Shown: one piece after another, positions 1 through 64,000 of the stretch
Numbering within the stretch: the stretch's first letter is position 1
Layout of the letters: every line of letters begins with the position of its first letter
Origin: a bacterium
GTDB lineage: Bacteria > Patescibacteriota > Microgenomatia > Levybacterales > UBA12049
Reading direction: 5' to 3'
DNA length: 64,000 bases
Assembly (NCBI GenBank): GCA_021813145.1
Contig: JAKALS010000005.1
Span: forward strand, 8,022-72,021
Position numbers and translations under genes: made by a program
Notes under the pieces: model-generated
The model's database searches: none
Seen by the model: the letters and a program-made list of their open reading frames with translations, nothing else
What the model was told of the DNA's origin: nothing

Positions 1-735
1 ATGCATAAGGAGCTTTTGCAGGGTGTAAGAGGAGATACAAAATCGCCAGGAGATTTTAGAACGTCACAAAATTGGGTGGGAGGAGTTAGTATTAACACTG
101 CCGCCTATGTTCCCCCTCCACATAATTATGTAATTGATTTAATGGGAAATATTGAAGATTATCTTCATGACAAGTCGCCTGTTCCAATACTAATAAAAAC
201 CGGATTAGTGCACGCACAGTTTGAAACGATCCACCCATTTTTAGACGGCAATGGAAGGATGGGAAGATTGTTAATCACATATTACTTATGTGAACAAGGG
301 ATACTAAGAGAACCTCTTCTTTATCTTTCTGATTTTTTTAAACGCAATAAGGGCCTTTATTATGATAAATTAACAGATTTTCGCAGGAGCGATGATATAG
401 AAGGGTGGTTAAAGTTCTTTCTCGAAGGTGTGATTGAAACATCTCAAAATGCCGTTGAAACAGCAAGAAAAATTATCAAGTTAAGAGAAGAGTCTTATGC
501 AAAAATATCTACTATGGGAGGGTCATCTGAAAAAGCGATGATTCTACTTAAAAGATTGTTCCAAATACCAATGGTTAGAGTAAAAGATGTTGAAACGATT
601 GTAGATTTAAAGAATCCGAACGCCTTAGCTCTGGTTTCCAAATTTGTTGCAAAAGGAATACTTAAAGAAATTACCGGCAAGCAGAGGAATAGGGTTTATT
701 CGTTTGTCGATTATATAGATATCTTTAATTCCTGA
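1..735 (+). CDS. Fic/Fido family protein, C-terminal part (5' end lies outside window)
   Basis: Translated ORF contains HPFLDGNGRMGR, matching the Fic motif HPFx[DE]GNGRxxR. The ORF is open from the window edge to a stop at 733-735. Confidence 0.8.
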   Translation: MHKELLQGVRGDTKSPGDFRTSQNWVGGVSINTAAYVPPPHNYVIDLMGNIEDYLHDKSPVPILIKTGLVHAQFETIHPFLDGNGRMGRLLITYYLCEQGILREPLLYLSDFFKRNKGLYYDKLTDFRRSDDIEGWLKFFLEGVIETSQNAVETARKIIKLREESYAKISTMGGSSEKAMILLKRLFQIPMVRVKDVETIVDLKNPNALALVSKFVAKGILKEITGKQRNRVYSFVDYIDIFNS

Positions 736-808
736 TAAAATAGTTTCTAATATCGTACAGACCAGAGAGCAAATTAGCCCTGCTACCCAGAATAAGACAG
801 AATTTTTA

Positions 809-857
809 TTGACAAACGTTAATAATGCTGATAATATATGAATATATGTTCATATAT
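809..857 (+). promoter_or_regulatory. sigma70-like promoter (TTGACA 809-814, 17-nt spacer, TAATAT 832-837) overlapping a perfect 9-6-9 inverted repeat ATATATGAA-N6-TTCATATAT (834-857); candidate ArsR operator
   Basis: Read directly from the sequence. The palindrome overlaps the -10 and the proposed arsR start (846), the classic position for ArsR/SmtB operators. Confidence 0.45.
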
Positions 858-1172
858 AAGAGGTGCAGCTGCAAGGTTAATCCCGGAAAATACGATTTCA
901 CCGATAAACAGGTTTTAGGTTTGGAAGAAAAGCTAAAGCTTTTGGGAGTTAAGGCAAGGCTTGAGCTTCTTTTAATGCTAAAGGAGGGTCCCCATTGCGT
1001 CTGCGATTTAATGACTCATACCAATCTTTCCCAAAGTCTTATTTCGCACCACCTCTCGGATTTGGCCTCGGCCGGTTTTATACAAAGCAAAAAAGAGGGA
1101 AAGTTCGTAGAATATGAATTAACAGACAAGGGAGAAAAATTAATAAATACGTTAAGGGAATTAGATGATTAA
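846..1172 (+). CDS. arsR: ArsR/SmtB family metalloregulator (arsenite-responsive type)
   Basis: Winged-HTH ArsR signature with PHCVCDL, matching the ELCVCDL As(III)-binding site of type-1 ArsR. The ORF track begins at 825, but that lies inside the promoter spacer, so ATG 846 is preferred. Confidence 0.75.
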   Translation: MFIYKRCSCKVNPGKYDFTDKQVLGLEEKLKLLGVKARLELLLMLKEGPHCVCDLMTHTNLSQSLISHHLSDLASAGFIQSKKEGKFVEYELTDKGEKLINTLRELDD

Positions 1173-1173
1173 A

Positions 1174-1416
1174 ATGAAAATACAAGTCTTAGGGTCAGGA
1201 TGCGCAAACTGCAGGAGACTTTTTGAAATGACAACGGAAATCGTCAGGGAATTAAATCTTGAAGCAAGCGTTGATTATATTACCGACGTTTCAAAAATTG
1301 TTGAACTGGGAATAATGTCTAGTCCTGTTTTGACAGTGAACGGGAAACCCGTGATGATAGGTTTTGTCCCCAACAAAGAGAAAATAAAAGATTTGATAGT
1401 CAAAGAATTGAATTAA
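1174..1416 (+). CDS. small thioredoxin-fold redox-active disulfide protein (CxxC = CANC), TM0996/MTH895-like
   Basis: MKIQVLGSGCANCRR...PVLTVNGKPV is the typical 'redox-active disulfide protein 2' architecture. Its start overlaps the arsR stop, suggesting an operon. Confidence 0.7.
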   Translation: MKIQVLGSGCANCRRLFEMTTEIVRELNLEASVDYITDVSKIVELGIMSSPVLTVNGKPVMIGFVPNKEKIKDLIVKELN

Positions 1417-1423
1417 TTTAGTT

Positions 1424-2392
1424 ATGGATCCTTTTTTCCCGGTGCAATTATTGGCGGATTTTGTGGCTTATAACCTTTTTCATTTGGGTAAGACAAGCCT
1501 TTTGGGAAATGCTCTTAATTTTTTTATCTACGACAGCATAAAAATTCTTATTCTTCTTTTGGTAATTATATTTTTGGTTTCTTATCTTAGGTCTTTTTTG
1601 TCTCCCGAGAAGACAAGAAAATTCCTTACGAAAAAATTCACTATTTTCGGAAATATTCTTGCCGCTTGCTTTGGCATCATCACACCTTTTTGCTCTTGTT
1701 CGGCAGTGCCTTTATTTATCGGTTTTGTTGAAAGCGGAGTTCCTTTGGGGGTTACCTTTTCCTACCTGATCTCGGCTCCGATGGTAAACGAAGTTGCGGT
1801 AATACTCTTGTTCGGCCTTTTCGGGCTTCCTGTTGCGCTTTTATACGCTTTTTCGGGAGTGACAATAGCTGTTATTGTCGGGTATGTGATGGGGAAGATG
1901 CATCTTGAGCCTCTGGTTGAGGATTATGTCTGGAAGATAAAAGGGGGAAATTTATCCGAAGAGAACAAATTAACAAAAAAAGAAAGAATAAACCAAGCTT
2001 ACCTGTATACTTTGGATTTAATTAAAAAAGTTTATCCTTATGTTTTGTTGGGTGTCGGAATAGGGGCATTGATACACGGATATGCCCCGTCGAATGCGTT
2101 GACAAAAATTGCCGGAAGGGGAAATATTCTGGCCGTTCCTGTTGCGGTATTGATCGGAGTCCCCCTGTACTCCAATTCCGCGGGCACAATACCTATTGTC
2201 CAGGCTTTAATTTCGAAAGGCCTTCCCCTAGGAACGGCCCTTGCCTTTATGATGTCCGTAACTGCTCTTTCTTTTCCCGAAATGGTGATCTTACGAAAAG
2301 TATTGAAACCAAAACTTTTGGGAATTTATATAGCAATACTAACATTAGGAATTATATTTACGGGGTATCTGTTTAACATTGTAATAAGATGA
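1424..2392 (+). CDS. arsP: ArsP-type permease (DUF318 family)
   Basis: Multi-TM protein with the conserved [10 protein letters not shown] motif (TPFcSCS) of ArsP organoarsenical permeases. It lies immediately downstream of arsR and the thioredoxin-like gene. Confidence 0.7.
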
Positions 2393-3591
2393 AACAAAAG
2401 CCGAGTTTAATAGAAATTATAAAAACAAGTTTGTTTATAGGAATCACGGGTTACGGGGGACCCGCGATTCTGGCCCAAATGAAAAAACATTTGGTAGAAA
2501 AAAACTGTTGGATAACAGAAGAAGAATTTATGAATACCTTAAGCCTTTCGCAGATTCTTCCCGGCTCAACTGGGGTAACTTTAATGGGATATTTCGGTTA
2601 TAAATTAAGGGGGATTTTGGGATGGATTATCCTCCCCGGTCTGTATATTCTCCCCGCATTTATTTTTACTACAATTTTGGCCCAAATATATTTTGAGTAT
2701 CATTCGTTAACCATAATTCAGAAATTCTTCATGGGTCTTGGGGCTTTGGTTGTTGCACTTTTGATTAACGCAATTTTAATGCTTGGAAAGTCAGTATTCG
2801 GAAAACTCGATAATAGAGACTATAAGGGATTTAGCGTTGCCATTGTTACCTTTTTACTCTCGGCATTTTCAGGCATAAACGTAATACTTATTATTTTACT
2901 CGCAGGTGTTCTGGGATTTTTATTTTATTTTTTTACCCATGAATATGAAGGAGCAAAACTGCATTCACACGATAAACTTCATATAAATACGCTACAAAAA
3001 TATTCCGTAGATATAAAACTTGTTTATCTTTTGATATTTCTAATCATTGCCTCTTTAGTTTTATGGTTTAGCCATTCGGTTATTTGGACACTATCGTCAA
3101 CATTTTTCCAGATAGGACTTTTTGCATTCGGTGGGGGGTTCGGCTCTATACCTCTAATCAATAGTATTGTCGTCAACGGATTTCATTGGCTAACTCTTCT
3201 CCAGTTTAGAGACGGAATTGCAATAGGTCAGATTACCCCAGGCCCGGTTTTTATTACCGCTGCATTCATAGGCTACAAAGTTTACGGATGGATTGGTGCA
3301 TTCTTTGCAACCATTGCAATTTTTCTTCCGTCACTTTTATTTATTATCTTATTGGGACAATTCCACGAAAAAATAAAACATTTAAAAGCGGTTAAAGTTT
3401 TGGTTAAGGGGTTCCAGGCGGGGTTTATAGGAATTATAGCAGCGGTTGCTTTGCAGTTTGGAGAAAAATCGCTTATTAACTGGCAGACCTGGGCAATATT
3501 TTTAGCAGCTCTTTTTGTTTTGATTAAACTTAAAAAAGATGTTATCTGGGTAATTTTAGGGACAGCTGTTGTGTCGCTGTTCTTATTTTAG
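2389..3591 (+). CDS. chrA: chromate transporter ChrA (two-domain CHR family)
   Basis: Both duplicated CHR halves are present ([11 protein letters not shown]... and [12 protein letters not shown]...[17 protein letters not shown]). The start overlaps the arsP stop by 4 nt. Confidence 0.85.
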
Positions 3592-3664
3592 GTGACAATA
3601 TTTTATTGAAATAAGTTCTATCCCCTTGATCGTATTCAGCGTAAACCATTTCGCTTCTGATATA

Positions 3665-4231
3665 ATGTCTTCTATCAAAAATATGTCGAAAATTAATTTT
3701 GAAACAAAACTTTACAAAATTAGAGATTGGACAATTCTTTGGCTTCCTCAGCAAGCAAGCGCAAAACTTCCTACCCGTGCCATAACAATGGTTTCGGGGA
3801 CTATAAACGGAGTTCCTTTTAAGGCGCTGCTCGAGCCGGACGGAAAGTATTCGCCCGATAAGAAGCCCAGCCACTGGTTTAGGCCCGACAAAAATTTGCT
3901 TGAAAAAGCCAAAGCTTCGGCAGGGGACACCGTTCGGGTTTCGCTTGAGCCGACCAAGGAATGGGTAGAACCCGAGGTCCCCAAAGATATAAAAAAAGCC
4001 CTGTCCACTTCAAAAAAAGCGGAGGAACTTTGGAATGACATAACACCGAGTGCCCGGTGGGATTGGATCCGTTGGGTCAGGGCCGTAAAAACGGAGGAGA
4101 CCAGGGAAAAACATCTCGGGGTAATGCTGGATAAACTAAATAAAGGCATGAGAAGGCCATGCTGTTTTAACAGAAATTTATGCAGTGAGCCCTATGTCTC
4201 CCATAACTGGGCTCTCCTAGACCCCTCTTGA
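3665..4231 (+). CDS. YdeI/OmpD-associated family protein (DUF1905 + DUF1801-like)
   Basis: An N-terminal DUF1905-like beta region is followed by a C-terminal ARWDWIRWV...EETREKH motif typical of the YdeI family. The start is chosen at an internal ATG. Confidence 0.6.
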   Translation: MSSIKNMSKINFETKLYKIRDWTILWLPQQASAKLPTRAITMVSGTINGVPFKALLEPDGKYSPDKKPSHWFRPDKNLLEKAKASAGDTVRVSLEPTKEWVEPEVPKDIKKALSTSKKAEELWNDITPSARWDWIRWVRAVKTEETREKHLGVMLDKLNKGMRRPCCFNRNLCSEPYVSHNWALLDPS

Positions 4232-4255
4232 CGCTATATCGTGAAGTGATATAAT
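4228..4255 (+). promoter_or_regulatory. promoter: TTGACG (4228-4233), 16-nt spacer, extended -10 TGaTATAAT (4247-4255), 6 nt before ATG 4262 (leaderless)
   Basis: Read directly from the sequence. Confidence 0.45.
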
Positions 4256-4261
4256 AACTTC

Positions 4262-4537
4262 ATGAAGAGTTTTAAAAAATATTTTTTTCTAACTTTAATT
4301 TTATCATTCATTCTTTTGGGAATAATTTTTATAAATCAATATTTCGTTCTAAAAAAAGCCCACAGTTCGTTTGAAAATTATTATGCTTTCAGGGGGTGTG
4401 TCTCTTTGATAAAAAGAACTGCCGGTTACGGGACTTGTAAATTGCAAAACGGCCGGCAGATAAAACTTGTCAAATTTCAGAACAAATGGTATCTAGACAA
4501 TGATTTGCCTTTGTGTTTATTCGGAAAATGCTTCTGA
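4262..4537 (+). CDS. hypothetical small secreted/membrane-anchored protein (4 Cys)
   Basis: N-terminal hydrophobic helix and a strong upstream promoter. No recognisable domain. Confidence 0.45.
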   Translation: MKSFKKYFFLTLILSFILLGIIFINQYFVLKKAHSSFENYYAFRGCVSLIKRTAGYGTCKLQNGRQIKLVKFQNKWYLDNDLPLCLFGKCF

Positions 4538-4577
4538 ATCGGTTGACAAAATCCCTCTTGTCTGAAAGCATTAAATA

Positions 4578-5561
4578 GTGGACAAATTAAAAATATTAAG
4601 AAATATTATTTTAATAATTTTTCTTCTTCTTGCGGTTAAAGTTTTATATCCCCATATCTCCGATATCCAAAAACTTTATGCCGCCAAAAACTCGCTTAAT
4701 TATTTTTGGATAGTAATTGCTATTCTTTCACAACTTAGCCAATACGTAGAAGACGGAATTTTTACGAAATTGATGTTTAAGCTTGTAAACTTCAGGATAA
4801 AAATCAAGGATACGGTAAGAGTGGCTTCTTTAGATGTTTTTGCAACACGTCTTTTCCCCGTAGGTCAATTGGGTCCTTTAGCTGCCACTTTTTATTTTTA
4901 TCACAAATTCGGAATAGACTACGATGCCATAATTTTCCTTAATTTTTTATACAGCGTTGCCGGAATTTCCCTAATGGTACTGCTTTTGCTTATTTCTTTG
5001 CCTACAATACCTTTTTCTACTTTTGAAATTCCCGTCCATCTTTATCTTTTCATAACTGTCGTTATTATGGTTTTAATATCTTTTACTGTGCTTTTTCTTT
5101 TAATAAGGGTAAAGGATTTTCATAAAAAAATTTTTTTCTATTTCAGTAAATTTGAATGGTTTAAAAAAGTTGAACAAATCCTCGGAAAAGTAGAAACTTA
5201 TAAAAATTTATTCAAGAATCATAAATTCAGATTTATCGGATACTCGTTCGGAAAAAATTTATTCTATTACCTTGCGGATATAGTCACTTTGGAAGCTTGT
5301 TTTTTGGCGTTTCATGTAGAGCCGCATATCTCATTAATAATATTTGCCTATATAATTTCTCAGGTTGCCGGGGCCCTGACGCTTTTGCCCGCAGGATTAG
5401 GTTCTACCGATGCAACTCTTGGAATAGTATTTCTCTCTACAAATATCAATCCGGGAATTTCGGTTACGGTTATTATCCTTTACAGACTTATATCTTTAAT
5501 TCTTCCTTTCCCGTTAGGTATTTTATCTTATTATTCGCTGAAAAAAGAATTTAAAAGTTAA
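4578..5561 (+). CDS. integral membrane protein, UPF0104/lysylphosphatidylglycerol-synthase-TM-like (flippase-like)
   Basis: About 8 TM helices and a C-terminal PAGLGSTDATLG motif resembling the GGLGxxE of the UPF0104 family. GTG start. Confidence 0.5.
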   Translation: MDKLKILRNIILIIFLLLAVKVLYPHISDIQKLYAAKNSLNYFWIVIAILSQLSQYVEDGIFTKLMFKLVNFRIKIKDTVRVASLDVFATRLFPVGQLGPLAATFYFYHKFGIDYDAIIFLNFLYSVAGISLMVLLLLISLPTIPFSTFEIPVHLYLFITVVIMVLISFTVLFLLIRVKDFHKKIFFYFSKFEWFKKVEQILGKVETYKNLFKNHKFRFIGYSFGKNLFYYLADIVTLEACFLAFHVEPHISLIIFAYIISQVAGALTLLPAGLGSTDATLGIVFLSTNINPGISVTVIILYRLISLILPFPLGILSYYSLKKEFKS

Positions 5562-6091
5562 GGTGAAATTTTAAAGTTCTGGTAACGGGGAAACCAGGAA
5601 ATTTGTTTTCCCGAACTATCGTAAATTCCTACATTCACAAAATAAGTTCCCGGGTTAAGAGTCGGCGGGGTATCCATAGAAATAGTTTTTGTTTCCGACG
5701 GATCAAGCGTAATGTTTGAAAATTTTTTGTCTGTAATCCTTTGGTTTTGTGAATTGGAAATAATAATATCCGCGGAGAAAGTTATTTGCACGGATGAATA
5801 GTTTTCCAAAGTTCCGTTAAAAGTGGAGGTTGAGCCCTTTTTAAAGTAATAGTCGGACATGGAGTTTTGCGTAAGCTGAACGTTTCCCTTTACCGTTGAG
5901 GTTTTTGAAAATGCGTTTGGCGAGGAGGGTGAAAAAGAACCGTAGGGAACGGCCGGAGAGGATTCCGATTTGAAAATATTAAAAATTTTTGCCCCGGATA
6001 TAATGACGGCAATTGCAAAAACTGCAATTCCGATTTTTAATATATTTTTATGGACAGGCAAAAGATATTTTTTAAAACCAGGCCTTTGCAT
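5558..6091 (-). CDS. hypothetical secreted protein (N-terminal TM anchor)
   Basis: 177-aa ORF convergent with the 4578 gene. No known motif. Confidence 0.45.
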   Translation of the reverse strand: MQRPGFKKYLLPVHKNILKIGIAVFAIAVIISGAKIFNIFKSESSPAVPYGSFSPSSPNAFSKTSTVKGNVQLTQNSMSDYYFKKGSTSTFNGTLENYSSVQITFSADIIISNSQNQRITDKKFSNITLDPSETKTISMDTPPTLNPGTYFVNVGIYDSSGKQISWFPRYQNFKISP

Positions 6092-6143
6092 ACGGGAATT
6101 GTAGAAAAAGGAAATTAAAATTGTTTAAAAAATCGGTAAGAAA

Positions 6144-6755
6144 TTATGAAGCGGCGGAAAATATAGGCACGGCAACCAGGGGTCTGTACGGGACAGGTTC
6201 AAAACGGACATTAAAAGGAAGAGGTTCTTTTATGGGTTGTTTTTCCCTGGGAGAAAGAAATTTTACGACAAGATTTGCGTCCGGAGGAATATAAATCGCC
6301 GGAATTGTAATTTCCGGCTCAAGCGAATTAAGGATATTCTGAAGTCTTTGAGGATTTTGTCGCACACGCTCAAGAGTACTCGAAATTTGGTTCATTTTTC
6401 TTACGACTCCGTTTGTTTTTCCCGATTTAAATTCCGCCAAACCGCTTAATATAACCCCGTCCCTATAAGGCTTAAACCACATTGCATCCATTCTGCCTTC
6501 ATCCGGCATGTCAGATTTTCCAAAAGCCCAGTCTATATAGTGAGGGCCGAATAAAAAAGCATTCGGATACATATCCATTAAATATTCGAAACAGGCATCT
6601 TCGTATTCCTGTTGTCTGTTTTTGTTTTTGACCTCGATATCCATTCCTCTTGGAGTCCTGATATTTGGATAATAGATTATTTGCGGCAATGAGGGGTCCC
6701 TTTCAAAAGGCGTTTGGAGCATTTCGGCCACTATTCTTCGTCCAAATTCAATCAT
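6144..6755 (-). CDS. hypothetical protein
   Basis: 203-aa ORF with coding-like composition. Contains ERD...GMDIEVK, a weak PD-(D/E)xK-like pattern. Confidence 0.5.
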   Translation of the reverse strand: MIEFGRRIVAEMLQTPFERDPSLPQIIYYPNIRTPRGMDIEVKNKNRQQEYEDACFEYLMDMYPNAFLFGPHYIDWAFGKSDMPDEGRMDAMWFKPYRDGVILSGLAEFKSGKTNGVVRKMNQISSTLERVRQNPQRLQNILNSLEPEITIPAIYIPPDANLVVKFLSPREKQPIKEPLPFNVRFEPVPYRPLVAVPIFSAAS

Positions 6756-7094
6756 CCTTTTAACAAAATATTAACGGAGAAAAATTATTTTCACAAGAGG
6801 CAAATTGAAGCTGGACTTGTGATTAAGATTACAAAATTATAAAATCGGCTTATGGAACTTGAGAAGGTGTCAAACATAGAATTTTCATTAAGCAAAAGAA
6901 CTAAGGAAGAGGTTTTGGAATGCTATCTATGTTACTTGTTTTTGCAGGAGGAGCGGGTTTTTTGGAGCAAATACAAAGACAAAATTATAATCCGGTTTTA
7001 ACAACAGCTTCGGTTGCGGCTTTTATAAGCGGTAGTATGATTAGTTTTTCCCCTATTGAGGAAAAATTTGAAGCGCCGCAGGATGGGGAAATAT

Positions 7095-7124
7095 TTGACA
7101 ATTTTTAGAAATAATGTCTATATT
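7095..7124 (+). promoter_or_regulatory. promoter TTGACA (7095-7100), N18, TATATT (7119-7124), 7 nt before ATG 7132
   Basis: Read directly from the sequence. Confidence 0.4.
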
Positions 7125-7131
7125 AGATTAG

Positions 7132-7629
7132 ATGAAAAAGTTCTTAAAAGAATGGGAATGGTTTTCATTTAAAGATTACAGGCATTTACCCGTTTTTATC
7201 GGTTTTATAGTTTTACTTTTGGGGCTCACTATAGCAATAACGCTTGCAACAAATGCTACCTCGGGAGGTCAGTCGGGAGCAAGTTACCAAAAATGCGTTC
7301 CTCTTCCTCCTTGCTACGCTTCAAACAGATGCCCTGAAATCATCAATTACAGAATTCCCAATATGAGATGGTGCCTTCCGAGCCCTACTCCGTCTATGTT
7401 CCCCGTACCTACGCCCGGGGTTTTTCCGACTCCCGGTCAAAGAGGTTGTTACTATGTGCAAGGAGTATGTCCTTTGACTGCATGTAGGCAGGGATATCCT
7501 TGTCCGACATGCCCGCCTAGGCTTATTTGTCCCAGCCCGGTACCGACTGCTACGCCGGTTATAAAACCGACCTTTACACCGGTTCCGGTCCATACACTTG
7601 TACCAAGGCCGAGGGTTAATCCCTATTAA
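7132..7629 (+). CDS. secreted Cys/Pro-rich protein (signal anchor plus 12 Cys)
   Basis: N-terminal TM helix followed by a PxP/Cys-rich low-complexity region. Confidence 0.5.
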   Translation: MKKFLKEWEWFSFKDYRHLPVFIGFIVLLLGLTIAITLATNATSGGQSGASYQKCVPLPPCYASNRCPEIINYRIPNMRWCLPSPTPSMFPVPTPGVFPTPGQRGCYYVQGVCPLTACRQGYPCPTCPPRLICPSPVPTATPVIKPTFTPVPVHTLVPRPRVNPY

Positions 7630-7642
7630 TGCGTTTTCTTCG

Positions 7643-8296
7643 ATGAACAAAATTCAAGTAGTAAATAAAACTGCCGCTTATGCGAAGAAAACGCTTTCCG
7701 GAGAAAGTTCCGGGCACGACTGGTGGCATGTAAAAAGGGTATGGGAAACATCAAAACGTATAGGGAAAAAAGAAAAAGCGGATATGTTTGTCGTTGAGCT
7801 GGCAGCTCTTTTGCACGATATCGCAGATTATAAGCTAAACGGGGGGAATGAAGAAATAGGCCCAAAAACGGCAGCGGTATGGCTCAAAAGCCTTGGAGTT
7901 GACCGAGAAACTATAGAGCATATTACAAGGATAATAAGAGATTTAAGTTTTAAAGGGGCAAAAGTAAAAACAGAAATGGAGACAATTGAAGGGGAAGTTG
8001 TTCAGGACGCGGACAGGTTGGACGCTTTGGGGGCAATAGGAATAGCCAGGACTTTTGCATACGGAGGAAAAATGGGAAGGGAAATCTACGACCCGGGCAC
8101 AAGAGCTAAACTCCACAAAAGTTTTAAGGAATATAAAAACTCAAATGGGCCGACGATAAACCACTTCTATGAAAAACTACTTTTGCTTAAAGCCAGGATG
8201 AATACCAAAACTGCAAAAAAAATGGCCGGGGAAAGAGATAAATTTATGAGAGATTTTTTGAAAAGATTCTATAAAGAATGGGAGGGGAGAGTCTAG
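7643..8296 (+). CDS. HD-domain phosphohydrolase
   Basis: WHVKRV...LLHDIADYK gives the H...HD motif of HD-superfamily hydrolases (YedJ-like). Confidence 0.75.
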   Translation: MNKIQVVNKTAAYAKKTLSGESSGHDWWHVKRVWETSKRIGKKEKADMFVVELAALLHDIADYKLNGGNEEIGPKTAAVWLKSLGVDRETIEHITRIIRDLSFKGAKVKTEMETIEGEVVQDADRLDALGAIGIARTFAYGGKMGREIYDPGTRAKLHKSFKEYKNSNGPTINHFYEKLLLLKARMNTKTAKKMAGERDKFMRDFLKRFYKEWEGRV

Positions 8297-8329
8297 ATTT
8301 AGCCGCTTTTTTTCTGTTATAATTGTCGA

Positions 8330-9526
8330 ATGCCCTCGAAATCAGGAGCAAAAACCAAAGCAAAAAAAACCCCTAAAAGAGTAAAATCTGCCCAGGCCAC
8401 GGGGATTTTGACACATAGAATTTCCGTTTTTGCGACAGGGTTTTTAGCCGCCGCGATATTTATTATTGCCCTGTCTTTTGTTTTAGTCCGGATAAACCAG
8501 ACTTTTGCCGCAAATTTTGCAGACAATGTTTTAAGACCCGTTATCGGAAATACGGCAACAATAAAAATAGAATCTTTATTTTTTGGCGTAGAAGATAATG
8601 TAAATAAGGTAAAATATGCTCTTGTAAAGCCGACGCCCGTTTTATTTACACAGGTTTCGCGGGAAAAAAGTATATATGCCGATTATAGTAATTCTTTTAG
8701 CTTAAACAGGATAACCTCTCTTTCTTATTTTTCTCTTTTTCCGGGCGAAGGCCAATGGAGCCCCATCTATAACGGTTCTTCGGAAGCGTATATGGAAAAA
8801 ACATTCGTAAGACCTGATCCTCAAAGGCCGTATGCGGTGGTATCTCTGGTTAAAATGGACATGAGCCATTTAAGTATTAATGCCGTTGCGGGGACCCGGG
8901 AACCGGGTGGTACTCAGAATCCCGGGCCCGGAAAAGTCCCCGAGGTAGTGCAAAAGAGCAACGATCTTGTGGCCGCTTTTAATGGAGGTTTTCAGCAAAA
9001 AGACGGACATTACGGAATGATAGTAAACGGGAAAACTTACCTCCCTCTTAAAAAAGGATTGGCAACCCTCGTAATTTACAACGGATATAAACCCCAAATA
9101 GTCGATTATGAGGGACAAAGCCTCGGGCAGAATGTAGTTACAATAAGGCAGAATGGACCGATGCTCTTGGAGAATGGACAGGATGTGACTTCATCAAGCG
9201 CCTGGAATATGCAGACCTGGGGGTTAACAATCACAAACTCGATGTACACATGGCGTTCGGGAATAGGGGTAACAAAAAACGGAAATCTTATTTATGCCGT
9301 AGGACCCTCTCTTGTTCCCGAAACTCTGGCTGCCGCACTAAAAGCAGCAGGAGCGGTAGATGCAATGCAGCTTGATATAAACCCGGTCTGGGTAAGGTTT
9401 GTAGTTTTTACTCCCCTGGGTAACGGACAATACAACTATTATCCTCTGACAAAAGACATGACTAACGGAGGCTATCAGGATCTTACGGGTTATCAAAAAG
9501 ATTTCTTCTATCTTATCAAAAAATAA
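8330..9526 (+). CDS. phosphodiester glycosidase family protein (DUF2233-like), membrane-anchored
   Basis: Lys-rich N-terminal tail plus TM helix. Central AAFNGGF...GMIVNGK...IGVTKNGNLIYAV resembles the DUF2233 family. Confidence 0.5.
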   Translation: MPSKSGAKTKAKKTPKRVKSAQATGILTHRISVFATGFLAAAIFIIALSFVLVRINQTFAANFADNVLRPVIGNTATIKIESLFFGVEDNVNKVKYALVKPTPVLFTQVSREKSIYADYSNSFSLNRITSLSYFSLFPGEGQWSPIYNGSSEAYMEKTFVRPDPQRPYAVVSLVKMDMSHLSINAVAGTREPGGTQNPGPGKVPEVVQKSNDLVAAFNGGFQQKDGHYGMIVNGKTYLPLKKGLATLVIYNGYKPQIVDYEGQSLGQNVVTIRQNGPMLLENGQDVTSSSAWNMQTWGLTITNSMYTWRSGIGVTKNGNLIYAVGPSLVPETLAAALKAAGAVDAMQLDINPVWVRFVVFTPLGNGQYNYYPLTKDMTNGGYQDLTGYQKDFFYLIKK

Positions 9527-9556
9527 ACCCTTGAAAACTAATGATATAATTTTGTG

Positions 9557-10603
9557 GTGAAAAAGACGGTAGGCTTGTTCATGCTGATCCTCTCTATTGT
9601 TGTAGTAGTAGAGACCCTCTATATTGCAAATAAGATTTATGTTGTAAAAAATATAGTTGCGGTAAAAACACCTTCCCCGACGCCTCTTATTGCATTCGAT
9701 TTTAATAATCTGAAAAAAACAAAATTTCCAAAGACTCAAATTATTTTTGGAAGGGTCATAAATCAAAATAACGAATATATCTCCCGGGTGTTTTATTATT
9801 CGGTTCCTAAAACTCCGGGAAGTACTGTTCTGGAAAAAGTTTCGGGACTCGCAAATATTCCCCAAAAACCCGGCACTTACCCGGTGATTATAATGTACAG
9901 GGGTTTTGTTCCGGATAATATTTATAAACCCGGAGTCGGTACCCAGCCGGTTGCAAGCGTCCTTGCTCAAAACGGGTATATTACTCTTGCCCCCGATTTT
10001 CTGGGATACGGGGAATCGGATATGCCATCAAAAGATCCTTTTGAAAACAGATTCCAAACGTACACCACCGCGGTAACCCTTCTGTCTTCAATTCCGACTT
10101 TAAACAAAGGATTGGACGCCAGCTATTCGGGACAGATAAAAGCGGATATGGGTAAAATAGGAATTTGGGGACACAGTAACGGAGGGCACATAGCATTGTC
10201 AACGCTCGAAATAACCGGCGTTAAATATCCAACGGTACTTTGGGCACCCGTATCTACATCTTTTCCTTATTCCATTCTCTATTATACCGATGAATCGCAG
10301 GATCAGGGCATGGCGCTTCGTAAAACTCTTGCAGGTTTTGAAGCTACATATAACACCAATTTATTTTCACCTACCAATTATTTAAATTGGATTAAAGCTC
10401 CAATTCTTGTAAACCAGGGAACTGCGGATGAAGAAGTCCCTTATTGGTGGTCTCAAAACCTGGTCTCACAGTTACAAAAAGACGGAGATTCGGCCAATCT
10501 GATAGAATATGACGGAGCGGACCATAATATGCTTCCTGAGGACGAATGGTCCCGGGCGGTAGGGAATACTCTAAATTTCTACAATAAGGCTTTTAATAAA
10601 TAG
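9557..10603 (+). CDS. secreted alpha/beta hydrolase (dienelactone hydrolase / S9 peptidase-like)
   Basis: GIWGHSNGGH nucleophile elbow (GxSxG) with a downstream Asp and His. Start taken at GTG 9557, 6 nt after TGaTATAAT. Confidence 0.65.
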   Translation: MKKTVGLFMLILSIVVVVETLYIANKIYVVKNIVAVKTPSPTPLIAFDFNNLKKTKFPKTQIIFGRVINQNNEYISRVFYYSVPKTPGSTVLEKVSGLANIPQKPGTYPVIIMYRGFVPDNIYKPGVGTQPVASVLAQNGYITLAPDFLGYGESDMPSKDPFENRFQTYTTAVTLLSSIPTLNKGLDASYSGQIKADMGKIGIWGHSNGGHIALSTLEITGVKYPTVLWAPVSTSFPYSILYYTDESQDQGMALRKTLAGFEATYNTNLFSPTNYLNWIKAPILVNQGTADEEVPYWWSQNLVSQLQKDGDSANLIEYDGADHNMLPEDEWSRAVGNTLNFYNKAFNK

Positions 10604-11246
10604 GGGTTAGTTTCCCCGTTTTTGTGTTATCGTCGAATATATATTCGTACCCCTTTTTTATGCGGACTATATTGGTATTGAAATTAGTGTCGTTAAAAGC
10701 AAGAGCAGCCGAACCCGAACTAACCGTAATATCCACCCTGGAGCCCTCCTTGTCTACGGTTATATTTGTTTCTCCGCTTTCTACGTTTATCAAAAGGTCA
10801 AGAGCGACGACGCTTAAGGGGATGTTCCCGTTTTTTTGAAAGCTTGCTGTTCCTTGAATTTCGTTTGCTACAAAATCAGCCGGAAGAGTTTGTATGATGG
10901 ATATCTGCGTATTTGAAGATAGGCTAAAACTTCCGATTTTTGGAAATACCACAAAGGCGCTGCCGTTGTTATTTGTATTAATTTCCTCTCCTTGTTCGAT
11001 TTGCCTTGGAGAATTGATTAAAGTTGCAAAATCCGAAGTCCTTCCCTGCCAGGAAACGCTTCCGGACAGACTTGCCACTTCTCCCTTAAGGGATTCATCC
11101 GGAGGGTTTTTAATAGAAAATAGCGTTTTCGGGAAAAAAGGTTTTAATACCTGACTGTTTTGGGGGGCAATCCAAAAGTAGCCGAGTATTATCATAAGAA
11201 GCCCCAGGCAGAAAAAAATTAAAAATAAAAGGATATTTTTATTCAT
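10593..11246 (-). CDS. hypothetical secreted protein
   Basis: 217-aa ORF with an N-terminal signal anchor. Overlaps the GH18-like gene by 8 nt. Confidence 0.45.
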   Translation of the reverse strand: MNKNILLFLIFFCLGLLMIILGYFWIAPQNSQVLKPFFPKTLFSIKNPPDESLKGEVASLSGSVSWQGRTSDFATLINSPRQIEQGEEINTNNNGSAFVVFPKIGSFSLSSNTQISIIQTLPADFVANEIQGTASFQKNGNIPLSVVALDLLINVESGETNITVDKEGSRVDITVSSGSAALAFNDTNFNTNIVRIKKGYEYIFDDNTKTGKLTPIY

Positions 11247-12390
11247 TTTTATAATTAGTCAAAGGATTTAAAATTAAATCCCCTTCGTACCCCAATGCCC
11301 AAAGAGCCAATCCTTCCAGCTGAAAATTATTCGCCATTGTTATTTTTGCCTGCGTAGAAGCTTTATCGGGGTAAAAAATCGTATGAAAATCACCGCTCGT
11401 AGGGTCAAAATAGACAATGTATTTTTCATCTGCCTCTTTGTCAAGAGTAGCGCTGCAGGAAGAGCACGAAGAAATAAGATTTTCCACCCTTTCGTTACTA
11501 GCAACAACTCCGGTTCCGGGGATAATAGCCGATCGGGGTACTTGTCCTAAAGTTTCCCATTCGTATCCGTAAAGAGGAATTCCCAGAACTAATTTTTCCG
11601 GAGGGATTAAATCGAGAGCTTTTTCAACGGCAGATGTTACATCGTATTCCGAACTTATTCCCGCTCCAGAGACAGGAGCCACAGGGCCCGTCACAAAAGA
11701 ACTTGTGGAATGATAATCGTAGGCCATAAGAACAACGTTATTTGCAATTTTTGAAATTGCATTGGGGTCTATTAAATTATTTTTTATTACGTCGGTAGGA
11801 CTTATCTCCACTGTCAGGGTTACTCCGTTTCCCAATTCTCTTTTGACTTCACCGACAAACTTTGTAAAATTTTGCCTTGAAGACGGGGAAGCCTGAGAAG
11901 TATATTCAATGTCAAGATTAATGTCGGAAAACTTATATTTTGCAATAATAGGTTTAAGATCCATAACAAGGTTTTTTGCGTGCGCACCGGGACTTGCGAT
12001 AAGCTCGTTTATGGAATCCACATCCCCGCTTACTATCATAAGAGATAAATTCTCATTATTTTTGAGCGCTTGCGCAAAAAAATTATCAAGTTTCCCGGAA
12101 TTAAGAGCATTCCATCCGGGTTCTTCCTCCTGAGGGTTTAAAAGTTTTTGAATGTTTCCGTTGCCGTCTACTCTCAGCCCGAAATATGCAAGGGTAGTTA
12201 TATATTTTAAATGATTATTATTCTCCTTGTCTAAAAGCCAGTAGGGTAAAAAACCTATTACCATTTTTTTTGGCGCCAGGGGATTTATTATTGCGTTGTC
12301 TGTTTTGGGAACCAGGAAATTAAGAACTATTAGGATTCCTAAACCAACTCCAAGCAATAAGCCGATTACGGCAACTAAAATTTTCTTCAC
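11239..12390 (-). CDS. secreted GH18-like TIM-barrel glycosidase (chitinase/ENGase superfamily)
   Basis: Signal anchor. DINLDIEY resembles the GH18 DxDxDxE region but is one residue short. C-terminal LEGLALWALGYEGD resembles the GH18 C-terminus. Confidence 0.5.
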   Translation of the reverse strand: MKKILVAVIGLLLGVGLGILIVLNFLVPKTDNAIINPLAPKKMVIGFLPYWLLDKENNNHLKYITTLAYFGLRVDGNGNIQKLLNPQEEEPGWNALNSGKLDNFFAQALKNNENLSLMIVSGDVDSINELIASPGAHAKNLVMDLKPIIAKYKFSDINLDIEYTSQASPSSRQNFTKFVGEVKRELGNGVTLTVEISPTDVIKNNLIDPNAISKIANNVVLMAYDYHSTSSFVTGPVAPVSGAGISSEYDVTSAVEKALDLIPPEKLVLGIPLYGYEWETLGQVPRSAIIPGTGVVASNERVENLISSCSSCSATLDKEADEKYIVYFDPTSGDFHTIFYPDKASTQAKITMANNFQLEGLALWALGYEGDLILNPLTNYKNE

Positions 12391-12410
12391 AATTTATTTT
12401 ACCATTAAAA

Positions 12411-12818
12411 TTATAGAAGATTTGCTATCGTGCCTCTGAGGCTCTGAACGCTGTAGTATGTGGCAAAGAAAAAAATTAAAGCAAGAGCTTCGTTGGTTAA
12501 AAATAAAAAATCGAATAAAGAGTCCCCGGAAAGATAAATCTGTACGGCCGAATACTGAAAAATAATAAAACCGCCCATAGAAAGAAGGGTATCTAAAAAG
12601 TCTACATATCTGTCTTTAGGACTAGTCATTCCCGCAAATATCGCAATGCCCAGGATTATAAGAATAGATAAAGAAAGCGGAATAGGAAGCTCTTTATGGA
12701 CGAAAGGAAGATCCAAAATCATTATTATACCTGCTACTATAAATAATTTTCTGACATTGTCCTCTGTAGCCGGAAGCAATTTTTTCCCGTAGTTAAAAAT
12801 ATCTACATGGTTTGCCAT
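12411..12818 (-). CDS. hypothetical membrane protein
   Basis: 135-aa ORF with 3-4 TM helices. Confidence 0.45.
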   Translation of the reverse strand: MANHVDIFNYGKKLLPATEDNVRKLFIVAGIIMILDLPFVHKELPIPLSLSILIILGIAIFAGMTSPKDRYVDFLDTLLSMGGFIIFQYSAVQIYLSGDSLFDFLFLTNEALALIFFFATYYSVQSLRGTIANLL

Positions 12819-12853
12819 TGGCTTAAGTATAGTCTTAAATAATTAATTGTCAA

Positions 12854-12940
12854 TTAATTGTGTAAGGTTCCTCTTCTTGGGCCTCTTTTTCTTTTTGCAA
12901 ATTGGCCTTTGCCGAGAGTTTTTCTTTTTGATTTAGCCAT
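12854..12940 (-). CDS. candidate 28-aa highly basic small protein (MAKSKRKTLGKGQFAKRKRGPRRGTLHN)
   Basis: Not in the ORF track because it is under 60 aa. A strong Shine-Dalgarno GGAGGT sits 5 nt upstream of the ATG. Confidence 0.3.
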   Translation of the reverse strand: MAKSKRKTLGKGQFAKRKRGPRRGTLHN

Positions 12941-13005
12941 TGTTACCTCCTTATTACATTCTATCATGTAAAAGCATCCTTTTATAAGGGGTGTATAATT
13001 TAGAC

Positions 13006-13491
13006 ATGGAAGATGAAGAGTTGAGACGGCAGCTTATAAGCCTTTTAAAAGGCGGGAATGCGCACATGACTTTTGACGAAGCTGTTTCAGATTTCCCTGA
13101 AGATAAAATAAATACCATTTTTACAAATGGGGATTATTCTTTCTGGCATTTGCTTGAACATATAAGAAGAACTCAAAATGATATTTTGGAGTTTATACAA
13201 AACCCCAAGTACGAGGAAAAAGAATGGCCAAAAGATTACTGGCCCGAAAAGTCCCGGAAAGCGACCAAAAAAGACTGGGAAAAAACAATAGAGTTTTTCC
13301 ATAGGGACCGGGAAGAATTGGCGAAGATAATAAATGATAAAAAGACGGATTTATTCAAAAAAATTCCCTGGGGAGACGGACAGAATATTGTCCGCGAAAT
13401 ACAAACCGTTTCTGACCATAATTCTTATCACATAGGGGAATTTGCAATCATGAGGCAGGTTCTAAAAACCTGGGGCAAGGGTCATAACTAG
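13006..13491 (+). CDS. DinB/YfiT-like (DinB_2) family protein
   Basis: FWHLLEHIRRT and a HNSYHIGE His-rich four-helix pattern. TATAAT at 12994-12999, 6 nt, then ATG 13006 (leaderless). Confidence 0.55.
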   Translation: MEDEELRRQLISLLKGGNAHMTFDEAVSDFPEDKINTIFTNGDYSFWHLLEHIRRTQNDILEFIQNPKYEEKEWPKDYWPEKSRKATKKDWEKTIEFFHRDREELAKIINDKKTDLFKKIPWGDGQNIVREIQTVSDHNSYHIGEFAIMRQVLKTWGKGHN

Positions 13492-15450
13492 CTAAAGCGA
13501 TTTATATTTTATAAGTTCCTGCAATAGTTTTTCCATATTAATTTTAGCTGCTCCCGTAACGGAATCGCCGGCACCGTAATATACAAAAAGATCGTTATTC
13601 AGGATTACTGCTCCGCATACAAAAACAACATTTGCAACCTGGCCGCTTTTTTCGTATTCCATTTCCGGAGAAAGAAGTGGATAATCAAGTCTTGAAATTA
13701 CTTTGGATGGATCATTCCTGTCCAAAAGGGCGGCCCCTATTTTGTAATAGCGCCCGTTTGAAATACCGTGGTAAATAAGCAGCCAACCCTCTTCTGTTTC
13801 AATCGGCGTAGCGCCTATTCCTATTTTACCGTTATCCCATTTATCAATTCTGGGACCCATAAGGATTTGCCCCAAAAGATATCCGTTTTCAAAATTTAAG
13901 TTATCAACATAATCTATCTCTATTTTTTCGTTAAGTCTGTGGAATACGACATATTTATTGTTTATTTTTTTGGGTAAAATACATGAGTCTTTGTCATCGA
14001 TCCCGGGCGGGGAAATGAGTTTTGGCGTTTCAAAATTCCAATTTTTATTCAAAAAATCCGATACTTTTATGGAAGTTAAAGCAACCCTCGGGGGATTTTC
14101 TCCGTCGTAAGCGGTATAACAGATATAGTATTTATCGTCTATTTTTGTAATCCTCGGATCTTCGCAGCCCGAATTGCCCGGTTTCTTCTTTTTTTCAAAT
14201 TCTTCTCTCGGTGTATAGATAGGCTCTGCAAGCCTTTGGTCTATCCTGAATCCGTCAATGCTTTCGGCGTATCCAAAAACGGATGTATTGTCGTCGGACA
14301 TAGCCCTGTAGATTATATGAACTTTTCCGTTTTCAAAAATTGCCGCCGGGTTATACGTAGCCCTTGATTCCCACGGATGATTTTTTAAGGGGGAAATTAT
14401 GGGATTTTCGGAATATCTTTCAAGCTTTATATTTTTTTCCTCATCCGGTTTTGTTATGGAGAATTCCTTTGAAAATTCAAGAAAATCATACTTTGCAAGG
14501 CAACAGGTTGTATCGGCCGCTCCGTAATAGACAAAAAGCTCGTTATCTGCAATGAGCGTACCCGAAGGAAAGACTATATTTGGGACATTCCCGTAGAGCT
14601 CATAACTTTTTTCCGGGGTTAAAAGTGGATCAGTTGTCCTCCAGATTATTTCGGAAGGATTTTCGGTGTCCATTAAAAGGGCCTCTATTCCGAAAATCTT
14701 TGAGCTAGAAAAATAATTTCTTATGTAAGAATATATTAAAAGCCATCCTTCTTTTGTTTTCACCGGAGGAGCGCCGACTTCTATTTGATCCCTTGAGTCT
14801 CTTTGCAGGGAAAGGGTGTGGTCGTTTAGGTAAGAATACCATTTATTCCAATATTCCTCTGACCAAATTTCTTCCAGGCTATCAAAGTACGCGATACAAA
14901 TTTTTGCCGGGGGCCTGTCGGTATTAACGGTAAGTATAGCCGCGTATTTTCCGTTAATCTTTTCCGGAAAAAGAGACATCGCTTTTGCGTTAAAAGGAGT
15001 CACCAGATGTTTTTCTTCTATTTTTTTAAAATCGCTTGTGATAGCCAGACCCACTTTAATTCCCGATGCCTGAAAAGGATAAGAAGACAGGGCTGTGTAG
15101 AAAATAAAATATTTCCCTTCAATTTTTGTAACCCTGGGGTCCTCGCATCCGAAGATTTCCCATTTTTCCTCGGGTTTTATAAGTTGCATATGATCTGAAA
15201 AATGAATACCGTCATAACTTTTGGCATATCCGATTGAAGATAACTGCATCTTGTTGCCTTTATAATTTATCGTGTTCGTTTGAGCTCTGTAAACCATATG
15301 AAAATCATTATCTTTTATGCAGCAACCGTTGAATGCGGATTTTTCTTCCCATGGATTATTGATATTAGGAGTTAATATGGGATTTTCGGGTATTCTTTGA
15401 AGGTTAATCATTGTGTTTATATACAGGGACCGTTTTAAAGTTTTTTTCAA
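13492..15450 (-). CDS. tandem double GH130 (DUF377) glycosidase/phosphorylase
   Basis: Two complete GH130-like halves, each with NPIL(T/S)P...YRA...GCEDPR(V/I)TKI...KEGWLLIYH...VYYGAAD. Alternative start at MINLQ (15414). Confidence 0.8.
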   Translation of the reverse strand: MKKTLKRSLYINTMINLQRIPENPILTPNINNPWEEKSAFNGCCIKDNDFHMVYRAQTNTINYKGNKMQLSSIGYAKSYDGIHFSDHMQLIKPEEKWEIFGCEDPRVTKIEGKYFIFYTALSSYPFQASGIKVGLAITSDFKKIEEKHLVTPFNAKAMSLFPEKINGKYAAILTVNTDRPPAKICIAYFDSLEEIWSEEYWNKWYSYLNDHTLSLQRDSRDQIEVGAPPVKTKEGWLLIYSYIRNYFSSSKIFGIEALLMDTENPSEIIWRTTDPLLTPEKSYELYGNVPNIVFPSGTLIADNELFVYYGAADTTCCLAKYDFLEFSKEFSITKPDEEKNIKLERYSENPIISPLKNHPWESRATYNPAAIFENGKVHIIYRAMSDDNTSVFGYAESIDGFRIDQRLAEPIYTPREEFEKKKKPGNSGCEDPRITKIDDKYYICYTAYDGENPPRVALTSIKVSDFLNKNWNFETPKLISPPGIDDKDSCILPKKINNKYVVFHRLNEKIEIDYVDNLNFENGYLLGQILMGPRIDKWDNGKIGIGATPIETEEGWLLIYHGISNGRYYKIGAALLDRNDPSKVISRLDYPLLSPEMEYEKSGQVANVVFVCGAVILNNDLFVYYGAGDSVTGAAKINMEKLLQELIKYKSL

Positions 15451-17251
15451 GTTCCAAATAGCCGGATTTTTTCAATCCTGTCAAAAGTTCGTCTAAATCC
15501 TTTGAAGCGACGCATAGAAATTTATCCGCCCCTCCGTAATAAACATATAAAATATCCTTAATGAGAGCCGCACCGCAGGGATAAGCCACCCCTGCCTTAT
15601 AACCTTCGTTTTCGTATTTATCGGTAGGCTCGAGTATGGGCCTTTTCGTCCTGTAAAGGACTTTTGTCGGATCATTAAGGTCCAAAAGCATCGCGCCTAT
15701 TTTGTATTTTGAATCGTCTTTGTCATCAACAGCATGGTATATTAAAAGCCATCCTTCTTTAGTCTTAATGGGAGGCGGTCCTGCCCCGACTTTTCTGCTG
15801 TCCCAACCGTCTGTAGTAGGTTCAATTTTATATTCGCCTTTTAAGTATGAACCTTTTTTAAAGTCCAAATCCTCCACGAAATCAATCAGGATATTGGGGA
15901 AAATTCTGTGGAGGAAAGTATATTTTCCGTTAATTTTCTCCGGAAATAAAACGGCATTTTTATCTACCACGCCGGGTTTTGAAATAATTTTGGGTTTTTT
16001 CCATTTCCAATTTTTATTGAGAAAATCTTTTCTTTTTATGGAGGTTAATGCAACTCGCGGCGGGTCAAATCCGTTAAAAGCGACATAAGTCATATAAATA
16101 GTATCATCTATTCTTGTAAGTCTCGGGTCTTCGCAGCCCCCGTATCCTCCGCCGGACATATAATTTGCAACAGCTTCCATGCCGTTTGAGTATTCGAACG
16201 GTTCGCTTGGGAGATATGCAGGCTGATCGAGCCTTTCATCTATATTTAAACCGTCCTTACTTGATGCATAACCAAGTACGGAAATATTATTGTCTCCCAT
16301 AGCTCTATAAAGAAAATGCACCTTTCCGTTGTCGTTTAAGGCGGCAGAATTGAATGTCGCCTGTGATTCCCAAAAATGTTCCATAACGGGTTTTATGATA
16401 GGATTTTTAAAATGTTTTTTTAATAGCGGGTGCTTAACAGACGCCTTATTGAGAAGCTCTTTGATAAAATTTTTAAAATGAACGGTGTATACGAATTTTT
16501 GCTCCGAAGAAAAATATAAGAAAAGATCATTTTTTAATATCGCCGCCCCCAGGGGATATATTTTTTTATCCTTAAGTTCTTTTTTGGGCTCCCATACCGG
16601 CTCTTCATTTCTCCAAATAAGTTTTTCCGGATATTTTTTGTCAAACAGCGCCGCTCCTATCAGGTATCTCCCCCCGCTTCTATCGGGAACATTAACGGAA
16701 TAAAAAACTAAAATACCCTGCTTTTCGTTAAATACGCTCAAAATCTTAAGCGGAAAGCTGTCAAAAGAACGGACTTTCGGCTTTAAAACCTCCCGTGTAT
16801 TTTGAAAATTCTTTAAATCCTTCGAGAAAGATACTTTTATTGTTTCCTCTCCCAGGTAAAATACATACATATTTTTATGTTTAAATTGAGGAGCCATCAT
16901 TGCCGTTTCCGTCAGGGGTAATTTTGAAGCTTTATTCCACAAAACAAGATCTTTGGATACCGCTATAAAAACATCTTTTTTCCCGTTGTGGTTCTTGATA
17001 TATGTAAGAAAATATTCTTCTTTGTTTTTTGATATTCTAAAATCGTTTAATCTTGAACTTTCTTCTTTTTTCCCTTTCGCGGTTATTATTGAAGGATTAT
17101 TTGGGTATAGCTTGAACTTAATACCGTTTCGGCTTTGGGCCAGCCTTAAAGTTTCTTTGGAGTAACCGTATAAATTGAGATAGATAAAGATATTTTTTTT
17201 ATCCTGAAGTATCCCTAAATCACGGTTGTCTAAAGGAATACTGTTATTCAT
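15404..17251 (-). CDS. GH130 (DUF377) protein with a divergent N-terminal GH130-like domain
   Basis: C-terminal half is canonical (KNPIIKP...YRAMGD...GCEDPRLTRI...KEGWLLIYHAV...YVYYGGAD). N-terminal half is degenerate (RYLIGAALFDKKYPEKLIW). Confidence 0.8.
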   Translation of the reverse strand: MNNSIPLDNRDLGILQDKKNIFIYLNLYGYSKETLRLAQSRNGIKFKLYPNNPSIITAKGKKEESSRLNDFRISKNKEEYFLTYIKNHNGKKDVFIAVSKDLVLWNKASKLPLTETAMMAPQFKHKNMYVFYLGEETIKVSFSKDLKNFQNTREVLKPKVRSFDSFPLKILSVFNEKQGILVFYSVNVPDRSGGRYLIGAALFDKKYPEKLIWRNEEPVWEPKKELKDKKIYPLGAAILKNDLFLYFSSEQKFVYTVHFKNFIKELLNKASVKHPLLKKHFKNPIIKPVMEHFWESQATFNSAALNDNGKVHFLYRAMGDNNISVLGYASSKDGLNIDERLDQPAYLPSEPFEYSNGMEAVANYMSGGGYGGCEDPRLTRIDDTIYMTYVAFNGFDPPRVALTSIKRKDFLNKNWKWKKPKIISKPGVVDKNAVLFPEKINGKYTFLHRIFPNILIDFVEDLDFKKGSYLKGEYKIEPTTDGWDSRKVGAGPPPIKTKEGWLLIYHAVDDKDDSKYKIGAMLLDLNDPTKVLYRTKRPILEPTDKYENEGYKAGVAYPCGAALIKDILYVYYGGADKFLCVASKDLDELLTGLKKSGYLELEKNFKTVPVYKHND

Positions 17252-17400
17252 AAAGGCAGTTTTAGGTATCCTGAATTTGCGGGTACTATAATTATACTAA
17301 TGCAACTACATATTTGAGTCAAGAATTTTACCTCTTTCTTACAAGATTTTTCCCCTCTTTAAATATTCTGTTTTTATACTCGCTGTTAAGAAGGTGTAGT

Positions 17401-17694
17401 ATGGAAAGCGGTAAAAAGAAAATAGGCACAAAAAATGTCGTCGCTGCGGTAGCGGGAGCTTTGGTGGGAGCGGGTATCGGAGCAGCCACCACAAAAACAC
17501 TTTCCGATAAAAAGACAAGGAAAAGAGTATCGGTGATACTGGACGGATTAAAAAATCAGATAATTGATTCTTTGGATTTGGCTAAGGAGAAGGCCGAAGA
17601 CAAAACGGATGGTACAAAAGAAAAATTTGATGAAAAAAAAGAATCCGTTAAAAAAACATTGAACTCCAAGGCGGAAGACAAAACTAGGTCTTAA
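17401..17694 (+). CDS. YtxH-like small protein (Gly-zipper TM helix plus Lys/Glu-rich coiled coil)
   Basis: VVAAVAGALVGAGIGAATT followed by a charged helical tail. SD GAAGGTG lies upstream of ATG 17401. Confidence 0.4.
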   Translation: MESGKKKIGTKNVVAAVAGALVGAGIGAATTKTLSDKKTRKRVSVILDGLKNQIIDSLDLAKEKAEDKTDGTKEKFDEKKESVKKTLNSKAEDKTRS

Positions 17695-18844
17695 ATTTTG
17701 TAAAAAAGACAAGTAAAATAATAGCCGTAAAAGAAATTAATGAGCCAAAGAAAAAGGGAGCGGAGGGATTTATCCTGTCCCATAAAAAGCCTGCTGCAAA
17801 GCTTGCGGGTAGGGTCATGAGCCCTACGGAAGCATTATATATTCCATAACCTCTTCCTCTGTTGTTCTGGGGTACCAAATCTGCAATAAACGCTTTTGCG
17901 ACTCCTTCTGTTGTGGCGTAGTAAATTCCGTAAAAAGCGAAAAGAAACCAAATTTCTAAAGAGTTATTTGCGAGTCCGAAACCCAAATAAGAAAGCCCAT
18001 AACAGAGCCAACCCAGTATTATTACTTTCTCTCTCCCTATTTTATCCGAAAGGCTTCCCAAGGGAATTGAAAAAGATGCATAAACAAAATTAAAAAGAGC
18101 AAAAACAAGAGGGATTGCAAGAAGAGTAACCCCTACGTTCTGAGCTCTTAAAATGAGAAATGTATCGGAAGAGTTCCCCAAAGAAAAGAGAAGAACAATA
18201 AAAAGGAACATATAATATTTTAGGGAAAGGCCTTTCGTTGTATTTTGCCCTACGTCTTTTGTTATCGGCACTTCTTTTACAAAAAAACTTAAAATGGTCA
18301 AAGTAAAAATAAGGGGGATTGCCGTTATAAAGAAAATATAATGATATTTAAGAGAATTGTTGGATAAAAAATAAAGGAGTACAAAAAGCAAAATAGGTCC
18401 CGCAACGGAGCCGAAGGTGTCCAAAGCCCTTACTATGCCAAATCCTCTGCCCCTTTTTTCGCTTTCGGTCGAGCCCGCTATTAATGCATCTTTTGGCGTA
18501 TCCTTAATTCCTTTTCCTACTCCGTCTAAAAATCTCAAAAATATTACCCCAAAGTAGGAAGTGAATACCGCAAGCAGCGGTCTTGAAACCATTGACAGAA
18601 AGTATCCCAAAAAAACGACGGACTTATTTTTTCCGAATTTGTCTATTATGAATCCCGCTGCAAGTTTAAAAATACTGGCGCTACTTGTCACGAGGCCTTC
18701 GGCAAGGCCAATAAATTCTTTGTCGAATTTTAAAACATTTGCCAGATAAAGGGGAAGTATGGGAATAAAAATATCCTGGCTTATGCCGCCGAAAAAACTT
18801 AAGAGGCCTACGAAAAACACATTTTCCGGGAGTTTTTTCTTCAT
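17684..18844 (-). CDS. MFS transporter
   Basis: 12-TM profile with the MFS loop motif (GKxxDKxGR-like: SDKIGREK). Start chosen at MKKKLPEN (18844), preceded by TATAAT and 6 nt (leaderless). Confidence 0.75.
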   Translation of the reverse strand: MKKKLPENVFFVGLLSFFGGISQDIFIPILPLYLANVLKFDKEFIGLAEGLVTSSASIFKLAAGFIIDKFGKNKSVVFLGYFLSMVSRPLLAVFTSYFGVIFLRFLDGVGKGIKDTPKDALIAGSTESEKRGRGFGIVRALDTFGSVAGPILLFVLLYFLSNNSLKYHYIFFITAIPLIFTLTILSFFVKEVPITKDVGQNTTKGLSLKYYMFLFIVLLFSLGNSSDTFLILRAQNVGVTLLAIPLVFALFNFVYASFSIPLGSLSDKIGREKVIILGWLCYGLSYLGFGLANNSLEIWFLFAFYGIYYATTEGVAKAFIADLVPQNNRGRGYGIYNASVGLMTLPASFAAGFLWDRINPSAPFFFGSLISFTAIILLVFFTKFKT

Positions 18845-18860
18845 GAGCCAATTATACTCT

Positions 18861-19565
18861 TTAGAGGATTTCTTTTTCCGCCATGAGTTGGAAAGATTCG
18901 TATTTGAACTGGTTTTTGTCAATTCTTTTTAAAAATCTTTCCCAGTCTTTATTCTGGGTTTTATGTTCCTTTAAAGCCTTTATTTTCTTATCCATTGTTT
19001 TTTCTATATCTACAAAAGTCGTTATGTTTTTATCCGCGGTTCCCCTCACTTTACCGAAAGCGTTGTAATCCAACCCCTGTTTCTCGAATCTTTTTACAGA
19101 GGTTCTTGGCATTGCGGTGTGATATAGCCGGGTATGTTTTTTAACAGTGTCTTTATATTTTAAATAAACGTTTGTAGCAGCCCTTCCGATTGCTTTGTGG
19201 TCGGGATGATTGGAGCCTCCGGTTTTATCGAAGGTTATTACCACATCCGGTTTTTCCTTTTTGAATATCCCGAATATTTTATTTTCCAACTCTTTATTTC
19301 TTGCATACCTTAATTTTCCGTCAATGTACCCCAAAAAAAAGATTTCCGATATTCCTAAAATTTTTGCAGCGCGTCTCAACTCCTGTTCCCTTACGCCTGG
19401 TAATTTATCCACAGTCGTAATCGGCGGTGTTCCGGGAAGTCCTGCTTCACCTCTGGTTGCTGTTATGAGTTTTACGGTATGTTTTTCCGAGGTTAATTTT
19501 GCTATTGTCCCGCCGCTGGAAAAAGTTTCGTCGTCCGGATGTGCAAAAACCAATAAAAGTTTCAT
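18861..19565 (-). CDS. PIG-L/LmbE family N-acetylglucosaminyl deacetylase
   Basis: KLLLVFAHPDDETFSSGG gives the AHPDDE motif of the PIG-L family. Confidence 0.8.
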   Translation of the reverse strand: MKLLLVFAHPDDETFSSGGTIAKLTSEKHTVKLITATRGEAGLPGTPPITTVDKLPGVREQELRRAAKILGISEIFFLGYIDGKLRYARNKELENKIFGIFKKEKPDVVITFDKTGGSNHPDHKAIGRAATNVYLKYKDTVKKHTRLYHTAMPRTSVKRFEKQGLDYNAFGKVRGTADKNITTFVDIEKTMDKKIKALKEHKTQNKDWERFLKRIDKNQFKYESFQLMAEKEIL

Positions 19566-19607
19566 AGACAAAGATTATACAACTTGTTGTAAAATAAAAA
19601 AACGGTT

Positions 19608-20753
19608 ATGAAAATTTATAATACTTTAACAAGAAAAAAAGAAGATTTTAAATCCCTGGAGGATAAAAAAGTCCGGATCTATGTTTGCGGAATTACGCCT
19701 TACGATACGACTCATTTGGGCCACGCATTTGTTTATGTTTCTTTCGACGCATTCATCAGGTATTTGAAATCTAAGGATTATTCAGTGGACTATACGCAAA
19801 ATGTGACAGATATAGACGACGACATATTAAGAAAAGCAAAAGAAGAAAATAAGAACTGGAAAAATCTCGGACAATTCTGGACGGATAAATTTTTAGAAGA
19901 CCTTAAATTTCTGAATGTGGCAATGCCAAATCACTATGTAAAGGCGACAGGCTCGGTAGATAAAATAATAGAAATAGTGGGAGATCTCCAAAACAAAGAA
20001 CTTGCCTACGAAAGGAAGGGTAATGTTTATTACGACGTAAAAAAATTTAAAAAATACGGTGAGCTATCAAAATATAATGAAGAACAGATGATACTGATAT
20101 CAAAAGAACGTGGGGCAGACCCGGAAGATCCTCTAAAGAAAGATCCCTTGGATTTTATACTATGGCAAAAACAAAAAGGCGGCGAACCGGCGTGGGAAAG
20201 TCCCTGGGGAAAAGGCAGGCCCGGCTGGCACATAGAGTGTTCGGCGATGATAAACAAATTTTTAGGCGACAGAATAGATATACACGGCGGCGGGAGGGAT
20301 TTGATTTTTCCGCATCACGAAAGCGAGATTGCCCAGAGCGAAAGCTACACTCAGGAAGAACCGTTTGTTAAGTACTGGATGCATATATCTATGGTTATGT
20401 ACGAAGGCGAAAAAATGTCGAAATCCCTGGGAAACCTGATAATGGTGTCTGATCTTAAAAAAAATTATTCGTCGAATGCGATAAGATGGCTTTTGTTATC
20501 GCATCACTACAGAGAACCTTGGGAATTCGATTATTCCGAAATGGACGAAGCGCAAGAAAAAATAAAAAAAATCGAGAAAGCTTTAAGGAAAAATAAAGAG
20601 GCTGGATCACCCGATTTGCTATGGAGCGAACTTGAATCTTTTTTAAGTGATGATTTTAATACTCCAAGAGTTTTGGAGTTAATCGAAGCCTCCATTGGAA
20701 AAAATTCTTCCTTTGCAAGGAAAAGCCTTAATATCCTTGGCTTTAATTTTTAA
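19608..20753 (+). CDS. cysS: cysteinyl-tRNA synthetase, short form (class I, catalytic core plus truncated C-terminus)
   Basis: CGITPYDTTHLGHA (HIGH), Zn ligands HIECSAM and HGGGRDLIFPHHESE, KMSKSLGN, and DDFNTP. At 381 aa it is shorter than canonical CysRS. Confidence 0.8.
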   Translation: MKIYNTLTRKKEDFKSLEDKKVRIYVCGITPYDTTHLGHAFVYVSFDAFIRYLKSKDYSVDYTQNVTDIDDDILRKAKEENKNWKNLGQFWTDKFLEDLKFLNVAMPNHYVKATGSVDKIIEIVGDLQNKELAYERKGNVYYDVKKFKKYGELSKYNEEQMILISKERGADPEDPLKKDPLDFILWQKQKGGEPAWESPWGKGRPGWHIECSAMINKFLGDRIDIHGGGRDLIFPHHESEIAQSESYTQEEPFVKYWMHISMVMYEGEKMSKSLGNLIMVSDLKKNYSSNAIRWLLLSHHYREPWEFDYSEMDEAQEKIKKIEKALRKNKEAGSPDLLWSELESFLSDDFNTPRVLELIEASIGKNSSFARKSLNILGFNF

Positions 20754-20773
20754 TTTTCTGTTATAATAGTTGT

Positions 20774-21586
20774 TTGATGGATCCGGATAAAAATATCATT
20801 GACGTAAGGGATTTAGTAAAAAATTTTAAAGGGTTTACCGCGGTGGACTCGATAAATTTTGAGGTGAAAAGAGGAGACATATTCGCTTTTTTGGGGCCAA
20901 ACGGCGCAGGTAAAACTACGACAATAAAAATGCTGACAACTCTTCTTGGTCCCAGTTCCGGAACAATTTTTCTTAACGGAATAGACGTCGTAAAAGAGGC
21001 GGAAAAAGCAAGAAAATCTTTTGGAATTGTTTTTCAGGATCCAAGTCTTGACGACGAACTTACCGCGTACGAAAATATGGAATTTCACGCAATTTTATAC
21101 GGAATAGGTAAGACTACGAGGACAGAAAGAATAAAAGAACTTTTAAATTATGTCGAACTTTGGGAACGAAGAAAAGATTTAGTCAAAACATTTTCGGGAG
21201 GAATGAAAAGAAGACTCGAAATAGCAAGAGGATTGCTTCATCATCCCAAAATCCTGTTTTTAGACGAACCGACTTCGGGTCTTGATCCTCAAACAAGAAA
21301 TCATATTTGGGATTATATAAAAAAACTAAATTCTTCTGAAAAGATAACGGTATTTTTTACAACACACTATATAGAAGAAGCCGACAGGTATGCAAAGGAT
21401 ATAGCCATTATGGATCATGGGAAAATTGTCACCAAAGATACTCCGGAAAATTTAAAAAAGAAAACAAATTCTAAAGATTTGGAAGCGGCTTTTTTAAGGT
21501 TGACAGGAACTACCATCAGGGATGAGGAAGCAAGCGGGATAGACAGACTAAGAATGAGGTCAAGAGTTTGGGGAGGAAGAAGATAA
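20774..21586 (+). CDS. ABC transporter ATP-binding protein
   Basis: Walker A GPNGAGKTT, signature SGGMKRRLEIA, and Walker B ILFLDEPT. Confidence 0.85.
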   Translation: MMDPDKNIIDVRDLVKNFKGFTAVDSINFEVKRGDIFAFLGPNGAGKTTTIKMLTTLLGPSSGTIFLNGIDVVKEAEKARKSFGIVFQDPSLDDELTAYENMEFHAILYGIGKTTRTERIKELLNYVELWERRKDLVKTFSGGMKRRLEIARGLLHHPKILFLDEPTSGLDPQTRNHIWDYIKKLNSSEKITVFFTTHYIEEADRYAKDIAIMDHGKIVTKDTPENLKKKTNSKDLEAAFLRLTGTTIRDEEASGIDRLRMRSRVWGGRR

Positions 21587-22332
21587 TGAATGCCGTCTAT
21601 ATTCTTTGGAAAAGGGAAATAATAAGATATTTCCGTTCAAGGGCAAGAATTGTAGGCTCTTTAGGCCAGCCTTTGTTATTTTTAATAGCTCTGGGATTTG
21701 GATTAGGACCTGTTTTTCAAAGAGCAGGACAAGGAAATTATTTTGAGTTTTTGGGACCCGGAGTCGTTTCCATGGGCATACTTTTTACGGGAATTTTTGC
21801 GGGAATCCAGATAATTTGGGATAGGCAATTCGGATTCTTAAAAGAAACTCTTGTCGCTCCCGTTTCAAGATTCGAAATAATGCTCGGCAAGGCATTAGGC
21901 GGCGCGACTGTTGCTTTCATGCAGGGGGTTTTTGTTTTCGTTTTAACTCTTCTTTTGGGAGTTAGGATTTCATCCCTGGCTTTTCTTCCGATAGCGCTTG
22001 TCTCGATGTTTCTCATAGCATTATTTTTTACCGCATTAGGTATTGCAATAGCGTCTCTTTTTGAAGATATGCAGGGTTTCCAGCTCGTAATGAATTTTGT
22101 CGTTCAGCCGACTTTTTTTCTTTCCGGAGCATTATTTCCCTTAAGCGGAGTCCCTAAGTTTTTGCAGCTTATTGCAAGTTTTGACCCTCTTTCGTACGGA
22201 GTGGATGCGGTAAGGGGAGCCGTTACTGGACAAAGCCACTTCGGAATGGGAATAGACATTACGGTGCTTGTTGTTCTTACTTTTACAGTCCTAGCTATAG
22301 GAAGCTATCTCTTTTCAAAAATAGAAATTTAA
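21586..22332 (+). CDS. ABC-2 type transporter permease
   Basis: 6-TM ABC-2 profile. Its ATG overlaps the ATPase stop (TAATG). Confidence 0.7.
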   Translation: MNAVYILWKREIIRYFRSRARIVGSLGQPLLFLIALGFGLGPVFQRAGQGNYFEFLGPGVVSMGILFTGIFAGIQIIWDRQFGFLKETLVAPVSRFEIMLGKALGGATVAFMQGVFVFVLTLLLGVRISSLAFLPIALVSMFLIALFFTALGIAIASLFEDMQGFQLVMNFVVQPTFFLSGALFPLSGVPKFLQLIASFDPLSYGVDAVRGAVTGQSHFGMGIDITVLVVLTFTVLAIGSYLFSKIEI

Positions 22333-22333
22333 T

Positions 22334-22879
22334 TTATAAAAACTCCTCTTTAATTTCCCGATTATATTTCACCAGCAACTTTTGAATTTTGGGGTCAATT
22401 ACAAATCTGCAATAAGGGTAGTCTCTGTTCTTGTCGTAAAAATCAATGTGGTAATCTTCCGCTTTATAAAAATTTTTAAAAGGTAAAATTTCCGTAACAA
22501 TTTTTTCTTTGTAAACTTTTTCTCTTTCTAATCTTTCTTTAGACTTTAAAATTGTCTTTCTCTGTTTTTCGCTATTATAAAAAATTACGGAGCGGTATTG
22601 GCTTCCTATATCGGCACCCTGTTGATTTATTGTCGTAGGGTTGTGGGTATGCCAGAAAACATCAAGGATCTTGGAGAGGGGGATAACGGAAGGGTCAAAT
22701 TCTATTTGTATACTTTCGGCGTATCCGGTTTCTCCGGTTGAGACTTCCCGGTAGGAGGGGTTCTCTTTTTCCCCTCCTGCATACCCGGGAATTACCTTAA
22801 TTATTCCTTTTAATCTTTTAAAGATTGCCTCAGTGCACCAGAAGCATCCTCCTGCGAATGTTATTGTATCTTTTTTCAT
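22334..22879 (-). CDS. msrA: peptide methionine sulfoxide reductase MsrA
   Basis: GGCFWCTEA active-site motif. Confidence 0.9.
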   Translation of the reverse strand: MKKDTITFAGGCFWCTEAIFKRLKGIIKVIPGYAGGEKENPSYREVSTGETGYAESIQIEFDPSVIPLSKILDVFWHTHNPTTINQQGADIGSQYRSVIFYNSEKQRKTILKSKERLEREKVYKEKIVTEILPFKNFYKAEDYHIDFYDKNRDYPYCRFVIDPKIQKLLVKYNREIKEEFL

Positions 22880-23259
22880 AAATATTTTTTTGCGAAATTG
22901 TCGGCTTCCTTTTCCTGTTTTTCAATTTCTTCAAGACTCTGTTTTTTTAATATGGAATTTCTGTGTTTTAATATCACGTGACCTATTTCGTGGGCTATTG
23001 TATATTGAATCTGACTTTCCCCTTCACTTAGAAGTTCGTCGCTTATAAATATAAGATGTTGACCGATAAGGTCATTTCCCCGGAAAGTAAAAGCCCAGGC
23101 ATCCTCCATCGAAGAGAAAAACCAACAGTTTTCCGTTATATATTCCGTTATTTCTTCCGGCATTTTGGATAATACTTCGCAGACGTTCTTTTTCATTTTG
23201 TAATTGCCCACGAGTTTTCCGTCAAATAAGTCGTAAATTATTTTGAGATTCTTGTTCAT
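22876..23259 (-). CDS. small HExxH metallopeptidase-like protein (ImmA/IrrE-like)
   Basis: TIAHEIGHVILKH zinc-binding motif in a 127-aa protein. Overlaps the msrA start by 4 nt. Confidence 0.45.
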   Translation of the reverse strand: MNKNLKIIYDLFDGKLVGNYKMKKNVCEVLSKMPEEITEYITENCWFFSSMEDAWAFTFRGNDLIGQHLIFISDELLSEGESQIQYTIAHEIGHVILKHRNSILKKQSLEEIEKQEKEADNFAKKYL

Positions 23260-23323
23260 AAAATCAATTGAAAGGTTTAATAAGGGGGGTTATTATTATA
23301 CTATACTTTGGGAAGTGGATAAG

Positions 23324-23947
23324 ATGAAAAAAACAATTATTTATGTAGTAAGACACGGCCAGGCAAAGGGAAATAAAGAAGATTTACTGCTTGGACAATT
23401 CGATGTTCCCTTAACAGAAAAGGGAAAAATGCAGGCATTAAAATCTTCTGATTTTTTTAAGAATAAAGACATAAACTTTATTTATTCTTCGGATCTGAAA
23501 CGTGCTTTTGAGACGGCCGAAGTAATTGCAGAAAAAATCGGAAAAAAAGTTATCAAAGACAAGCTTTTAAGGGAAAGGGATATAGACGTCTTTGAGAACT
23601 TAACTCTTAAAGAGGCAAAAGAGAAAGTGGCGAAAAATAGCCCTTTCTTCACTCTTTCCGACAAAGAAAAATTGACATACAAATTTACGCCCAATATGGA
23701 AAGTGCTTTCGAAACGGAAGAACGTTTCAGAAAGTTCTGCCATTTAACTGCAAAAAAACATCCGGGAAAAAATATAGTTGCGGTAACCCACGGAGGATTA
23801 ATGCTCTATTTCCTTATAAGTTTAGGCCTTGAAAAATACAGGAATCTTTTCGGCGATCCGAATCCTTTTGAAAATCTCGGATTTTTTAAGCTTATGACGG
23901 ATGGAAAAAACTTCGAAATCATGGAATTTAAAGGTTATAATCCTTAG
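23324..23947 (+). CDS. histidine phosphatase (phosphoglycerate mutase-like) family protein
   Basis: IYVVRHGQAKGN (RHG motif) and a downstream TH catalytic His. SD GGAAGTGGA upstream. Confidence 0.7.
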   Translation: MKKTIIYVVRHGQAKGNKEDLLLGQFDVPLTEKGKMQALKSSDFFKNKDINFIYSSDLKRAFETAEVIAEKIGKKVIKDKLLRERDIDVFENLTLKEAKEKVAKNSPFFTLSDKEKLTYKFTPNMESAFETEERFRKFCHLTAKKHPGKNIVAVTHGGLMLYFLISLGLEKYRNLFGDPNPFENLGFFKLMTDGKNFEIMEFKGYNP

Positions 23948-24050
23948 GAAATAGCTAACGCTTTTCTTACAAAAATTTTACCCTATTTTTTTACACAAAA
24001 GCTAGATTGTTATCTACCTTTCATCTGAGGGGGGGGTGACATAATAAAAA

Positions 24051-24185
24051 ATGCCTAACAATAAAAATAGCGGCAGAAATAAAACAGGAAACGGAAAAAG
24101 TAACCGTGGTCTTGCGTCTGCCGATAAAGCAACAAGACAAAGGGTAGCAAGCGAAGGAGGAAAAGCGCATGCCAGAAACATGTAA
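24051..24185 (+). CDS. 44-aa KGG-repeat general stress protein-like peptide (MPNNKNSGRNKTGNGKSNRGLASADKATRQRVASEGGKAHARNM)
   Basis: Not in the ORF track. Strong SD (GAGGGGGGGG). GLASADKATRQRVASEGGKA matches the KGG/YciG-type stress motif. Confidence 0.45.
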   Translation: MPNNKNSGRNKTGNGKSNRGLASADKATRQRVASEGGKAHARNM

Positions 24186-24312
24186 CGGCTACCGCCAGGC
24201 GGGGGGCTCTCCGCCTAATGAATTTATTATTTACAAATCCCATACTCTACAATTTAATATGATTGTGGGACAAGCATTAAGTAAACAACGAAAATAATGT
24301 ATAATTTTACAT

Positions 24313-24645
24313 ATGGGAATATTACTCAACTGGATTGTAAGCGCAGTAGTAATTTTTGTAATAGCAAATTTGCTTCCGGGAGTTCATATTGCCTCATTTA
24401 CTACCGCACTGGTTGCCGCGGTTGTATTGGGGATTATAAACGCAGTGATTAAACCCGTTCTGGTTATCCTCACCCTTCCTATAAATATTCTTACGCTTGG
24501 CCTTTTTACGCTTGTAATAAACGCTTTTCTTATACTTATTGCCTCCTATATAGTTCCCGGTTTTAAAGTAGACGGTTTTATCTGGGCTCTTATATTCGGA
24601 ATAGTTTTATCCATAGTGAATTCCCTCGTCCATAATTTTGTCTGA
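24313..24645 (+). CDS. 4-TM DUF360 / phage holin 4_2 family membrane protein
   Basis: 110 aa with 4 TM helices. Sequence is typical of the YvlD/Phage_holin_4_2 family. Confidence 0.6.
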   Translation: MGILLNWIVSAVVIFVIANLLPGVHIASFTTALVAAVVLGIINAVIKPVLVILTLPINILTLGLFTLVINAFLILIASYIVPGFKVDGFIWALIFGIVLSIVNSLVHNFV

Positions 24646-24899
24646 TTTCTTACTTTTTTTTAACATTTTTCCTTCCCTTTTATGGAATAATCCGCTCATG
24701 GCTGATGAATATCCTCAAGACGAGGAACAACAACTTGCCGAAGACAAAGGCGCTTGGGTTTTTAATGAACCCCTGAGGGAAATGGGGTGTTTTCCGGTAC
24801 TAATCGCCTTTATTACTTTTTTAGCCGTTTTTATCCTCTTTGTAGTATAACCTATAGTCCTATTGACAATATTTAATTTCCTGTTTATAATCAGGCTGT

Positions 24900-25625
24900 A
24901 TGCTCGAAGTTGAAAGATTTCAGGTTGTCCCCGAAGCTCCTTATCGTATCGTACCCAAAACTTTGCCGATAGTTCACTTAATAGATTTCGTAACCCACAG
25001 AGACAAGGATATGGCCAATCATCTCATAGAACAAGCTACAAGAGAATATAGTGATCCATACGAAAGATGGGAGGCAGTCAGAAGGTCAAGAGCGGATATT
25101 GTTACCGGCTCCAGTATTGTGGAAAAGAATTCCGGCCTTACCTTGCGCCATACCGGGTGGGAGGGTTTTTATGTCGGACGAGGCATGTCATCGGAGGAAA
25201 TAGTAATGGATCAGGCTCAAATAGGAGCAAGGGTGGTAAAAACGATGGAAACGATGTACCCCGACTCTTATCAAAGAATAAAAAGGATATTTGAAACAAA
25301 AAGGGGTTACAGTCTGGAAGACTTAAAAGAGATTGAGATATGGTTTAAGGTTATAAAGTCAAGATTTGATGCAAGAGAATTACCCAGCGAAGGAGAAATT
25401 TTCCGAAGGCAGACGACAGAGCTTGTCCAGAAAATGCCGCCTATTGTCCTGGAAAGAGATGTAAATGGAATAACGCAGTTTATTCCTGTTCCGGCAAGAG
25501 GAGAGCTATTCGGGGGTCAGACTATTGTAAATATGAGCCCAAAGGAACTCGCGGGTTACAGATTTATGGAAAATGTGGGAATAGTAGGTCAACCTCCCAT
25601 AAGGGCAATGCTCAAAGCTGCCTAA
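24900..25625 (+). CDS. hypothetical protein
   Basis: 241-aa ORF with coding-like composition. No recognisable motif. Confidence 0.45.
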   Translation: MLEVERFQVVPEAPYRIVPKTLPIVHLIDFVTHRDKDMANHLIEQATREYSDPYERWEAVRRSRADIVTGSSIVEKNSGLTLRHTGWEGFYVGRGMSSEEIVMDQAQIGARVVKTMETMYPDSYQRIKRIFETKRGYSLEDLKEIEIWFKVIKSRFDARELPSEGEIFRRQTTELVQKMPPIVLERDVNGITQFIPVPARGELFGGQTIVNMSPKELAGYRFMENVGIVGQPPIRAMLKAA

Positions 25626-26668
25626 AATTCACGGGCTTTTACTTCCTCTTTTAATTTTTCAAGCATCTTATCCTTTGTTAAAAGTCCCCTTTGGGCACCT
25701 ACGGCTCCTATTACCGCGCAGGCATTCAAAGCCCCCCATTCCATGCATTGACTAAGCCCGTTTCCTTTTAGAAAAGATGAAATAAATCCCGATGTAAAAG
25801 CGTCTCCCGCTCCGGTTTTTTCCACGATATCACATTTTATTGCCTCCATAAAAAGGCTTTCATGTTTTTCATCCATAATATAGGAACCGTTCTGCCCGTC
25901 TGTAATAACAACTATTTTTGGTCCAAGGCTCTTTAGTCCGTACAGGATTTTTTTTATGTAGCTTCGGGAATCAAGGGGAATTTTTATTTCTTTCCCGTAT
26001 AGAAGCTCTTCCGCTTCTTCTTTATTCACAAAAAGAATTAAGCTTTGGGAAATAATTTTCCAGATAAGGCTCCCTCTGTGTGCGATTTGCAAAGTTCCGG
26101 GATTGAAGAAAAGAGGAATGCCGTTTTCTATAGAGAAATTTAGGGTCTTTTCGTAGGCTTTTTCCCAGGAAGGGCCGAGGCTTGTAAGAAACAGGGCTTT
26201 TGTTTTTTTGCCTTCGTATTTAAAATTGTGTTCTCTTTTTATGTGTTCTACGAAAAGAGTCCTGTCGGCTCTAAAATTTATTCCTACGGAAAGCGAAGAA
26301 GCTTCGCTTTCTATCTGGTTTACAAGCTCCAAATCTACATCTTCTTTAGAAAGTGAATTTATTATTTTTTGGGAAAATTCGTCTTTCCCTATTTCTGCTA
26401 CAAGTCCGCTTTTAAATCCCAGTCTTGATATTCCAACCGCTACATTTGCCGCATTCCCTCCTATTGATAAATCATATTTTTTTACTTCTATTTTTTCTCC
26501 GTGTCCGAAGCGCAGCTCGTTTGTTTTTTCGTCGAGTCTTATGTGAGGATTTTTCTCATCTATGGTCAGAAAAACGTCTATGGTGGCGTTTCCGACGGTC
26601 AGTATATCTACGGGCAGCATACTATTATCGTATCTAAACAAAGGTTTTATTTCAATCGGCTTTGACAA
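25622..26668 (-). CDS. PfkB family carbohydrate kinase (ribokinase-like)
   Basis: GGNAANVAVGISRLG and C-terminal GAGDAFTSGF PfkB signatures. Confidence 0.85.
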   Translation of the reverse strand: MSKPIEIKPLFRYDNSMLPVDILTVGNATIDVFLTIDEKNPHIRLDEKTNELRFGHGEKIEVKKYDLSIGGNAANVAVGISRLGFKSGLVAEIGKDEFSQKIINSLSKEDVDLELVNQIESEASSLSVGINFRADRTLFVEHIKREHNFKYEGKKTKALFLTSLGPSWEKAYEKTLNFSIENGIPLFFNPGTLQIAHRGSLIWKIISQSLILFVNKEEAEELLYGKEIKIPLDSRSYIKKILYGLKSLGPKIVVITDGQNGSYIMDEKHESLFMEAIKCDIVEKTGAGDAFTSGFISSFLKGNGLSQCMEWGALNACAVIGAVGAQRGLLTKDKMLEKLKEEVKAREF

Positions 26669-26686
26669 GTCCTGTATAATCGAAGT

Positions 26687-27196
26687 ATGGGAAAAGAGGA
26701 AGAAGAAAGAAGATTAAGGTCGCCTCATGCAGGTATTTATCCGTTTGACCCGACGGCGGGAACGCCGGAGCAGATAGCGCAAAATCCTCCTCGTTTAAGG
26801 TCCTGGGAGAAGGGATTAAAAGAAGAGGTGAAAAGAACTCCGAAGACTTTAAGATTTAAAGCGGGAACTGTTTTGTACAGGGCAGGATATAATGCCGCAG
26901 GAGAGCCTATTCTCCCCAAAGATTTTAGGGAGGCAGACGATTTAAGGTTGGATGTTTTAAATTTTGAAAGAGATTTTAAAGTCGCGGAAAGTTCTATGGG
27001 GGAAGGCAAAAGAAAAGCAAGAGTAGTGAAGCCCTTAGGGATAACGCAATACGGCCCGATAATAGAGGTAATAGTCGAAAGGAAAGCCGGTGAAGGAAGA
27101 ATTATAGAAGAAAGAAGATTCGTAAGCTTATTGGATAGAAGTCTTCCGAGGGATAACCCGAGGAGAAGATGGGCTGCCCAAAGGGAAAATTTCTAG
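26687..27196 (+). CDS. hypothetical protein (Arg/Glu-rich)
   Basis: 169-aa ORF. TATAAT at 26675-26680, 6 nt, then ATG (leaderless). GC is locally higher. Confidence 0.5.
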   Translation: MGKEEEERRLRSPHAGIYPFDPTAGTPEQIAQNPPRLRSWEKGLKEEVKRTPKTLRFKAGTVLYRAGYNAAGEPILPKDFREADDLRLDVLNFERDFKVAESSMGEGKRKARVVKPLGITQYGPIIEVIVERKAGEGRIIEERRFVSLLDRSLPRDNPRRRWAAQRENF

Positions 27197-28446
27197 AGAA
27201 GTTTTTTATTTTCTGATCTTTTTAATTTGTCTTCACGCATTTTTACAAAAAGGTCGAAAACGGGAGCCGAAAGTTTTGGGTCTGCCTGAAGAAGACTTTC
27301 GATTCCCCAATAACTTAAAACAGAACTTTGTTGATTGGCCAGTATATCGTTTATGCTCCTTAAGGTAATGTATTTTATACTTGTAGCCCAGTCTCTGGGT
27401 AACGGCCGGTTTAGCCATTGCTCCGCTTGTATTTCGGACATCTCTAAAGGCGCATAACCGCGGTCTCTTAATGTGCCCAAAGTTACATTTCCCGGAATAA
27501 GAGATAAAAGCTGATAGAAAGAAGGCGAGTCGGGTCCGGGATAGCAGAAAGGATAATAGTTGATAGCAGGGACAAGTCTTTTTTTGTCTATAAAATCCGA
27601 GAGTATTTTAAATAATTCCGAAATCTGCGGGAGGTTTGTATATTCGGATGAATTAAAGAGAATTTTTCTTCCGGGTAAAAATTTATCTATATGCTCCACA
27701 AGTGTTGTCAGATAATCATTGCCCATTGTCCAACCGTGTTGACCGAAGCTGTGGAATGCTTCGTTTTCGGGTTGGATTTTTGTTATGGTTTCCAGTTCTC
27801 TTTTTGAATAAGAACTTATTAGATGATGCATCATGGAGTCGGCAAATTTTAAGTAGGCAGCCGATAGGGGACTTTCCATTCCGATTACCGACTTATCCGC
27901 AGGCATGATATCTTTATACATCGGGGGAACGTGGTCTTCGGGCCAGCGGAAAACTTTTATGCCGATATTGAGGCAAATATTTAAACCGTTTTGGATACAG
28001 TAATCGAAATAAGGTTTGTAAAAGCCGAAATCAAAATTTCCATTTTCGTCTACGGCGTTATCCCATCTTACCCCGAGCCGTACTTCGTCCGCTCCCAATT
28101 CTTTATGTATAAACTTTAATGCTTCGACTGATTTTTCCGTGAGCCTTTTTCCTTCTTCGGTTTTATAATTGGAAGCCGATAACCCGTAAAGCTGTTCCGG
28201 GGAGAAGGAAAAGCTTATATCCATATTTTTCAGTTTTTCTCCGTTTCTCTCTACAAACGCTTCATTGCTTAGCTCAGCTTCTTTCCACTCATCCGGCTGG
28301 TCAAGGAATACGTCAAAAACCCTTGAAAATTTATTTTGCATATTGACTCCTTCGGGAGAAAAAGAGGCTGTTCCCGCAAGGCCGGCGGAAAGAAGTTTTA
28401 AAAATCCTCGCCTTGAAACCGGGGGTAAAGTTTCAACAAAGCCCAT
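27193..28446 (-). CDS. Tat-secreted putative glycoside hydrolase (GH-A clan-like TIM barrel)
   Basis: N-terminal twin-arginine signal RRGFLKLLSAGLAG. Internal IQPENEAF resembles a GH-A catalytic acid (NEP) region. The family call is weak. Confidence 0.45.
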   Translation of the reverse strand: MGFVETLPPVSRRGFLKLLSAGLAGTASFSPEGVNMQNKFSRVFDVFLDQPDEWKEAELSNEAFVERNGEKLKNMDISFSFSPEQLYGLSASNYKTEEGKRLTEKSVEALKFIHKELGADEVRLGVRWDNAVDENGNFDFGFYKPYFDYCIQNGLNICLNIGIKVFRWPEDHVPPMYKDIMPADKSVIGMESPLSAAYLKFADSMMHHLISSYSKRELETITKIQPENEAFHSFGQHGWTMGNDYLTTLVEHIDKFLPGRKILFNSSEYTNLPQISELFKILSDFIDKKRLVPAINYYPFCYPGPDSPSFYQLLSLIPGNVTLGTLRDRGYAPLEMSEIQAEQWLNRPLPRDWATSIKYITLRSINDILANQQSSVLSYWGIESLLQADPKLSAPVFDLFVKMREDKLKRSENKKLL

Positions 28447-28486
28447 TAACTTTTATATTTTAATTAAGAGGGATTTTTATTTCAAG

Positions 28487-28786
28487 TTATATTTTTTCAC
28501 CGCAAGTCCTTACGGATTTTATTACCTGCTTAAAGATATGTCCTTTTGGGGTAAGCGAATATTCAACTTTGGGGGGGACCGAAGCATACACTTTTTTTTG
28601 TATATATCCTTCTTTCTCCAGCTGCTGAAGTCTTTTTGAAAGCGTTTTCGGGTTAATGTCTCCTACGCTTCTTTCCAGCTCCCCAAACCGTTTGGTTCCG
28701 CCCAAAAGAGAATTAAGGATTAGAATCGTCCATTTGCTGCCTATAATTTTTGCAACTTTTGAAACCTCCAAAAGATCTGCGTCCAT
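28487..28786 (-). CDS. HxlR family winged-helix transcriptional regulator
   Basis: ILNSLLGGTKRFGELERSVGDINPKTLSKRLQQLEKEGYI is the HxlR signature. Confidence 0.8.
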   Translation of the reverse strand: MDADLLEVSKVAKIIGSKWTILILNSLLGGTKRFGELERSVGDINPKTLSKRLQQLEKEGYIQKKVYASVPPKVEYSLTPKGHIFKQVIKSVRTCGEKI

Positions 28787-28803
28787 ACTTTACTTTCTGT
28801 AAC

Positions 28804-28845
28804 TACTTGACAAAGTCTAGCATTGTTACTATACTTTGTCAAGTA
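28804..28845. promoter_or_regulatory. perfect 13-bp inverted repeat TACTTGACAAAGT-N16-ACTTTGTCAAGTA; each arm carries a TTGACA -35 for divergent promoters (hxlR and FMN reductase); candidate HxlR operator
   Basis: Read directly from the sequence. Plus strand: TTGACA 28807-28812, N17, TATACT 28830-28835. Minus strand: mirror TTGACA, N17, TAGACT. Confidence 0.55.
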
Positions 28846-29390
28846 TGGATAAGGTTAGGATTTTAGGAATAGGAGGAAGTTTAAGAAGAGGCTCATTCAG
28901 TAAAGGACTTCTTTTGGAAGCGAAAAAACTGGCTCCCGAAAATATAGATTTTGAAATTTGGGAAGACTATAATTTTCCTCCGTATAACCCGGACATAGAG
29001 ATTCCCCAAAACGTAAAAGAATTTAAGGATAAGATTAAAAATGCCGATGCCCTCCTTTTTTCCATTCCCGAATATAATTATTCGGTTCCCGGGTTTATAA
29101 AAAATGCAATTGACTGGGCGTCGAGGCCTTATGGAGACAATTCTTTTGAGGATAAGGCTGCCGCAATTATGAGCGAATCTACAGGTACGACAGCAGGCTC
29201 AAAAGCACAATATCATTTAAGGCAGATTTTTGTTTTCTTAAATATACATGTTTTGAATAAACCCGAATTTATGGTTCCAAACGCGAGTGGAAAATTCGAT
29301 AAAGAAGGAAACCTGACGGATGAAGAGACCAAAGCAAAAATTCTACCTTTTCTTAATGCCCTGGCAGAGTGGGCAAAAAGGCTTAAATAA
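28845..29390 (+). CDS. NAD(P)H-dependent FMN reductase family protein
   Basis: RILGIGGSLRRGSFSK flavodoxin-like motif of the SsuE/ArsH/NADPH-FMN reductase family. Confidence 0.8.
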   Translation: MDKVRILGIGGSLRRGSFSKGLLLEAKKLAPENIDFEIWEDYNFPPYNPDIEIPQNVKEFKDKIKNADALLFSIPEYNYSVPGFIKNAIDWASRPYGDNSFEDKAAAIMSESTGTTAGSKAQYHLRQIFVFLNIHVLNKPEFMVPNASGKFDKEGNLTDEETKAKILPFLNALAEWAKRLK

Positions 29391-29450
29391 TTTTCCTGTT
29401 TATTATATAATTCTTACATACCTTTCATTTTTTAAAAATAAAATATTTTC

Positions 29451-29927
29451 ATGCTAAAAAGAATTGTTAAATTAATTCCTTCCGGGTTTGCGTACGCGCA
29501 CTGCGATATTCCCTGCGGGATTTATGACCCTCACGCCGCTCAGGTTGCGGCATTCACAGTCATAAGAATGACCCAGCTTTTAGAGGATTTGAAAAGAGAG
29601 GGTGAAACAAAAGCGGAGCACGACGTAGCAAGAATTACTCATGTAAAAGAGGAGCATTCAAATATTCTGGAAGACGAACTCGAAACTCTCAGAAACGACT
29701 ACTTCAAGGAAGAACATTTTAAAGAATTTCCCAATCTTAGCGAATTGTTTGTTAATACCCTTAAATTTTCGGCCAAAGCAAGACAGGGAATAGATATGGA
29801 GGCAGCCCAGGGTGCGCTTTCGGGAGTGCAGGAAATAGCTGAAATTTTTTTCAAAACAAAGGGAGTAGAACCTGTAAGAGTGAAATCGGTATACCCTACA
29901 GGCGGAGAAATTGTTCTCTACAAATAA
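29451..29927 (+). CDS. sodN: nickel superoxide dismutase precursor
   Basis: Ni-hook HCDIPCGIYDP (HCDLPCGVY consensus) follows a short N-terminal leader ending ...AYA|H. Confidence 0.85.
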   Translation: MLKRIVKLIPSGFAYAHCDIPCGIYDPHAAQVAAFTVIRMTQLLEDLKREGETKAEHDVARITHVKEEHSNILEDELETLRNDYFKEEHFKEFPNLSELFVNTLKFSAKARQGIDMEAAQGALSGVQEIAEIFFKTKGVEPVRVKSVYPTGGEIVLYK

Positions 29928-30217
29928 TGCTTCTTTTAAGAAAATTTAAAATCCTCGGGCATTCGATGGAACCACTGATTAATAACGGAAACGAAGTTGT
30001 TGTAAGTTTTATCCCTTATTTTTTTAAAAAACCCAAAACGGGAGATATTGTAGCTTTTAAAAAAAAACAGGAAATATTTATAAAAAGAGTTGTAAAAGAA
30101 AAAAACGGGGAATATTTTGTTGAAGGAGATAATAAAAAGGACAGTTTAGACAGCAGGAGTTTCGGTTCCGTCAAGATTAATGATATTATAGGTAAGGTAA
30201 TTTATATAGTGAAATGA
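29927..30217 (+). CDS. sodX: S26-family signal-peptidase-like Ni-SOD maturation protease
   Basis: GHSMEP (Ser nucleophile region) and GDNKKDSLDSRSFG (S26 box E-like). Its ATG overlaps the sodN stop (TAATG). Confidence 0.7.
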   Translation: MLLLRKFKILGHSMEPLINNGNEVVVSFIPYFFKKPKTGDIVAFKKKQEIFIKRVVKEKNGEYFVEGDNKKDSLDSRSFGSVKINDIIGKVIYIVK

Positions 30218-30726
30218 TATTTTATCTTTATACCTTACTTGCTATTATTTTTTTGCTTTTTCTTCTTTCTATGGTCTGGCCGCCCGACAGTCCCTGGGCT
30301 CCATGGTGGAGAACCTCCAAAAAAACCGCAAGGAAAATGTGTAAATTCGCGGGTATAAAAAAGGGAGACATTGTTTATGATTTAGGGTGCGGAGAAGGAA
30401 CGGCTTTGTCTATTGCTTCAAAAGAATTCGGGGCGAAGGGCTTCGGAATAGAAATTGACCCTCTAAGATACGTCTTTGCAAGACTACTCATAAGAGTTAA
30501 CGGTTTATCAAAAAACGTAAGAATAAAAAGAGGAAACCTTTTTAACGAAGATTTTTCTAATGCCGATGCTGTTTTTGTGTATCTTGTTCCAAAGACTTTG
30601 GAAAAACTTGTACCTGAATTTAAAAAACTTAAAAAGGGCGCAAAGATTATAAGTTACCGTTACGAAATAAATCTTAAGTTATATAAATATGATAAAAAAA
30701 GCGGAATAAGAGTTTATATTATTTAG
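30214..30726 (+). CDS. class I SAM-dependent methyltransferase (membrane-anchored)
   Basis: VYDLGCGEGTA motif I. Overlaps sodX by 4 nt. Confidence 0.7.
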   Translation: MIFYLYTLLAIIFLLFLLSMVWPPDSPWAPWWRTSKKTARKMCKFAGIKKGDIVYDLGCGEGTALSIASKEFGAKGFGIEIDPLRYVFARLLIRVNGLSKNVRIKRGNLFNEDFSNADAVFVYLVPKTLEKLVPEFKKLKKGAKIISYRYEINLKLYKYDKKSGIRVYII

Positions 30727-31699
30727 CTCGTAGAGCCAGCCATCGCAGCTTATTTGCCAGTTTATATAACAAATAAACATTTTTATTTATCACAAGATCG
30801 TAGCTCCCCAGAAATTCCGTCAGTTCACCGCCGTATCCCTGTTTAAACCGATGAAATCCGTACCAGGGATCTTTTGTATCCGGGTTGGGTCCCATTGATC
30901 CCCACATATCAAATTTTTTTAACCCCAGTTTCTTGCCGTATTTAATCGCTTCCCACATCATAAGGTTTGAGGCCATGACTTCACGATGATTAGAGCTTGA
31001 AGCCCCATACGGATAATAAAGTGTATCTTTGTAAACAAAAAGGATCCAGGTAACCAGGATTTCCCCTTTGTATTTAGCGGTAAACAAGTGTGCGGTCAGT
31101 CTTTCCTTATCGAAATTTTGATTTTTGATTTCTGAATTTTGAATTTTTAATGTTTCCCACATCAACCTGTGATATTTTTTGGTATGGGCATAAAAGCCCT
31201 GCCTTTTTGTTGTTTCCCAGGTTAGCTCCAGATATTTTTCAAAAGCTTTGTCGGAAAATTCTTCTTCTATACTAACCTGGTGTTTTTGGGCAACCTTTAT
31301 GTTATATCTGGTTTTCTGGTTCATGCTTTTTAACAATTCATCTTCGGTTTTTGTTAAATCCAGTAAAAAGGTATATCTGGTAAAAAGGGGATGGGCGGAA
31401 GGGACCAGATTAAGGCTCATAACTTTTATGTGTAGCTCTTCGGTTCTTTGTACGTTTGGCTCAAGCTGTATAAATATGCAATTTTCTTTTTTCCCTAATT
31501 CTTTAAGTTCTACGGCCATCTGTTTTGTTGGCATAGGGCCTTTCGGGAGATAGCCGATATTAAATTTTGTATGGGGCACGGGATGGATTGTTATAAACAA
31601 ACCTTTTTCTCTTATTACTTTAATTCCTGTTTTTCCCCTGAAATTTGCCCATTCTTCACTTTGAAGCGGATGGTTGGTCTTGTATAAATTATTTGTCAT
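30719..31699 (-). CDS. FemAB-family aminoacyltransferase (peptidoglycan bridge formation)
   Basis: GNAT-duplicated FemAB profile (…YLPKGP…; GASSSNHREVMASNLMMWEAIKYGKKLG). Confidence 0.7.
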   Translation of the reverse strand: MTNNLYKTNHPLQSEEWANFRGKTGIKVIREKGLFITIHPVPHTKFNIGYLPKGPMPTKQMAVELKELGKKENCIFIQLEPNVQRTEELHIKVMSLNLVPSAHPLFTRYTFLLDLTKTEDELLKSMNQKTRYNIKVAQKHQVSIEEEFSDKAFEKYLELTWETTKRQGFYAHTKKYHRLMWETLKIQNSEIKNQNFDKERLTAHLFTAKYKGEILVTWILFVYKDTLYYPYGASSSNHREVMASNLMMWEAIKYGKKLGLKKFDMWGSMGPNPDTKDPWYGFHRFKQGYGGELTEFLGSYDLVINKNVYLLYKLANKLRWLALRAK

Positions 31700-33582
31700 A
31701 AGAAATCCGGGCCGTCACTATTATTATCCACAAAACGAAGGTCGTTTGAAATAATCTCTTGGGGAAGCTCAAGGACAAAGCGGGAGACAACGTTTGTTGT
31801 TTTTTGTCCGAAAAACAGTCTTTTCCTTGCGTATGTTAAGAAGAGTTTTTTTCTTGCCCTCGTCATTCCTACATAACATAGTCTTCTTTCTTCCTCAAGC
31901 TCATTTTTATCCATAAGGCTTCTGGAATGTGGAAAAAGGCCTTCTTCCATTCCGACCATAAAAACCACAGGAAACTCCAAACCTTTTGCCGCGTGAAGAG
32001 TCATAAGATTGACTGCATTTTTTTTATCATCCGAGTCATCGGGATGGTCGGGCATATATTCCTGTTCCACAAGAGCAACATTTTCCAGAAAATTATCTAT
32101 CTGCGGAAATTCTATGGCTACCGAACGGAGTTCTTTTATGTTTTCAAGTCTCTGAAGATCGTCTTCATCTTTCTCGTCAAAGAGAGACAGATATTCGCTT
32201 TCTTTTACAATTTTATCCAGAATATCTATGGTTTTTTCTTTTGTAATAACTTCAGAGGTAAAATATTTCTGTGCTTGGGAGAATTTATTAAATCTCCCTT
32301 TGCCCAACTTTTCAATTCTTTTTAGAGAAATCTTATCTTTGGGATTTGCCAGGACCCTTACCATGGCAAGTATATCTTTTATCTCTTTCCTTTCATAAAA
32401 TCTTGTTCCCCCTATCAAAAGATATGGCAGTCCGAAATGAAGAAAAACTTCTTCTACGCTTCTTGACTGTGCATTAGTCCTATAAAGTACCGCAAAATCA
32501 CTGAATTTTAGGTCAGGATTCTGGTAACGCAGACTCGATACCTGTTGTATTATAAATTCTGCCTCTTTTTGTTCGTTTATTGCCTCGAATAATTCTATGT
32601 TTTCTCCGCCCGAATTTTGGGTCCAAAGCTTTAATACCGGGTGGCCCGTATTTTTTGCTATTATCGAGGATGCCGCGTCAAGAATTTTTTGTGTCGAACG
32701 GTAATTCTGCGAAAGAGAAAAAGTTTTCGTTCCTTTAAAATCTTCTTCAAACTTTGAAAGATTTTGAAAATCCGCTCCCCTGAAGCTGTAAATACTCTGG
32801 GAGAAGTCTCCGACAACGCAGATATTTTTAGCATTTTGAGCAAGAAGCCTGGTCAATTTATATTGTGCATGATTTGTATCCTGATATTCGTCAACCATTA
32901 TATATTGGAATTTATTCTGGTATTTTGAAAGTATCGCCGGATTTTGTTCAAACATTGAAACGGTTTTTAAAATGAGGTCGTCAAAATCCAGAGCATTATT
33001 CTCCTTAAGTATTTTTTGGTAAACTCCGTAGACGCTTGCTACCGTTTGCTGAAAATGGCCTCTTGCATAGTTTGGATATTCAGACGGGCCTATAAGTTCG
33101 TTTTTAGCTTCCGAAATAGTAGTCAAAACAGATGAGGGTTTATATTCTTTTGCCGACAGCCCCAATCTTTGAAAGGCTTCTTTAATTGCATCCTTTTGGT
33201 CCTGGCTGTCGTAAATTACAAAACTCCTGCCTATTTCCATGCTGTTTCCTTCTATCCTTAATATTTTTGCACAGAGGGAATGGAAAGTTGAAACCGTGGG
33301 CTTTGAGTTTAAAGGAAGGCCGAATTTATTAAAGAACTTTTGTATTCTTTCTTTCATTTCGTTGGCTGCTTTGTTGGTAAAAGTGACCATTAAAATATTT
33401 TCCGGGTCTACGGATTTTTCCGCTATCAGATAAACCACCTTATAAGTAAGTACTCTTGTTTTTCCCGAACCTGCGCCCGCCAGGATAATCATAGGCCCTT
33501 GCGAGTTTATTACCGCTTCTTGCTGCTGAGGGTTTAAGTCCTTGAGAAAGTCTTGTTTCATACCGTATAATGATACCATCAC
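31696..33582 (-). CDS. pcrA: ATP-dependent DNA helicase UvrD/PcrA
   Basis: GAGSGKTRVLT Walker A, DEYQDTN, and UvrD-family motifs. The real start may be the internal ATG at 33561. Confidence 0.85.
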   Translation of the reverse strand: MMVSLYGMKQDFLKDLNPQQQEAVINSQGPMIILAGAGSGKTRVLTYKVVYLIAEKSVDPENILMVTFTNKAANEMKERIQKFFNKFGLPLNSKPTVSTFHSLCAKILRIEGNSMEIGRSFVIYDSQDQKDAIKEAFQRLGLSAKEYKPSSVLTTISEAKNELIGPSEYPNYARGHFQQTVASVYGVYQKILKENNALDFDDLILKTVSMFEQNPAILSKYQNKFQYIMVDEYQDTNHAQYKLTRLLAQNAKNICVVGDFSQSIYSFRGADFQNLSKFEEDFKGTKTFSLSQNYRSTQKILDAASSIIAKNTGHPVLKLWTQNSGGENIELFEAINEQKEAEFIIQQVSSLRYQNPDLKFSDFAVLYRTNAQSRSVEEVFLHFGLPYLLIGGTRFYERKEIKDILAMVRVLANPKDKISLKRIEKLGKGRFNKFSQAQKYFTSEVITKEKTIDILDKIVKESEYLSLFDEKDEDDLQRLENIKELRSVAIEFPQIDNFLENVALVEQEYMPDHPDDSDDKKNAVNLMTLHAAKGLEFPVVFMVGMEEGLFPHSRSLMDKNELEEERRLCYVGMTRARKKLFLTYARKRLFFGQKTTNVVSRFVLELPQEIISNDLRFVDNNSDGPDFL

Positions 33583-33600
33583 ACTATACGTGACTCAAGC

Positions 33601-34266
33601 ATGGATAAGGTTTTTATAGTAGCAAACCTCAAGTCTTACAAGAATCAACAAGAAGCCCAGGAGTGGTTATATAGTTTAAGGACCAATAATTCAAAAATAG
33701 ATTTTACAAAAAAAGAAGTCATAATTTGCCCTCCCTTCCAGCTTCTTGCGGATTTTTCGTCATTTATAAAAACCAATAATTTGCCTTTTAAGTTAGGGGC
33801 CCAGAACGTTTCCCCTTTTCCCGAAGGAGCTTATACGGGAGAAATTAACGCCAAACAGTTAAAAGATTACTGCGAGTACGTAATAATAGGACACTCCGAA
33901 AGAAGACAGTATTTTAAAGAGGATGACGAAATGCTAAAAACCAAAGTACAGCAGTCTTGGAGCAAAGGAGTGATTCCTATTTTCTGCGTCCAGAACGAAA
34001 ACAACCCAATCCCCGATGAGGTCTCAATTGTTGCCTATGAACCTGTTTTTGCGATTGGAAGCGGCACTCCGGATACTCCCGAAAATGCAGAAATGGTAGC
34101 GCGTTCTATTAAAGAGAAAAAAGAAAACATTAAGGTACTTTACGGAGGAAGCATAGATTCGTTAAATGTTAAAAACTTCACATCCTCATCGAACTTAGGG
34201 GGAGTGTTGGTAGGAAGTGCAAGTCTTGATCCCCTTGAATTTATAAGGATATCGGAAAATGCGTAA
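33601..34266 (+). CDS. tpiA: triose-phosphate isomerase
   Basis: IGHSERR and YGGS TIM motifs. At 221 aa it is slightly short. Confidence 0.75.
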   Translation: MDKVFIVANLKSYKNQQEAQEWLYSLRTNNSKIDFTKKEVIICPPFQLLADFSSFIKTNNLPFKLGAQNVSPFPEGAYTGEINAKQLKDYCEYVIIGHSERRQYFKEDDEMLKTKVQQSWSKGVIPIFCVQNENNPIPDEVSIVAYEPVFAIGSGTPDTPENAEMVARSIKEKKENIKVLYGGSIDSLNVKNFTSSSNLGGVLVGSASLDPLEFIRISENA

Positions 34267-35356
34267 GAAAATAATCCCATTAATACTTGGAATACTATTC
34301 ATTTTTTTAATTGCAAGGGCCGTGACCGCGGCTCCGGGAGCTTTTTCTTTTCTTTTCCAACTTCTTTTTAACAGGGGAGTAGCATTAAAGCAAAACGGCC
34401 AAAGCCAGATTAATGTTCTTCTTTTGGGAATAGGTGGAGGAAATCACGACGGGCCGAATCTTACGGATACTATCATACTTGCAAACATTGATCAGAAAAA
34501 AGACAAGGTGACGCTTATTTCTATCCCGAGAGACATGTGGTTTCCCGATATAGATCAGAAAATAAATGCGGCATATGCGATAGGCCAGGCAAAAAAACCG
34601 GGTCTTGGGCTTTTGATGGCGGAGGCGGCTGTAGGGAAAATTACCGGACAGGAAATAGACTACGGGGTGAGGATAGATTTTTCGGGATTTGTTAAGGCAG
34701 TAAATCTTGTCGGAGGACTGGACATAAATGTGGATAATACTTTTGACGATTACCAATACCCGATAGACGGAATGGAAAACGCAAGCTGTGGCCATACCCA
34801 AGCGGAAATACAGGCGATGTCTAATGATTCCCAGGACCAGCTCGTTAAAGACTTCCCGTGTAGATATAAACACCTGCATTTTAATAAAGGTCCCCAACAT
34901 ATGGACGGAGAAACTGCGCTTGAATTTGTAAGGTCGAGACACGCCACCGGTGTTGAGGGAAGCGATTTCGCAAGAAGCAAGAGACAGGAAAAAGTAATAA
35001 AAGCGTTTAAAGATAAAATTCTTTCCCCGCAAACCCTCCTCAATCCTTCAAAGATAATAAGTCTTTACGACACACTTAAATCAAGCATAGATACCGATAT
35101 AAGTCAAAATGAGTACGACGACTTTATAAGACTTGCAGAGGAAATGAAAAATGCAAAAATACAAAGTGCCGTTATAGATACGGGTGATCCGGCAACAAAC
35201 CGTAACGGACTTTTAAATGAGAGCTCTGTCCTTTCGGATTACGGATATACTTCGGCTCTTTTACCGGTTTTGGGAAACGGAAATTATTCGCAAATACAAA
35301 AATACATATCTTGTGAAATCTCAACCGGAAATTGCTCTGTGCCTCCTGCCAAATAA
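34259..35356 (+). CDS. LCP (LytR-CpsA-Psr) family glycopolymer phosphotransferase
   Basis: TM anchor plus the INVLLLGIGG...TDTIILANID...ISIPRDMW LCP core. Confidence 0.8.
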   Translation: MRKKIIPLILGILFIFLIARAVTAAPGAFSFLFQLLFNRGVALKQNGQSQINVLLLGIGGGNHDGPNLTDTIILANIDQKKDKVTLISIPRDMWFPDIDQKINAAYAIGQAKKPGLGLLMAEAAVGKITGQEIDYGVRIDFSGFVKAVNLVGGLDINVDNTFDDYQYPIDGMENASCGHTQAEIQAMSNDSQDQLVKDFPCRYKHLHFNKGPQHMDGETALEFVRSRHATGVEGSDFARSKRQEKVIKAFKDKILSPQTLLNPSKIISLYDTLKSSIDTDISQNEYDDFIRLAEEMKNAKIQSAVIDTGDPATNRNGLLNESSVLSDYGYTSALLPVLGNGNYSQIQKYISCEISTGNCSVPPAK

Positions 35357-35364
35357 TTGTGAAA

Positions 35365-36618
35365 ATGAAAAAAATTATTGGATTTTTCCAGGAACCTTTG
35401 TTCTTAAAAATTCTCCTTTTTTTAATTGTGGGCTTAAGATTATTCCTGTTTACTTTTCCGAGTTTTAAAATAGACATGGGAGATTGGCAAGCATGGGCTT
35501 CAAGAATTAATCAGACGGGCCCCTTAGATTTTTATTTGCCGGGAATGCTTGCCGACTATCTTCCGTTTTTTTATCTCCTGCTTTTTATATTCACAAAAAT
35601 ATTTGTATTTATATTTAACAGTCAGGCAATATTTTCTCAAGCATTTGATCTTTATATAAGACTCATAAGCAACAGCTTTGATTTTTTAACCGCCTATCTT
35701 ATTTACAAGATTTTAAAAAACCATAATTCAAAATGGGGTTTTTTGGCAGGGCTTTTGTACCTCGTAAATCCCGCCGTAATTTTTAACAGTTCCGTTTGGG
35801 GTCAAACTGATTCTATTCCAACCTTCTTCTTTATATCGGCAATTTACTTTTTGAATGAAAGGAAAAAAGCAGCTGCATGGTCTATCGGTTCCGCCTTATC
35901 TCTTTTGGTAAAACCTTTAAATGTGGCTGCCATGCCTGTTACCGGAGTACGGCTTTTAAAAAACTTTTCATTAAGAGAAATTATTTTGGCGGCAATTTTT
36001 GCCGTCTTAATTTTTTTCCTTGTTACGGTACCCTTTTTTATTAAAGATCCGCTTTTTGGAATCTTCGGACATCTTTTAAATTCATTAAGTGTTTACCCGT
36101 ATACATCTTTAAATGCTTATAACTTTTGGAGTCTTGCCGTTGGCTGGTGGAAACCGGATTCGGGCCTTTTTTGGGGAATTTCTTATCATTTTTTAGGATA
36201 TATAATTTTCTTTTTAATTTTGGGAATTACCCTTATCCCATACGTAAAAATTAAGGGACGTTTTGAGCTTGATTATTTCGCAGCGGCGGTTTCTACTTTT
36301 GCGTTTTTTTTATTTTTGACAAGAATTCATGAAAGGCATCTTTTTCCTCTTTTTTCACTTCTAATTATTTCCGCTTTTCTATTCAGGTCAAAATTTCTTC
36401 TATTTTCCTATGTAGCGGTTTCTGTTATTAATTTTTTTGACCTTTTTTATTCTTATTATTACTATAATTTTGTTTATCAAAATCCGTTGTCGGCAAATAA
36501 TTTTCTTTTCTTAATCTCGCTGAATTTTGCAAACTTATTCGCACTGGTTCTTCTTTTTCTTTTCGCTTTTATATTTATATTGTATATGAGGACTGCTTTT
36601 TTAAAGCCTGAAAAGTAG
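35365..36618 (+). CDS. GT-C fold integral membrane glycosyltransferase (polyprenyl-phosphate-sugar dependent)
   Basis: About 11 TM helices with the loop architecture of the GT-C / DUF2079 / PMT_2 families. Directly downstream of the LCP gene. Confidence 0.5.
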   Translation: MKKIIGFFQEPLFLKILLFLIVGLRLFLFTFPSFKIDMGDWQAWASRINQTGPLDFYLPGMLADYLPFFYLLLFIFTKIFVFIFNSQAIFSQAFDLYIRLISNSFDFLTAYLIYKILKNHNSKWGFLAGLLYLVNPAVIFNSSVWGQTDSIPTFFFISAIYFLNERKKAAAWSIGSALSLLVKPLNVAAMPVTGVRLLKNFSLREIILAAIFAVLIFFLVTVPFFIKDPLFGIFGHLLNSLSVYPYTSLNAYNFWSLAVGWWKPDSGLFWGISYHFLGYIIFFLILGITLIPYVKIKGRFELDYFAAAVSTFAFFLFLTRIHERHLFPLFSLLIISAFLFRSKFLLFSYVAVSVINFFDLFYSYYYYNFVYQNPLSANNFLFLISLNFANLFALVLLFLFAFIFILYMRTAFLKPEK

Positions 36619-36634
36619 TATAATTATTTTTTGC

Positions 36635-37948
36635 ATGATAAAAAAATATTTAAACAGAAAATATCTGCCCGAGTTTCTCATTTTTTTCTTCGCCTTATTT
36701 ACGAGATTTTTCAGGCTCGATGTCCCCAAAAATTATATTTTCGACGAGGTTTATCATGCTTGGACGGCGGGGCAAATGTTTATGGGTAATCCGGCTGCAT
36801 GGGAGTGGTGGAATACTCCTCCGGCCGGCGTTGCCTATGAATGGACGCATCCTCCTTTGGCAAAAGAGTTCATGGTTTTGGCAATTGCCGCTTTTGGTAA
36901 TAACAGTTTTGCGTGGAGATTTTTTTCTGCCCTTTTCGGGTTCGGAGTAATAGTTCTTATTTATCTAATTGCCTACAAGCTTTTTAAAAGCAGGACAATA
37001 GCGCTTTTTGCATCTTTTGCGGCCTCTTGCGACGGGCTTTTGCTTGTAATGTCAAGAATAGGGATGAACGATATGTATTTCCTGTTCTTTGCGATGCTTG
37101 CTTTTCTTTTCTTTCTTAACAAGAAGAATTTTCTTATGGCAGTTTCCTTGGGTTTGTCGGTTGCCTCCAAGTGGACGGGGTTATTTGCCGTAGGCATATT
37201 GGGAATTATTTTTCTTGCAGAGCTTTCGCTTTTGCTAAAGAGGAAAAAAATAAAACAAAAAGAGGCTCTTAAAAAAATAATTATTTCGCCTATTTATTTT
37301 ATCCTTATTCCCTTTATTATCTATCTTCTTGTTTATCTCCCGTTTTTTACAGGACACCATACTCCTCCCGGGGAACAGCCGTCGCCTTTTAACGTAAATA
37401 CTTTTATAGGACTTCAGGAGCAGATGTATTGGTATCACACCGATTTAAAGGCAACACATCCGTACCAGTCCGTACCGGTGCAATGGGTTTTTGATTTAAG
37501 ACCTGTATGGATTTATGTAAATTATTCAGGAAGTACGATTGCCAATATATACAACCTCGGAAACCCTCTTTTTATGTGGTTCGGGTTAGCTGCCATGATT
37601 TTTCTTTTATTTGATTACATTAAGGAAAGAAATTTAAATCAGGGAATAGTTATTTTTTCTTATCTTGCTTTTTTTGTCCCGTGGGCGGCCTCTCCAAGAA
37701 TCATGTTTTATTATCATTACCTTCCTGCAGTTCCTTTTTTGGCGATTGCTACGGGGTATGTTCTAAATAAATTATTTGCTTCCTCTTCGGGCAGAATTGT
37801 AGTGGCGGTTTATCTTTTTACTCTTGTTGCTTTGTTTATTTACTTTCTTCCTTTATGGACGGCAATACCTGTTCCCAAATGTCAGATTCCGGGACCTAAT
37901 TGTACCAGCTGGTATGATTCCTTCTTCTGGCTCCCGAGTTGGAAATAA
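36635..37948 (+). CDS. GT39/PMT-family (ArnT-like) membrane glycosyltransferase
   Basis: N-terminal loop FDEVYHA (the DE motif of GT-C PMT/ArnT) and a PPLAKEF loop. Multi-TM. Confidence 0.7.
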   Translation: MIKKYLNRKYLPEFLIFFFALFTRFFRLDVPKNYIFDEVYHAWTAGQMFMGNPAAWEWWNTPPAGVAYEWTHPPLAKEFMVLAIAAFGNNSFAWRFFSALFGFGVIVLIYLIAYKLFKSRTIALFASFAASCDGLLLVMSRIGMNDMYFLFFAMLAFLFFLNKKNFLMAVSLGLSVASKWTGLFAVGILGIIFLAELSLLLKRKKIKQKEALKKIIISPIYFILIPFIIYLLVYLPFFTGHHTPPGEQPSPFNVNTFIGLQEQMYWYHTDLKATHPYQSVPVQWVFDLRPVWIYVNYSGSTIANIYNLGNPLFMWFGLAAMIFLLFDYIKERNLNQGIVIFSYLAFFVPWAASPRIMFYYHYLPAVPFLAIATGYVLNKLFASSSGRIVVAVYLFTLVALFIYFLPLWTAIPVPKCQIPGPNCTSWYDSFFWLPSWK

Positions 37949-37955
37949 ACTAAAA

Positions 37956-39161
37956 ATGAAAAAATTGGAGAGTTTTTTAAAAAGCAATAAAAACTCTTTG
38001 CCCCTTTTTTTGGGAACTCTTTTGGTATACGCACTGTCAGGAAATGGAAAAGGAGCCTATTACAATTATTATGTACTTCTTTCTCAAGCGTTCCTCAGGG
38101 GAGATTTATATGTCAGCCAACACCCAGCTTGGCTTAATGAATTGGTGCTGTTTGGCGGACACTATTTTGTCGTATACCCACCAATGCCGGCAATACTTCT
38201 GATGCCGTTCGTCTTTATTTTCGGGTCTTCCTTTTCCCAGCCTTTACTATCCGCCATTTTGGGTGCTTTAAGTGTGACCGCTTCATATTTTGTTATTAAG
38301 AAATTATTTAAGAGAAAGACAGCTTTTTTTATGACCGCTCTTTATGCTTTCGGTACTATGGAATGGTTCCACGCCTCGGTGGGTTCCGCTTGGTATATAG
38401 GCCAGATAGCGGGAATGCTTTTTATTTGGCTTTCGCTTTTAGAACTATTGACTAAAAAGAGACTGTTTTTTGTGGGATTTTTTATTGGACTGGCCTACAC
38501 TTCAAGATTGCCTACAATCCTGGCCTTGGTTTTTGTCCTCTTATATTCTTTTGAGGATTTTATAATCTTAAATAAAAATAGAATAAGGTTAAATCTTAAA
38601 AATTGTTTTTTATTCGGATTGGGATTTTTGCCTGCTTTATTATTCGAGGCAATTTATAACTTTTTAAGATTCGGGGTCTTTTACGACGCAGGTTATTTTT
38701 TGCTTTATAGAGCAGCTGAATTTAATGAGCCTTGGTATAAATTCGGTTATTTCAGTATAAGATATATTCCGGTACATCTAAATGAAATTTTTACCGCCTT
38801 GCCCAAATTTATTCCAACTCCTCCATATGTTATTCCGTCTATTTTTGTTATGGCCCTTTGGTTTGTCACGCCTGCATTTTTAATTATTCCCTTCGCAGAT
38901 TACAAAAAAAGACTTGCGGTAACCTCTTTGGTTACTGTTTTAATTATGTCTTTGCCTGGACTTTTGCATGGAGGCAATGACTTTACTCAATTTGGGTACA
39001 GAAATTCTTTGGATTACCTTCCCTTTATGCTCTTTCTTGTGGCAAGCGCCTTCGAGAAAGAAAAGCTGCAAAAAATAGGGATTGTTCTTATTTTGTTAAG
39101 TATTATTGTTAATCTTTGGGGCGTTGTAATGATTAACTTCTTGAATATTTGGGTTATTTAA
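37956..39161 (+). CDS. GT-C fold membrane glycosyltransferase, third in a row
   Basis: Multi-TM protein with a PMT_2-like layout. Start taken at ATG 37956, after the upstream stop. Confidence 0.55.
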   Translation: MKKLESFLKSNKNSLPLFLGTLLVYALSGNGKGAYYNYYVLLSQAFLRGDLYVSQHPAWLNELVLFGGHYFVVYPPMPAILLMPFVFIFGSSFSQPLLSAILGALSVTASYFVIKKLFKRKTAFFMTALYAFGTMEWFHASVGSAWYIGQIAGMLFIWLSLLELLTKKRLFFVGFFIGLAYTSRLPTILALVFVLLYSFEDFIILNKNRIRLNLKNCFLFGLGFLPALLFEAIYNFLRFGVFYDAGYFLLYRAAEFNEPWYKFGYFSIRYIPVHLNEIFTALPKFIPTPPYVIPSIFVMALWFVTPAFLIIPFADYKKRLAVTSLVTVLIMSLPGLLHGGNDFTQFGYRNSLDYLPFMLFLVASAFEKEKLQKIGIVLILLSIIVNLWGVVMINFLNIWVI

Positions 39162-39166
39162 AGATT

Positions 39167-40636
39167 TTACAAGGCAAACAAAAGTGCGGCTCCGATAATG
39201 GTAATTACTCCTCCTAAGAGTCCCAGTCCCAAAATAGTGCCGTCGGGTCCCGGTGATTTACCTCCGGGAGCCAGGGCCGGGGCCGAAGGGCTTGGCACCG
39301 GAGTCGGCGTAACAACGGGAGCCGGCGTAGACGTAGCGCTTGGAGTCGCCGTCGGAGCGGGAGATAGGGTGGGTTCTACCGTAGGAACGGGCGTCGGGCT
39401 TTGGGTAGGCGAAGGCGTCGGGCTTTGGGTAGGAACGGGAGTAGGCGTTGATGTGGGCATAGGCGTTGCGGTAGGAGTAGATGTAGGAGGATTATTAACG
39501 GGATTAACCTGGCTTCCGGAAGCGTAGACCACAAAATTTTGGGTTACAGTTCTTAGTATCCCGTTTGCATCTACGGTAGTTATAGTTATCGTATGGTTTC
39601 CGGGAGAAAGCGGAGTCTGCGGCCTGAAAGACCAATAGCCGTTTCCGTCTGTTGTAACCTGCGCGGTTATTACATCGCTTGAGTGAATCTCTATTTTTAC
39701 GGTCTGGTTTGGCTGGCCTGTCCCTTCGAAAAGAGGCTGCTCGTCGGAAAATCCTTCATTTGTTTTGGGTGTTATTATTTTGGGAACACCGTATGAAACG
39801 GCGGGTTTGGGAGTCGGAAAACTTTCCTGGTTGCTTTGAAAAGTTGAAGAGCCCGAAGCCGAAGGCGGTGGGCTGGAAAGGGGGCCCTGGCTGCTTGAAA
39901 AATCATAATCGTTTGACAGGGTTACGGTCGGCACGGGATTTATCTGGTTAATGGATAGTGTTACATTCGATGTAAGGCCGTCTCCGTAAACAAGCATTTT
40001 AAGTGTTGAAATATTGGAAAAATCCAGATATGAAGAAAGGTCAGATGTCCTTACCGAATTTAAGGGTATCAGATAAGTTCCGTCCGGTTTTATAAGGGAC
40101 GAGATGACTTGTGCATTATCCGCGGTTATATATACTATAGCTTGCGAAGGAGGGTTTCCGTTTGGCATTATAACTTTTCCTATTATCGGTTTTTGGGCTG
40201 AAGGAGGAGAAGAAATAGGCGTTCCGGTAACGACCTGGAAAGGAAGGCCGTTATTCAGAAAAGTATTTTGACCGCTTGTTATCGAAAAATAGTATTTTGT
40301 TTGGGGACTTAAATTTCTCACGGTAATGCTGTGTATGCTGTAATTTGAAAGAGTGCCTGTCTGTTGGTCCCGGTCGTCAAGGGCGGTTTGCCCAAGCGTT
40401 GACGTGCTCCCGTAATTTAAAGAGCCTATTACGCTAGCATCGGTTGAATAAGAAACGGTAAAAGAGGAGTCCGTGATATTTGTTATTCTTACGTTTTGCG
40501 GGCTTGAAGAAGGTGAAGCATTGCCCACTACAATTACTCCTTTTTCTACCAAAAAGGAGGTGACTCCTATTCCCACAACAATTAAGAATACCCCCAAAAG
40601 AGTAGGTATTCTTTTATTCCAAATAGATTTATTCAT
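39167..40636 (-). CDS. cell-surface protein: signal anchor, FN3/Ig-like domains, PT-repeat linker, tail-less C-terminal TM
   Basis: …[10 protein letters not shown]…YYFSIT (FN3-like), a (P[TS])n linker ([14 protein letters not shown]), and a terminal [16 protein letters not shown]. Confidence 0.6.
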
Positions 40637-40968
40637 GGCACTAACGTTCCACCGGCAGAGCTTTGAGGGCTATTCGCCGGTGCGCCCAATGGAAGAGCGG
40701 ATTGCGAAGAAGCGGGCGGTGCCGAGACAAATGGGGTAGGGGAAGGGCTCTGGGCGGTTTGTAGCTCGTAAATCGGATTCACTTGGGTTCTTTGTTTAAG
40801 CTGGGATATAGTAGCAGTATCAAAATTAGGGTTGATTGGCGCGATCTGAAGATTCAATAACGGGGGTATGGTAGATGAAACAGAGCTATGATAAATACTG
40901 AAAGCTATCCAGGCTATTATCAGAAGGAAAGAGGGGACAATTATTATCAAGATATCCTTTTGTTTCAT
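40633..40968 (-). CDS. small membrane-anchored Pro/Ser-rich protein
   Basis: 111 aa, in an operon position between the PilO-like gene and the surface protein. Confidence 0.35.
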
Positions 40969-40970
40969 AT

Positions 40971-41597
40971 TTATTGTTTATAATAAGCTGTTCCTTTAAT
41001 ATTTACAATCATGGCCGGACCTCCCGAGGATGTATTTTTGGCAATAGAGACGGTATTTAAAGAAATAATTCTTTGCATACTCAAAAGCCCCTGTGTAAAT
41101 TTGTTGATATTTTCGTAAGAGCCGCCGGCTGAAAGGCTGAACGTATAAGAATAACTGTCTTTTGCCGTTATGGAAGGGTCGGGGACTTGTGCTTCAAAAG
41201 TCTGGAGCCCGTTCAAACTGACTCCAGAATTTTGTGCCACTGCCTGGATTTGCGCTACTAAAATTGCGGATTCCGGAGTTTTTGGCACGGCGTTATAAAC
41301 GTAGGATAAATCGGGGGTAATCTGTGCATATTTCTGTTGGAGGGTATAAAGATTGTTAATTTTTGTCTGTAGCTGCTGGTCCACGTACATATCGTCGGAG
41401 AGTTGTTTGTTTAAATTAGCGATTGTCGATATCGTGGGGCTGATCGCAAATAGTCCGAAAAAAGACAATGCGGCAATTGTAAGGACCAAAGTCGTAAACT
41501 TCTGTGTTCTTTCTTCTTTAAAATCCGGAAGCATTTCCAGATATTTATTTTTTTGAATGTCTTTAAAAACGTTACTGCCCCGTACTTGCATATACAT
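40971..41597 (-). CDS. PilO-like type IV pilus assembly protein
   Basis: Short cytoplasmic N-terminus, one TM helix, then a coiled-coil periplasmic domain. Alternative start at 41534. Confidence 0.45.
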   Translation of the reverse strand: MYMQVRGSNVFKDIQKNKYLEMLPDFKEERTQKFTTLVLTIAALSFFGLFAISPTISTIANLNKQLSDDMYVDQQLQTKINNLYTLQQKYAQITPDLSYVYNAVPKTPESAILVAQIQAVAQNSGVSLNGLQTFEAQVPDPSITAKDSYSYTFSLSAGGSYENINKFTQGLLSMQRIISLNTVSIAKNTSSGGPAMIVNIKGTAYYKQ

Positions 41598-42135
41598 AAG
41601 CCGGTTTAAGATCGGCTGTTATATTTATACTTATCATGGCGCTTGAAGGCTTATTTTCTATTTTGTCTATGCTTATTGTGTCTATTGCCGGATAATTTTT
41701 TAAGGCATCTACAAAATCGGAGAGGGTAGAAATGGAATTTACATTAGCGTCTATTGTTATTCTGTCTTCAAAAAGGTTAAGGCTATTAAATGCTATCCCT
41801 TTGGGCGTAAGGGTAACGATATCGTTAATAATCTTCAGTCTTTGAGATGCAAGGCTGGAATTGGTTGATATAAGAGTAAGCCGTCCCTGCAAATTTCTAT
41901 ACTGCGCCTCGTTGTTTTTAAGATAATTCACTATTGCCTGTTCCTGGGTTATTTTTGAATGAAGGTCTATAAGTTTTCTGTCGAGGGAAAAACGGTAAAT
42001 AAAAGCACTCAGGGCTACGACCTCTGTTATTATTACCAAAAGTCTGCCTATTGTCAGCGCCCAACCCACGAATCTGTCTACAAAAGGAGTTTCTCTTTTA
42101 AGAAGATTTATGGAGTCCGGCCTTTTTTGCAGCAT
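41572..42135 (-). CDS. PilN-like type IV pilus assembly protein
   Basis: N-terminal SINLLKRE (the INLLP signature of PilN), one TM helix, and a periplasmic domain. Confidence 0.55.
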   Translation of the reverse strand: MLQKRPDSINLLKRETPFVDRFVGWALTIGRLLVIITEVVALSAFIYRFSLDRKLIDLHSKITQEQAIVNYLKNNEAQYRNLQGRLTLISTNSSLASQRLKIINDIVTLTPKGIAFNSLNLFEDRITIDANVNSISTLSDFVDALKNYPAIDTISIDKIENKPSSAMISINITADLKPAYVYASTGQ

Positions 42136-42188
42136 AAGTTTAGTCTAGGGTTTTTTTGATACTTTGTCAAAGATTTCGAGGGGAAAAT

Positions 42189-42494
42189 TTACTTTTTTGC
42201 TTTAGGTTTTTTCGGGGCCGTTTTAGACGTTTTTGCCGGTGTTTTTACGACCGTTTTTTTACCTTTTAAAAGTTTTGCTAGTTTTGATTTTAGCCTGTTT
42301 GCTTTATTTTCGTGGATTAGTCTGTTCTTCGCGGTTTTATCTATCATTTTTACGGCTTTTTTTATGTTTGCTTCGGTCGGAGATTTTTCGGCGAGTTTTA
42401 AAGTCTTCCTAAAAAGAATTTTAGCGGCTTTGTTGGCCGCTTCTCTTTTCCTGTCTTTCCTTAACTTTTTCTTAGCCGATTTTATTACTGGCAT
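42189..42494 (-). CDS. rpsT: 30S ribosomal protein S20 with a Lys/Ala/Pro-rich C-terminal extension
   Basis: MPVIKSAKKKLRKDRKREAANKA...HENKANRLKSKLAKL matches bS20. Extra tail TPAKTSKTAPKKPKAKK. Confidence 0.75.
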   Translation of the reverse strand: MPVIKSAKKKLRKDRKREAANKAAKILFRKTLKLAEKSPTEANIKKAVKMIDKTAKNRLIHENKANRLKSKLAKLLKGKKTVVKTPAKTSKTAPKKPKAKK

Positions 42495-42536
42495 GGGCAT
42501 ATTTTATCATGTTATACTTATAAACACAACAGATTT

Positions 42537-44195
42537 ATGCCTAGGGATTTTTTAAAGAGAAGTCTTGGTCTGCTACTTCGACAACAAAATAACATAATTT
42601 CGGCCGCTTTTGTCATAATGGCGACAATTATTTTTTCCCAGGTTTTGGGACTTGTCAGACAAAGGCTTCTTGTGGGAATATTCGGAGCGTCAAATACCCT
42701 AGGGGTCTATCTTGCTTCGACAAGGATGCCCGATTTCCTTTTTCAGATTATAATAGCGGGAGCCCTCTCCTCGGCTTTTATTCCCGTTTTTTCCGAGTAT
42801 CTGGGTAAAGGTAAAAATGAGGAAGCCCATAAGCTGGGGTCAACCTTACTTTTGGTGGCCCTTGCAATTTTTACCGCATTTTCCCTGGTGCTTTTCATAT
42901 TCGCAAACGACTTTTCAAAAATGCTTGCCCCGGGATTTTCCGCAAAGCAAATAGAGCTTATGGCGAATCTTACAAGAGTAATAATATTCGGAGAAATTCT
43001 TTTTATTTTAGGAAGTTTTCTTTCCGCGATTCTCCAGTCTTATAACCATTTTTTTATTCCCGGAATAGCGGCAGCTATGTTTAACCTCGGAATAATTATC
43101 GGGATTGTTATTCTTTCTCCTTTTGTCGGAATCTTTTCCGCAGCCTGGGGAGTCGTTATCGGAGCATTCATATTCGTGATTGTCCAACTGCCTCTTATGA
43201 AAAACGTTGGTTTTTCTTTTAAGCCTACATTTTCCTTAAAAACAGGAGGAGTTATGGAGGTATTAAAGCTCATGTGGCCAAGAACTATTTCTATCGCAAT
43301 TTTTCAGGTAGGTACCCTTATAACCGTAACTCTGGTTTCTTTTCTTCCCAATCCCGGCAGAAATTATGTAATTTTCGATTACGCCCAGACACTTGCTTTT
43401 GCCCCCGTAGCACTTTTTGGCCAGGCAATAGCTCAAGCATCCTTTCCGGTTCTCTCCAAGGAAAGGGAAAAACTTTCCGATTTTAAAACAACTTTTATAA
43501 CAAGCTTTAACCAGATGCTTTACCTTGTTCTTCCTATTTCGGCTCTTCTTTTGGTATTAAGGATCCCCGTAGTAAGGCTCATATACGGGGCTTCGCAATT
43601 CGACTGGGCAGCTACCGTTTTAACCGGAAGGACTCTCGCGTTTTTCAGCATCTCCATTTTCGCCCAGGCTCTTGTCTATCTTGTGTCAAGGGGTTTTTAC
43701 GCCCTTCACGATACGAAAACACCACTTACCGTCGGAGCTCTGACGACAGGACTTATGCTTTTGATTGGCGCTCTTTTTATTTTTATTTATCATTACGGAA
43801 TAGAAAGTATCGCCGTTGCCTATTCCATAGGCAGTATTTTAAATATTATTATCCTGTTTTTGTTTTTGGACAGAAAGGTCGGAGGTTTTGACAAAAAACC
43901 TCTTCTTATATCACTTTCAAAAATAACCATAGCGACCGTATTTACGGGTTTTGCCCTGTATATTCCCATAAAGCTTTTGGACCAGCTGGTTTTTGACACG
44001 ACGAAAACAGTAAATCTCATTTTGCTTACGGGAATATCCAGTTCTGCAGGGCTTTTGCTTTATCTTTTTCTCACGTGGTTTTTTAACGTCGAAGAAGCAA
44101 AAACTTTTATACTGATGTTCAAAAAACTGGGGGACTGGAGACAGATTCTTATGGGAAGCGAAGAGATAATAGACGGAAAACCCTTCAACCCTTAA
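42537..44195 (+). CDS. murJ: lipid II flippase MurJ (MviN)
   Basis: 14-TM MOP-superfamily profile with a MurJ-type N-terminus (…RQRLLVGIFGAS…). Confidence 0.85.
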   Translation: MPRDFLKRSLGLLLRQQNNIISAAFVIMATIIFSQVLGLVRQRLLVGIFGASNTLGVYLASTRMPDFLFQIIIAGALSSAFIPVFSEYLGKGKNEEAHKLGSTLLLVALAIFTAFSLVLFIFANDFSKMLAPGFSAKQIELMANLTRVIIFGEILFILGSFLSAILQSYNHFFIPGIAAAMFNLGIIIGIVILSPFVGIFSAAWGVVIGAFIFVIVQLPLMKNVGFSFKPTFSLKTGGVMEVLKLMWPRTISIAIFQVGTLITVTLVSFLPNPGRNYVIFDYAQTLAFAPVALFGQAIAQASFPVLSKEREKLSDFKTTFITSFNQMLYLVLPISALLLVLRIPVVRLIYGASQFDWAATVLTGRTLAFFSISIFAQALVYLVSRGFYALHDTKTPLTVGALTTGLMLLIGALFIFIYHYGIESIAVAYSIGSILNIIILFLFLDRKVGGFDKKPLLISLSKITIATVFTGFALYIPIKLLDQLVFDTTKTVNLILLTGISSSAGLLLYLFLTWFFNVEEAKTFILMFKKLGDWRQILMGSEEIIDGKPFNP

Positions 44196-44219
44196 TCTGG
44201 TATAATTCCCCCTAAGGCT

Positions 44220-45974
44220 ATGGAACAAAAATTTATAAGAAATTTCGCAATAATTGCGCACATAGATCACGGTAAATCCACCCTTGCCGACAGACTTTTA
44301 GAATTAACGAATACCGTTTCAAAAGATAAATTAAAAGAGCAGTTTTTGGATCAGAATCCTATTTCGAGAGAGAGGGGAATAACCATTAAGTTAGCCCCGG
44401 TGAGAATGGAATATGCGTATGGAAATCCAAAATCAAAGTACATCTTAAACCTGATAGATACACCCGGACATATTGATTTTTCCTATGAAGTTTCAAGAAC
44501 CCTTGCGGCATGCGAAGGAGCTTTGCTTCTTGTGGACGCTACACAGGGCATACAGGCACAGACGGTGGCGCATTTCAGGGTCGCGCAAAAACAGGGTCTT
44601 TGTGTAATTCCTGTGATTAATAAAATAGATTTACCAACGGCAAGAACAGAAGAAACTGCAAAAGAAATCTGCGAAATGTTCGGGTTCAAAGAAGAAGAAA
44701 TTTATTATATTTCGGCAAAAACCGGAGAAAACGTCGATAGGCTCCTTCCTGCAATTATAGAAAAACTTCCTTCTCCAAAAGGTAATTTGCATTTTCCGTT
44801 AAGAGCCCTCATTTTTGACGCCGAATACGACGAGCACCGGGGAGTTGTTGCTTTTGTAAGAATAGTGGACGGGCAAATCGAAAGACACGGGAAAATAGAA
44901 TTTCTGCAAAACGGGGTAAAAACAGAGGCTTCGGAAATCGGAACCTTTTCCCCTTTCTTAGTCCCGAAAGACGCATTGCAGGCGGGAGAAATAGGCTATG
45001 TGATTACCGGCATAAAAGACATAAGGAAAGTAAGGGTAGGAGACACCATAACGGAAATTTCAAATTTCAAATCACAAACCGCAAATATAGAAGCTTTGGA
45101 GGGATACGAGACTCCAAAACCCATGGTGTTTTTCGGGGTATATCCGAGGAGCACGAACGACCTGGTAAAACTAAAGGAGGCAATAAATAAACTGGCATTA
45201 AACGACGCTTCTTTAAGTATCGCAAACGAGTATTCGATATTTTTAGGAAGCGGGTTTCGGATCGGCTTTCTCGGTCTTTTACACGCGGAAATCTTTAAAG
45301 AAAGATTAAAACAGGAAGAAAATATAGAGCCCATTCTTACCATGCCCCACGTACTTTACGAAAAAAGGGAAGACGGGGGAATGTACGAGCCTTATATGTT
45401 CCTTACGATATTTACTCCCTCCGCATACGTTGGGCCGGTTTTGACCGTTGCCCAGAGAAAAAAAGGTTCCCTTTTGGACATGACATACTACAAAGACAAC
45501 GCGGTTTTAAAATACGAAATGCCCTACAGTATGTTTATAAGGAATCTTTCTTCGGAGATTAAAACCGTTTCTTCGGGTTTTGCCAGTATCGACTACGAAC
45601 TTTCGGATTATAAAGAGGCAGATCTTGTTAACCTTGAAATAACGATAAACGAAACGGAAATAGATGTTTTATCTGAGCTTGTTTACAAAGACGAAGCGGA
45701 TTTTCTTGCAAGGGAAAAGACGGAAAGATTAAAGGAGCTTTTGCCGAGAAAACAAATAAAACAGGTAATTCAGGCAAGGGTAGGGGGAAAAATTCTTGCA
45801 AGGTCGGAGGTGCCTGCTTTTAGAAAAGACGTTCTGGCAAAAATGTCGGGAGGCGACAGGACCAGAAAAGACAAGCTTTTGGAAGCGCAAAAAAAGGGCA
45901 AAAACAGAATGTTTACCACTTCAAAAATAGATATTCCCCAAGAGGCCCTTCTTCCCCTTATTACCGGAAAATAA
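44220..45974 (+). CDS. lepA: elongation factor 4
   Basis: IIAHIDHGKSTLADRLL G1 motif, DTPGHIDF, NKID, and the LepA C-terminal domain. Confidence 0.95.
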   Translation: MEQKFIRNFAIIAHIDHGKSTLADRLLELTNTVSKDKLKEQFLDQNPISRERGITIKLAPVRMEYAYGNPKSKYILNLIDTPGHIDFSYEVSRTLAACEGALLLVDATQGIQAQTVAHFRVAQKQGLCVIPVINKIDLPTARTEETAKEICEMFGFKEEEIYYISAKTGENVDRLLPAIIEKLPSPKGNLHFPLRALIFDAEYDEHRGVVAFVRIVDGQIERHGKIEFLQNGVKTEASEIGTFSPFLVPKDALQAGEIGYVITGIKDIRKVRVGDTITEISNFKSQTANIEALEGYETPKPMVFFGVYPRSTNDLVKLKEAINKLALNDASLSIANEYSIFLGSGFRIGFLGLLHAEIFKERLKQEENIEPILTMPHVLYEKREDGGMYEPYMFLTIFTPSAYVGPVLTVAQRKKGSLLDMTYYKDNAVLKYEMPYSMFIRNLSSEIKTVSSGFASIDYELSDYKEADLVNLEITINETEIDVLSELVYKDEADFLAREKTERLKELLPRKQIKQVIQARVGGKILARSEVPAFRKDVLAKMSGGDRTRKDKLLEAQKKGKNRMFTTSKIDIPQEALLPLITGK

Positions 45975-46042
45975 GTATTCAGGATTTCAAGAAATCAAAA
46001 TCAAAAATATCGGGAAAATCTTATATCCGAAAATCCGAAAAA

Positions 46043-47251
46043 TTAGAGTGCGAAGAAAAGAAGTATTCCTGCTACCGAGATTATTGTTCCTATTATGCCG
46101 GCAGCCATTATTTTGTCACTGGGTCCTGTTGCCGGAAGAGTTTTTCCGGGCGTAGGCGTAGCCTGGGCCAACAATGTAGGAACGGGAGTTGCGTTTATTG
46201 TTATCGTCTGCGTGCATGTGGAAGTATCACTTACATTGCCAATATTATCCGTAAGCTGCGCGGTCGCCGTAAAGGTTCCCGAACTGTTGTATGTATGGGA
46301 AGCCTGAACGCTTACAGAACTGCTGCCTATCCCGCCGGTAGAGGTAATATCCTGTGTGGCGCTGTCTCCGTAGTTGAATGTTACTTTATTTATTGTATTA
46401 GCCGAAGAAGTTCCGGTTGCGGTGAAAGTTAATGTATAGGGGGCAGTTCCCGTCGCAGGGCCCGAAAGTGTAAGGCTTTGGCAAACTGGAGCCTGTCCAT
46501 TAACTGTGGGAGTAGGAGTTGGGCTCTCAGTTGGAATTGGCGTAGCCGTAGGCGCGGGGGTAGGCGTGGGTGTGGGAGTAGGGGTAGGAGTAGGGGTGGG
46601 TGTGGGAGTAGGTGTAGGAGTAGGGGTAGGCGTCGGACTTGCGGAAGGAGTAGCCCCCTGGTTGATTGTTATATTTGCCGGGCTGACTGTCGAGAGGACA
46701 TTTTCGTTAAACTGGTCGGTCGAAGCAATCGAGAGAACTTGTGTCTGAGACGTAAAAGTTACCTGTGTGGGAGCCGCATCCGTCGGGGCAATTGCCTGAA
46801 ATGCGATAGTCCCTATTTTTGTGGTCGTTTGTACTATATTCTGGGGGCTTCCTCCTATTGAAAGGGTAACGGATACCGTTCCCGGTCCGTATACCGGACC
46901 TTGAAGCACCGACGGAAAGGCTACTACATTAGGACACAAAGCATCGTCGGGTTTTGCTGGACATACGGCTGGACCCGCAGCCGCTGTAGCCAATTTTGTC
47001 GGGTCGTAATTTATTACCATTTTTACAAAAGACACCTGATTTGAACCCGGATTCATCATAATGTCGAGGTTGACAGGATCTCCCACGTTTACGGTTGTTG
47101 CCTGCGGATTGAAGCCCAAGGTTGTAGACTTTTGTGCGCTGGATTGGGTTTTCTGCTGTTGTTGCACAAGATAAACAGTCAGGGGAATAATAACAAGCAG
47201 GACTGCAATAAATCCGAATAACAGCAATTTTTTGCCCGATGGTAAGGACAT
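46043..47251 (-). CDS. cell-surface protein with (PT)n linker and C-terminal LPATG plus hydrophobic anchor (sortase-substrate-like, no basic tail)
   Basis: (PTPT)x12 linker and a terminal [19 protein letters not shown]. Confidence 0.6.
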
Positions 47252-47319
47252 AATTATGTTCTAAATTTATGGTATAGAAGAAAACCTCTAGTGTCAAGTC
47301 TTGGCAGCAAATTTGCATA

Positions 47320-47376
47320 TTGACAAAAAATCCAAGTATGTTGTATAAATAAGCAGTCACTTACAACGAGTGATAT
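47320..47376 (+). promoter_or_regulatory. groES promoter (TTGACA 47320-47325, N18, TATAAA 47344-47349) followed by a CIRCE-like operator TAAGCAGTC-N9-GAGTGATAT (47350-47376)
   Basis: 14 of 18 matches to the CIRCE consensus TTAGCACTC-N9-GAGTGCTAA, with the correct 9-nt spacer. Located between the -10 and the groES ATG. Confidence 0.5.
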
Positions 47377-47379
47377 TTT

Positions 47380-47685
47380 TTGACTATGACTGCAAAAGCA
47401 AACATAAAACCTCTTTTTAATAATGTGCTTATAAAACCGGTCGAAGCGCAAGAAAAGACCGAAAGCGGAATAATTTTGCCCGAAACCGCAAAAGAAAAAC
47501 CCCAGATAGGCGAAGTTATGGCTGTAGGTCCGGGGGATATAACGCCAAAGGGAGAACAGGTAAAAATGGTAATCAGGGTCGGACAGAAGGTTATGTATAA
47601 AAAATGGGGAGGAAACGAAGTAAAAGTGGGAAACGAAGAGTGGACAATAGTTGACCAGAAAGACATTCTGGCAGTATTGGAATAA
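47380..47685 (+). CDS. groES: co-chaperonin GroES
   Basis: IKPLFNNVLIKP...GIILPETAKEKPQIGEVMAVGPG is the GroES mobile-loop signature. Confidence 0.9.
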   Translation: MTMTAKANIKPLFNNVLIKPVEAQEKTESGIILPETAKEKPQIGEVMAVGPGDITPKGEQVKMVIRVGQKVMYKKWGGNEVKVGNEEWTIVDQKDILAVLE

Positions 47686-49344
<1,659 letters not shown>

Positions 49345-49403
49345 CCTCATTTAATTGATTGTCAAATCGTTCGTTTCTTGCTATATTATTGGGGTATTTT
49401 TAA

Positions 49404-50255
49404 ATGAGAAGGCTTCTTTTTATTGTCGTTCCTGTCCTTTTGGCAGTTTTAATTTTTGCCGTTATTTTTATTTTAATCAACAAAAACTCGGCCCCCGGCG
49501 CTTTACAGGTAACGTCGTCTCCCATAAGTAAAGTTTATCTTGACGGAAAACTGATAGGTCAGACCCCTCTTTGCAGATGTCAGGGAAGCGATATGATTTC
49601 TTCGGGAAATCATACTTTAAGACTTGTCCCCACGCAGGGAAACTTTGATCCCTTTGAGGAACAAATAACAGTTACGCCCTCCGTTCTTACGGTTGTCGAC
49701 AGAACTTTCGGACAGGGAGCATCCTCCCAGGGCTCTATAATAAGCCTTTCTCCGATACAGGATAAGACTGCCGCGCAACTTCTTATTGTTTCTTTTCCCG
49801 ATAATGCCCGGGTTAGTCTTGACAGCAATCCGTCGGGAAATACCCCATTACTTTTGCAAAATGTTACGCCTTCGGATCACGATATTCAACTAACCAAAGA
49901 CGGTTATGTGAGTAAAACGGTAAGAGTAAGGGCGGTACCGGGCTATAAACTCGAGGCAATCGTGTACCTCGGGGTAAACCTTACCACCGCAACCTCTTCC
50001 GCCCTTTTGTCGGCCAGTCCTTCGGCAAGCCCTGCACCCACTCCCTCGACAACAGTAACGGTTACAATTCTTCAGACTCCTACGGGATTTTTAAGAGTAA
50101 GAAGCGAACCTTCCTTGGGAGGAACGGAAATAACTCAAGTTAAACCCGGAGATAAATACCCGTTTGTTTCGGAGCAATCCGGATGGTACGAGATAAAACT
50201 TAATAACGGACAAACCGGCTGGGTAAGCGGCCAGTATGCGCAAAAATCCTCTTAA
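49404..50255 (+). CDS. membrane-anchored protein with two PEGA domains and a C-terminal bacterial SH3 domain
   Basis: VTSSPISKVYLDGKLIGQTPL and ARVSLDSNPSGNTPLLLQ (PEGA-like). C-terminal GFLRVRSEPS...GWYEIKLNNGQTGWVSGQY (SH3b). Confidence 0.65.
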   Translation: MRRLLFIVVPVLLAVLIFAVIFILINKNSAPGALQVTSSPISKVYLDGKLIGQTPLCRCQGSDMISSGNHTLRLVPTQGNFDPFEEQITVTPSVLTVVDRTFGQGASSQGSIISLSPIQDKTAAQLLIVSFPDNARVSLDSNPSGNTPLLLQNVTPSDHDIQLTKDGYVSKTVRVRAVPGYKLEAIVYLGVNLTTATSSALLSASPSASPAPTPSTTVTVTILQTPTGFLRVRSEPSLGGTEITQVKPGDKYPFVSEQSGWYEIKLNNGQTGWVSGQYAQKSS

Positions 50256-51196
50256 GGGCCTACAAAATATACGATAACAATTACCAGAAAAGCCCAAAGG
50301 GTAACCGTAAAAAGAAGGGGTATGTCGGATAAAAGGACTCTTTCCGGACTTTCACCTTCATTTTTTTCGTAAATATCCTGGAGATATCTCATAAGTCCGT
50401 AAACTACGGGAATTATTGTTATCATCAGCCATTTCCTCTGGAAAAAAGTAGGGAGAAAATCGGGCATAAAAACACCAAGGGCGAGTTTGAATCCTCCGGG
50501 GTTTTCAAGGAACGTAAATAGGGAGTAAGAAACGAATGTCGAAGTGGCAAAAATCGAGGCGTAAACATCAAGGAGCCTTTCGGAATAATGAGAAAGGGAC
50601 TTACGGGTAGAAGCAATATCATTTTCTTTGTCCCCCGATAAAAGTGTGAGCTCAGACCTTCTTTTGCCTATAGCCAAAAACAGCGAGATAGATATGGTCG
50701 TGAGCAAAAGCCATACGGATATATGGAATCCGCTTGCAAATTCTCCTCCGTAAACTCTTAGTATATAACCAGTAGCGATTAGAAGAATATCCAAAACGGC
50801 TACCGATTTTAAGAAGGAGGAATAAAGGAATTGGATTATTAAATAACTAAGTACCAGGGCAAAAAATGCCGGAGTAATTTCTCTTGCGACTATAAAGGAA
50901 AATACAATAAGAAAAGCGGCAAGTCCTATTGCAAACGGGACGGGAACGTCGCCATGGGCGAGAGGCCGGAATTTTTTAAAAGGATGTACCCTGTCTTTTT
51001 TTATGTCAAAAAGGTCGTTTATTATATAAGTTGCTGACGAAAGTCCGCAAAATACAAAGAATCCGAAAAGAACCTTTATAAAAACCGGCGGGTCAAAAAG
51101 TTCCCCGGCAAAAGTTATGGCGGCAAAAATCGCGAGGTTTTTTATCCATTGCCTGGGCCTTAATAATCTTAGTGTATTAAATGCCAGTTTTATCAT
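50252..51196 (-). CDS. UbiA-family prenyl-phosphate phosphoribosyltransferase (decaprenyl-phosphate phosphoribosyltransferase-like)
   Basis: LRPRQWIKNLAIF (the RPRQWxKN signature of DPPR synthases) and NDLFDIKKDRVHP (UbiA NDxxDxxxD). Confidence 0.7.
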   Translation of the reverse strand: MIKLAFNTLRLLRPRQWIKNLAIFAAITFAGELFDPPVFIKVLFGFFVFCGLSSATYIINDLFDIKKDRVHPFKKFRPLAHGDVPVPFAIGLAAFLIVFSFIVAREITPAFFALVLSYLIIQFLYSSFLKSVAVLDILLIATGYILRVYGGEFASGFHISVWLLLTTISISLFLAIGKRRSELTLLSGDKENDIASTRKSLSHYSERLLDVYASIFATSTFVSYSLFTFLENPGGFKLALGVFMPDFLPTFFQRKWLMITIIPVVYGLMRYLQDIYEKNEGESPERVLLSDIPLLFTVTLWAFLVIVIVYFVGP

Positions 51197-52256
51197 TGTT
51201 GCGTCTTATAAAGAGCTGCAGGAAAAGTATAGCTCCTCCTGCAATAATAACAAGCATTATTATTGCGAAAAGTTTACCCTTGCTTGATAAAACAAGAGAC
51301 AACGCACCCAATATAGCAGAAACAGTCCAATAAAACAACGCGATACGCCTATGCCCGAATCCCAAATCCAAAAGTAGATGGTGGAGGTGTTTTTTATCGT
51401 GCCAAAAAGGAGAATGTCCGGTTGCTATTCTTCTGGCAATCGTAAAAGCTCCGTCCGTCATGGGAACTCCCATAACAAGAATTGCCGTTGCGAGTTTTGC
51501 TCCCGAAAGTATGGAGGCAACCGCCAAAAGAAGATATATAGCAGTTGCGCCGTATCCCGGAAATATTTTAGCGGGATAAAAATTGAAAATAAGAAAACCT
51601 AAAGATGCTCCCGCTATTATAAAAGAGAGAGTTGCGCTCATGAGGCTGTACTGGTCCAGAACCGGAAAACGGAGACTTAAGATTCCGATAATTATTGCAG
51701 AAATTGCCACAATTCCCGGCATCTGCCCGTCTACACCTTTGCTCCAATTCAACATGTTCATAACCCAGACTATCCAAAGAACGGCAATAAAATAAGAAAA
51801 AAAAGTAAGTTCGAAATTATTGAGAAAGGGAAGTTTTAGGGTATTCAAAAAAAGTATTCCCCCGAAAGGGTTAGTTATAAAAGGAATATTTACCCCGGCC
51901 CATACGACCACAACTGCGGAAAATATATTGATAACAAACCGGAAATACGGAGAAATGTCGTATTTGTCGTCGAACGTCCCTATTAAAAGACAAATTAAGG
52001 CAGCGCCGTAAATCGCAATCGTAATTTTTACGATAGGTAAAAATATCAGGCTTGTAAGTAAAACTCCGATAAAAAGGGGGATCCCCCCTCCTCTTGGAAT
52101 CGGCTTGCTGTGGACAACCGCGGGATGTTTATGGGTTTTAGGGTCATCCATTATGCCCCATTTTCTTATAAAAACAAGAGAAACGGGGGTGGCGATAACA
52201 GTAAAAATAAAAGCGGCAAGAAGAGGGAAGACAATAGTGTTTAAAGGATTAAACAT
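51177..52256 (-). CDS. GT4 polyprenyl-phosphate sugar-1-phosphate transferase (WecA/MraY family)
   Basis: 10-11 TM helices, MNMLNWSKGVDGQ (NxxNxxDGxDG-like), and a cytoplasmic loop HPAVVHSKPIPRGGG. Confidence 0.7.
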   Translation of the reverse strand: MFNPLNTIVFPLLAAFIFTVIATPVSLVFIRKWGIMDDPKTHKHPAVVHSKPIPRGGGIPLFIGVLLTSLIFLPIVKITIAIYGAALICLLIGTFDDKYDISPYFRFVINIFSAVVVVWAGVNIPFITNPFGGILFLNTLKLPFLNNFELTFFSYFIAVLWIVWVMNMLNWSKGVDGQMPGIVAISAIIIGILSLRFPVLDQYSLMSATLSFIIAGASLGFLIFNFYPAKIFPGYGATAIYLLLAVASILSGAKLATAILVMGVPMTDGAFTIARRIATGHSPFWHDKKHLHHLLLDLGFGHRRIALFYWTVSAILGALSLVLSSKGKLFAIIMLVIIAGGAILFLQLFIRRNNDKTGI

Positions 52257-52258
52257 TT

Positions 52259-52612
52259 TTATAAAACTATCTGTATAGTTCTTACAACAAAAAGCATGGT
52301 AAGAATGGCGACGATAAGACTTATAACGGCAAGAAGTCTCGAGACGAGGGGCGTCTTTTTATAAAGAACGGAAGATACGATTATGTTAACGATAAGGATA
52401 AAAAATGAGATGACAGTAGGAATAAAAACTCCCCAGGTCGGGGCAAGCCTCGGCGTTCCCCACGGCAGTTGGTTATAAACCGGCATAAAAGGCGGAAGCC
52501 CCTTATAATTTATCAGTATGTAGGGAAGCGGGAGGATTATAAGGATAATTGTTGTCAGGAAACCTCTAAAAGTGAGCTTGTCCTGCCTTATATCACTAAA
52601 GAACTCTTTCAT
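52259..52612 (-). CDS. small 3-4 TM membrane protein, operon member
   Basis: 117 aa. Its start overlaps the upstream GT-C gene. Confidence 0.4.
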   Translation of the reverse strand: MKEFFSDIRQDKLTFRGFLTTIILIILPLPYILINYKGLPPFMPVYNQLPWGTPRLAPTWGVFIPTVISFFILIVNIIVSSVLYKKTPLVSRLLAVISLIVAILTMLFVVRTIQIVL

Positions 52613-54080
52613 ATATTAAAACGTTATCGATTTCAATTTTTTCTTTGTAGTTAACAAGAGAAAAGGGAATGGGTCCGACGTTTGGCATGATAACAATAAA
52701 TTTCGGTTTTTTCAATGCTATTGCATTTTGTGTATTTGAGACTCCGTCCGGGTAATCTTCTACGTGATAAGCAACCGCATATTTTCCCGGAGGAAGTTTG
52801 TCCGTAAGTTTATAAAGCATAGCGTTGTTTCCCCAGAGAAATATCGAGTCTTTTTTTGTGGTATTTGCATTTATAAAGGCGGCAACTTCGTATGTAACGG
52901 GAGTTCCTCTGTCAAAAAAATTCTGATATGCCGTAACGCTTTCCCGTCCCAAGACAAACGAAGTAAAATTGACATAATAAGCCGCAAATTTATCGTAGAA
53001 CCAAAAATTCTTCAATACCAAAAATAAAGTTATAATTGCAACAACGGACGTGATAACCTTAAGTTTCCTGTCATAAAAAATAAAACCCAACAAAAGAACA
53101 AATGCGGGTAGCATATTCAGAAGGTAATGGGTGTAAGGTCTTTGGGAAAAGAAAGAATTAAAAAGGGAAAAAGCAAACCAACTCCATATAAATATCGCCG
53201 TCTTATCCAGCGAATGTCTTCTTGCATAAAGATAAAGACAGAAAAGGCCCAGTAAAATTATTTTGAGTATCAAGAAACCTTGGGGAATTATAAGTTTATT
53301 TCCGTAGCCGACATATCCGATATTGGAGAAAAATGTCGCTTTTAAAAAGGGTGAAATAGCGCCTTCAAAAAAGAAGAAAAGTACGGTAGCAAGAATCGGA
53401 ATTGCAAAGCCGAGAGTAAAAGGTACCATTTTTATAATTTCCGCTTTTAGCTCTTTTACTTTTAACAATTTTTTAAGATAAAATTCTTTGTCGGTTAAAG
53501 CGATAAATACAAAGAACGCCGCAAAATCAAAAACTGCAACTATTTTAAAAAGAAATGAAACGCCGAGTAAAAAACCTGCGATAAATTGTATTTTGTATTT
53601 GTTATTCAGTATTTTTTCATCGATAGATTTTAAGATAAAGAGGGCTGCGATAACGGTGGGGAGAAGCATAAAATTTTCTGCATTTGCTATGTTCCCTTCG
53701 ATAATCGGGAGACCGAAAAGAACGGCATAAAGCCCGGTAGCAAAAAATATTATTTTGTCTCTGTTAAAAAGTTTCTTTGCCAGGAAATAGAAAATAATTA
53801 CACTTAAAAGTCCTACAATCAGCGAGAAAAGTCTGACGTAAAACTGGTCGGAATTAAACAGGCTATATACAAAATATAAAAGCGGCGGTTTGTTATCCCA
53901 GATATCCCTGTATAAAAGCCTTCCCTGATCCATCGCCATCCCTAAAACCTGATATATCCCTTCGTCGCCGTACCAATAGGGTTCAAAAAGCGACGGGAGC
54001 CTTAACAGAAAAAAGAAAAAAGAGGTAAAAAGAAGAAACCAAAATTCTTTGCTTCTTTCAAGCCTTTGTAATAAATTCAT
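52596..54080 (-). CDS. GT-C fold membrane glycosyltransferase (PMT_2/ArnT-like)
   Basis: YWYGDEGIYQ first-loop DE motif, about 12 TM helices, and a C-terminal soluble domain. Confidence 0.6.
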   Translation of the reverse strand: MNLLQRLERSKEFWFLLFTSFFFFLLRLPSLFEPYWYGDEGIYQVLGMAMDQGRLLYRDIWDNKPPLLYFVYSLFNSDQFYVRLFSLIVGLLSVIIFYFLAKKLFNRDKIIFFATGLYAVLFGLPIIEGNIANAENFMLLPTVIAALFILKSIDEKILNNKYKIQFIAGFLLGVSFLFKIVAVFDFAAFFVFIALTDKEFYLKKLLKVKELKAEIIKMVPFTLGFAIPILATVLFFFFEGAISPFLKATFFSNIGYVGYGNKLIIPQGFLILKIILLGLFCLYLYARRHSLDKTAIFIWSWFAFSLFNSFFSQRPYTHYLLNMLPAFVLLLGFIFYDRKLKVITSVVAIITLFLVLKNFWFYDKFAAYYVNFTSFVLGRESVTAYQNFFDRGTPVTYEVAAFINANTTKKDSIFLWGNNAMLYKLTDKLPPGKYAVAYHVEDYPDGVSNTQNAIALKKPKFIVIMPNVGPIPFSLVNYKEKIEIDNVLIYERVL

Positions 54081-54099
54081 ATTTTTAGCTTATCACAAA

Positions 54100-55593
54100 T
54101 CAAAGTTTTTCGGTAACTTTATATTCGAGCCTTTTTCCGAGCATCAGCTGGGTGTGTGAAATGAGTGCCGGTAGGGCGGAAAGGAAAAAACCGACTATGG
54201 GTAAAAGTAAAAATTCGAGCGGGAAAAGGAGTTGTTTTGTCTTTGTGGGAGCGGCTGCTTTTGGCCTGTTCCTAAAGTCTATGATTATCATGCTAAAAGT
54301 CGCAAAAAGGCAAAGTGTAAGAATAAGTCCCGCAAGCTTCGGAAGGTTGTAGCCTAGCGTAGTTCTTGAAAAAACAGGATTAACAAAGGGCATGATATTT
54401 GCCGCAATAGTGATAATAAACCACTGTACGGGCCATAAAAGATGGTCCATCAAAACGTTATAAATCATCATTGTTTTTCTGAAAAAAGGAACGTTTGGAA
54501 CCGTTAGCCACCATTTAATAAACAGTCCGTCGTCCGATACTCCCCATGACCAGCGTCTCTCCTGGTTATACTTGTTTTTAAGGCTGTTCATATAACTTGA
54601 CGAAAGAGGAGCATCCATGGAGGTCTTTAAAAATATCGGCGACATCCAGATGTTCCCCGACTTTTTATAGAATGCCTTAAAAAATATCCGGTAATCCTCG
54701 GGTATTACGTCCGTATCCCAATAATCAATGTCGTGGAGGAGTTTGAATGAAAGCGAATAGGTGGAATTTGAAATAAGTCTGTCGCCCTGGACCAAAAGAC
54801 CGGTTCTCCAAAGGCTTCCGAAAAATGCAATAATCCTGACGGGAGCGGGAACGCTCCAGAAATTGTTATAGTTCACGTTTGCCGACTGCCAGAATTTATT
54901 GTATTTTTTCGGATCTCTTAAGAACTCATAGCTTAGATAGGAAAAATATTGTTTATCGAAGATCGAGTCTGCGTCAACGGAAGAAATTGTAGCGTAATCG
55001 ATGTCTATTTTCCCGCTATCTACGAGCCTTTTATAAGCTAGTCTGCCTCCGTACGCTTCGTTGGACGATTTTCCTTTTACTTCTCCCGATAAATCGGGGT
55101 GAAAGCTTGCAAAGATATCGCCGAAAACATTTTTAAATTCTTTTATGAGGATTTCCGCTTTTTCCTTGCCCGATTGTTCGCGTTCTTCCATTGCAAGTAC
55201 AACGAAGATCCTTTTTGTAGGGAACGTCTGAATTGCGAGGCTTCTTATAGTTTCCCTTAATTTATCGACGTTTTCCTTATAGTTGGGGATTACCACAATA
55301 TGCGAGACTTTTTCGAAATCTTTAAGTTCTTTCGCTTCTTTAAGCCAGTTCTTTCTTTCTGCCTTTTGAATTCTCTGGGAAGAAATAAAGGCAGTTATGA
55401 CAAGAGAAAAGGATTTATAGAACCAGTAGACGTCAAAAAAAAGAATAAAATAGGCAAGGACAAGCGGTATAAAAAAGGAGCCCCATAGGGGAAAGAGTAT
55501 CAGGGTCCAGGAAACAAGTCCCGGCATAATCTCCAAAGCTCTTTTTGTTTTTATGGGGTATCTCGAAAAAATCTTAGAAAAAAAATTTGTCAT
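54100..55593 (-). CDS. membrane-embedded processive GT2 glycosyltransferase (cellulose/chitin-synthase-like)
   Basis: IVVIPNYKEN, the DAD (DxD) motif, and QERRWSWG (QxxRW), flanked by TM helices. Confidence 0.75.
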   Translation of the reverse strand: MTNFFSKIFSRYPIKTKRALEIMPGLVSWTLILFPLWGSFFIPLVLAYFILFFDVYWFYKSFSLVITAFISSQRIQKAERKNWLKEAKELKDFEKVSHIVVIPNYKENVDKLRETIRSLAIQTFPTKRIFVVLAMEEREQSGKEKAEILIKEFKNVFGDIFASFHPDLSGEVKGKSSNEAYGGRLAYKRLVDSGKIDIDYATISSVDADSIFDKQYFSYLSYEFLRDPKKYNKFWQSANVNYNNFWSVPAPVRIIAFFGSLWRTGLLVQGDRLISNSTYSLSFKLLHDIDYWDTDVIPEDYRIFFKAFYKKSGNIWMSPIFLKTSMDAPLSSSYMNSLKNKYNQERRWSWGVSDDGLFIKWWLTVPNVPFFRKTMMIYNVLMDHLLWPVQWFIITIAANIMPFVNPVFSRTTLGYNLPKLAGLILTLCLFATFSMIIIDFRNRPKAAAPTKTKQLLFPLEFLLLPIVGFFLSALPALISHTQLMLGKRLEYKVTEKL

Positions 55594-56375
55594 ATGTTAA
55601 AAATTTTTCCGGCGTTTTCGGTTGTCACAGAATTAATTTTATCAAAAGAAACACCTTTGATACCGGCTATAAATTCGGCCGTAATTATAACATAGGAAGG
55701 CTCGTTTCTGCTACCTCTATGGGGTACGGGGGTAAGCCAGGGTGCATCCGTTTCGGTTATAAGCCTTTCCAAAGGAGAGTATTCTACAAGGTCTCTTAAT
55801 GGAGTATCTTCGCCCGGAGCGATACCTTTATATGTGATATTTCCGTCAAAGCCGACGTAAAACCCGAGGTTAAGCACTTTTTTAAGGTAATCTAAGTTTC
55901 CGGACATGCAATGAAACATTCCGGGAATATCCGGCAATTCTTTTCTATAGGAAGAAAGAATATCTATTATGTCCGAAGCTGCTCTTCTTGAATGTATCTG
56001 CAAAGGCATCCTCTTTTTTATTGCAATCTGCAACTGCTTTTCAAAAATCTTCTTTTGAATTTTGGAGTCTACGTCGTTATGGGCAAAATAATCCAGGCCT
56101 ATTTCTCCGATTCCTATCACCTTCTCTTCGTTTAGAAGTTTTTCAATTTCCTTTTCCCAACCGTCTTCAACGCTATTTGCGTCATGGGGATGTATGCCTA
56201 CTACCGCATAAAAGTTTGCATTGTTTTTTGCCAGTTCGACGGCTTTTCTGCTTGTTTTAAGATCTGTCCCCACGTTGACAATTTTTTCGACTCCCTTTTT
56301 TTCGGCTCTTTTAACAACCTCATTAAAATCATTTTCGTACCCGGGATAATTAAGATGGCAATGCGCATCTATCAT
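55590..56375 (-). CDS. tatD: TatD family metal-dependent hydrolase
   Basis: MIDAHCHLN plus the downstream His/Glu/Asp ligands of the TatD fold. Confidence 0.85.
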   Translation of the reverse strand: MIDAHCHLNYPGYENDFNEVVKRAEKKGVEKIVNVGTDLKTSRKAVELAKNNANFYAVVGIHPHDANSVEDGWEKEIEKLLNEEKVIGIGEIGLDYFAHNDVDSKIQKKIFEKQLQIAIKKRMPLQIHSRRAASDIIDILSSYRKELPDIPGMFHCMSGNLDYLKKVLNLGFYVGFDGNITYKGIAPGEDTPLRDLVEYSPLERLITETDAPWLTPVPHRGSRNEPSYVIITAEFIAGIKGVSFDKINSVTTENAGKIFNI

Positions 56376-56477
56376 GAATTTATTATAACAATTAAACGCC
56401 CCCTCTCAAAGCTGATTCTTGCGTAATTCTTACAAAAATCTAACGGTTTAATCATAGTTTGAGTTCATTATAGGAGC

Positions 56478-56672
56478 ATGGAAGGAAACAATATGAATCA
56501 GGACGAACAGTATTTAAGACTGCAGACACTCGATGAAGACGTCAGGGATAAAGCCCTGGAAATTGCATATTTACTTATTAGGGACGGGCTAAATTATAAC
56601 AGCGCAATTCTCAAAGCAATAAAAATTGCCATAATTTGGGGGGAAATTTATGGCAAGGATACAAAAAACTAA
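56478..56672 (+). CDS. hypothetical small protein
   Basis: 64-aa ORF. Weak. Confidence 0.3.
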   Translation: MEGNNMNQDEQYLRLQTLDEDVRDKALEIAYLLIRDGLNYNSAILKAIKIAIIWGEIYGKDTKN

Positions 56673-56728
56673 GGCATACAAGCCTGCCTAGAAAAAGAGG
56701 AAACTGCCGTTTCCTCTTTTTTAGTGGC

Positions 56729-57022
56729 TTACGAATAAAATTGGTTTCTTTTGAGAGTGGAATAGCTCGCAACACTTATTGCTCCGGAGGCGGCCGTTCC
56801 CAAAGCTGCAAACACAAGAATTTCGCCGTTATTTAAAAGATTTTGTTCTTTCTTATTCAAGTTTTGGCTGTTATTTTCTACGCTCAAAGCTTCCGAGATA
56901 AACTGCTGTCCCGAGGAATAGGTGTCTTTCGCTTCAAAAGCCGTCACTGCAAATCCTGCTCCTGTTGCCGTAAGCCCTATTGCTAAAACGGCCGCAGGTA
57001 TTAAATTTTCAACTTTTCTCAC
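56729..57022 (-). CDS. hypothetical small secreted protein
   Basis: 97-aa ORF with a signal-like N-terminus. Confidence 0.35.
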   Translation of the reverse strand: MRKVENLIPAAVLAIGLTATGAGFAVTAFEAKDTYSSGQQFISEALSVENNSQNLNKKEQNLLNNGEILVFAALGTAASGAISVASYSTLKRNQFYS

Positions 57023-57268
57023 AAGTTGTGATTATAAGTACAATTACTTGTGCCTGTCAATACTGGGAAACTTGACTTTACCCGTTACTTAGGAGAATAA
57101 TTTAAATATGGCCAAGAAGAAAAAGTCAAATCCGAAATATAAAAGCTTCCGCCTTTACGGCAATCATAATCCCAGGAATTTATTCTGGTATATAGTTTTA
57201 GATTTGGTTTTTGCCGTAGCCCTGGGATTCATACTTCAGCCGCAAATAACACAGGTTTTGGCCGCGTA

Positions 57269-57538
57269 TTAATTGTCGGATCCGCCTTCGCCTCCGTCTG
57301 CGGGAGGAATAATGGAACGGTGCACGGGAACAGGTGTCTGTAAAGTCGTAGGACTCGTGCTTTGTACGGGAATTTGTGTGGGGGTAAGCGAAGGGGGTAC
57401 GGTAGCAGCCGGATTCGAAAAAGAAGTTTTTACGGTCCTTGTGTTTACCGGGCTCATAAGATAATAAAGGAAAAAAATTATTCCGAGCGCCGCCAATAAA
57501 ATCAGAAGCCTTTTCCAGTTAAGCGAAGCATCTCTCAT
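57269..57538 (-). CDS. hypothetical membrane-anchored Pro/Thr-rich protein
   Basis: 89 aa. Overlaps the upstream gene stop by 4 nt. Confidence 0.35.
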   Translation of the reverse strand: MRDASLNWKRLLILLAALGIIFFLYYLMSPVNTRTVKTSFSNPAATVPPSLTPTQIPVQSTSPTTLQTPVPVHRSIIPPADGGEGGSDN

Positions 57539-58182
57539 TGGTTCTTAAGAGCATTTTCGCATGCGGCTTTTGCCTGAGGATTGGTTATCTGTTCGCAGGG
57601 AGAAGCGGTTTGAGGTCCCGCCGGGGAAGCCTCTGTTTTATTTAAAAAGTTTGACATATCTGTAAACTGAATGTTTGAAGGCGGTTGGAATTTTGAATTA
57701 TCCGCAGTCCAGGGGGAACATTTGTAGTTTACTTTCTGGTTAAGATCGACGCCTTGATTTTGGTTTTGAGCGCTTGGCAGGGGAGTTTCATTTATCGCGG
57801 TATCAAGCTTCATCTTTATTCCGGAAGGAGAATTGCTTGTCCAGACATAAACATAGGTCCCGTCGGAAACGGTATTGCCTGTCAGTGTTTTCCCGTCCTG
57901 TTCTTTAAGACTGAAGTTCCCCGCAAATTTATTCCCGTCAAAATAATAGGTTCCCGTAGCCGAATTATCGGGATAACTGAAGTTGCAGCTTTGACTTTTT
58001 CCGGAAGCCAAAAGGCTTTTTAAGGTTCCGAGGGCCGTTGACTGGGTTGCTTTTGGCGTTGCCGTTACGGTTGTTTTTGGAGAAGCCGGTTTAGATTTTG
58101 AAAGACCAAGATACACACCGCCTCCTACAAGAAGAAGAACTATAATTACCGCTCCGGCAATTACAAACTTATTTTTCATCAC
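57535..58182 (-). CDS. hypothetical secreted protein (signal anchor, 4 Cys)
   Basis: 215-aa ORF with coding-like composition. Confidence 0.5.
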   Translation of the reverse strand: MMKNKFVIAGAVIIVLLLVGGGVYLGLSKSKPASPKTTVTATPKATQSTALGTLKSLLASGKSQSCNFSYPDNSATGTYYFDGNKFAGNFSLKEQDGKTLTGNTVSDGTYVYVWTSNSPSGIKMKLDTAINETPLPSAQNQNQGVDLNQKVNYKCSPWTADNSKFQPPSNIQFTDMSNFLNKTEASPAGPQTASPCEQITNPQAKAACENALKNQ

Positions 58183-58279
58183 CTAGGGCGAGTATATCCC
58201 CAAAATTTTATATAGTCAATACTTTTTTCCTACAGGATATTGTGTCTGCTATTATTTTTTAGTACTATTTTTTAGTTCA

Positions 58280-58513
58280 ATGGAAGACTTTGACCAGCTG
58301 ATAAATATGGCAATAAAGGTTTGCCAGACAAGAAATTACGTTACCCCGAGAATTCTCCAGAGAGCCCTAAAAACGGATGCCGCAAAAGCGGAAACGGTAT
58401 TTTCCGAGCTTGAAAAAATGGGAGTACTCTCTTATTTTTGGGCGAAAGAATACGAGGGATTACAGGTAAGTAAAGTCGACAGGAAAAAACTGAGGGAATT
58501 TTTAGTGAACTAA
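58280..58513 (+). CDS. standalone FtsK-gamma-like winged-helix protein
   Basis: YVTPRILQRALKTDAAKAETVFSELEKMGVLS resembles the FtsK gamma domain ([29 protein letters not shown]). Confidence 0.5.
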   Translation: MEDFDQLINMAIKVCQTRNYVTPRILQRALKTDAAKAETVFSELEKMGVLSYFWAKEYEGLQVSKVDRKKLREFLVN

Positions 58514-59071
58514 ATCTTCAAGTTTTAGTATTTCCTTCCAGTTTTTCCAGTTAAGTCTCCTTTTTTCTTTTACGGACCCGTTGTAGGGCATTTCATAAAG
58601 AATGTGTTCCCAGTAAGGTTTTCTTACGCCTTCGGGTTGCGGTTTATCGTCTATTAGGTAATCTCCAAAGACGAGAGTCTTATCTTTAGTAAGAATAGTC
58701 CTTTTTACCCACTCATAACCCAGATTTTTTTCGACCCAAGCGTATTTCTCCAAAACACAATTTTCGTATTGGTGTATAAAACTGGTGCATATAAAAACTT
58801 CATGCCCCATTTCCGTCATTTCTTCTATGGCTTCCTTTCCGCCCGTCACTAAGGGGAGATTTTCAAAAAATCCTACGGAAGTGAGTATTCCAAATATCTG
58901 TTCTTTCAATTCTTTCGGATACTGTTCATGGATATAAAAAGTGCTTCTTCTTTCAAGAGGTATATAAAAATGTCCGGGGTATTTTTTTCTGAATTTTGTA
59001 AGAAATTCCCCTTCGTAATCCGCAAGGACATTGTCCATGTCAACAAGAATTATTTTTTTATTTTTATCCAT
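58502..59071 (-). CDS. HAD-superfamily 5'(3')-deoxyribonucleotidase (NT5C-like)
   Basis: ILVDMDNVLAD (HAD DxDxV motif I) and NT5C-family length and pattern. Confidence 0.7.
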   Translation of the reverse strand: MDKNKKIILVDMDNVLADYEGEFLTKFRKKYPGHFYIPLERRSTFYIHEQYPKELKEQIFGILTSVGFFENLPLVTGGKEAIEEMTEMGHEVFICTSFIHQYENCVLEKYAWVEKNLGYEWVKRTILTKDKTLVFGDYLIDDKPQPEGVRKPYWEHILYEMPYNGSVKEKRRLNWKNWKEILKLEDLVH

Positions 59072-59074
59072 TAC

Positions 59075-60517
59075 TCAAATTCTGGGAAAAAGGGGGGCTT
59101 CCGATTTGATTGTAGAGCCCTCAAATTGTTCTTCTATTTTTTCGGACGTTTCAGGCAAAAATGGCCTTAACAGTTCTCCTATTTCCTGTATCTGGTCGAC
59201 TGAATGTTCAAGTACCCCCTTTAGTCTCGGGTTATTATTTTTTGCCAACTCCCAGGGTTTTTCTTCATTTATATATCTGTCCAATTTGGTTATCTTCTCC
59301 CAGATTAAAGAAAGCGCGTCGTTGAATCTGTATTCGTCCAATGCCTTTTTATATTCCCCCTCAACGGTTGAAATATGCCTTGAATCTTCCGTTTTGGCCT
59401 TTTTAAAATTGGAAGTTTCGCAAAGTTTGGCAACTCTTGCTATTAAATTTCCCAAGCCGTTTGCAAGGTCGGAGTTATATACTTCCACAAGACGTTTTCG
59501 GGAAAAATCCCCGTCCTGGAAAGGCGAAATTTCCCTAAGAAGATAATAGCGTAAGGCATCTGCCCCGTATTTTTCTATAAATTCCAAAGGGTCTGCTACG
59601 TTGCCCAGGGTCTTTGACATTTTTTGTCCGTCTACCGTAAAGTATCCGTGGACAAAAAGGCTTTTTGGAAGGGGAAGTTTTGCGGAAAGCAAAAAGGCGG
59701 GCCAGTAGACGGCATGGAATCTTATTATCCCTTTTCCTATTACGTGCAAATCCGCAGGCCACCATTTTTTATATTTTTCTTCGTCCCAGCCAAAGCCTAC
59801 ACCCGACTGGTAAATATTCAAGGCGTCAAACCAGACATACATTCGCTGAGCCTCGTCTCCCGGAACCGGAACTCCCCAATTTTTTGCCCTTTTATTGCTT
59901 CTTGAAATACTGATATCCTGAAGGCCTTCTTTTAGAAAAGACAGGACTTCGTTTTTTCTGAAAGATGGGATTATTAACAGTTTATCTTTTTCCACTAATT
60001 CCCGGATTTCTTTTTGATATTTTGAAAGTTTAAAAAAATAATTCTCCTCCGAGACTTCTTCAAGGGGTTTTCCGGGATGTTCAAAACACTCTCCGTTTTC
60101 GTTTAGCTCGTTTTTCTCGTAGAATTGTTCGCACCCTACGCAATAAAGCCCTTTATACTCCTTTTTATAGATATCTCCGGCCTTAAAGCATCTTTCCCAA
60201 AGTTTTTGGGATGCTTCATGGTGCTGTTTTGAGCTTCCTTTTTCAAAAACATCGAATCCTACGTTTAATTTTTCCGCCAATTCTTCAAAAAGCTTTGAAT
60301 TTTTATCAATAAACTCCTGTACGGGAATTTTTGCGGATTCGGCTGCCTGGACATTTTTTATTGCGTTTTCATCCCCTCCCGAAAGAAGAAGAGTATCTTC
60401 TCCTAAAATCCGGTGGAATCTTTTTATTACATCCGCCTGGACAAATTCCAATGCATGGCCTACATGCGGTTTTGCATTCACATAGGGTATCGCTGTGGTT
60501 AAATAAAACTTGTTCAT
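59075..60517 (-). CDS. metG: methionyl-tRNA synthetase (short form)
   Basis: TTAIPYVNAKPHVGHA (HIGH region), KMSKTLGN, and the MetRS connective-peptide Cys cluster CVGCEQF...C. Confidence 0.85.
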   Translation of the reverse strand: MNKFYLTTAIPYVNAKPHVGHALEFVQADVIKRFHRILGEDTLLLSGGDENAIKNVQAAESAKIPVQEFIDKNSKLFEELAEKLNVGFDVFEKGSSKQHHEASQKLWERCFKAGDIYKKEYKGLYCVGCEQFYEKNELNENGECFEHPGKPLEEVSEENYFFKLSKYQKEIRELVEKDKLLIIPSFRKNEVLSFLKEGLQDISISRSNKRAKNWGVPVPGDEAQRMYVWFDALNIYQSGVGFGWDEEKYKKWWPADLHVIGKGIIRFHAVYWPAFLLSAKLPLPKSLFVHGYFTVDGQKMSKTLGNVADPLEFIEKYGADALRYYLLREISPFQDGDFSRKRLVEVYNSDLANGLGNLIARVAKLCETSNFKKAKTEDSRHISTVEGEYKKALDEYRFNDALSLIWEKITKLDRYINEEKPWELAKNNNPRLKGVLEHSVDQIQEIGELLRPFLPETSEKIEEQFEGSTIKSEAPLFPRI

Positions 60518-60564
60518 AGTTTCTTCAAGGATTGTAGCAAAGCTGTCAAGCTAAAACAAACAAT

Positions 60565-60897
60565 TTACTTTCGCTTCACAAACATTAATTCGATAACAGA
60601 CAAAAGAACAAAAAGAAGAATTATAAAAAAGGGATAGGCAAGATTTATAAGTTTTAGGATTGCGTATCCCAAGGCAAAACACGCGACTAAAAAGCCCCTT
60701 CTTTTATTGCCGAAAATAAAGGAAAAAGACGTGAAGAGAAAAAGAAAGGAAAACCCGAGAGCAAAAGGTAAAATTGTAAATTGCAAATTGTAAATTGAAA
60801 ATTGCATGTCCGGGGGATAGTTAAATATTAAGTAAACGGAACCTGCTAAGAACAACAAGCTCAAAACTAATAACTTTAAGGGTCTTCTTCTTCGCAT
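60565..60897 (-). CDS. hypothetical small membrane protein (contains a 7-mer DNA tandem repeat)
   Basis: 110 aa with 3 TM helices. Confidence 0.35.
   Translation of the reverse strand: MRRRRPLKLLVLSLLFLAGSVYLIFNYPPDMQFSIYNLQFTILPFALGFSFLFLFTSFSFIFGNKRRGFLVACFALGYAILKLINLAYPFFIILLFVLLSVIELMFVKRK
60771..60805. repeat. 5 tandem copies of the heptamer AAATTGN
   Basis: aaattgt aaattgc aaattgt aaattga aaattgc, read directly from the sequence. Confidence 0.8.
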
Positions 60898-61057
60898 ACT
60901 TTTAGTTTAGCAAAAATACCGTTGTGATTTAACAAACTGAAAAGTAAATATTCTTGTACAACTCCGTTTTTATAAAGAAGGGAGGTGAGAATGTGATTAA
61001 AAAGGGATTAATAGCGGGAGTTGCAATCTTATTGGGGGATATAGTAAAAAAAGGGGG

Positions 61058-61087
61058 TTGACAAAACTTTGGCAGTCATGGTATATT
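61058..61087 (+). promoter_or_regulatory. hrcA promoter TTGACA (61058-61063), N18, TATATT (61082-61087), with a 76-nt leader
   Basis: Read directly from the sequence. Same -35/N18/-10 architecture as the groES promoter. Confidence 0.45.
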
Positions 61088-61163
61088 ACTGCTAACCTCG
61101 TTTGAACGCTCACTTTCAAGCGGCAGTTATCTTCGCCGTCAGGGCGTTTAACGGGGAGAATTT

Positions 61164-61895
61164 ATGCACGATCTTACGCAAAGACAGGTTGAAATACTCA
61201 AAAGTTTGATCGAAGAATATATAGAAACCGCCGAGCCCGTCGGTTCTGAAACGTTGGAGAAAAAACATAATTTAAGTGCTTCTCCGGCAACCATTAGAAA
61301 CGAAATGGTAAGACTGACAGAGCTCGGTTATTTGAAAAAACCGCATATATCTGCGGGAAGGGTTCCTACTCCTTCGGGAATGAAGTTTTACGTAAAGCAA
61401 CTTATGAAGGAAAAAGAGCTTTCGGTTACCGAAGAAGTTGCCCTAAAAGAAAAAGTCTGGGATTTAAGAGACAGGGAGGTAGATTTCTTAAAACAGATTA
61501 CAAAAGCACTTGCCGATAAAACAAGGGCCCTGGCCGTGACCACGACATCCGACGGCAATTTTTTCTGTTCGGGTTATGCGAATATCTTGGACATGCCGGA
61601 ATTCTTTGACATTGATATTACAAAGGCTTTGCTTTCCGCTATTGACGAAAGCGATTATTTAAGAAGTCTTTTTTCGGGACAAATAGACGACGGAGAAATT
61701 CATATCCTTTTGGAAGATGAACTGGGTCCAAGATTAAACGGTCCATACGGATTTGTTTTTACAAAATACCAGACTCCGAACCATCTTGTGGGAGAAATAG
61801 GTGTTTTGGGCCCCTCAAGGCTTAATTATAATTTTATAGTTCCTGCCGTTAGATACTTCGGAGACTTAATCGAAGAAAGCGCAAGGGGATGGTAG
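61164..61895 (+). CDS. hrcA: heat-inducible transcription repressor HrcA (short)
   Basis: LTQRQVEILKSLIEEYIETAEPVGSETL...SPATIRNEM is the HrcA winged-helix N-terminus. Sits upstream of grpE-dnaK. Confidence 0.8.
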   Translation: MHDLTQRQVEILKSLIEEYIETAEPVGSETLEKKHNLSASPATIRNEMVRLTELGYLKKPHISAGRVPTPSGMKFYVKQLMKEKELSVTEEVALKEKVWDLRDREVDFLKQITKALADKTRALAVTTTSDGNFFCSGYANILDMPEFFDIDITKALLSAIDESDYLRSLFSGQIDDGEIHILLEDELGPRLNGPYGFVFTKYQTPNHLVGEIGVLGPSRLNYNFIVPAVRYFGDLIEESARGW

Positions 61896-61926
61896 ACGAA
61901 GGCGGGTTAAAAGTTTATAAAGTCAA

Positions 61927-62373
61927 ATGAAAAAAGATGAAAAAGATAAAAAACAAACTGAAGAAAACGAAGAATTTGAGAACCTTGAAAACCAGTTAAA
62001 AAGAGCGCTTGCCGATTACCAGAATCTTGAAAAAAGAATGGCATCGGAAAGGTCCGAATGGGTAAAAACAGCCAACAGGGGATTGCTTCTCAGGCTTTTA
62101 CCCGCATTAGACAATCTGATGCTGGCCCAAAAACATACCGAAGATAAAGGAGTCAGTTTAAGCGTAGACCAGATTCTTAACGCCTTCAAAGACGAAGGAG
62201 TCGGGAGAATAGAAGTTTTGGGAAAAGATTTCGACCCTAATCTTATGGAAGCGGTTTCGACCGCCGAAGGAGAGGAAGGAAAAGTTGTCGAGGAAGTAAG
62301 AACAGGTTATACTCTTTTTGGACAGGTTTTGAGACCGGCGCAGGTAATAGTCGGGAAAAGTAACGGGATTTGA
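61927..62373 (+). CDS. grpE: nucleotide exchange factor GrpE
   Basis: [15 protein letters not shown]...LLPALDNL is GrpE coiled-coil plus beta-domain. Sits between hrcA and dnaK. Confidence 0.85.
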
Positions 62374-62407
62374 AAACCGGAAATTAAAAATTGTAAATTA
62401 TAAATAT

Positions 62408-64000
62408 ATGGCAAAAATAATAGGAATAGACTTAGGAACAACAAATTCATGCGTAGCGGTAATGGAGGGAGGAAGTCCCAAAGTTATCCATTCCGCCGAA
62501 GGAAGAAACGTAATACCTTCGGTAGTTGACCCGGTTACCCATGTTGTGGGGGATGTGGCAAAAAGACAGATTGTCTTAAAGCCGAAGGAAACAATTTTTT
62601 CCATAAAGAGGCTAATGGGTAAAAAATTCACGGACTCCTCCGTTCAGAACGACATGAAATGGCTGCCTTATACCATTAAATCCGGAAGGGAGCAAATGGC
62701 AGTTGTCGAAGTGGCAGGAAAAACATACACTCCTCAGGAAATATCCGCAATGATACTCCAAAAAATTAAAGCCGACGCAGAAAACTATCTCGGGGGGAAA
62801 GTAACACAAGCAGTAATTACGGTTCCCGCGTATTTTGACGACTCTCAAAGACAGGCGACAAAACAGGCAGGAGAAATAGCGGGACTGGAGGTTTTGAGGA
62901 TCATAAACGAACCGACAGCCGCCGCCCTGGCATACGGGCTGGATAAGAAAAATGCCCACACAATAGCAGTTTACGATTTGGGAGGAGGAACATTCGATAT
63001 TTCTATTTTGGAGCTCGGGGACGGAGTATACGAAGTAAAATCTACAAACGGGGATACGCATTTGGGAGGAGACGATTTCGACCAGGCAATACTGGACTAC
63101 ATAGCTGAGGAATTTAAAAAAGAAAATAATATAGATTTAAGAAAAGACCCTCAGGCTCTCCAGAGATTAAGGGAGGCTGCGGAAAAAGCAAAAATTGAGC
63201 TTTCAACTGCCCAGGAAGCCCAGGTTAACCAACCTTTCATAACTCAGGGCCCGAATGGTCCTTTGCACCTTACGATGACTATCGGAAGACCCCAGCTTGA
63301 AAAAATTGTTGACGATCTTGTCCAAAAAACAATAAAACCCGTAGAACAGGCGCTTAAAGACGCAAAAGTAACGGTAAAAGACATAGACGAAGTCGTTTTG
63401 GTCGGAGGAATGACGAGAATGCCCAAAGTTGTCGATACGGTTACAAAATTCTTCGGGAAAGAACCGAATAAAAGCGTAAACCCCGATGAGGTTGTCGCGG
63501 TAGGGGCGGCCGTTCAGGGAGGAGTTTTAGGCGGAGAAGTTAAAGACGTTTTACTTTTGGATGTAACTCCTCTTACTTTGGGAATAGAAACTCTGGGATC
63601 GGTTTCTACGCCTCTTATCAGTAAAAACAGCACTATACCTACATCCAAATCGCAGGTATTTTCAACGGCGGCAGATAACCAGACCCAGGTGGAAATAAAC
63701 GTTTTGCAGGGGGAAAGGCCTATGGCAGCGGATAATAAATCTTTGGGAAGATTTGTTTTGGACGGAATTCCTCCGGCCCCGAGAGGAGTTCCCCAGATAG
63801 AAGTCGCTTTTGATATAGACGCAAACGGAATTTTGGACGTAAAAGCTACGGATAAAGCTACGGGGAAAGCCCAGAGCATAAAAATAACGGGGTCTACGGG
63901 GCTTACAAAAGAAGAAGTCGAGAGAATGACAAAAGAGGCGGAAATGCACGCTTCGGAAGACGCGGCTAAAAAAGAGGCGGTTGAAGCAAGAAACCAGGCG
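62408..64000 (+). CDS. dnaK: molecular chaperone DnaK (3' end outside window)
   Basis: [18 protein letters not shown]...DLGGGTFD. The ORF is open to the window end, which is why it is missing from the ORF track. Confidence 0.97.

What the first reader, a model, noticed from the sequence alone, without database searches (positions are those of the whole stretch)
4250..29451. Recurrent leaderless gene architecture: a TATAAT-like -10, about 6 nt, then the start codon
Multiple gene starts carry a consensus -10 exactly 6-7 nt upstream of the initiation codon with no room for a Shine-Dalgarno. Examples: 4262 (TGaTATAAT-aacttc-ATG), 9557 (TGaTATAAT-tttgtg-GTG), 13006 (TATAAT-ttagac-ATG), 18844 on the minus strand (TATAAT-tggctc-ATG), 26687 (TATAAT-cgaagt-ATG), 29451 (TAAAAT-attttc-ATG), 7132 (TATATT-N7-ATG), and 846. 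Other genes (23324, 17401, 24051, 12940) have strong GGAGG-type SDs. A mixed leaderless and SD-led translation regime affects how the true start codons should be called: several ORF-track starts lie upstream of the -10 and are impossible.
Basis: seen in the sequence. Interest (0 to 1): 0.55.

Follow-up and report, generated by a model that had tools for sequence, protein, structure and literature searches.

The report
Leaderless genes in a Levybacteria genome
In this uncultured CPR bacterium (Candidatus Levybacteria), many genes have a normal promoter placed so close to the start codon that the mRNA should begin at the start codon itself; this layout is well known in other bacteria, is shared by related Levybacteria genomes, and comes with very little use of the usual ribosome-binding site.

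Summary
All eight listed sites are in the sequence as described. TATAAT-N6-RTG occurs 7 times in the window against 1.2 expected, and every copy opens a real ORF. The distance from a -10 box to a start codon peaks sharply at 6 nt in the window and in 52 related Candidatus Levybacteria (CPR/Patescibacteria) loci. It does not peak in 27 control loci (mostly Firmicutes) of similar GC.

These -10 boxes have TGn extensions and TTGACA at 16-18 nt. They precede ATG or GTG but not TTG, favour a pyrimidine at -1, and keep their spacing across orthologues. Pfam profiles begin at the proposed first residues.

The best reading is sigma-70 promoters that start transcription on the start codon, giving leaderless mRNAs. 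About 27 of roughly 40 first-in-unit genes in the window fit, including rpsT, groES, uvrD and tatD.

The "mixed with Shine-Dalgarno" part needs correcting. SD sites are rare in this lineage, and downstream genes mostly overlap the preceding stop codon.

This is GeneMarkS-2 "group C" architecture in a lineage where I found no published report. It is a new member of a known kind. No transcription-start data exist, so the start sites remain inferred.

The parts
809..848 (+). TTGACA-N17-TGaTAATAT-N8-ATG 846. ArsR/HxlR-type regulator, 108 aa. The ORF-track ATG 825 lies inside the promoter spacer.
4228..4264 (+). TTGACG-N16-TGaTATAAT-N6-ATG 4262. 91-aa protein with an N-terminal hydrophobic segment.
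   Evidence: (11/12 promoter match)
6089..6127 (-). TAAACA-N18-TACAAT-N6-ATG 6091. 177 aa, Wzt_C-like.
7095..7134 (+). TTGACA-N18-TATATT-N7-ATG 7132. 165-aa Pro-rich membrane protein.
8315..8332 (+). TGtTATAAT-N6-ATG 8330. 398 aa, NAGPA domain.
9542..9559 (+). TGaTATAAT-N6-GTG 9557. Alpha/beta hydrolase, 348 aa. The ORF-track GTG 9554 would lie 3 nt after the -10.
12388..12404 (-). TGgTAAAAT-N5-GTG 12390. GH18 glycosidase, 383 aa.
12816..12853 (-). TTGACA-N16-TATACT-N7-ATG 12818. 135-aa membrane protein.
   Evidence: (11/12)
12854..12966 (-). Contrast case, SD-led. TGaTAGAAT promoter, short leader with AAGGAGGT, then ATG 12940. 28-aa basic peptide conserved in L007 and L036.
12994..13008 (+). 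TATAAT-N6-ATG 13006. DinB_2 protein, 161 aa. The ORF-track GTG 12991 abuts the -10.
18842..18856 (-). TATAAT-N6-ATG 18844. MFS transporter, 386 aa. The ORF-track TTG 18922 is 78 nt upstream. The L010 orthologue has TATAAT-N6-GTG.
19563..19579 (-). TATAAT-N8-ATG 19565. PIG-L deacetylase; Pfam profile position 1 falls at residue 4. Orthologues have spacing 6 (L050) and 8 (L010).
20759..20779 (+). TGtTATAAT-N6-TTG 20774 or N9-ATG 20777. ABC ATPase. The ATG is the more likely start, because TTG is depleted at spacing 6.
24300..24315 (+). TATAAT-N7-ATG 24313. Holin_4_2 family protein; the profile (1-105 of 105) maps to residues 1-105. Orthologues keep a -10 at spacing 6-9.
24863..24902 (+). TTGACA-N17-TATAAT-N8-ATG 24900 (241 aa). 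L006 has spacing 6.
   Evidence: (12/12)
26618..26655 (-). TTGAAA-N17-TACGAT-N6-ATG 26620. PfkB kinase, 332 aa. The ORF-track TTG 26668 is rejected. 12 of the 14 orthologues shown keep spacing 6.
26675..26689 (+). TATAAT-N6-ATG 26687 (169 aa). L006 has TATAAT-caatct-ATG.
28807..28847 (+). TTGACA-N17-TATACT-N9-ATG 28845. FMN reductase, with a predicted leader of 2-3 nt, conserved in L006 and L020.
29439..29453 (+). TAAAAT-N6-ATG 29451. Ni superoxide dismutase with a 16-aa propeptide before HCDIPCG. This is a weak site: an alternative TATAAT lies at 29406-29411. Many orthologues have TTGACA-N17-TATCAT/TATTAT-N6-ATG.
33559..33598 (-). TTGAGT-N17-TGgTATCAT-N8-ATG 33561. UvrD, true N-terminus MKQDFLKD. 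Its -10 overlaps the tpiA -10 (33566-33571, + strand) as a palindrome.
42133..42170 (-). TTGACA-N17-TAGACT-N6-ATG 42135. PilN-like, 187 aa. The promoter is conserved in 13 Levybacteria loci, with the ATG at spacing 6 or 9.
42492..42509 (-). TGaTAAAAT-N6-ATG 42494. Ribosomal protein S20. Conserved in L006, L007 and L035.
47371..47388 (+). TGaTATTTT-N6-ATG 47386. GroES; Cpn10 profile position 1 falls at residue 6.
56373..56409 (-). TTGAGA-N16-TGtTATAAT-N6-ATG 56375. TatD; profile position 1 falls at residue 2.
57020..57060 (-). TTGACA-N18-TATAAT-N8-GTG 57022 (97 aa).
57072..57110 (+). TTGACT-N18-AATAAT-N6-ATG 57108. 54-aa small membrane protein. An AGGAG overlaps the spacer, so this site is ambiguous.
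58180..58219 (-). TTGACT-N17-TATACT-N8-GTG 58182 (215 aa).
60895..60912 (-). TGcTAAACT-N6-ATG 60897. 110-aa membrane protein.
33566..33603 (+). Contrast case. The tpiA promoter TATAAT (33566-33571) is followed by a 29-nt stretch with a small hairpin (33579-33593) and no SD before ATG 33601. In 13 relatives the same -10 lies 8 nt from the ATG.

Best explanation
**What it is.** The window comes from a Candidatus Levybacteria genome (Microgenomates, CPR/Patescibacteria). In this organism and its relatives, a large share of transcription units, roughly half or more of first genes, carry a housekeeping sigma-70-type promoter. It consists of TTGACA, 16-18 nt, often TGn, then a TATAAT-like box, and the -10 ends 6 nt (sometimes 7-9) before an ATG or GTG.

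**How it works.**
- RNA polymerase should start transcription on the purine of the start codon, or 1-3 nt before it. The mRNA therefore has no 5' leader and no Shine-Dalgarno site.
- Translation would begin by direct binding of a ribosome with initiator tRNA to the 5'-terminal AUG or GUG. This is the established bacterial leaderless pathway: 70S/IF2-favoured and independent of S1 and SD.
- Downstream genes in the same unit are mostly translated through stop-start overlap (ATGA and similar), again without SD.
- A few genes, such as the 28-aa peptide at 12940, use a classical SD on a short leader.

**Shown versus inferred.** The geometry, its statistics, the promoter hallmarks, the conservation and the protein N-termini are shown. 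The TSS position and the translation mechanism are inferred.
For: **Lineage.**
- The UvrD search places the window among Levybacteria MAGs: 85% identity to the best MAG, which is deposited only as 'bacterium', and 60-72% to named Levybacteria (taxonomy).

**Spacing statistics.**
- In the window, exact TATAAT at spacing 6 occurs 8 times against 0.40 per other offset. In the Levybacteria loci it is 44 against 4.7. In the controls it is 1 against 3.2.
- At family level, 71 of 575 families have a -10 at spacing 6, against 16.9 +/- 4.6 at other offsets.
- 50 of 52 Levybacteria loci show the excess, against 2 of 27 control loci.
- The pattern tool finds 7 matches against 1.2 expected.

**Promoter hallmarks.**
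- TGn precedes 32-37% of these -10 boxes, against 10% of control boxes. TTGACA (at least 5/6) is concentrated at spacers of 16-18 nt.
- The six best promoter matches in 1-40 kb (one scoring 12/12, four 11/12, and one 10/12 that carries TGn) all abut start codons.

**Start-site signatures.**
- The peak is present for ATG (107 against 19.9) and GTG (18 against 4.0) but not for TTG (4 against 10.8).
- A pyrimidine sits at -1 in 74% of spacing-6 sites, against 55% elsewhere (p = 3e-5).
- With starts chosen blind to upstream sequence, the averaged profile gives T-12, A-11, T-7 and T-1 and no G-rich block. The controls give GGGGG at -12 to -8.

**Conservation.**
- Orthologues of sodN, pfkB, rpsT, the pilN-like gene, the holin-family gene and others keep the spacing while the sequences diverge.
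- The 22879 family carries the -10 only where it heads a unit.
- uvrD and tpiA are divergent genes only 20 nt apart in 13 relatives, with overlapping -10 boxes.

**Protein starts.**
- Pfam profiles begin at residues 1-6 of the proposed proteins.

**Low SD use and coupling.**
-.
Against: - There are no transcription-start or ribosome-profiling data for this uncultured organism.
- About 6 of the 21 strict hits in the window are expected by chance.
- Many sites lack a good -35 box.
- Sites at spacing 8-9 imply leaders of 1-3 nt rather than none.
- Some first genes are clearly leadered yet lack SD (17251, 23259, 28786, 33601), so leaderless initiation is not the only non-SD route here.
- 29451 has an alternative conserved upstream TATAAT.
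- Read-through from upstream genes could also make leadered versions of these messages.
Confidence: 0.8

Rival explanations
1. The promoters are real, but transcription starts a few nucleotides away from the start codon. The messages would then carry very short leaders (1-5 nt), or the true start codon would lie further downstream and the transcript would be leadered in the usual sense.
For: - Secondary peaks appear at spacing 7-8.
- Orthologues of the pilN-like gene have the ATG 9 nt from the -10.
- 28845 has spacing 9, and 19608 varies from 8 to 16 among relatives.
Against: - The dominant spacing is exactly 6, the canonical distance from -10 to +1.
- TTG depletion and Y-1/R+1 fit a start on the first base of the codon.
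- Protein conservation and Pfam coverage begin at the proposed codon.
- Leaders of 1-3 nt behave as leaderless in known systems (my own knowledge).
Confidence: 0.12
2. The TATAAT-like box acts at the RNA level. It would be an A/U-rich, non-SD ribosome-binding or standby element in leadered mRNAs made from promoters further upstream, as with upstream adenines in Bacteroidia.
For: - The lineage shows almost no SD signal, and its internal genes have A-rich upstream regions. Some non-SD recognition must therefore exist.
Against: - The boxes come with TGn and with TTGACA at 16-18 nt, which are DNA-level promoter features.
- They are enriched before first genes (36-44%) more than before internal genes (14-21%).
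- The 22879 family has the box only when it heads a unit.
- Intergenic spacers of 20-35 nt leave no room for another promoter plus a leader.
Confidence: 0.05
3. The pattern is a compositional accident: AT-rich intergenic DNA next to start codons.
For: - The overall count of promoter-like sites equals that of shuffles.
Against: - There is an offset-specific peak, with no enrichment at neighbouring offsets.
- No shuffle reaches the observed count.
- No peak appears at internal Met/Val codons.
- No peak appears in control loci (mostly Firmicutes) of equal GC, 0.366 against 0.347.
Confidence: 0.02

Closest known systems
Bacterial leaderless-transcription genomes, GeneMarkS-2 'group C' (Mycobacterium tuberculosis, Streptomyces, Corynebacterium, Deinococcus deserti); Lomsadze et al. 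2018, PMC6028130
   Same: - A Pribnow box lies 6-8 nt from the start codon of first genes in operons.
- 25-50% of operons are leaderless.
- The first base of the message is the start codon.
- Gene finders mis-call starts unless this is modelled.
   Different: - This is a low-GC (about 35-39%) CPR lineage, not Actinobacteria or Deinococcus-Thermus.
- The promoters have an E. coli-like TTGACA -35 box and frequent TGn.
- Group C genomes are described as using SD-type RBS for other genes. Here the SD signal is almost absent even for internal genes.
- No TSS data exist for this lineage.
Archaeal leaderless regime, GeneMarkS-2 'group D' (Haloferax volcanii, Sulfolobus solfataricus)
   Same: - First genes are leaderless.
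- Downstream genes are often tightly packed or overlapped.
- Overall dependence on SD is low.
   Different: - Archaeal promoters are a TATA box/BRE about 26 nt upstream and use archaeal RNA polymerase and initiation factors.
- Here the promoter is a bacterial sigma-70 -35/-10 pair.
Bacteroidia non-SD initiation, GeneMarkS-2 'group B' (Flavobacterium johnsoniae; PMC6847099, PMC13000457)
   Same: - A bacterial lineage with very little SD use.
   Different: - Bacteroidia mRNAs are leadered and use upstream adenines.
- The same motif precedes first and internal genes and is not a promoter.
- Here the motif is a promoter that favours first genes.
Single leaderless messages in SD-using bacteria (lambda cI from PRM; PMC10491246)
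   Same: - The promoter is placed so that +1 is the A of the AUG.
- A ribosome binds the 5' AUG directly.
   Different: - Those are isolated cases in genomes dominated by SD.
- Here it is a genome-wide habit that includes housekeeping genes (rpsT, groES, uvrD, tatD).

Membership tests
Bacterial leaderless gene architecture (GeneMarkS-2 group C type) | A -10 (Pribnow) box at a fixed 6-8 nt from the start codon of first genes in operons, above chance | tested here: met
Bacterial leaderless gene architecture (GeneMarkS-2 group C type) | The box is a promoter: -35 at 16-18 nt and/or TGn, favouring first genes over internal genes | tested here: met
   - TGn and the -35 spacer.
- 36-44% of first genes against 14-21% of internal genes.
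- Within-family contrast.
Bacterial leaderless gene architecture (GeneMarkS-2 group C type) | The start codon at the 5' end is ATG or GTG (purine +1) | tested here: met
   - The peak is present for ATG and GTG but not for TTG.
- A pyrimidine at -1 is enriched.
Bacterial leaderless gene architecture (GeneMarkS-2 group C type) | The proposed start codon is the true protein start | tested here: met
   - Orthologue alignments.
- Pfam profile position 1 at residues 1-6.
- NiSOD propeptide length.
Bacterial leaderless gene architecture (GeneMarkS-2 group C type) | Primary transcript 5' ends map to the start codon (dRNA-seq or 5'-RACE) | not testable with these tools
   The organism is uncultured and no transcriptome was available.
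Bacterial leaderless gene architecture (GeneMarkS-2 group C type) | Remaining genes (internal or leadered) use an SD-type RBS | tested here: not met
   - The SD positional peak is weak and broad.
- There is no G-rich block in the averaged profile.
- SD-like cores precede 23% of coupled starts, against 71% in controls.
- A few genes do have perfect SDs (12940).
Bacteroidia-type non-SD leadered initiation (group B) | The same non-SD motif precedes first and internal genes and cannot be a promoter | tested here: not met
   The motif has promoter hallmarks and favours first genes.

The most novel reading that the evidence does not exclude
Levybacteria, and possibly other Microgenomates, may have largely abandoned Shine-Dalgarno-guided initiation. 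First genes would be leaderless and downstream genes translated by stop-start coupling. That is an archaeal-like expression regime in a bacterial lineage with reduced ribosomes (bS1 shortened to 3-4 domains across most CPR bacteria; bL9 absent in most Microgenomates; PMC9297842). Promoters that fill the 20-35 nt intergenic spacers would be part of genome streamlining. It is not CPR-wide: the one Saccharibacteria locus samped shows none.
Probability: 0.45. Interest if true: 0.55.

Novelty: new member of a known kind. Interest (0 to 1): 0.4.

Why it matters
- **Annotation.** Start codons in this and related CPR genomes should be called with a leaderless-aware model. Longest-ORF calls are wrong for at least 7 genes in this window, and SD-trained callers would be expected to err in the same way.
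- **Biology.** CPR bacteria are uncultured, with reduced ribosomes and little known gene regulation. A genome-wide leaderless habit with almost no SD use would tell us how their messages are made and read. It would also explain their tiny intergenic spacers.
- **Experiments.** It gives clear promoter and start rules for expressing CPR genes or reading CPR metatranscriptomes.
- **Limit.** The architecture itself is well known in Actinobacteria and Deinococcus, so this extends a known phenomenon to a new lineage rather than revealing a new mechanism.

Tried and rejected
- **RNA genes.** Rfam and tRNA scans of the window found nothing, so there was no rRNA with which to check the anti-SD. A search for the conserved 16S 3' region in all loci found only a chance match.
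- **Global promoter counts.** The number of promoter-like sites equals that in shuffles. Only the position relative to start codons is informative.
- **Non-independent loci.** The raw spacing-8 peak in the Levybacteria loci was inflated by the repeated uvrD/tpiA orthologous promoter. I re-counted per protein family.
- **A mistaken -35.** I first read TTGACA upstream of 26687 as a -35 box. It lies only 7 nt from the -10, so I rejected that reading.
- **Literature.** Searches linking leaderless or SD to CPR, Patescibacteria or Saccharibacteria returned nothing on this topic. The TM7x transcriptome paper (PMID 35975994) is not held.
- **Breadth across CPR.** This could not be tested. It had 0 sites in 17 kb, where about 6 would be expected at the window's rate.

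Full report
**Source of the window.** The window has 38-43% GC and no tRNA or Rfam hits. An exact-protein look-up places it on a 123.6-kb metagenome contig, ENA ERZ27237541 k141_2131353. The UvrD helicase (31696-33561, minus strand) finds its best relatives in Candidatus Levybacteria/Levyibacteriota MAGs. Identity is 85% to the best MAG (JAKALN01, deposited only as 'bacterium') and 60-72% to about 50 others, many of them named Levybacteria. The next relatives are Firmicutes at about 40%. Levyibacteriota belongs to the Microgenomates group of the Patescibacteria (CPR). That scan gave me 52 Levybacteria loci (967 kb) for comparison and 27 non-CPR loci, mostly Firmicutes (435 kb), as controls. 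Their GC is similar: 0.347 and 0.366, against 0.394 for the window.

**Checking the observation.** Every listed site is present as described.
- TATAATNNNNNNRTG occurs 7 times in the window, against 1.22 +/- 0.99 in 100 dinucleotide-preserving shuffles. No shuffle reached 7. All 7 copies open ORFs of 91-398 aa.
- I also ran a scan that does not depend on gene calls. It took every start codon lying within 30 codons of the upstream in-frame stop and opening at least 80 codons. It then recorded the distance back to TATAAT-like hexamers.
- For exact TATAAT in the window, spacing 6 occurs 8 times, against 0.40 per offset at spacings 12-36 (Poisson 1e-8).
- In the Levybacteria loci the count is 44 against 4.7 (1e-27), with smaller peaks at 7-8. 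In the controls it is 1 against 3.2.
- The loci are partly orthologous, so I clustered the ORFs into 575 families. 71 families have a -10 at spacing 6, against 16.9 +/- 4.6 at other offsets.
- Codons deep inside ORFs show no such peak.
- 50 of 52 Levybacteria loci show the excess individually, against 2 of 27 controls.

**Is the box a promoter?**
- Boxes at spacing 6-8 carry the TGn extension in 32-37% of cases, against 10% for boxes at control offsets.
- A TTGACA match of at least 5/6 is concentrated at spacers of 16-18 nt. In the window all such matches fall there.
- The generic promoter scan finds no more sites than shuffles do overall. However, its best matches all end 6-9 nt before a start codon: 4228-4255, 7095-7124, 12853-12826, 809-837, 24863-24891 and 28807-28835.
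- The signature precedes 36-44% of divergent or spaced genes, against 14-21% of tightly following genes and 5-9% of most control classes.
- One family makes the point directly. The gene at 22879 is ATGA-coupled to its upstream neighbour and has no box in the window, L006 and L008. In eight relatives it heads a unit and has TAGAAT, TATAAT or TATACT at spacing 5-6.

**Does transcription start on the start codon?** This can only be inferred, but three independent signs fit.
- The dominant spacing is 6, the canonical distance from -10 to +1.
- The peak exists for ATG (107 against 19.9) and GTG (18 against 4.0) but not for TTG (4 against 10.8), as expected if the first base must be an initiating purine.
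- Position -1 is a pyrimidine in 74% of spacing-6 sites, against 55% elsewhere (p = 3e-5), which matches the usual Y-1/R+1 rule.

I also chose starts blind to upstream sequence, taking the first ATG of each ORF. The averaged profile for first genes then gives T-12, A-11, T-7 and T-1. The controls give a G-rich block at -12 to -8.

**Are these the real protein starts?** Orthologue alignments say yes.
- PfkB (26620): 12 of the 14 orthologues shown keep spacing 6 while the hexamer itself changes (TACGAT, TACCAT, CATAAT, TAACAT). L019 and L034 are the exceptions.
- Ribosomal protein S20 (42494): TGnTAAAAT-N6.
- The PilN-like gene (42135): TTGACA-N17-TAGACT, with the ATG at spacing 6 or 9.
- The holin-family gene (24313): a -10 at spacing 6-9.
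- NiSOD: many relatives have TTGACA-N17-TATCAT/TATTAT-N6-ATG.
- Pfam profiles start at residues 1-6 for the holin-family protein, TatD, PIG-L, FMN reductase, GroES and S20. The MFS domain starts at residue 13 from 18844.
- NiSOD from 29451 has a 16-aa propeptide before the HCDIPCG nickel hook.
- In 13 relatives, uvrD and tpiA are divergent genes separated by only 20 nt (CAT-accgTATAATgataccac-ATG). The two -10 boxes overlap as a palindrome. That leaves no room for leaders unless the promoters lie inside the opposite gene.

**Extent in the window.** A curated list has about 27 good sites among roughly 40 first-in-unit genes. They include rpsT, groES, uvrD, tatD, pfkB, sodN and several regulators and transporters. 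By the strict criterion, 21 of 89 ORFs are positive, against about 6 expected by chance. Several longest-ORF starts should be moved:
- 825 to 846
- 12991 to 13006
- 18922 to 18844
- 26668 to 26620
- 33582 to 33561
- 42500 to 42494
- 47380 to 47386

**Shine-Dalgarno use.**
- Strong SDs exist. The clearest is TAAGGAGGTaacaATG for a conserved 28-aa basic peptide at 12940, which lies on the minus strand.
- Across the lineage, however, the SD positional peak is weak and broad, against a sharp peak in the controls.
- SD cores near any candidate start occur in 5-20% of genes, against 49-73% in the controls.
- The averaged upstream profile of internal genes shows no G-rich block.
- Instead, 34% of co-directional pairs (193 of 561) overlap by 8, 4 or 1 nt, against 10% in the controls. 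Only 23% of the 4-nt and 1-nt overlapped starts have an SD-like 4-mer, against 71%.
- Some first genes are clearly leadered but still lack SD (17251, 23259, 28786, 33601).
24051 has its G-run 11-12 nt away and also TGaCATAAT at spacing 5.

**Comparison with what is known.** This is the architecture that GeneMarkS-2 calls group C. A Pribnow box lies 6-8 nt from the start of first genes, 25-50% of operons are leaderless, and the group is typical of Actinobacteria and Deinococcus-Thermus (PMC6028130). In the held literature I found no paper connecting leaderless genes or SD usage with CPR, Patescibacteria or Microgenomates. The closest is Tsurumaki et al. 2022. They report loss of the anti-SD in about half of Parcubacteria, and bS1 shortened to 3-4 domains in CPR, but do not discuss leaderless genes. 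The single Saccharibacteria locus in hand has no such site in 17 kb, so the habit is probably not CPR-wide.

**Verdict.** It is a new lineage for a known kind of architecture, with an unusually low SD background. It is useful for annotation and moderately interesting for translation biology. It remains unproven until transcript 5' ends are mapped.

Noticed in passing
window 33559-33603; L006, L011, L022, L021, L008, L012, L015, L014, L081, L036, L032, L018, L026 near position 10000: uvrD (minus strand, ATG 33561) and tpiA (plus strand, ATG 33601) are divergent. Their -10 boxes (TATCAT and TATAAT) overlap as a palindrome. In 13 relatives the two start codons are only 20 nt apart.
   Followed up: yes
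window 33572-33600 (hairpin 33579-33593): In the window and about 10 relatives, a stretch of about 21 nt carrying a small hairpin is inserted between the tpiA -10 and its ATG. L010 has two copies and L027 has two hairpins. This turns a leaderless gene into one with an SD-less leader. Two of the four stem pairs show compensatory changes.
   Followed up: partly
L065, L033, L034, L038 (and L023) upstream of the tpiA orthologue: In these relatives the ancestral leaderless ATG opens a 10-codon mini-ORF, for example ATGACCCTTCGACGTTGCTCAGGGTCATACTGA. It folds as a hairpin and ends 13-21 nt before the tpiA ATG. It could be a leaderless upstream ORF or attenuator.
   Followed up: no
window 12854-12966 (-): An unannotated 28-aa, very basic peptide (MAKSKRKTLGKGQFAKRKRGPRRGTLHN) has a perfect SD and its own TGaTAGAAT promoter. 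It is conserved in L007 (92%) and L036. Its function is unknown.
   Followed up: partly
window 24051-24185 (+): A 44-aa ORF that looks to me like a KGG-repeat stress protein (no Pfam hit). It follows a run of eight G. The opposite-strand 62-aa ORF (24055-24243) is probably spurious.
   Followed up: partly
window 28787-28844: The divergent HxlR regulator and FMN reductase share a spacer built on a long palindrome (TTGACAAAGT...ACTTTGTCAA) that contains both -35 boxes. It is probably the HxlR operator. The 27-nt SD-less HxlR leader is highly conserved across Levybacteria.
   Followed up: partly
window 29451-30217: Nickel superoxide dismutase (sodN) is followed by an overlapping S26-family peptidase, likely its maturation protease SodX. 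The pair is widespread in Levybacteria (36 loci).
   Followed up: partly
window 13492-17251 (-): Two adjacent large proteins (652 and 615 aa) each carry a C-terminal GH130 beta-1,2-mannobiose phosphorylase-like domain and an extra N-terminal region of about 300 aa. The first gene (17251) appears to have a 39-nt leader without SD.
   Followed up: no
window 26660-26680 and 60524-60550 (-); L006: TTGACA or TTGACT sits only 7-8 nt upstream of the -10 at the 26687 promoter and also at 60517. At 26687 it is conserved in L006. This is the wrong spacing for a -35 box. It may be a regulator site.
   Followed up: no
window 1-40000: Terminator-like hairpins are no more frequent than in shuffles (20 against 22.1; 15 against 23.0). 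Many intergenic spacers are only 20-35 nt and are filled entirely by a promoter.
   Followed up: no
window 35332-39161 (+): Three consecutive ORFs of about 430-445 aa for T-rich membrane proteins lie in the region of strongly negative AT skew (-0.23). The N-terminus of the second resembles the PMT/GT39 family by eye (no domain search run). That ORF (ATG 36635) has TATAAT immediately after the upstream stop codon, at spacing 10.
   Followed up: partly
L070 (Saccharibacteria MAG, 17 kb): There is no -10 at spacing 5-8 before any candidate start, where about 6 would be expected at the window's rate. The leaderless habit may be specific to Levybacteria or Microgenomates rather than general to CPR.
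   Followed up: partly

Follow-up and report, generated by a model that had tools for sequence, protein, structure and literature searches.

The stretch of bacterial DNA analysed here (GCA_021813145.1, JAKALS010000005.1:8022-72021; 64,000 nucleotides, hereafter the window) carries on its minus strand two adjacent paralogous genes, B and A, which together amount to roughly 3.8 kb of sequence coding for GH130. Gene B (15404..17251) starts with an ATG and encodes 615 aa in a single open reading frame, with PF04041 on both halves. The maximal open reading frame of gene A (13492..15450, minus strand) starts with a TTG and spans 652 aa, the length proposed by an earlier, sequence-only reading; this frame is indeed present, but a conserved ATG reduces the gene to 13492..15411 and its product to 639 aa. 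P0001, a database protein identical to A, is likewise 639 aa long and begins at the Met of MINLQR, a near-invariant start among 116 A orthologues. Because P0001 and nearly all of these orthologues begin at that residue, the real length of A is most likely 639 aa and not 652.

The ATG of gene A and the gene B stop codon overlap within the 8-nt sequence ATGATTAA (15404..15411, minus strand). This overlap is an operon junction at which translational coupling is possible, and other genomes show the same tight junction, the two ORFs sharing a median of 15 nt. A promoter-like TTGACT-17-TAGTAT (17294..17322, minus strand) precedes gene B by about 40 nt and is a lead only, its significance being nil in a consensus scan that returned 14 sites against 14.0 expected. 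Inspection of the N-termini of A and B revealed no hydrophobic signal-like stretch, and protein A looks cytoplasmic. The neighbouring genes in the window are related to the cell wall and include those for a GH18 protein, a PIG-L deacetylase, an MFS transporter and an NAGPA-like protein.

Domain architecture and fold

The N- and C-terminal halves of both proteins (A_N, A_C, B_N and B_C) were scanned separately against Pfam, where PF04041 (Glyco_hydro_130) has a curated cut-off of 26 bits. All four exceed it, with 166.1 bits for A_N (E 1.2e-48), 184.1 bits for A_C (E 4.2e-54), 50.5 bits for B_N (E 1.9e-13, covering profile positions 68-271 only) and 164.2 bits for B_C (E 4.8e-48); their membership in GH130 is far beyond chance. 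The sequence-only reading, which had placed two GH130 domains in each protein and made this depend on the N-terminal halves matching GH130/DUF377, is borne out, as is its premise that GH130 proteins are normally single-domain, given that more than 99% are single-module (PMC7660257).

AlphaFold2 modelling of the full-length proteins, also suggested by that reading, gave two confident all-beta domains for each. The model of A (pLDDT 95.4, pTM 0.60) contains a low-confidence linker at residues 320-324, and its inter-domain orientation is uncertain at this pTM; the model of B reaches a pLDDT of 92.3 and a pTM of 0.74. In a Foldseek search, the A model matched 9fj8, 9gph and 7fip with TM-scores (target) of 0.88-0.91 and rmsd of 1.8-2.8 A, superimposing on solved GH130 structures with their five-bladed beta-propeller fold.

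None of the four single domains reaches the 450-bit cut-off of NCBIfam NF052550 (beta-1,2-mannobiose phosphorylase, equivalog), the scores being 208, 270, 75 and 249 bits, and specificity is therefore only predicted, from the residue signature. Protein A as a whole scores 473 bits because its two domain scores are summed, an annotation trap in which a two-domain protein is lifted over an equivalog threshold that each domain alone fails to reach.

Phosphorylase-type domains A_C and B_C

A_C (residues 323-639; 13495..14445, minus strand) carries R369, E417-D418, K474, H491-R492, K529, H548 and D616, and these signature residues are invariant in 116/116 orthologues. Its best PDB match is 7fip, the beta-1,2-mannobiose phosphorylase Teth514_1789 (221 bits, about 40% identity). 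The corresponding residues of B_C (residues 273-615; 15407..16435, minus strand) are R316, E374-D375, K431, H448-R449, K487, H506 and D576, with a Gly-rich loop inserted directly before the ED pair, and the best PDB match is 9fj8, the beta-1,2-oligomannan phosphorylase Teth514_1788 (214 bits). H448-R449 and K487 are found in all 115 B_C orthologues, and position 506 is occupied by H in 74 of them, Q in 37 and Y in 4. A_C and B_C are 49% identical and form sisters in a rough NJ tree in which A_N falls into its own clade; the idea that A consists of two equivalent repeats has to be abandoned.

The proton-donor Asp (equivalent to UhgbMP D104) is invariant in three domains, as A_N D91, A_C D418 and B_C D375, and so is the beta-1,2 signature R/E/K/D (BT3780 R89, K199 and D363, plus the Glu beside the catalytic Asp). 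Residues equivalent to the phosphate-binding UhgbMP R168 and H231 and Uhgb_MS R242 are present in A_C and B_C. The comparison with characterised GH130 enzymes that the sequence-only reading had called for thus recovers both the Asp and the phosphate residues in A_C and B_C; in A_N and B_N the phosphate residues are missing. The beta-1,2-mannoside signature follows Li 2020 and Cuskin 2015 and is predictive only; the R/E/K/D plus R/H pattern has been assigned to beta-1,2 phosphorylases (PMC7660257 Table 2). A_C and B_C display the complete residue set predicted of beta-1,2-mannoside phosphorylases, in keeping with the earlier view of B_C as a canonical GH130 domain (PF04041, 164 bits). In many lineages B_C lacks the Arg and the Lys (HS[VIL]H flavour), and a description as two phosphorylases therefore fails for some genomes.

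Rebuilt phosphate site of A_N

A_N (residues 1-322; 14446..15411, minus strand) is a full-length, hydrolase-like GH130 propeller. Its best PDB match is 9fj8 (172.8 bits), and its scores against GH130 hydrolases, 56-68 bits, are well under the 173 bits to this phosphorylase; against NF058598 (GH130_3 beta-1,2-mannosidase, BT3780 type; cut-off 550 bits) it scores only 87 bits. R42, E90, D91, K143 and D300 are invariant among the 116 orthologues, the proton donor D91 and its neighbour E90 being present in 116/116 orthologues and 82/82 genomes. Across the same 116 orthologues and 82/82 genomes, the phosphate-binding set (Arg of HR, second Arg/Lys, and His) is missing. The HR motif has become L-T/V and the loop reads T-[AV]-N-T-D165-x-P-P-[AS]-K170; elsewhere in the site, Arg/Lys is replaced by Q/H209, Gly by E211 and His by S228. 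Of the carboxylates, D165 is found in 115/116 and E211 in 116/116 orthologues, and none of the 82 A_N domains taken from independent genomes departs from the rebuilt pattern. E211 shares an alignment column with BT3780 E268, a candidate catalytic base, whereas D165 lies in the same loop as BT3780 E227 but in a different alignment column, because the A_N loop is 4-5 residues longer. A Trp-rich helical insertion at approximately residues 177-198 (helices 179-198 in the AF2 model) contains the invariant W188 and W191.

Judged by these residues, A_N keeps the catalytic Asp and all sugar-binding residues but is no complete phosphorylase. The two complete GH130 repeats that had been attributed to A are complete in fold and length, but the phosphate site of the first is replaced. 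Mean pairwise identity among orthologues is 57% for A_N against 56% for A_C; with its phosphate site lost yet its constraint equal to that of A_C, A_N as well as B_N is an odd domain. The separate GH130 clade in which A_N sits, apart from BT3780 in the rough NJ tree, apparently also holds stand-alone proteins of about 325 aa.

Degenerate domain B_N

B_N (residues 1-272; 16436..17251, minus strand) is an eroded GH130-like propeller. Its first ~30 residues are missing, as are the Arg, the ED-pair Glu, the Lys, the HR pair, the His and the final Asp; all three phosphate-binding residues (Arg, Arg/Lys and His) are missing. Asp70, at the catalytic position, is present here and kept in only 80/115 orthologues. 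Mean pairwise identity among orthologues is 35% compared with 61% for B_C, and the best PDB match, 9fj8, scores 47.6 bits. Approximately half of the loci encode a single-domain B without B_N, and B_C-A_N-A_C fusions also lack it. The missing motif residues and low identity uphold the erosion suspected earlier, and on these patterns B_N is degenerate, weakly constrained and dispensable, and probably non-catalytic.

Distribution and evolution of the operon

Relatives of A were found in at least 576 species-level genomes, mostly Patescibacteria (CPR), and the chromosomes among the matches are small, about 0.8-0.9 Mb. Full-length orthologues number 116 for A and 115 for B, at 47-72% identity, and the B-then-A order on the same strand is seen in 77/83 loci examined. 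Orthology of both genes at this depth and the shared order speak against a recent or local origin of the tandem duplication that the sequence-only reading had envisaged; as far as such comparisons go, the B-A pair is an old operon kept in hundreds of Patescibacteria. Several proteins (P0003, P0004, P0007 and P0009) are B_C-A_N-A_C fusions. Among the loci compared, flanking genes differ from genome to genome, with no conserved flanks, and no transporter, mannose-1-phosphate enzyme or GDP-mannose pathway gene is consistently adjacent. A homotypic hydrolase-like double-GH130 family was also found (P0280, P0319 and P0363).

Relation to known systems

By both sequence and structure, A_C, B_C and A_N come closest to Teth514_1788 and Teth514_1789 of Thermoanaerobacter X-514 (GH130_6; PDB 9fj8 and 7fip), at 173-221 bits, TM-scores of 0.88-0.91 and 37-40% identity; A_C and B_C share with them the catalytic Asp, the R/E/K/D subsite and the phosphate-binding residues. 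Both are homodimers of a single-domain chain of some 300 aa with no signal peptide, and their paralogous genes lie side by side in a conserved cluster that also encodes an ABC transporter, a GH5, a Man1P guanylyltransferase and a GT4 (PMC4264767). Unlike this pair, B and A each carry a second propeller and their flanks are not conserved, and the rough NJ tree points to a separate duplication as the origin of A_C and B_C.

The GH130_3 mannosidases BT3780 and BACOVA_03624 (PDB 5a7v and 3qc2) offer a different parallel. A_N, like them, keeps the Asp, Glu, Lys, Arg and Asp of the sugar subsite, swaps phosphate-binding basic residues and gains carboxylates, and in both the phosphate-site His gives way to a small polar residue, Ser in A_N and Asn in BT3780. 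The YWGE227 motif of GH130_3 is absent from A_N, which has the longer T-x-N-T-D-x-P-P loop and the Trp-rich helical insert instead, and A_N, which looks cytoplasmic, shares its polypeptide with a phosphorylase; GH130_3 proteins, by contrast, are mostly secreted and single-domain. Since A_N scores closer to the phosphorylases and falls in a separate clade of the rough tree, loss of its phosphate site looks convergent with that in GH130_3.

In 2018 CAZy held four GH130-GH130 sequences, none characterised (Li et al. 2020, PMC7660257), whose two modules share one similarity-network node (PMC7660257). Unlike in these entries, the two modules of A differ, by residue signature, in mechanistic type, and the family has very many members. 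The literature searched contains no biochemical data for any double-GH130 protein, and no paper or solved structure for the B-A cassette; the cassette is not previously characterised, although the GH130-GH130 combination itself is already recorded in CAZy. Further afield, the Leishmania GT108 mannogen synthases/phosphorylases (MTPs; PDB 6q4y and 6q50) have the five-bladed propeller fold in common with A, and their paralogues, too, mix phosphate-dependent and phosphate-independent chemistry on beta-1,2-mannan. Their structural kinship is no more than remote (Foldseek E ~1e-9, 13-18% identity); they are single-domain and eukaryotic, and their glycosyltransferase members keep nucleotide-diphosphate-binding residues.

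Proposed function and alternatives

The architecture, residue patterns, conservation, synteny and fusions described above may be read as a Patescibacteria operon for a cytoplasmic GH130 triad that handles beta-1,2-mannosides, accompanied by an optional, decayed fourth module, a proposal to which we give an even chance. A_C and B_C would phosphorolyse beta-1,2-linked manno-oligosaccharides to alpha-mannose-1-phosphate and may differ in preferred chain length, as Teth514_1788 and Teth514_1789 do. A_N, fused ahead of A_C and retaining the residues of the -1 and +1 subsites, would cleave or transfer the same type of linkage without phosphate. A basic-to-acidic swap is a hallmark of GH130 hydrolases (PMC4599007), and an acidic residue at the phosphate site reportedly clashes with both phosphate and GDP-Man (PMC12814180). 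A_N would most likely be an inverting hydrolase with a mechanism like that of the GH130_3 mannosidases, evolved independently, and could take a substrate or terminal residue beyond the reach of the phosphorylases. Known GH130 hydrolases are typically secreted, and the cytoplasmic appearance of A is a counterpoint to this assignment. B_N would be a structural or binding module at most. B_C, A_N and A_C probably work as one complex, given that in some lineages all three lie on one polypeptide. The physiological role may be the supply or salvage of mannose-1-phosphate.

An artefact of assembly, frameshift or gene calling that merged single-domain genes has next to no chance of explaining the two-domain proteins. 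Apparently stand-alone proteins of A_N and B_C type do exist, but the reading frames in the window run uninterrupted across both domains, linker lengths are consistent, AF2 is confident for both halves, and the architecture is repeated in more than 230 independently assembled orthologues and 82 species-level genomes; the agreement of so many independent assemblies effectively refutes this explanation. It is unlikely, if more conceivable, that A_N is a catalytically silent, lectin-like module that feeds a beta-mannoside chain to A_C, leaving A_C and B_C as the only enzymes. GH130 never occurs with classical CBMs (PMC7660257), for which a duplicated propeller could substitute; the phosphate-binding residues are all gone, W188 and W191 in the helical insert could form a sugar-stacking platform, and B_N sets a precedent within the same system for decay of a GH130 propeller to a non-catalytic module. 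Against this, D91 and E90 are invariant, fixation of the new carboxylates D165 and E211 would not be expected of binding alone, A_N is as conserved as catalytic A_C, unlike the decayed B_N, and the apparently stand-alone A_N-type proteins imply that A_N can work without a partner in cis.

Other readings retain a catalytic role and change the chemistry or the substrate. That the substrate is some other beta-linked glycan, scavenged from host cells, with the R/E/K/D signature being misleading in a deep-branching clade, is distinctly unlikely: all four domains score far under equivalog cut-offs, identity to solved enzymes is at most 40%, the A_C and B_C clade stands apart from Teth514_1788 and Teth514_1789 in the rough NJ tree, and the neighbours in this window are cell-wall-related, but flanking genes vary among genomes and the beta-1,2-specifying Glu and Lys are invariant in A_N, A_C and B_C. 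To our knowledge, moreover, every characterised GH130 enzyme acts on beta-mannosides. Quite improbable, in our view, is an A_N that works as a sugar-nucleotide-dependent beta-1,2-mannosyltransferase like GT108 MTP1/MTP2, making the cassette a synthase/phosphorylase cycle for a beta-1,2-mannan reserve. Such a polymer is a carbohydrate reserve of Leishmania (PMC4264767), whose MTP-2 and MTP-4 are among the distant Foldseek relatives; GH130 beta-1,2 phosphorylases close to the present domains show weak GDP-Man transfer, and in strict GT108 transferases the H/R switch position carries no Arg (PMC12814180). The operon is also self-contained, cytoplasmic, without a conserved transporter, and kept in very small genomes (0.83-0.88 Mb chromosomes). 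Yet A_N has lost all basic residues, beyond the switch Arg, and gained acidic ones, and an acidic residue here reportedly clashes with the phosphate of Man1P as well as that of GDP-Man (PMC12814180); a GDP-mannose pathway gene is not consistently adjacent. It is intriguing, if very improbable, that throughout Patescibacteria the cassette synthesises and draws on an intracellular store of beta-1,2-mannan, as a bacterial counterpart of Leishmania mannogen with A_N as a phosphate-independent transferase or trimming module; if so, the phosphorylase modules would recover mannose-1-phosphate without ATP, an energy saving in a minimal metabolism.

Under the proposed triad, protein A represents a natural fusion of a phosphorylase-type module and a module whose phosphate site was independently rebuilt with carboxylates, and it offers a test case for how GH130 enzymes switch among phosphorolysis, hydrolysis and transfer. 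Patescibacteria have tiny genomes and few carbohydrate-active enzymes. That hundreds of such species keep a GH130 pair of this size argues for an important, so far unnoticed role of beta-mannosides in these bacteria, which may lie in salvage from the host, in provision of mannose-1-phosphate for envelope glycans, or in a storage glycan.

Gene Structure and Domain Composition

Gene B (15404..17251, minus strand, ATG start, 615 aa) lies upstream of gene A, whose maximal ORF (13492..15450, minus strand, TTG start) encodes 652 aa; both sets of ORF coordinates coincide exactly with those from which a sequence-only reading had proposed two adjacent genes, each encoding two GH130 (DUF377) domains. 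The true gene A is most likely 13492..15411, encoding 639 aa, since P0001, an identical protein in a public collection, has this length and the Met of MINLQR is the first residue in nearly all of 116 protein A orthologues. The gene A ATG overlaps the gene B stop codon within ATGATTAA, a typical operon junction. The promoter and terminator scan returned matches only at background rate, and no hydrophobic signal-like stretch was seen by eye at the N-termini of either protein. Residue numbers below follow protein A at 639 aa and protein B at 615 aa; the halves are denoted A_N (1–322), A_C (323–639), B_N (1–272) and B_C (273–615).

Each half, scanned alone against Pfam, matched PF04041 (Glyco_hydro_130), with 166 bits for A_N, 184 for A_C, 164 for B_C and 50.5 for B_N, the last covering profile positions 68–271 only. 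AlphaFold2 models built with orthologue alignments contain two confident all-beta domains in protein A (pLDDT 95.4, pTM 0.60), joined by a low-confidence linker at residues 320–324, and two in protein B (pLDDT 92.3, pTM 0.74). By Foldseek, one protein A domain superimposes with TM-scores of 0.88–0.91 on 9fj8, 9gph and 7fip, all solved beta-1,2-mannoside phosphorylases; the search against the PDB gave single-domain GH130 chains only, with no two-propeller GH130 chain among the solved structures. All four domains are thus GH130 members by profile and fold, and the two double-GH130 genes are real, including the N-terminal halves on which the proposal hinged. The gene B tail (residues ~596–615, at about 15407–15466 in the window) extends past the propeller and is poorly conserved among orthologues; its residues 605–612 form an extra beta-strand in the model with pLDDT of about 71–78.

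A Conserved Operon in Patescibacteria

More than 115 full-length orthologues were found for each protein, with identities of 55–72% for A and 46–68% for B; NCBI annotates them as hypothetical proteins, and named sources are few, comprising Levybacteria, Gottesmanbacteria, Woesebacteria, Moraniibacteriota and Parcubacteria. At least 576 relatives of A were confirmed in a scan with one genome per GTDB species; the 80 best span the whole of Patescibacteria (Levy-, Gottesman-, Morani-, Doudna-, Sung-, Wolfe-, Jorgensen-, Campbell- and Peregrinibacteria, Saccharibacteria and Paceibacterota), and two of them are complete chromosomes (0.83 and 0.88 Mb). Many cassette contigs come from MAGs under other names, either “uncultured Gammaproteobacteria bacterium” (binchicken and SRP co-assemblies) or Dehalococcoidia, Rhizobiaceae and Bacteroidetes (loci L009, L010, L017–L019, L021 and L026, among others), and Babeliales is a further label met in the scan. 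Such non-Patescibacteria labels on cassette contigs are probably placeholder or wrong taxonomy, or mis-binned contigs.

When the ORFs of 83 loci were typed with domain-specific HMMs, a B-type gene stood directly upstream of A in 77, the ORFs overlapping by a median of 15 nt. Among these 77, B was long (B_N plus B_C) in 34–37, reduced to B_C alone in 32 (ORFs of 347–485 codons) and cut by a contig edge in 8; only 3 or 4 of the 83 loci had no B despite adequate upstream sequence. On three long contigs (L001–L003) B likewise directly precedes A, both genes sharing one strand, amid unrelated flanks. The B/A pair is therefore an old, conserved operon. The tandem duplication offered earlier as its origin is ruled out as a recent or local event, as the pair is ancient and widespread, with A and B orthologues co-occurring in B-then-A order across many CPR classes, and the number of independent assemblies excludes the double domains being an assembly artefact. 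Four proteins of about 1000 aa each (P0003, P0004, P0007 and P0009) are B_C–A_N–A_C fusions, Rosetta-stone evidence suggesting that the products of genes A and B work together. The same fusions, having no B_N, show that this domain is dispensable.

Residue Anatomy of the Four Domains

The key residues of GH130 enzymes comprise a proton-donor Asp with an adjoining Glu (Tyr in beta-1,4 enzymes), and the −1/+1 subsites are shaped by an Arg, a C-terminal Asp and a Lys that is Arg in other specificities. Phosphorylases in addition hold phosphate through a His, a second Arg/Lys and the HR-motif Arg (PMC7660257 Table 2, PMC4599007, PMC12814180). A_C has the full set, with no exception among 116 orthologues: R369, E417-D418, K474, H491-R492, K529, H548 and D616. 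In B_C, R316, E374-D375, K431, H448-R449, K487 and D576 are invariant, and the orthologues have 74 His, 37 Gln and 4 Tyr in the H506 column. The R/E/K/D pattern has been assigned to beta-1,2-mannoside phosphorylases (PMC7660257 Table 2). Two variants of B_C exist in the wider family, scored on loci L004–L083 and representative proteins: HRK[H/Q/Y], that of the window, and HS[V/I/L]H, without the Arg and Lys; the latter occurs in 24 of 34 short B forms, which have no N-terminal propeller, versus 10 of 34 long forms, and also predominates in the triple fusions.

B_N is degenerate, as had been read from the translation. It has no Arg, Glu, Lys, HR motif, His or final Asp, the Asp of the former ED pair is present in only 80 of 115 orthologues, and the first ~30 residues of the fold are absent. 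Mean pairwise identity among orthologues is 35% for B_N versus 61% for B_C, and the domain is still beta-rich in the AlphaFold2 model.

The claim that protein A carries two complete GH130 repeats holds for the fold and fails for the active site of A_N, in which the phosphate-binding residues have all changed. A_N retains R42, E90-D91, K143 and D300, all invariant. In place of the HR motif stands an extended loop, T-[AV]-N-T-D165-x-P-P-[AS]-K170. Residue 209, at the Arg/Lys position, is Q or H, and two residues further along the same strand an invariant E211 replaces Gly; the His position is S228, and the Asp/Asn following the Lys is replaced by an invariant Ala. A helical insertion of about 20 residues carries invariant W188 and W191. 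This signature recurs in 82 of 82 A_N domains from independent genomes. The GH130_3 hydrolase BT3780 was compared through a sequence rebuilt from a printed alignment, its numbering checked against published residues. BT3780 has two candidate catalytic bases, E227 and E268 (PMC4599007), both lying about 2.7 Å from O1. E211 shares an alignment column with E268; D165 falls within the E227 loop, which is 4–5 residues longer in A_N, so that column equivalence is not established there. Mean pairwise identity among orthologues is 57% for A_N versus 56% for A_C, and this equal constraint argues that A_N is a functional, specialised domain rather than a decaying copy.

Relationships and Alternative Architectures

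Pairwise identity is 49% between A_C and B_C, 36% between A_N and A_C, 31% between A_N and B_C and 24% between B_N and A_C. Among solved structures A_C is closest to 7fip (221 bits, then 9fj8 with 200) and B_C to 9fj8 (214 bits, then 7fip with 189), while 9fj8 is also the best relative of A_N (173 bits) and B_N (48 bits). The reciprocal best PDB matches suggested a one-to-one orthology of A_C with Teth514_1789 (7fip) and B_C with Teth514_1788 (9fj8). This was rejected because in a rough, midpoint-rooted NJ tree of the domains, which carries no support values, A_C and B_C are sister clades apart from the Thermoanaerobacter pair. The chain-length determinant of Teth514_1789, W120, aligns to Pro in A_C, so chain-length preference cannot be inferred from it. 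In the same rough tree A_N forms a clade of its own, joined by ~325-aa proteins that have the A_N signature and apparently stand alone, and the GH130_3 hydrolases are placed elsewhere. P0249 and P0253 are examples of such apparently stand-alone proteins. On this placement, loss of the phosphate site in A_N looks independent of GH130_3, and protein A would be a fusion of two distinct GH130 lineages, not an internal repeat.

A search of A_N against 1.84 billion representative proteins, followed by domain typing, revealed further combinations: a swapped A_C–A_N order (P0242, 645 aa), A_N–A_C with some 400 aa of unassigned sequence at the C-terminus (P0240, 1029 aa) and a B_C–A_C arrangement (P0294, 697 aa). 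P0280, P0319 and P0363 represent a separate double-GH130 family of ~615–700 aa in which both modules are GH130_3-like, their hydrolase-like signatures lacking HR and His and having Glu in the E211 column; the best structure matches of P0280 are the GH130_3 entries 3taw, 3qc2 and 5a7v.

Against NF052550, the NCBIfam equivalog profile of beta-1,2-mannobiose phosphorylase (cut-off 450 bits), A_N scores 208, A_C 270, B_N 75 and B_C 249 bits, all below the cut-off, and whole protein A reaches 473 bits only by summing its two domains. This pass is an annotation trap; by the NCBI curated threshold none of the four domains is an equivalog of the characterised enzyme. GH130–GH130 combinations are recorded but not studied: in 2018 CAZy listed four such sequences, the two modules of which fell into one similarity node (PMC7660257). 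For GH130/DUF377 in CPR, targeted literature searches found nothing beyond a one-line passing mention of “two enzymes of family GH130” beside GH18 in a CPR genome (PMC7143001).

Genomic Context and Proposed Function

Neighbouring genes were considered as a functional clue and set aside for lack of a consistent partner: the flanks differ among L001–L003, one locus having glycosyltransferases beside the pair, another the pentose-phosphate pathway and the last a miscellany of genes. In the window, gene B is directly preceded, on its own strand, by genes for an MFS transporter and a de-N-acetylase of the PIG-L family (17684–19571, minus strand), with a GH18 protein and an NAGPA-like phosphodiester glycosidase nearby (11239–12390, minus strand, and 8330–9526, plus strand) and a DinB-family protein also among the neighbours; the MFS, PIG-L, GH18 and NAGPA-like genes are not conserved in L001–L003, from three other genomes. 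Three genes of the window match PMT or PMT_2 (36635–37948 and 37824–39161, plus strand; 52596–54080, minus strand), families of polyprenol-phosphate-mannose-dependent mannosyltransferases. Their presence suggests that the organism synthesises mannosylated glycoconjugates for its envelope and would depend on a source of mannose-1-phosphate or GDP-mannose. The 64-kb window has a GC content of 35–46% and a steadily rising cumulative GC skew, with no tRNA genes and no Rfam families at the gathering threshold.

Architecture, residue patterns, purifying selection, operon structure and fusions are directly observed, and the roles of the modules are inferred. B_C and A_C would be phosphorylases releasing alpha-mannose-1-phosphate from beta-1,2-linked manno-oligosaccharides, and may differ in complementary chain-length preferences, in the manner of the adjacent genes Teth514_1788 and Teth514_1789, whose products are complementary in this respect (PMC4264767). 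A_N, which keeps its acid catalyst and sugar subsites and would not hold phosphate, would most likely carry out phosphate-independent cleavage, the water being activated by E211 and/or D165. This proposal draws on the observations that basic-to-acidic replacement turns GH130 phosphorylases into hydrolases (PMC4599007) and that an acidic residue at the phosphate site excludes Man1P and GDP-Man (PMC12814180). B_N would be a structural remnant, and the modules probably assemble as one complex, the B_C–A_N–A_C fusions predicting that A and B associate stably.

Taken as a whole, this composite picture has in our estimation an even chance of being correct. Its main rivals depart from it at different points. 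Two concern A_N, which could be a silent binding module or a sugar-nucleotide transferase within a mannogen-like storage cycle. The third concerns all the modules, whose substrate could be something other than beta-1,2-mannosides.

The fold, the family and the types of chemistry are already known; not described are the heterotypic fusion of a hydrolase-like with a phosphorylase module, the three-module operon with its conservation, and the distribution of that operon across Patescibacteria. The A/B cassette does not amount to a new category. It is well defined, strongly conserved and accessible to experiment, and it belongs to a poorly understood bacterial radiation.

What the first reader, a model, noticed from the sequence alone, without database searches (positions are those of the whole stretch)
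34259..39161. LCP ligase followed by three consecutive GT-C membrane glycosyltransferases
An LCP-family phosphotransferase is immediately followed by three large multi-TM GT-C proteins. The middle one has a clear PMT/ArnT-type DE loop (FDEVYHA). LCP enzymes attach polyprenyl-linked polymers to peptidoglycan. Together with the second cluster at 50-56 kb, this suggests a lipid-linked glycopolymer, or a protein-O-glycosylation system, built by several GT-C paralogues. Triplicated GT-C genes next to an LCP gene are unusual.
Basis: partly seen in the sequence, partly recalled or inferred. Interest (0 to 1): 0.6.

Follow-up and report, generated by a model that had tools for sequence, protein, structure and literature searches.

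The report
Surface-protein glycosylation genes beside wall ligase
In a small uncultured Microgenomates (CPR) bacterium, a cell-wall ligase gene is followed by three unrelated membrane sugar-transferases; two of them form a widely conserved, often fused pair that most likely puts mannose on surface proteins, so this is a real but fairly ordinary and little-studied envelope gene set.

Summary
On the + strand, 7 to 16 bp apart, lie an LCP ligase (34259-35356) and three GT-C-fold membrane proteins: A (35365-36618), B (36635-37948) and C (37956-39161). B is a MIR-less PMT (GT39-type) enzyme with the FDEVYHA loop. A has no Pfam hit, but a confident model matches ALG6, GPI-MT-I and PimE. C matches PglB and ArnT.

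They are not a triplication. Pairwise BLASTP E-values are 0.02 or worse, so these are three separate GT-C families. The arrangement is also not unusual, because it recurs across Microgenomates.

The conserved unit is A+B. In 66 of 77 evaluable species-representative loci (Patescibacteria, Chloroflexota, Bathyarchaeia), a PMT-like gene is adjacent to A or fused to it, and both halves keep their motifs. This matches the Pmt plus GT87-like partner complex recently reported in mycobacteria.

LCP travels only with a long Microgenomates synteny block. It is absent wherever A-B-C sits elsewhere.

Most likely reading: A+B is a two-subunit protein O-mannosyltransferase acting on PT-rich, sortase-signal surface proteins encoded nearby. 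C is an accessory GT-C, and LCP is an independent neighbour.

This is a new member of a known kind, of moderate interest.

The parts
33542..33571 (+). Promoter-like site (TTGAGA-18-TATAAT, 11 of 12) upstream of the TIM gene. It is the probable start of a TIM-LCP-A-B-C transcript.
   Evidence: Consensus match only. Terminator-like sites in 33400-39400 number 5 against 7.8 expected from shuffles, and all lie inside genes.
33601..34266 (+). Triose-phosphate isomerase gene. It overlaps the LCP start by 8 nt. It is a co-transcribed housekeeping neighbour and shows that operon membership here does not imply a shared function.
   Evidence: PF00121. The TIM-LCP juxtaposition is conserved in Levybacteria-type loci.
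34259..35356 (+). LCP (LytR-CpsA-Psr) phosphotransferase with an N-terminal membrane anchor and an extracytoplasmic catalytic domain.
   Evidence: Pfam 6.6e-33; TIGR00350 above cut-off; one TM at residues 5-23; aligned to Cps2A, TagT, TagU and TagV; PRD, VRIDF and FVRSRH conserved.
35365..36618 (+). GT-C protein A (417 aa): a GT87/ALG6/PimE-like fold with no Pfam model of its own. Predicted partner subunit of the PMT enzyme. Conserved first-loop Asp (D37, nt 35473-35475, in KIDMGDW), NPAxxxNSxxWGQxD (N135-D149) and TRIHER (residues 319-324).
   Evidence: no sequence-level family or PDB hit; homologues; 12 of 60 weakly hit GT87; model pLDDT 94.7; ALG6 E=8.6e-7, TM 0.72; GPI-MT-I, PimE, ALG3.
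36635..37948 (+). GT-C protein B (437 aa): a MIR-less PMT (GT39-type) protein O-mannosyltransferase homologue. DE motif FDEVYHA at 36740-36760, and YEWTHPPLAK.
   Evidence: PMT 1.4e-20, PMT_4TMC 2.7e-20; fungal Pmt structures 2e-8; DE aligned.
37956..39161 (+). GT-C protein C (401 aa): a PMT_2/ArnT/PglB-like fold from a Microgenomates/Chloroflexota family. Invariant first-loop Glu (E62, nt 38139-38141, in WLNELV) and YPPMP.
   Evidence: PMT_2 marginal; family, invariant columns; model pLDDT 93.1; PglB 1.6e-4, AglB, ALG12, ArnT, Pmt1; orthologues next to A-B in other genomes.
39167..40636 (-). Candidate substrate. Surface protein with an N-terminal TM or signal, fn3 and Ig-like (Big_13) domains, an 80% Pro/Thr/Ser stalk (from residue 383 on), and a C-terminal hydrophobic sorting-signal-like tail. 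It is convergent with C (5 bp between the stops) and last in the PilN-PilO-s111 operon.
   Evidence: Orthologues with a PT/S stalk and an LPXTG-like tail sit next to the GT-C array in 19 Microgenomates loci.
40633..42135 (-). PilN (41572-42135), PilO (40971-41597) and a 111-aa Pro/Ser-rich membrane protein (40633-40968), upstream of and overlapping the Big_13 gene. This is context, not part of the glycosylation machinery.
46043..47251 (-). Second candidate substrate. PKD-domain surface protein with a (PT)n linker (90% P/T/S in the best 40 aa) and a C-terminal LPATG motif (46124-46138) followed by a hydrophobic tail.
50252..55593 (-). Separate lipid-linked glycan cluster, the likelier source of an LCP substrate or of pentofuranose decoration. 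It holds a UbiA-type polyprenyl-phosphate phosphoribosyltransferase (50252-51196), a WecA-like GT4 (51177-52256), a 117-aa 3-TM ORF (52259-52612), a PMT_2 GT-C (52596-54080) and a membrane GT2-like protein (54100-55593).
   Evidence: NF008978 223.5 bits against cut-off 207; TIGR02380 1.3e-26; PF13632.

Best explanation
The three GT-C genes are not copies of one gene. A and B together encode a two-subunit Pmt-type glycosyltransferase. B is the GT39-like catalytic subunit. It takes a sugar, most likely mannose, from a polyprenyl-phosphate carrier on the outer face of the membrane and puts it on Ser/Thr of proteins as they emerge.

A is a GT87/ALG6-like GT-C that pairs with B in the membrane, as Pmt2 pairs with Pmt1 in yeast and as the GT87-like Rv0051 homologue pairs with Pmt in mycobacteria. 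Here A keeps a conserved first-loop Asp and other polar motifs. It may therefore also be catalytic, for example adding the next sugar.

C is a third, independent GT-C that usually lies nearby. It probably extends or diversifies the same glycans, because outside the cytoplasm only lipid-linked donors and GT-C enzymes are available.

The likeliest acceptors are the PT-rich stalks of sortase-signal surface proteins encoded next door (39167-40636, 46043-47251).

The LCP gene is co-transcribed but functionally separate. It ligates a polyprenyl-pyrophosphate-linked wall polymer to peptidoglycan, and that polymer is more plausibly primed by the WecA-like/UbiA cluster at 50-56 kb.

Shown: gene structure, folds, motifs, and A-B adjacency and fusion across phyla. 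Inferred: physical pairing, the sugar, the acceptors, and LCP independence.
For: - Families and folds: B passes PMT and PMT_4TMC, and its DE motif aligns with yeast Pmt1. A and C models (pLDDT 94.7 and 93.1) match only GT-C enzymes.
- A-B coupling: among 80 GTDB species-representative loci with an A gene, a PMT-like gene is fused to A in 18, directly downstream on the same strand in 42, and adjacent or near in 6 more. That is 66 of 77 evaluable loci.
- Fusions: they are always A-N-terminal and B-C-terminal and keep the A motifs (xxD in loop 1, NPA..WGQxD, TRxHER) and the B motifs (FDEVYH, YEWTHPP). Independently, 46 of the best 150 50%-identity cluster representatives of B homologues carry an N-terminal A domain.
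- Precedent: M. smegmatis Pmt pulls down a GT87-like GT-C, AlphaFold3 predicts a Pmt1-Pmt2-like heterodimer, and a Paenibacillus GT87-GT39 fusion is noted (bioRxiv 10.64898/2026.07.15.738315).
- Donor logic: in Bathyarchaeia the operon is A, B, then a small GT2 of polyprenyl/dolichyl-P-sugar-synthase size.
- Independence from LCP: the module occurs in archaea, Dehalococcoidia and Daviesbacteria with no LCP within 7 kb.
- C: it lies beside A-B in 29 of 80 loci in several orientations, including Dehalococcoidia.
- Substrates: Big_13 orthologues with PT/S stalks and LPXTG-like tails flank the GT-C array in 19 Microgenomates loci, and an archaeal locus has an S/T-rich anchored surface protein just upstream of A-B-GT2. 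PT-rich linkers are classic Pmt targets in actinobacteria and fungi (established knowledge; PMC11727336).
Against: - No polyprenyl-P-mannose synthase (Ppm1/GtrB-type GT2) was found in the window or within 10 kb outside it, so the donor pathway is unverified.
- B scores only 117 bits against the NCBIfam Pmt equivalog (cut-off 800), so it is a distant GT39 relative. Its sugar and acceptor could differ.
- No glycoprotein data exist for Patescibacteria in the papers searched.
- The A-B interaction was not modelled here.
- A's D37 was not superposed on a known catalytic Asp. The mycobacterial partner is reported to lack catalytic residues, so A's activity is open.
- LCP is 8 bp upstream of A in one probable transcript, and the LCP/GT-C neighbourhood persists across several Microgenomates classes. 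A functional link is therefore not excluded.
- Big_13 adjacency could equally be plain synteny.
Confidence: 0.55

Rival explanations
1. Wall-glycopolymer pathway. LCP and the three GT-Cs act in one pathway. A polyprenyl-PP-linked polymer (primed by the WecA-like enzyme) is elaborated outside the membrane by GT-Cs that use polyprenyl-P-sugars, including a UbiA-made pentofuranose donor. LCP then ligates the product to peptidoglycan. This would be a CPR analogue of mycobacterial arabinogalactan assembly or of YfhO-type teichoic-acid glycosylation.
For: - LCP-A-B-C are 7 to 16 bp apart behind one promoter-like site.
- The LCP/GT-C neighbourhood is kept in Levy-, Woese- and Blackburnbacteria and Microgenomatus.
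- The window also encodes a DPPR-synthase-type UbiA above its NCBIfam cut-off, a WecA-like GT4, another GT-C and a GT2, plus FemAB and MurJ.
- The known parallels are AftA-D/Emb plus Lcp1, and the three-component pentofuranose systems (PMC11127046).
Against: - The conserved unit A-B(-C) occurs without LCP in Daviesbacteria, Chloroflexota, Clostridia and archaea.
- The same operon also holds TIM, and the block holds UvrD and S20. Tight spacing here therefore does not imply a shared function.
- B has the PMT-specific PMT_4TMC domain and DE motif typical of protein-acting GT39 enzymes.
Confidence: 0.2
2. A is a non-catalytic scaffold. The A-B complex is a Pmt holoenzyme in which A only recruits or positions the acceptor polypeptide, as proposed for Pmt2 and for mycobacterial Rv0051. 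Any glycan extension is done by C or by enzymes encoded elsewhere.
For: The mycobacterial GT87-like partner is reported to lack catalytic residues yet is needed for Pmt function. A has no hit to any curated GT family.
Against: A-family proteins keep an almost invariant first-loop Asp and invariant N135, D149, K183 and R324, with nearly invariant H322 and E323, over about 25% identity and in all 17 fusions examined. That is more conservation of polar residues than a pure scaffold would need. This is suggestive only.
Confidence: 0.3
3. LCP-mediated protein glycosylation. As with Actinomyces oris LcpA and GspA, the LCP enzyme transfers a lipid-linked glycan (built or trimmed with help from the GT-Cs) onto a sortase-substrate surface protein such as the Big_13 or PKD protein, before wall anchoring.
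For: LCP lies next to the GT-C genes. Both PT-rich proteins have C-terminal sorting-signal-like tails, and one has LPATG. The precedent is PMC6381275.
Against: There is no direct evidence. No sortase gene was found in the window or 10 kb beyond it. LCP does not travel with A-B-C outside one synteny block.
Confidence: 0.07
4. Pilin or pilus-associated glycosylation. C (and perhaps A-B) O-glycosylates type IV pilus components, as the GT-C TfpW arabinosylates pilins in Pseudomonas aeruginosa using a UbiA-derived donor.
For: - In the six Levybacteria-type loci L005, L007, L012, L013, L016 and L017, C is inverted and sits on the same strand just after PilN-PilO-s111-Big_13.
- A UbiA DPPR synthase is present in the window.
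- The P. aeruginosa system is cited in PMC11127046.
Against: - No pilin gene lies in the cluster.
- No DprE1/E2 homologues were found in the window or its flanks.
- Daviesbacteria and Chloroflexota keep A-B-C away from pilus genes.
Confidence: 0.08

Closest known systems
Mycobacterial/corynebacterial Pmt complex: Pmt (GT39; Rv1002c/Cg1014) with the GT87-like Rv0051/MSMEG6899/Cg3312 (bioRxiv 10.64898/2026.07.15.738315)
   Same: A MIR-less bacterial GT39 enzyme with a DE motif is paired with a second GT-C protein of the GT87-like class. The predicted substrates are secreted or surface proteins.
   Different: - Here the two genes are adjacent (16 bp apart) and are fused in many relatives.
- The partner keeps a conserved first-loop Asp and other polar motifs, whereas the mycobacterial one is said to lack catalytic residues.
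- No beta-propeller or DivIVA-like subunits were identified.
- A third GT-C (C) is co-located.
Yeast Pmt1-Pmt2 heterodimer (PDB 6P25)
   Same: B aligns with Pmt1 across the DE loop and the C-terminal 4-TM region. Both have a dimer-of-GT-C architecture and a lipid-phosphate-mannose donor.
   Different: There are no MIR domains. The partner is not a GT39 paralogue but a different GT-C class (best fold match ALG6). B is half the length.
Paenibacillus GT87-GT39 fusion protein (UniProt V9WAU2, cited in the same preprint)
   Same: It has the same domain order that I find in 18 of 80 loci and in 46 of 150 B-family representatives: an N-terminal GT87-like domain and a C-terminal PMT domain.
   Different: The window has the split form. 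The fusion sequence itself was not compared.
Corynebacterineae arabinogalactan pathway (WecA, UbiA/DPPR synthase Rv3806c, AftA-D/Emb GT-Cs, Lcp1 ligase)
   Same: The window encodes the same enzyme classes: WecA-like GT4, a DPPR-synthase-type UbiA (above the NCBIfam cut-off), several GT-Cs and an LCP ligase.
   Different: - The classes are split into two clusters 11 kb apart.
- No DprE1/E2 epimerase or Rv3807c-type phosphatase was found.
- The GT-Cs next to LCP are a PMT pair conserved in organisms without LCP.
- None of the GT-Cs was shown to resemble the Aft/Emb families beyond the fold.
Three-component extracytoplasmic pentofuranose systems (PPPRS + MATE flippase + GT-C; Kelly et al. 2024, PMC11127046)
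   Same: The cluster at 50-54 kb has a UbiA-type phosphoribosyl-polyprenyl-phosphate synthase two genes from a GT-C.
   Different: There is no dedicated MATE flippase beside it (the MurJ at 42537-44195 is a lipid II flippase equivalog) and no PRP phosphatase domain. The GT-C is of PMT_2 type and was not tested against GT136. This concerns the neighbouring cluster, not the finding's genes.
Actinomyces oris LcpA-GspA (LCP-mediated glycosylation of an LPXTG protein; PMC6381275)
   Same: An LCP enzyme is encoded near surface proteins with sorting signals.
   Different: No evidence links this LCP to proteins, and no sortase was found nearby.

Membership tests
LCP (LytR-CpsA-Psr) glycopolymer transferases | LytR_cpsA_psr catalytic domain above the curated thresholds | tested here: met
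   Pfam PF03816 114.4 bits against 24.6. TIGR00350 96.5 against 62.3.
LCP (LytR-CpsA-Psr) glycopolymer transferases | N-terminal membrane anchor and conserved Arg/Asp pyrophosphate-binding residues | tested here: met
   One TM at residues 5-23. TD, PRD (the Arg mutated in Cps2A entry 2xxq), VRIDF, FVRSRH and R..RQ align with Cps2A.
LCP (LytR-CpsA-Psr) glycopolymer transferases | Transfers a polyprenyl-PP-linked polymer to peptidoglycan | not testable with these tools
   Needs biochemistry. The equivalog models (TagU, CpsA, LytR) score far below their cut-offs.
PMT / GT39 protein O-mannosyltransferases (protein B) | PMT N-terminal domain plus the PMT_4TMC C-terminal domain | tested here: met
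   PF02366 74.4 bits (cut-off 22.7) and PF16192 73.2 bits (cut-off 32.4).
PMT / GT39 protein O-mannosyltransferases (protein B) | Asp-Glu motif in the first extracytoplasmic loop | tested here: met
   FDEVYHA at 36740-36760. It aligns with VFDEVH of yeast Pmt1 and is invariant in 17 fusion relatives.
PMT / GT39 protein O-mannosyltransferases (protein B) | Lumenal MIR domains (eukaryotic PMTs only) | tested here: not met
   The 437-aa protein has no MIR hit. Actinobacterial Pmts also lack them, so this does not exclude bacterial-type membership.
PMT / GT39 protein O-mannosyltransferases (protein B) | Equivalog-level match to characterised bacterial Pmt (NCBIfam NF058602) | tested here: not met
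   117.4 bits against a cut-off of 800. B is a distant relative, so mannose and protein specificity are inferred.
GT-C fold glycosyltransferases (protein A) | GT-C membrane fold | tested here: met
   Model pLDDT 94.7, pTM 0.93. Foldseek matches: ALG6 E=8.6e-7 with TM 0.72, then PIG-U, GPI-MT-I, PimE, ArnT, ALG3, all at probability 1.0. Non-GT-C membrane proteins have TM below 0.2.
GT-C fold glycosyltransferases (protein A) | Conserved acidic residue in the first extracytoplasmic loop | tested here: inconclusive
   D37 is at least 90% conserved in 60 homologues and present in all 17 fusions. It lies just after TM1. It was not superposed on a known catalytic Asp.
GT87 (PimE-type polyprenol-P-mannose mannosyltransferases) (protein A) | Match to the PF09594 GT87 profile | tested here: not met
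   The window protein has no hit. 12 of 60 family members hit weakly (best 1.2e-8), alongside PMT_2, ALG6/8, PIG-U and ALG3 hits. A is therefore GT87-like, not a demonstrated member.
GT-C fold glycosyltransferases (protein C) | GT-C fold with a conserved acidic residue in the first loop | tested here: met
   Model pLDDT 93.1. Matches: PglB 1.6e-4, AglB, ALG12, ArnT, Pmt1. E62 is invariant in 49 sequences. PMT_2 scores 27.1 against 26.1.
Recent tandem triplication of one GT-C gene | Significant pairwise similarity among the three proteins | tested here: not met
   BLASTP: B-C E=0.02, A-B 0.16, A-C 7. Each has its own orthologue family.
Pmt + GT87-like partner heteromer | Conserved genomic coupling or fusion of the two GT-C genes | tested here: met
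   66 of 77 evaluable loci are adjacent or fused. 46 of 150 B-family representatives are A-B fusions.
Pmt + GT87-like partner heteromer | Physical interaction of the two proteins | not tested
Experimental support exists only for mycobacteria.
Three-component pentofuranose glycosylation system (neighbouring cluster) | Polyprenyl-phosphate phosphoribosyltransferase (UbiA type) | tested here: met
   NF008978 223.5 bits against a cut-off of 207. NF008977 233.7 against 234.
Three-component pentofuranose glycosylation system (neighbouring cluster) | Dedicated MATE-family flippase and a phosphatase or epimerase next to the GT-C | tested here: not met
   None in 50-56 kb. Only an uncharacterised 117-aa 3-TM ORF is present.

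The most novel reading that the evidence does not exclude
A is an active second catalytic centre. The A-B pair (a single polypeptide in many lineages) would then be a bifunctional extracytoplasmic O-glycan synthase: B initiates on Ser/Thr, and A (with C) extends the chain from polyprenyl-P-sugars. This would identify the long-missing elongating enzymes of prokaryotic protein O-mannosylation. It would also show that the machinery is ancient and shared by CPR bacteria, Chloroflexota and Bathyarchaeia. In Microgenomates it would be genomically tied to a sortase-anchored, PT-stalked protein of the type IV pilus operon.
Probability: 0.15. Interest if true: 0.7.

Novelty: new member of a known kind. 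Interest (0 to 1): 0.38.

Why it matters
Almost nothing is known about surface glycans of Patescibacteria. The reviews and genetic studies I searched do not mention them. Yet these cells live attached to hosts through their surface.

The analysis assigns a concrete and testable role to two 'hypothetical' membrane proteins that lack Pfam families. It also shows that the Pmt plus second GT-C pairing, so far proposed for mycobacteria in one 2026 preprint, is the rule across several phyla, with frequent gene fusion. That supports dimerisation as a general property of Pmt enzymes. It also offers compact fused proteins for structural work.

PMC11727336 states that the enzymes elongating bacterial O-mannose glycans are unknown. 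A and C are reasonable candidates.

As a genome feature, though, this is an ordinary, conserved envelope gene cluster. It is not a new kind of system.

Tried and rejected
(1) Recent triplication: rejected by all-against-all BLASTP.

(3) Sequence-level links of A and C to solved structures: single-sequence and profile searches of PDB sequences found nothing. Only fold comparison worked.

(5) LCP as an obligate partner of the GT-Cs: not supported. LCP is within 7 kb in only 24 of 80 loci, all sharing one long synteny block.

(6) Search for the donor synthase (Ppm1/GtrB-type GT2), DprE1/E2 and sortase in the window and 10 kb beyond each end: none found. The rest of the genome could not be examined.

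(7) tRNA and Rfam scans of the window: nothing.

(8) Literature searches for GT-C or mannosyltransferases in Patescibacteria, and for COG5542: no relevant description.

(9) Source annotations and cluster names for the window's four proteins: none carried.

Full report
**What is there**

The window is low-GC (about 39%) and full of housekeeping genes. The closest public relatives of the proteins studied are Candidatus Levybacteria and Daviesbacteria (Microgenomates, Patescibacteria/CPR). Identical proteins lie on public metagenome contigs of about 124 kb.

Five genes lie on the + strand from 33.6 to 39.2 kb:
- triose-phosphate isomerase (33601-34266)
- an LCP protein (34259-35356, overlapping TIM by 8 nt)
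- A (35365-36618, 8 bp after LCP)
- B (36635-37948, 16 bp after A)
- C (37956-39161, 7 bp after B)

The mechanical ORF list starts A and C at upstream TTGs. The ATGs I use give the 417, 437 and 401 aa products that public gene callers also report. A good promoter-like site lies upstream of TIM, and nothing terminator-like lies between the genes. One transcript is therefore likely (inference).

**Checking the observation**

LCP passes the Pfam and TIGRFAM domain thresholds. It has a single N-terminal TM segment and keeps the Arg/Asp motifs of Cps2A and TagT/U/V.

B passes both PMT and PMT_4TMC. Its FDEVYHA (36740-36760) aligns with the VFDEVH catalytic loop of yeast Pmt1. It has no MIR domain, like actinobacterial Pmts.

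A has no Pfam, NCBIfam or PDB-sequence match, even as a 60-sequence profile. C passes PMT_2 by one bit. I therefore modelled both from alignments of their homologues (A1, A2). The models are confident (pLDDT 94.7 and 93.1), and Foldseek against the PDB returns GT-C enzymes only:
- A matches ALG6 (E=8.6e-7, TM 0.72), PIG-U, GPI mannosyltransferase I, PimE, ArnT and ALG3.
- C matches PglB, AglB, ALG12, ArnT and Pmt1.
- Transporters and GPCRs are at noise level.

**What is wrong in the description**

The three proteins are not copies of each other. BLASTP gives B-C E=0.02, A-B 0.16 and A-C 7. Each has its own large orthologue family. They are three different GT-C families that happen to sit together.

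**The informative comparison**

I scanned one genome per GTDB species with the A-family profile. More than 552 relatives were found, and 80 loci were kept (L010-L089). I searched ±7 kb of each for A, B, C and LCP.

| Position of the PMT-like gene relative to A | Loci |
|---|---|
| Fused to A in one reading frame | 18 |
| Immediately downstream, same strand | 42 |
| Adjacent in another orientation | 5 |
| 532 bp away | 1 |
| Absent (mostly Methanoperedens-type archaea) | 11 |
| Not evaluable (contig end) | 3 |

That makes 66 of 77 evaluable loci with the pair adjacent or fused. The pair occurs in Levy-, Davies-, Woese- and Blackburnbacteria, Dehalococcoidia/Chloroflexota, a Clostridia MAG, Bathyarchaeia and Nitrososphaerota.

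In the fusions A is always N-terminal and B C-terminal, joined by a short linker of variable length. Both halves keep their signature motifs:
- A: the first-loop Asp (D37 here), NPAxxxNSxxWGQxD and TRxHER.
- B: FDEVYH and YEWTHPPLAK.

An independent, exhaustive phmmer search with B against 1.84 billion cluster representatives found 5262 relatives. Of the best 150, 46 have an N-terminal A domain of at least 100 bits. One fusion lies in a complete Woesebacteria genome (CP011214, L069), so misassembly is not the explanation. A and B are thus a conserved functional pair.

**Context in the literature**

A July 2026 preprint (10.64898/2026.07.15.738315) reports three things. M. smegmatis Pmt pulls down a GT87-like GT-C (MSMEG6899, the homologue of Rv0051). 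AlphaFold3 places the two in a Pmt1-Pmt2-like heterodimer. Some Paenibacillus GT39 enzymes are fused to a GT87 domain, which led the authors to suggest that dimerisation is general for Pmts.

The A-B pair in this window is the same kind of arrangement. The A family is best described as GT87-like: 12 of 60 members give weak GT87 hits, and others hit PMT_2, ALG6/8, PIG-U or ALG3.

**C and LCP**

C orthologues lie beside A-B in 29 of 80 loci, in varied orientations:
- on the same strand, as here and in L004 and L010;
- inverted and co-directional with the Big_13-Pil operon in other Levybacteria;
- divergently transcribed from A-B in Daviesbacteria;
- present in two Dehalococcoidia loci.

This pattern is what one expects of a functionally associated but separable gene.

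LCP behaves differently. It lies within 7 kb in 24 of 80 loci. All of these are Microgenomates that share one long block: FemAB-UvrD-(TIM)-LCP-[variable GT-C array]-Big_13-PilO-PilN-S20-MurJ. Where A-B-C sits elsewhere, LCP does not accompany it. In Daviesbacteria the trio lies next to miaA, HU, RNase Y and RecA. The same is true where the host has no murein (archaea, and by general knowledge Dehalococcoidia).

The block also contains obviously unrelated genes (TIM, UvrD, S20). I therefore read LCP as a syntenic neighbour within an envelope-rich region, not as a mechanistic partner. A link is not excluded.

**Donor and acceptor**

GT-C enzymes use polyprenyl-phosphate sugars outside the membrane (established knowledge). 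In Bathyarchaeia the operon is A, then B, then a small GT2 of about 255 aa. That is the size and family of dolichyl/polyprenyl-P-sugar synthases. No such GT2 lies in this window or 10 kb beyond either end, which is a gap in the model.

Two candidate acceptors are encoded nearby:
- Directly convergent with C is a surface protein (39167-40636) with fn3 and Ig-like domains, an 80% Pro/Thr/Ser stalk and a C-terminal hydrophobic tail.
- A PKD protein (46043-47251) has a (PT)n linker and an LPATG motif.

Orthologues of the Big_13 protein in 19 Microgenomates loci all keep a PT/S-rich stalk and an LPXTG-like or PxxG tail. One archaeal chromosome has an S/T-rich anchored surface protein just upstream of A-B-GT2. 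PT-rich linkers are the classic Pmt substrates in actinobacteria and fungi (PMC11727336 and general knowledge). This is circumstantial.

**The second cluster (50-56 kb)**

This cluster is a different system. It holds:
- a UbiA protein that passes the NCBIfam equivalog cut-off for decaprenyl-phosphate phosphoribosyltransferase;
- a WecA-like GT4;
- a small 3-TM ORF;
- a PMT_2 GT-C;
- a membrane GT2-like protein.

It recalls both the arabinogalactan pathway and the three-component pentofuranose systems of Kelly et al. 2024. However, it lacks a recognisable flippase, phosphatase or epimerase. Because LCP enzymes need a polyprenyl-pyrophosphate-linked donor of the kind WecA/TagO enzymes prime, this cluster is the more natural source of the LCP substrate (inference).

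**Verdict**

The feature is real and non-random. Its best reading is:
- a Pmt-type protein O-glycosylation module, with A+B as a two-subunit enzyme and C as an accessory GT-C;
- this module sits in a conserved Microgenomates envelope block next to an independent LCP ligase.

Confidence is about 0.85 that A and B work together. It is about 0.55 for the whole statement, including protein acceptors and LCP independence.

The main rival (0.2) is a single wall-polymer pathway that uses all four genes. The feature is a new lineage member of a recently recognised kind (Pmt plus a GT87-like partner). What it adds is that the pairing or fusion is widespread and that the partner may be catalytic.

Noticed in passing
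window 50252-55593 (- strand): A cluster of a UbiA-type decaprenyl-phosphate phosphoribosyltransferase (passes NCBIfam NF008978), a WecA-like GT4, a 117-aa 3-TM ORF (52259-52612), a PMT_2 GT-C with a C-terminal soluble domain, and a membrane GT2-like protein. It looks like a lipid-linked pentofuranose or wall-polymer system in a CPR genome. No epimerase, phosphatase or flippase was recognised.
   Followed up: partly
window 13492-18922 (- strand): Two tandem large proteins (652 and 615 aa), each with two GH130 (beta-mannoside phosphorylase) matches, next to an MFS transporter. This suggests mannoside and mannose-1-phosphate metabolism that could feed a mannose-based glycosylation pathway.
   Followed up: no
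window 39167-42135 (- strand): The PT-stalked Big_13 surface protein overlaps a 111-aa Pro/Ser-rich membrane protein by 4 nt and lies downstream of PilN-PilO. It is therefore probably part of the type IV pilus alignment-complex operon. The order PilN-PilO-small ORF-Big_13 is conserved in many Microgenomates loci (L004, L005, L007, L045, L066, L069).
   Followed up: partly
window 46124-46138 and 39167-39270 (- strand): Both PT-rich proteins end in very similar tails (…[31 protein letters not shown] and …[34 protein letters not shown]). These are LPXTG-like sorting signals without the usual basic tail. Orthologues vary the motif (LPPTG, LAPTG, LLPTG, PESG). No sortase gene was found in the window or 10 kb beyond it.
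   Followed up: partly
window 4578-6091: An MprF-like 'flippase-like domain' protein (LPG_synthase_TM only, no synthase domain) lies next to a small protein with a weak Wzt_C (glycan-binding) match. It is a possible lipid-linked sugar flippase candidate.
   Followed up: no
window 62612-63061 (- strand): This ORF matches Pfam NAD-GH (PF10712). It lies antisense to the DnaK (HSP70) gene of the HrcA-GrpE-DnaK-DnaJ operon (L090 11245-13149), so it is almost certainly a spurious antisense ORF and not a gene.
   Followed up: partly
L059 4475-9448: One Microgenomates MAG carries two extra stand-alone A-family genes in tandem directly upstream of the A-B fusion. Other loci (L045, L048, L051, L058, L066, L069) have an extra multi-TM ORF of about 630-660 aa between LCP or C and the fusion. 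The slot between LCP and Big_13 behaves as a variable GT-C array.
   Followed up: partly
L088 3926-10786; L056 7013-10645: In Bathyarchaeia-type archaea the operon is A, then PMT-like B (540-625 aa), then a small GT2. In L088 it is preceded by a 719-aa surface protein with Ig-like/PEGA domains, a 65% Ser/Thr/Pro stalk and a C-terminal TM anchor.
   Followed up: partly
L012, L017, L021, L031, L032 and others (record titles): Many MAG records titled 'uncultured Gammaproteobacteria' or 'Pseudomonadales' carry the Microgenomates-specific synteny block and A-family proteins about 33-53% identical to this window's. The taxon in those record titles looks wrong.
   Followed up: no
L091 1366-6665 (same contig, upstream of the window): A segment with a 67-aa ORF, an inorganic pyrophosphatase gene and a BrnT/CopG toxin-antitoxin pair appears twice within 5 kb, next to an integrase (rve) gene. 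This may be a duplicated or mobile region just outside the window.
   Followed up: no
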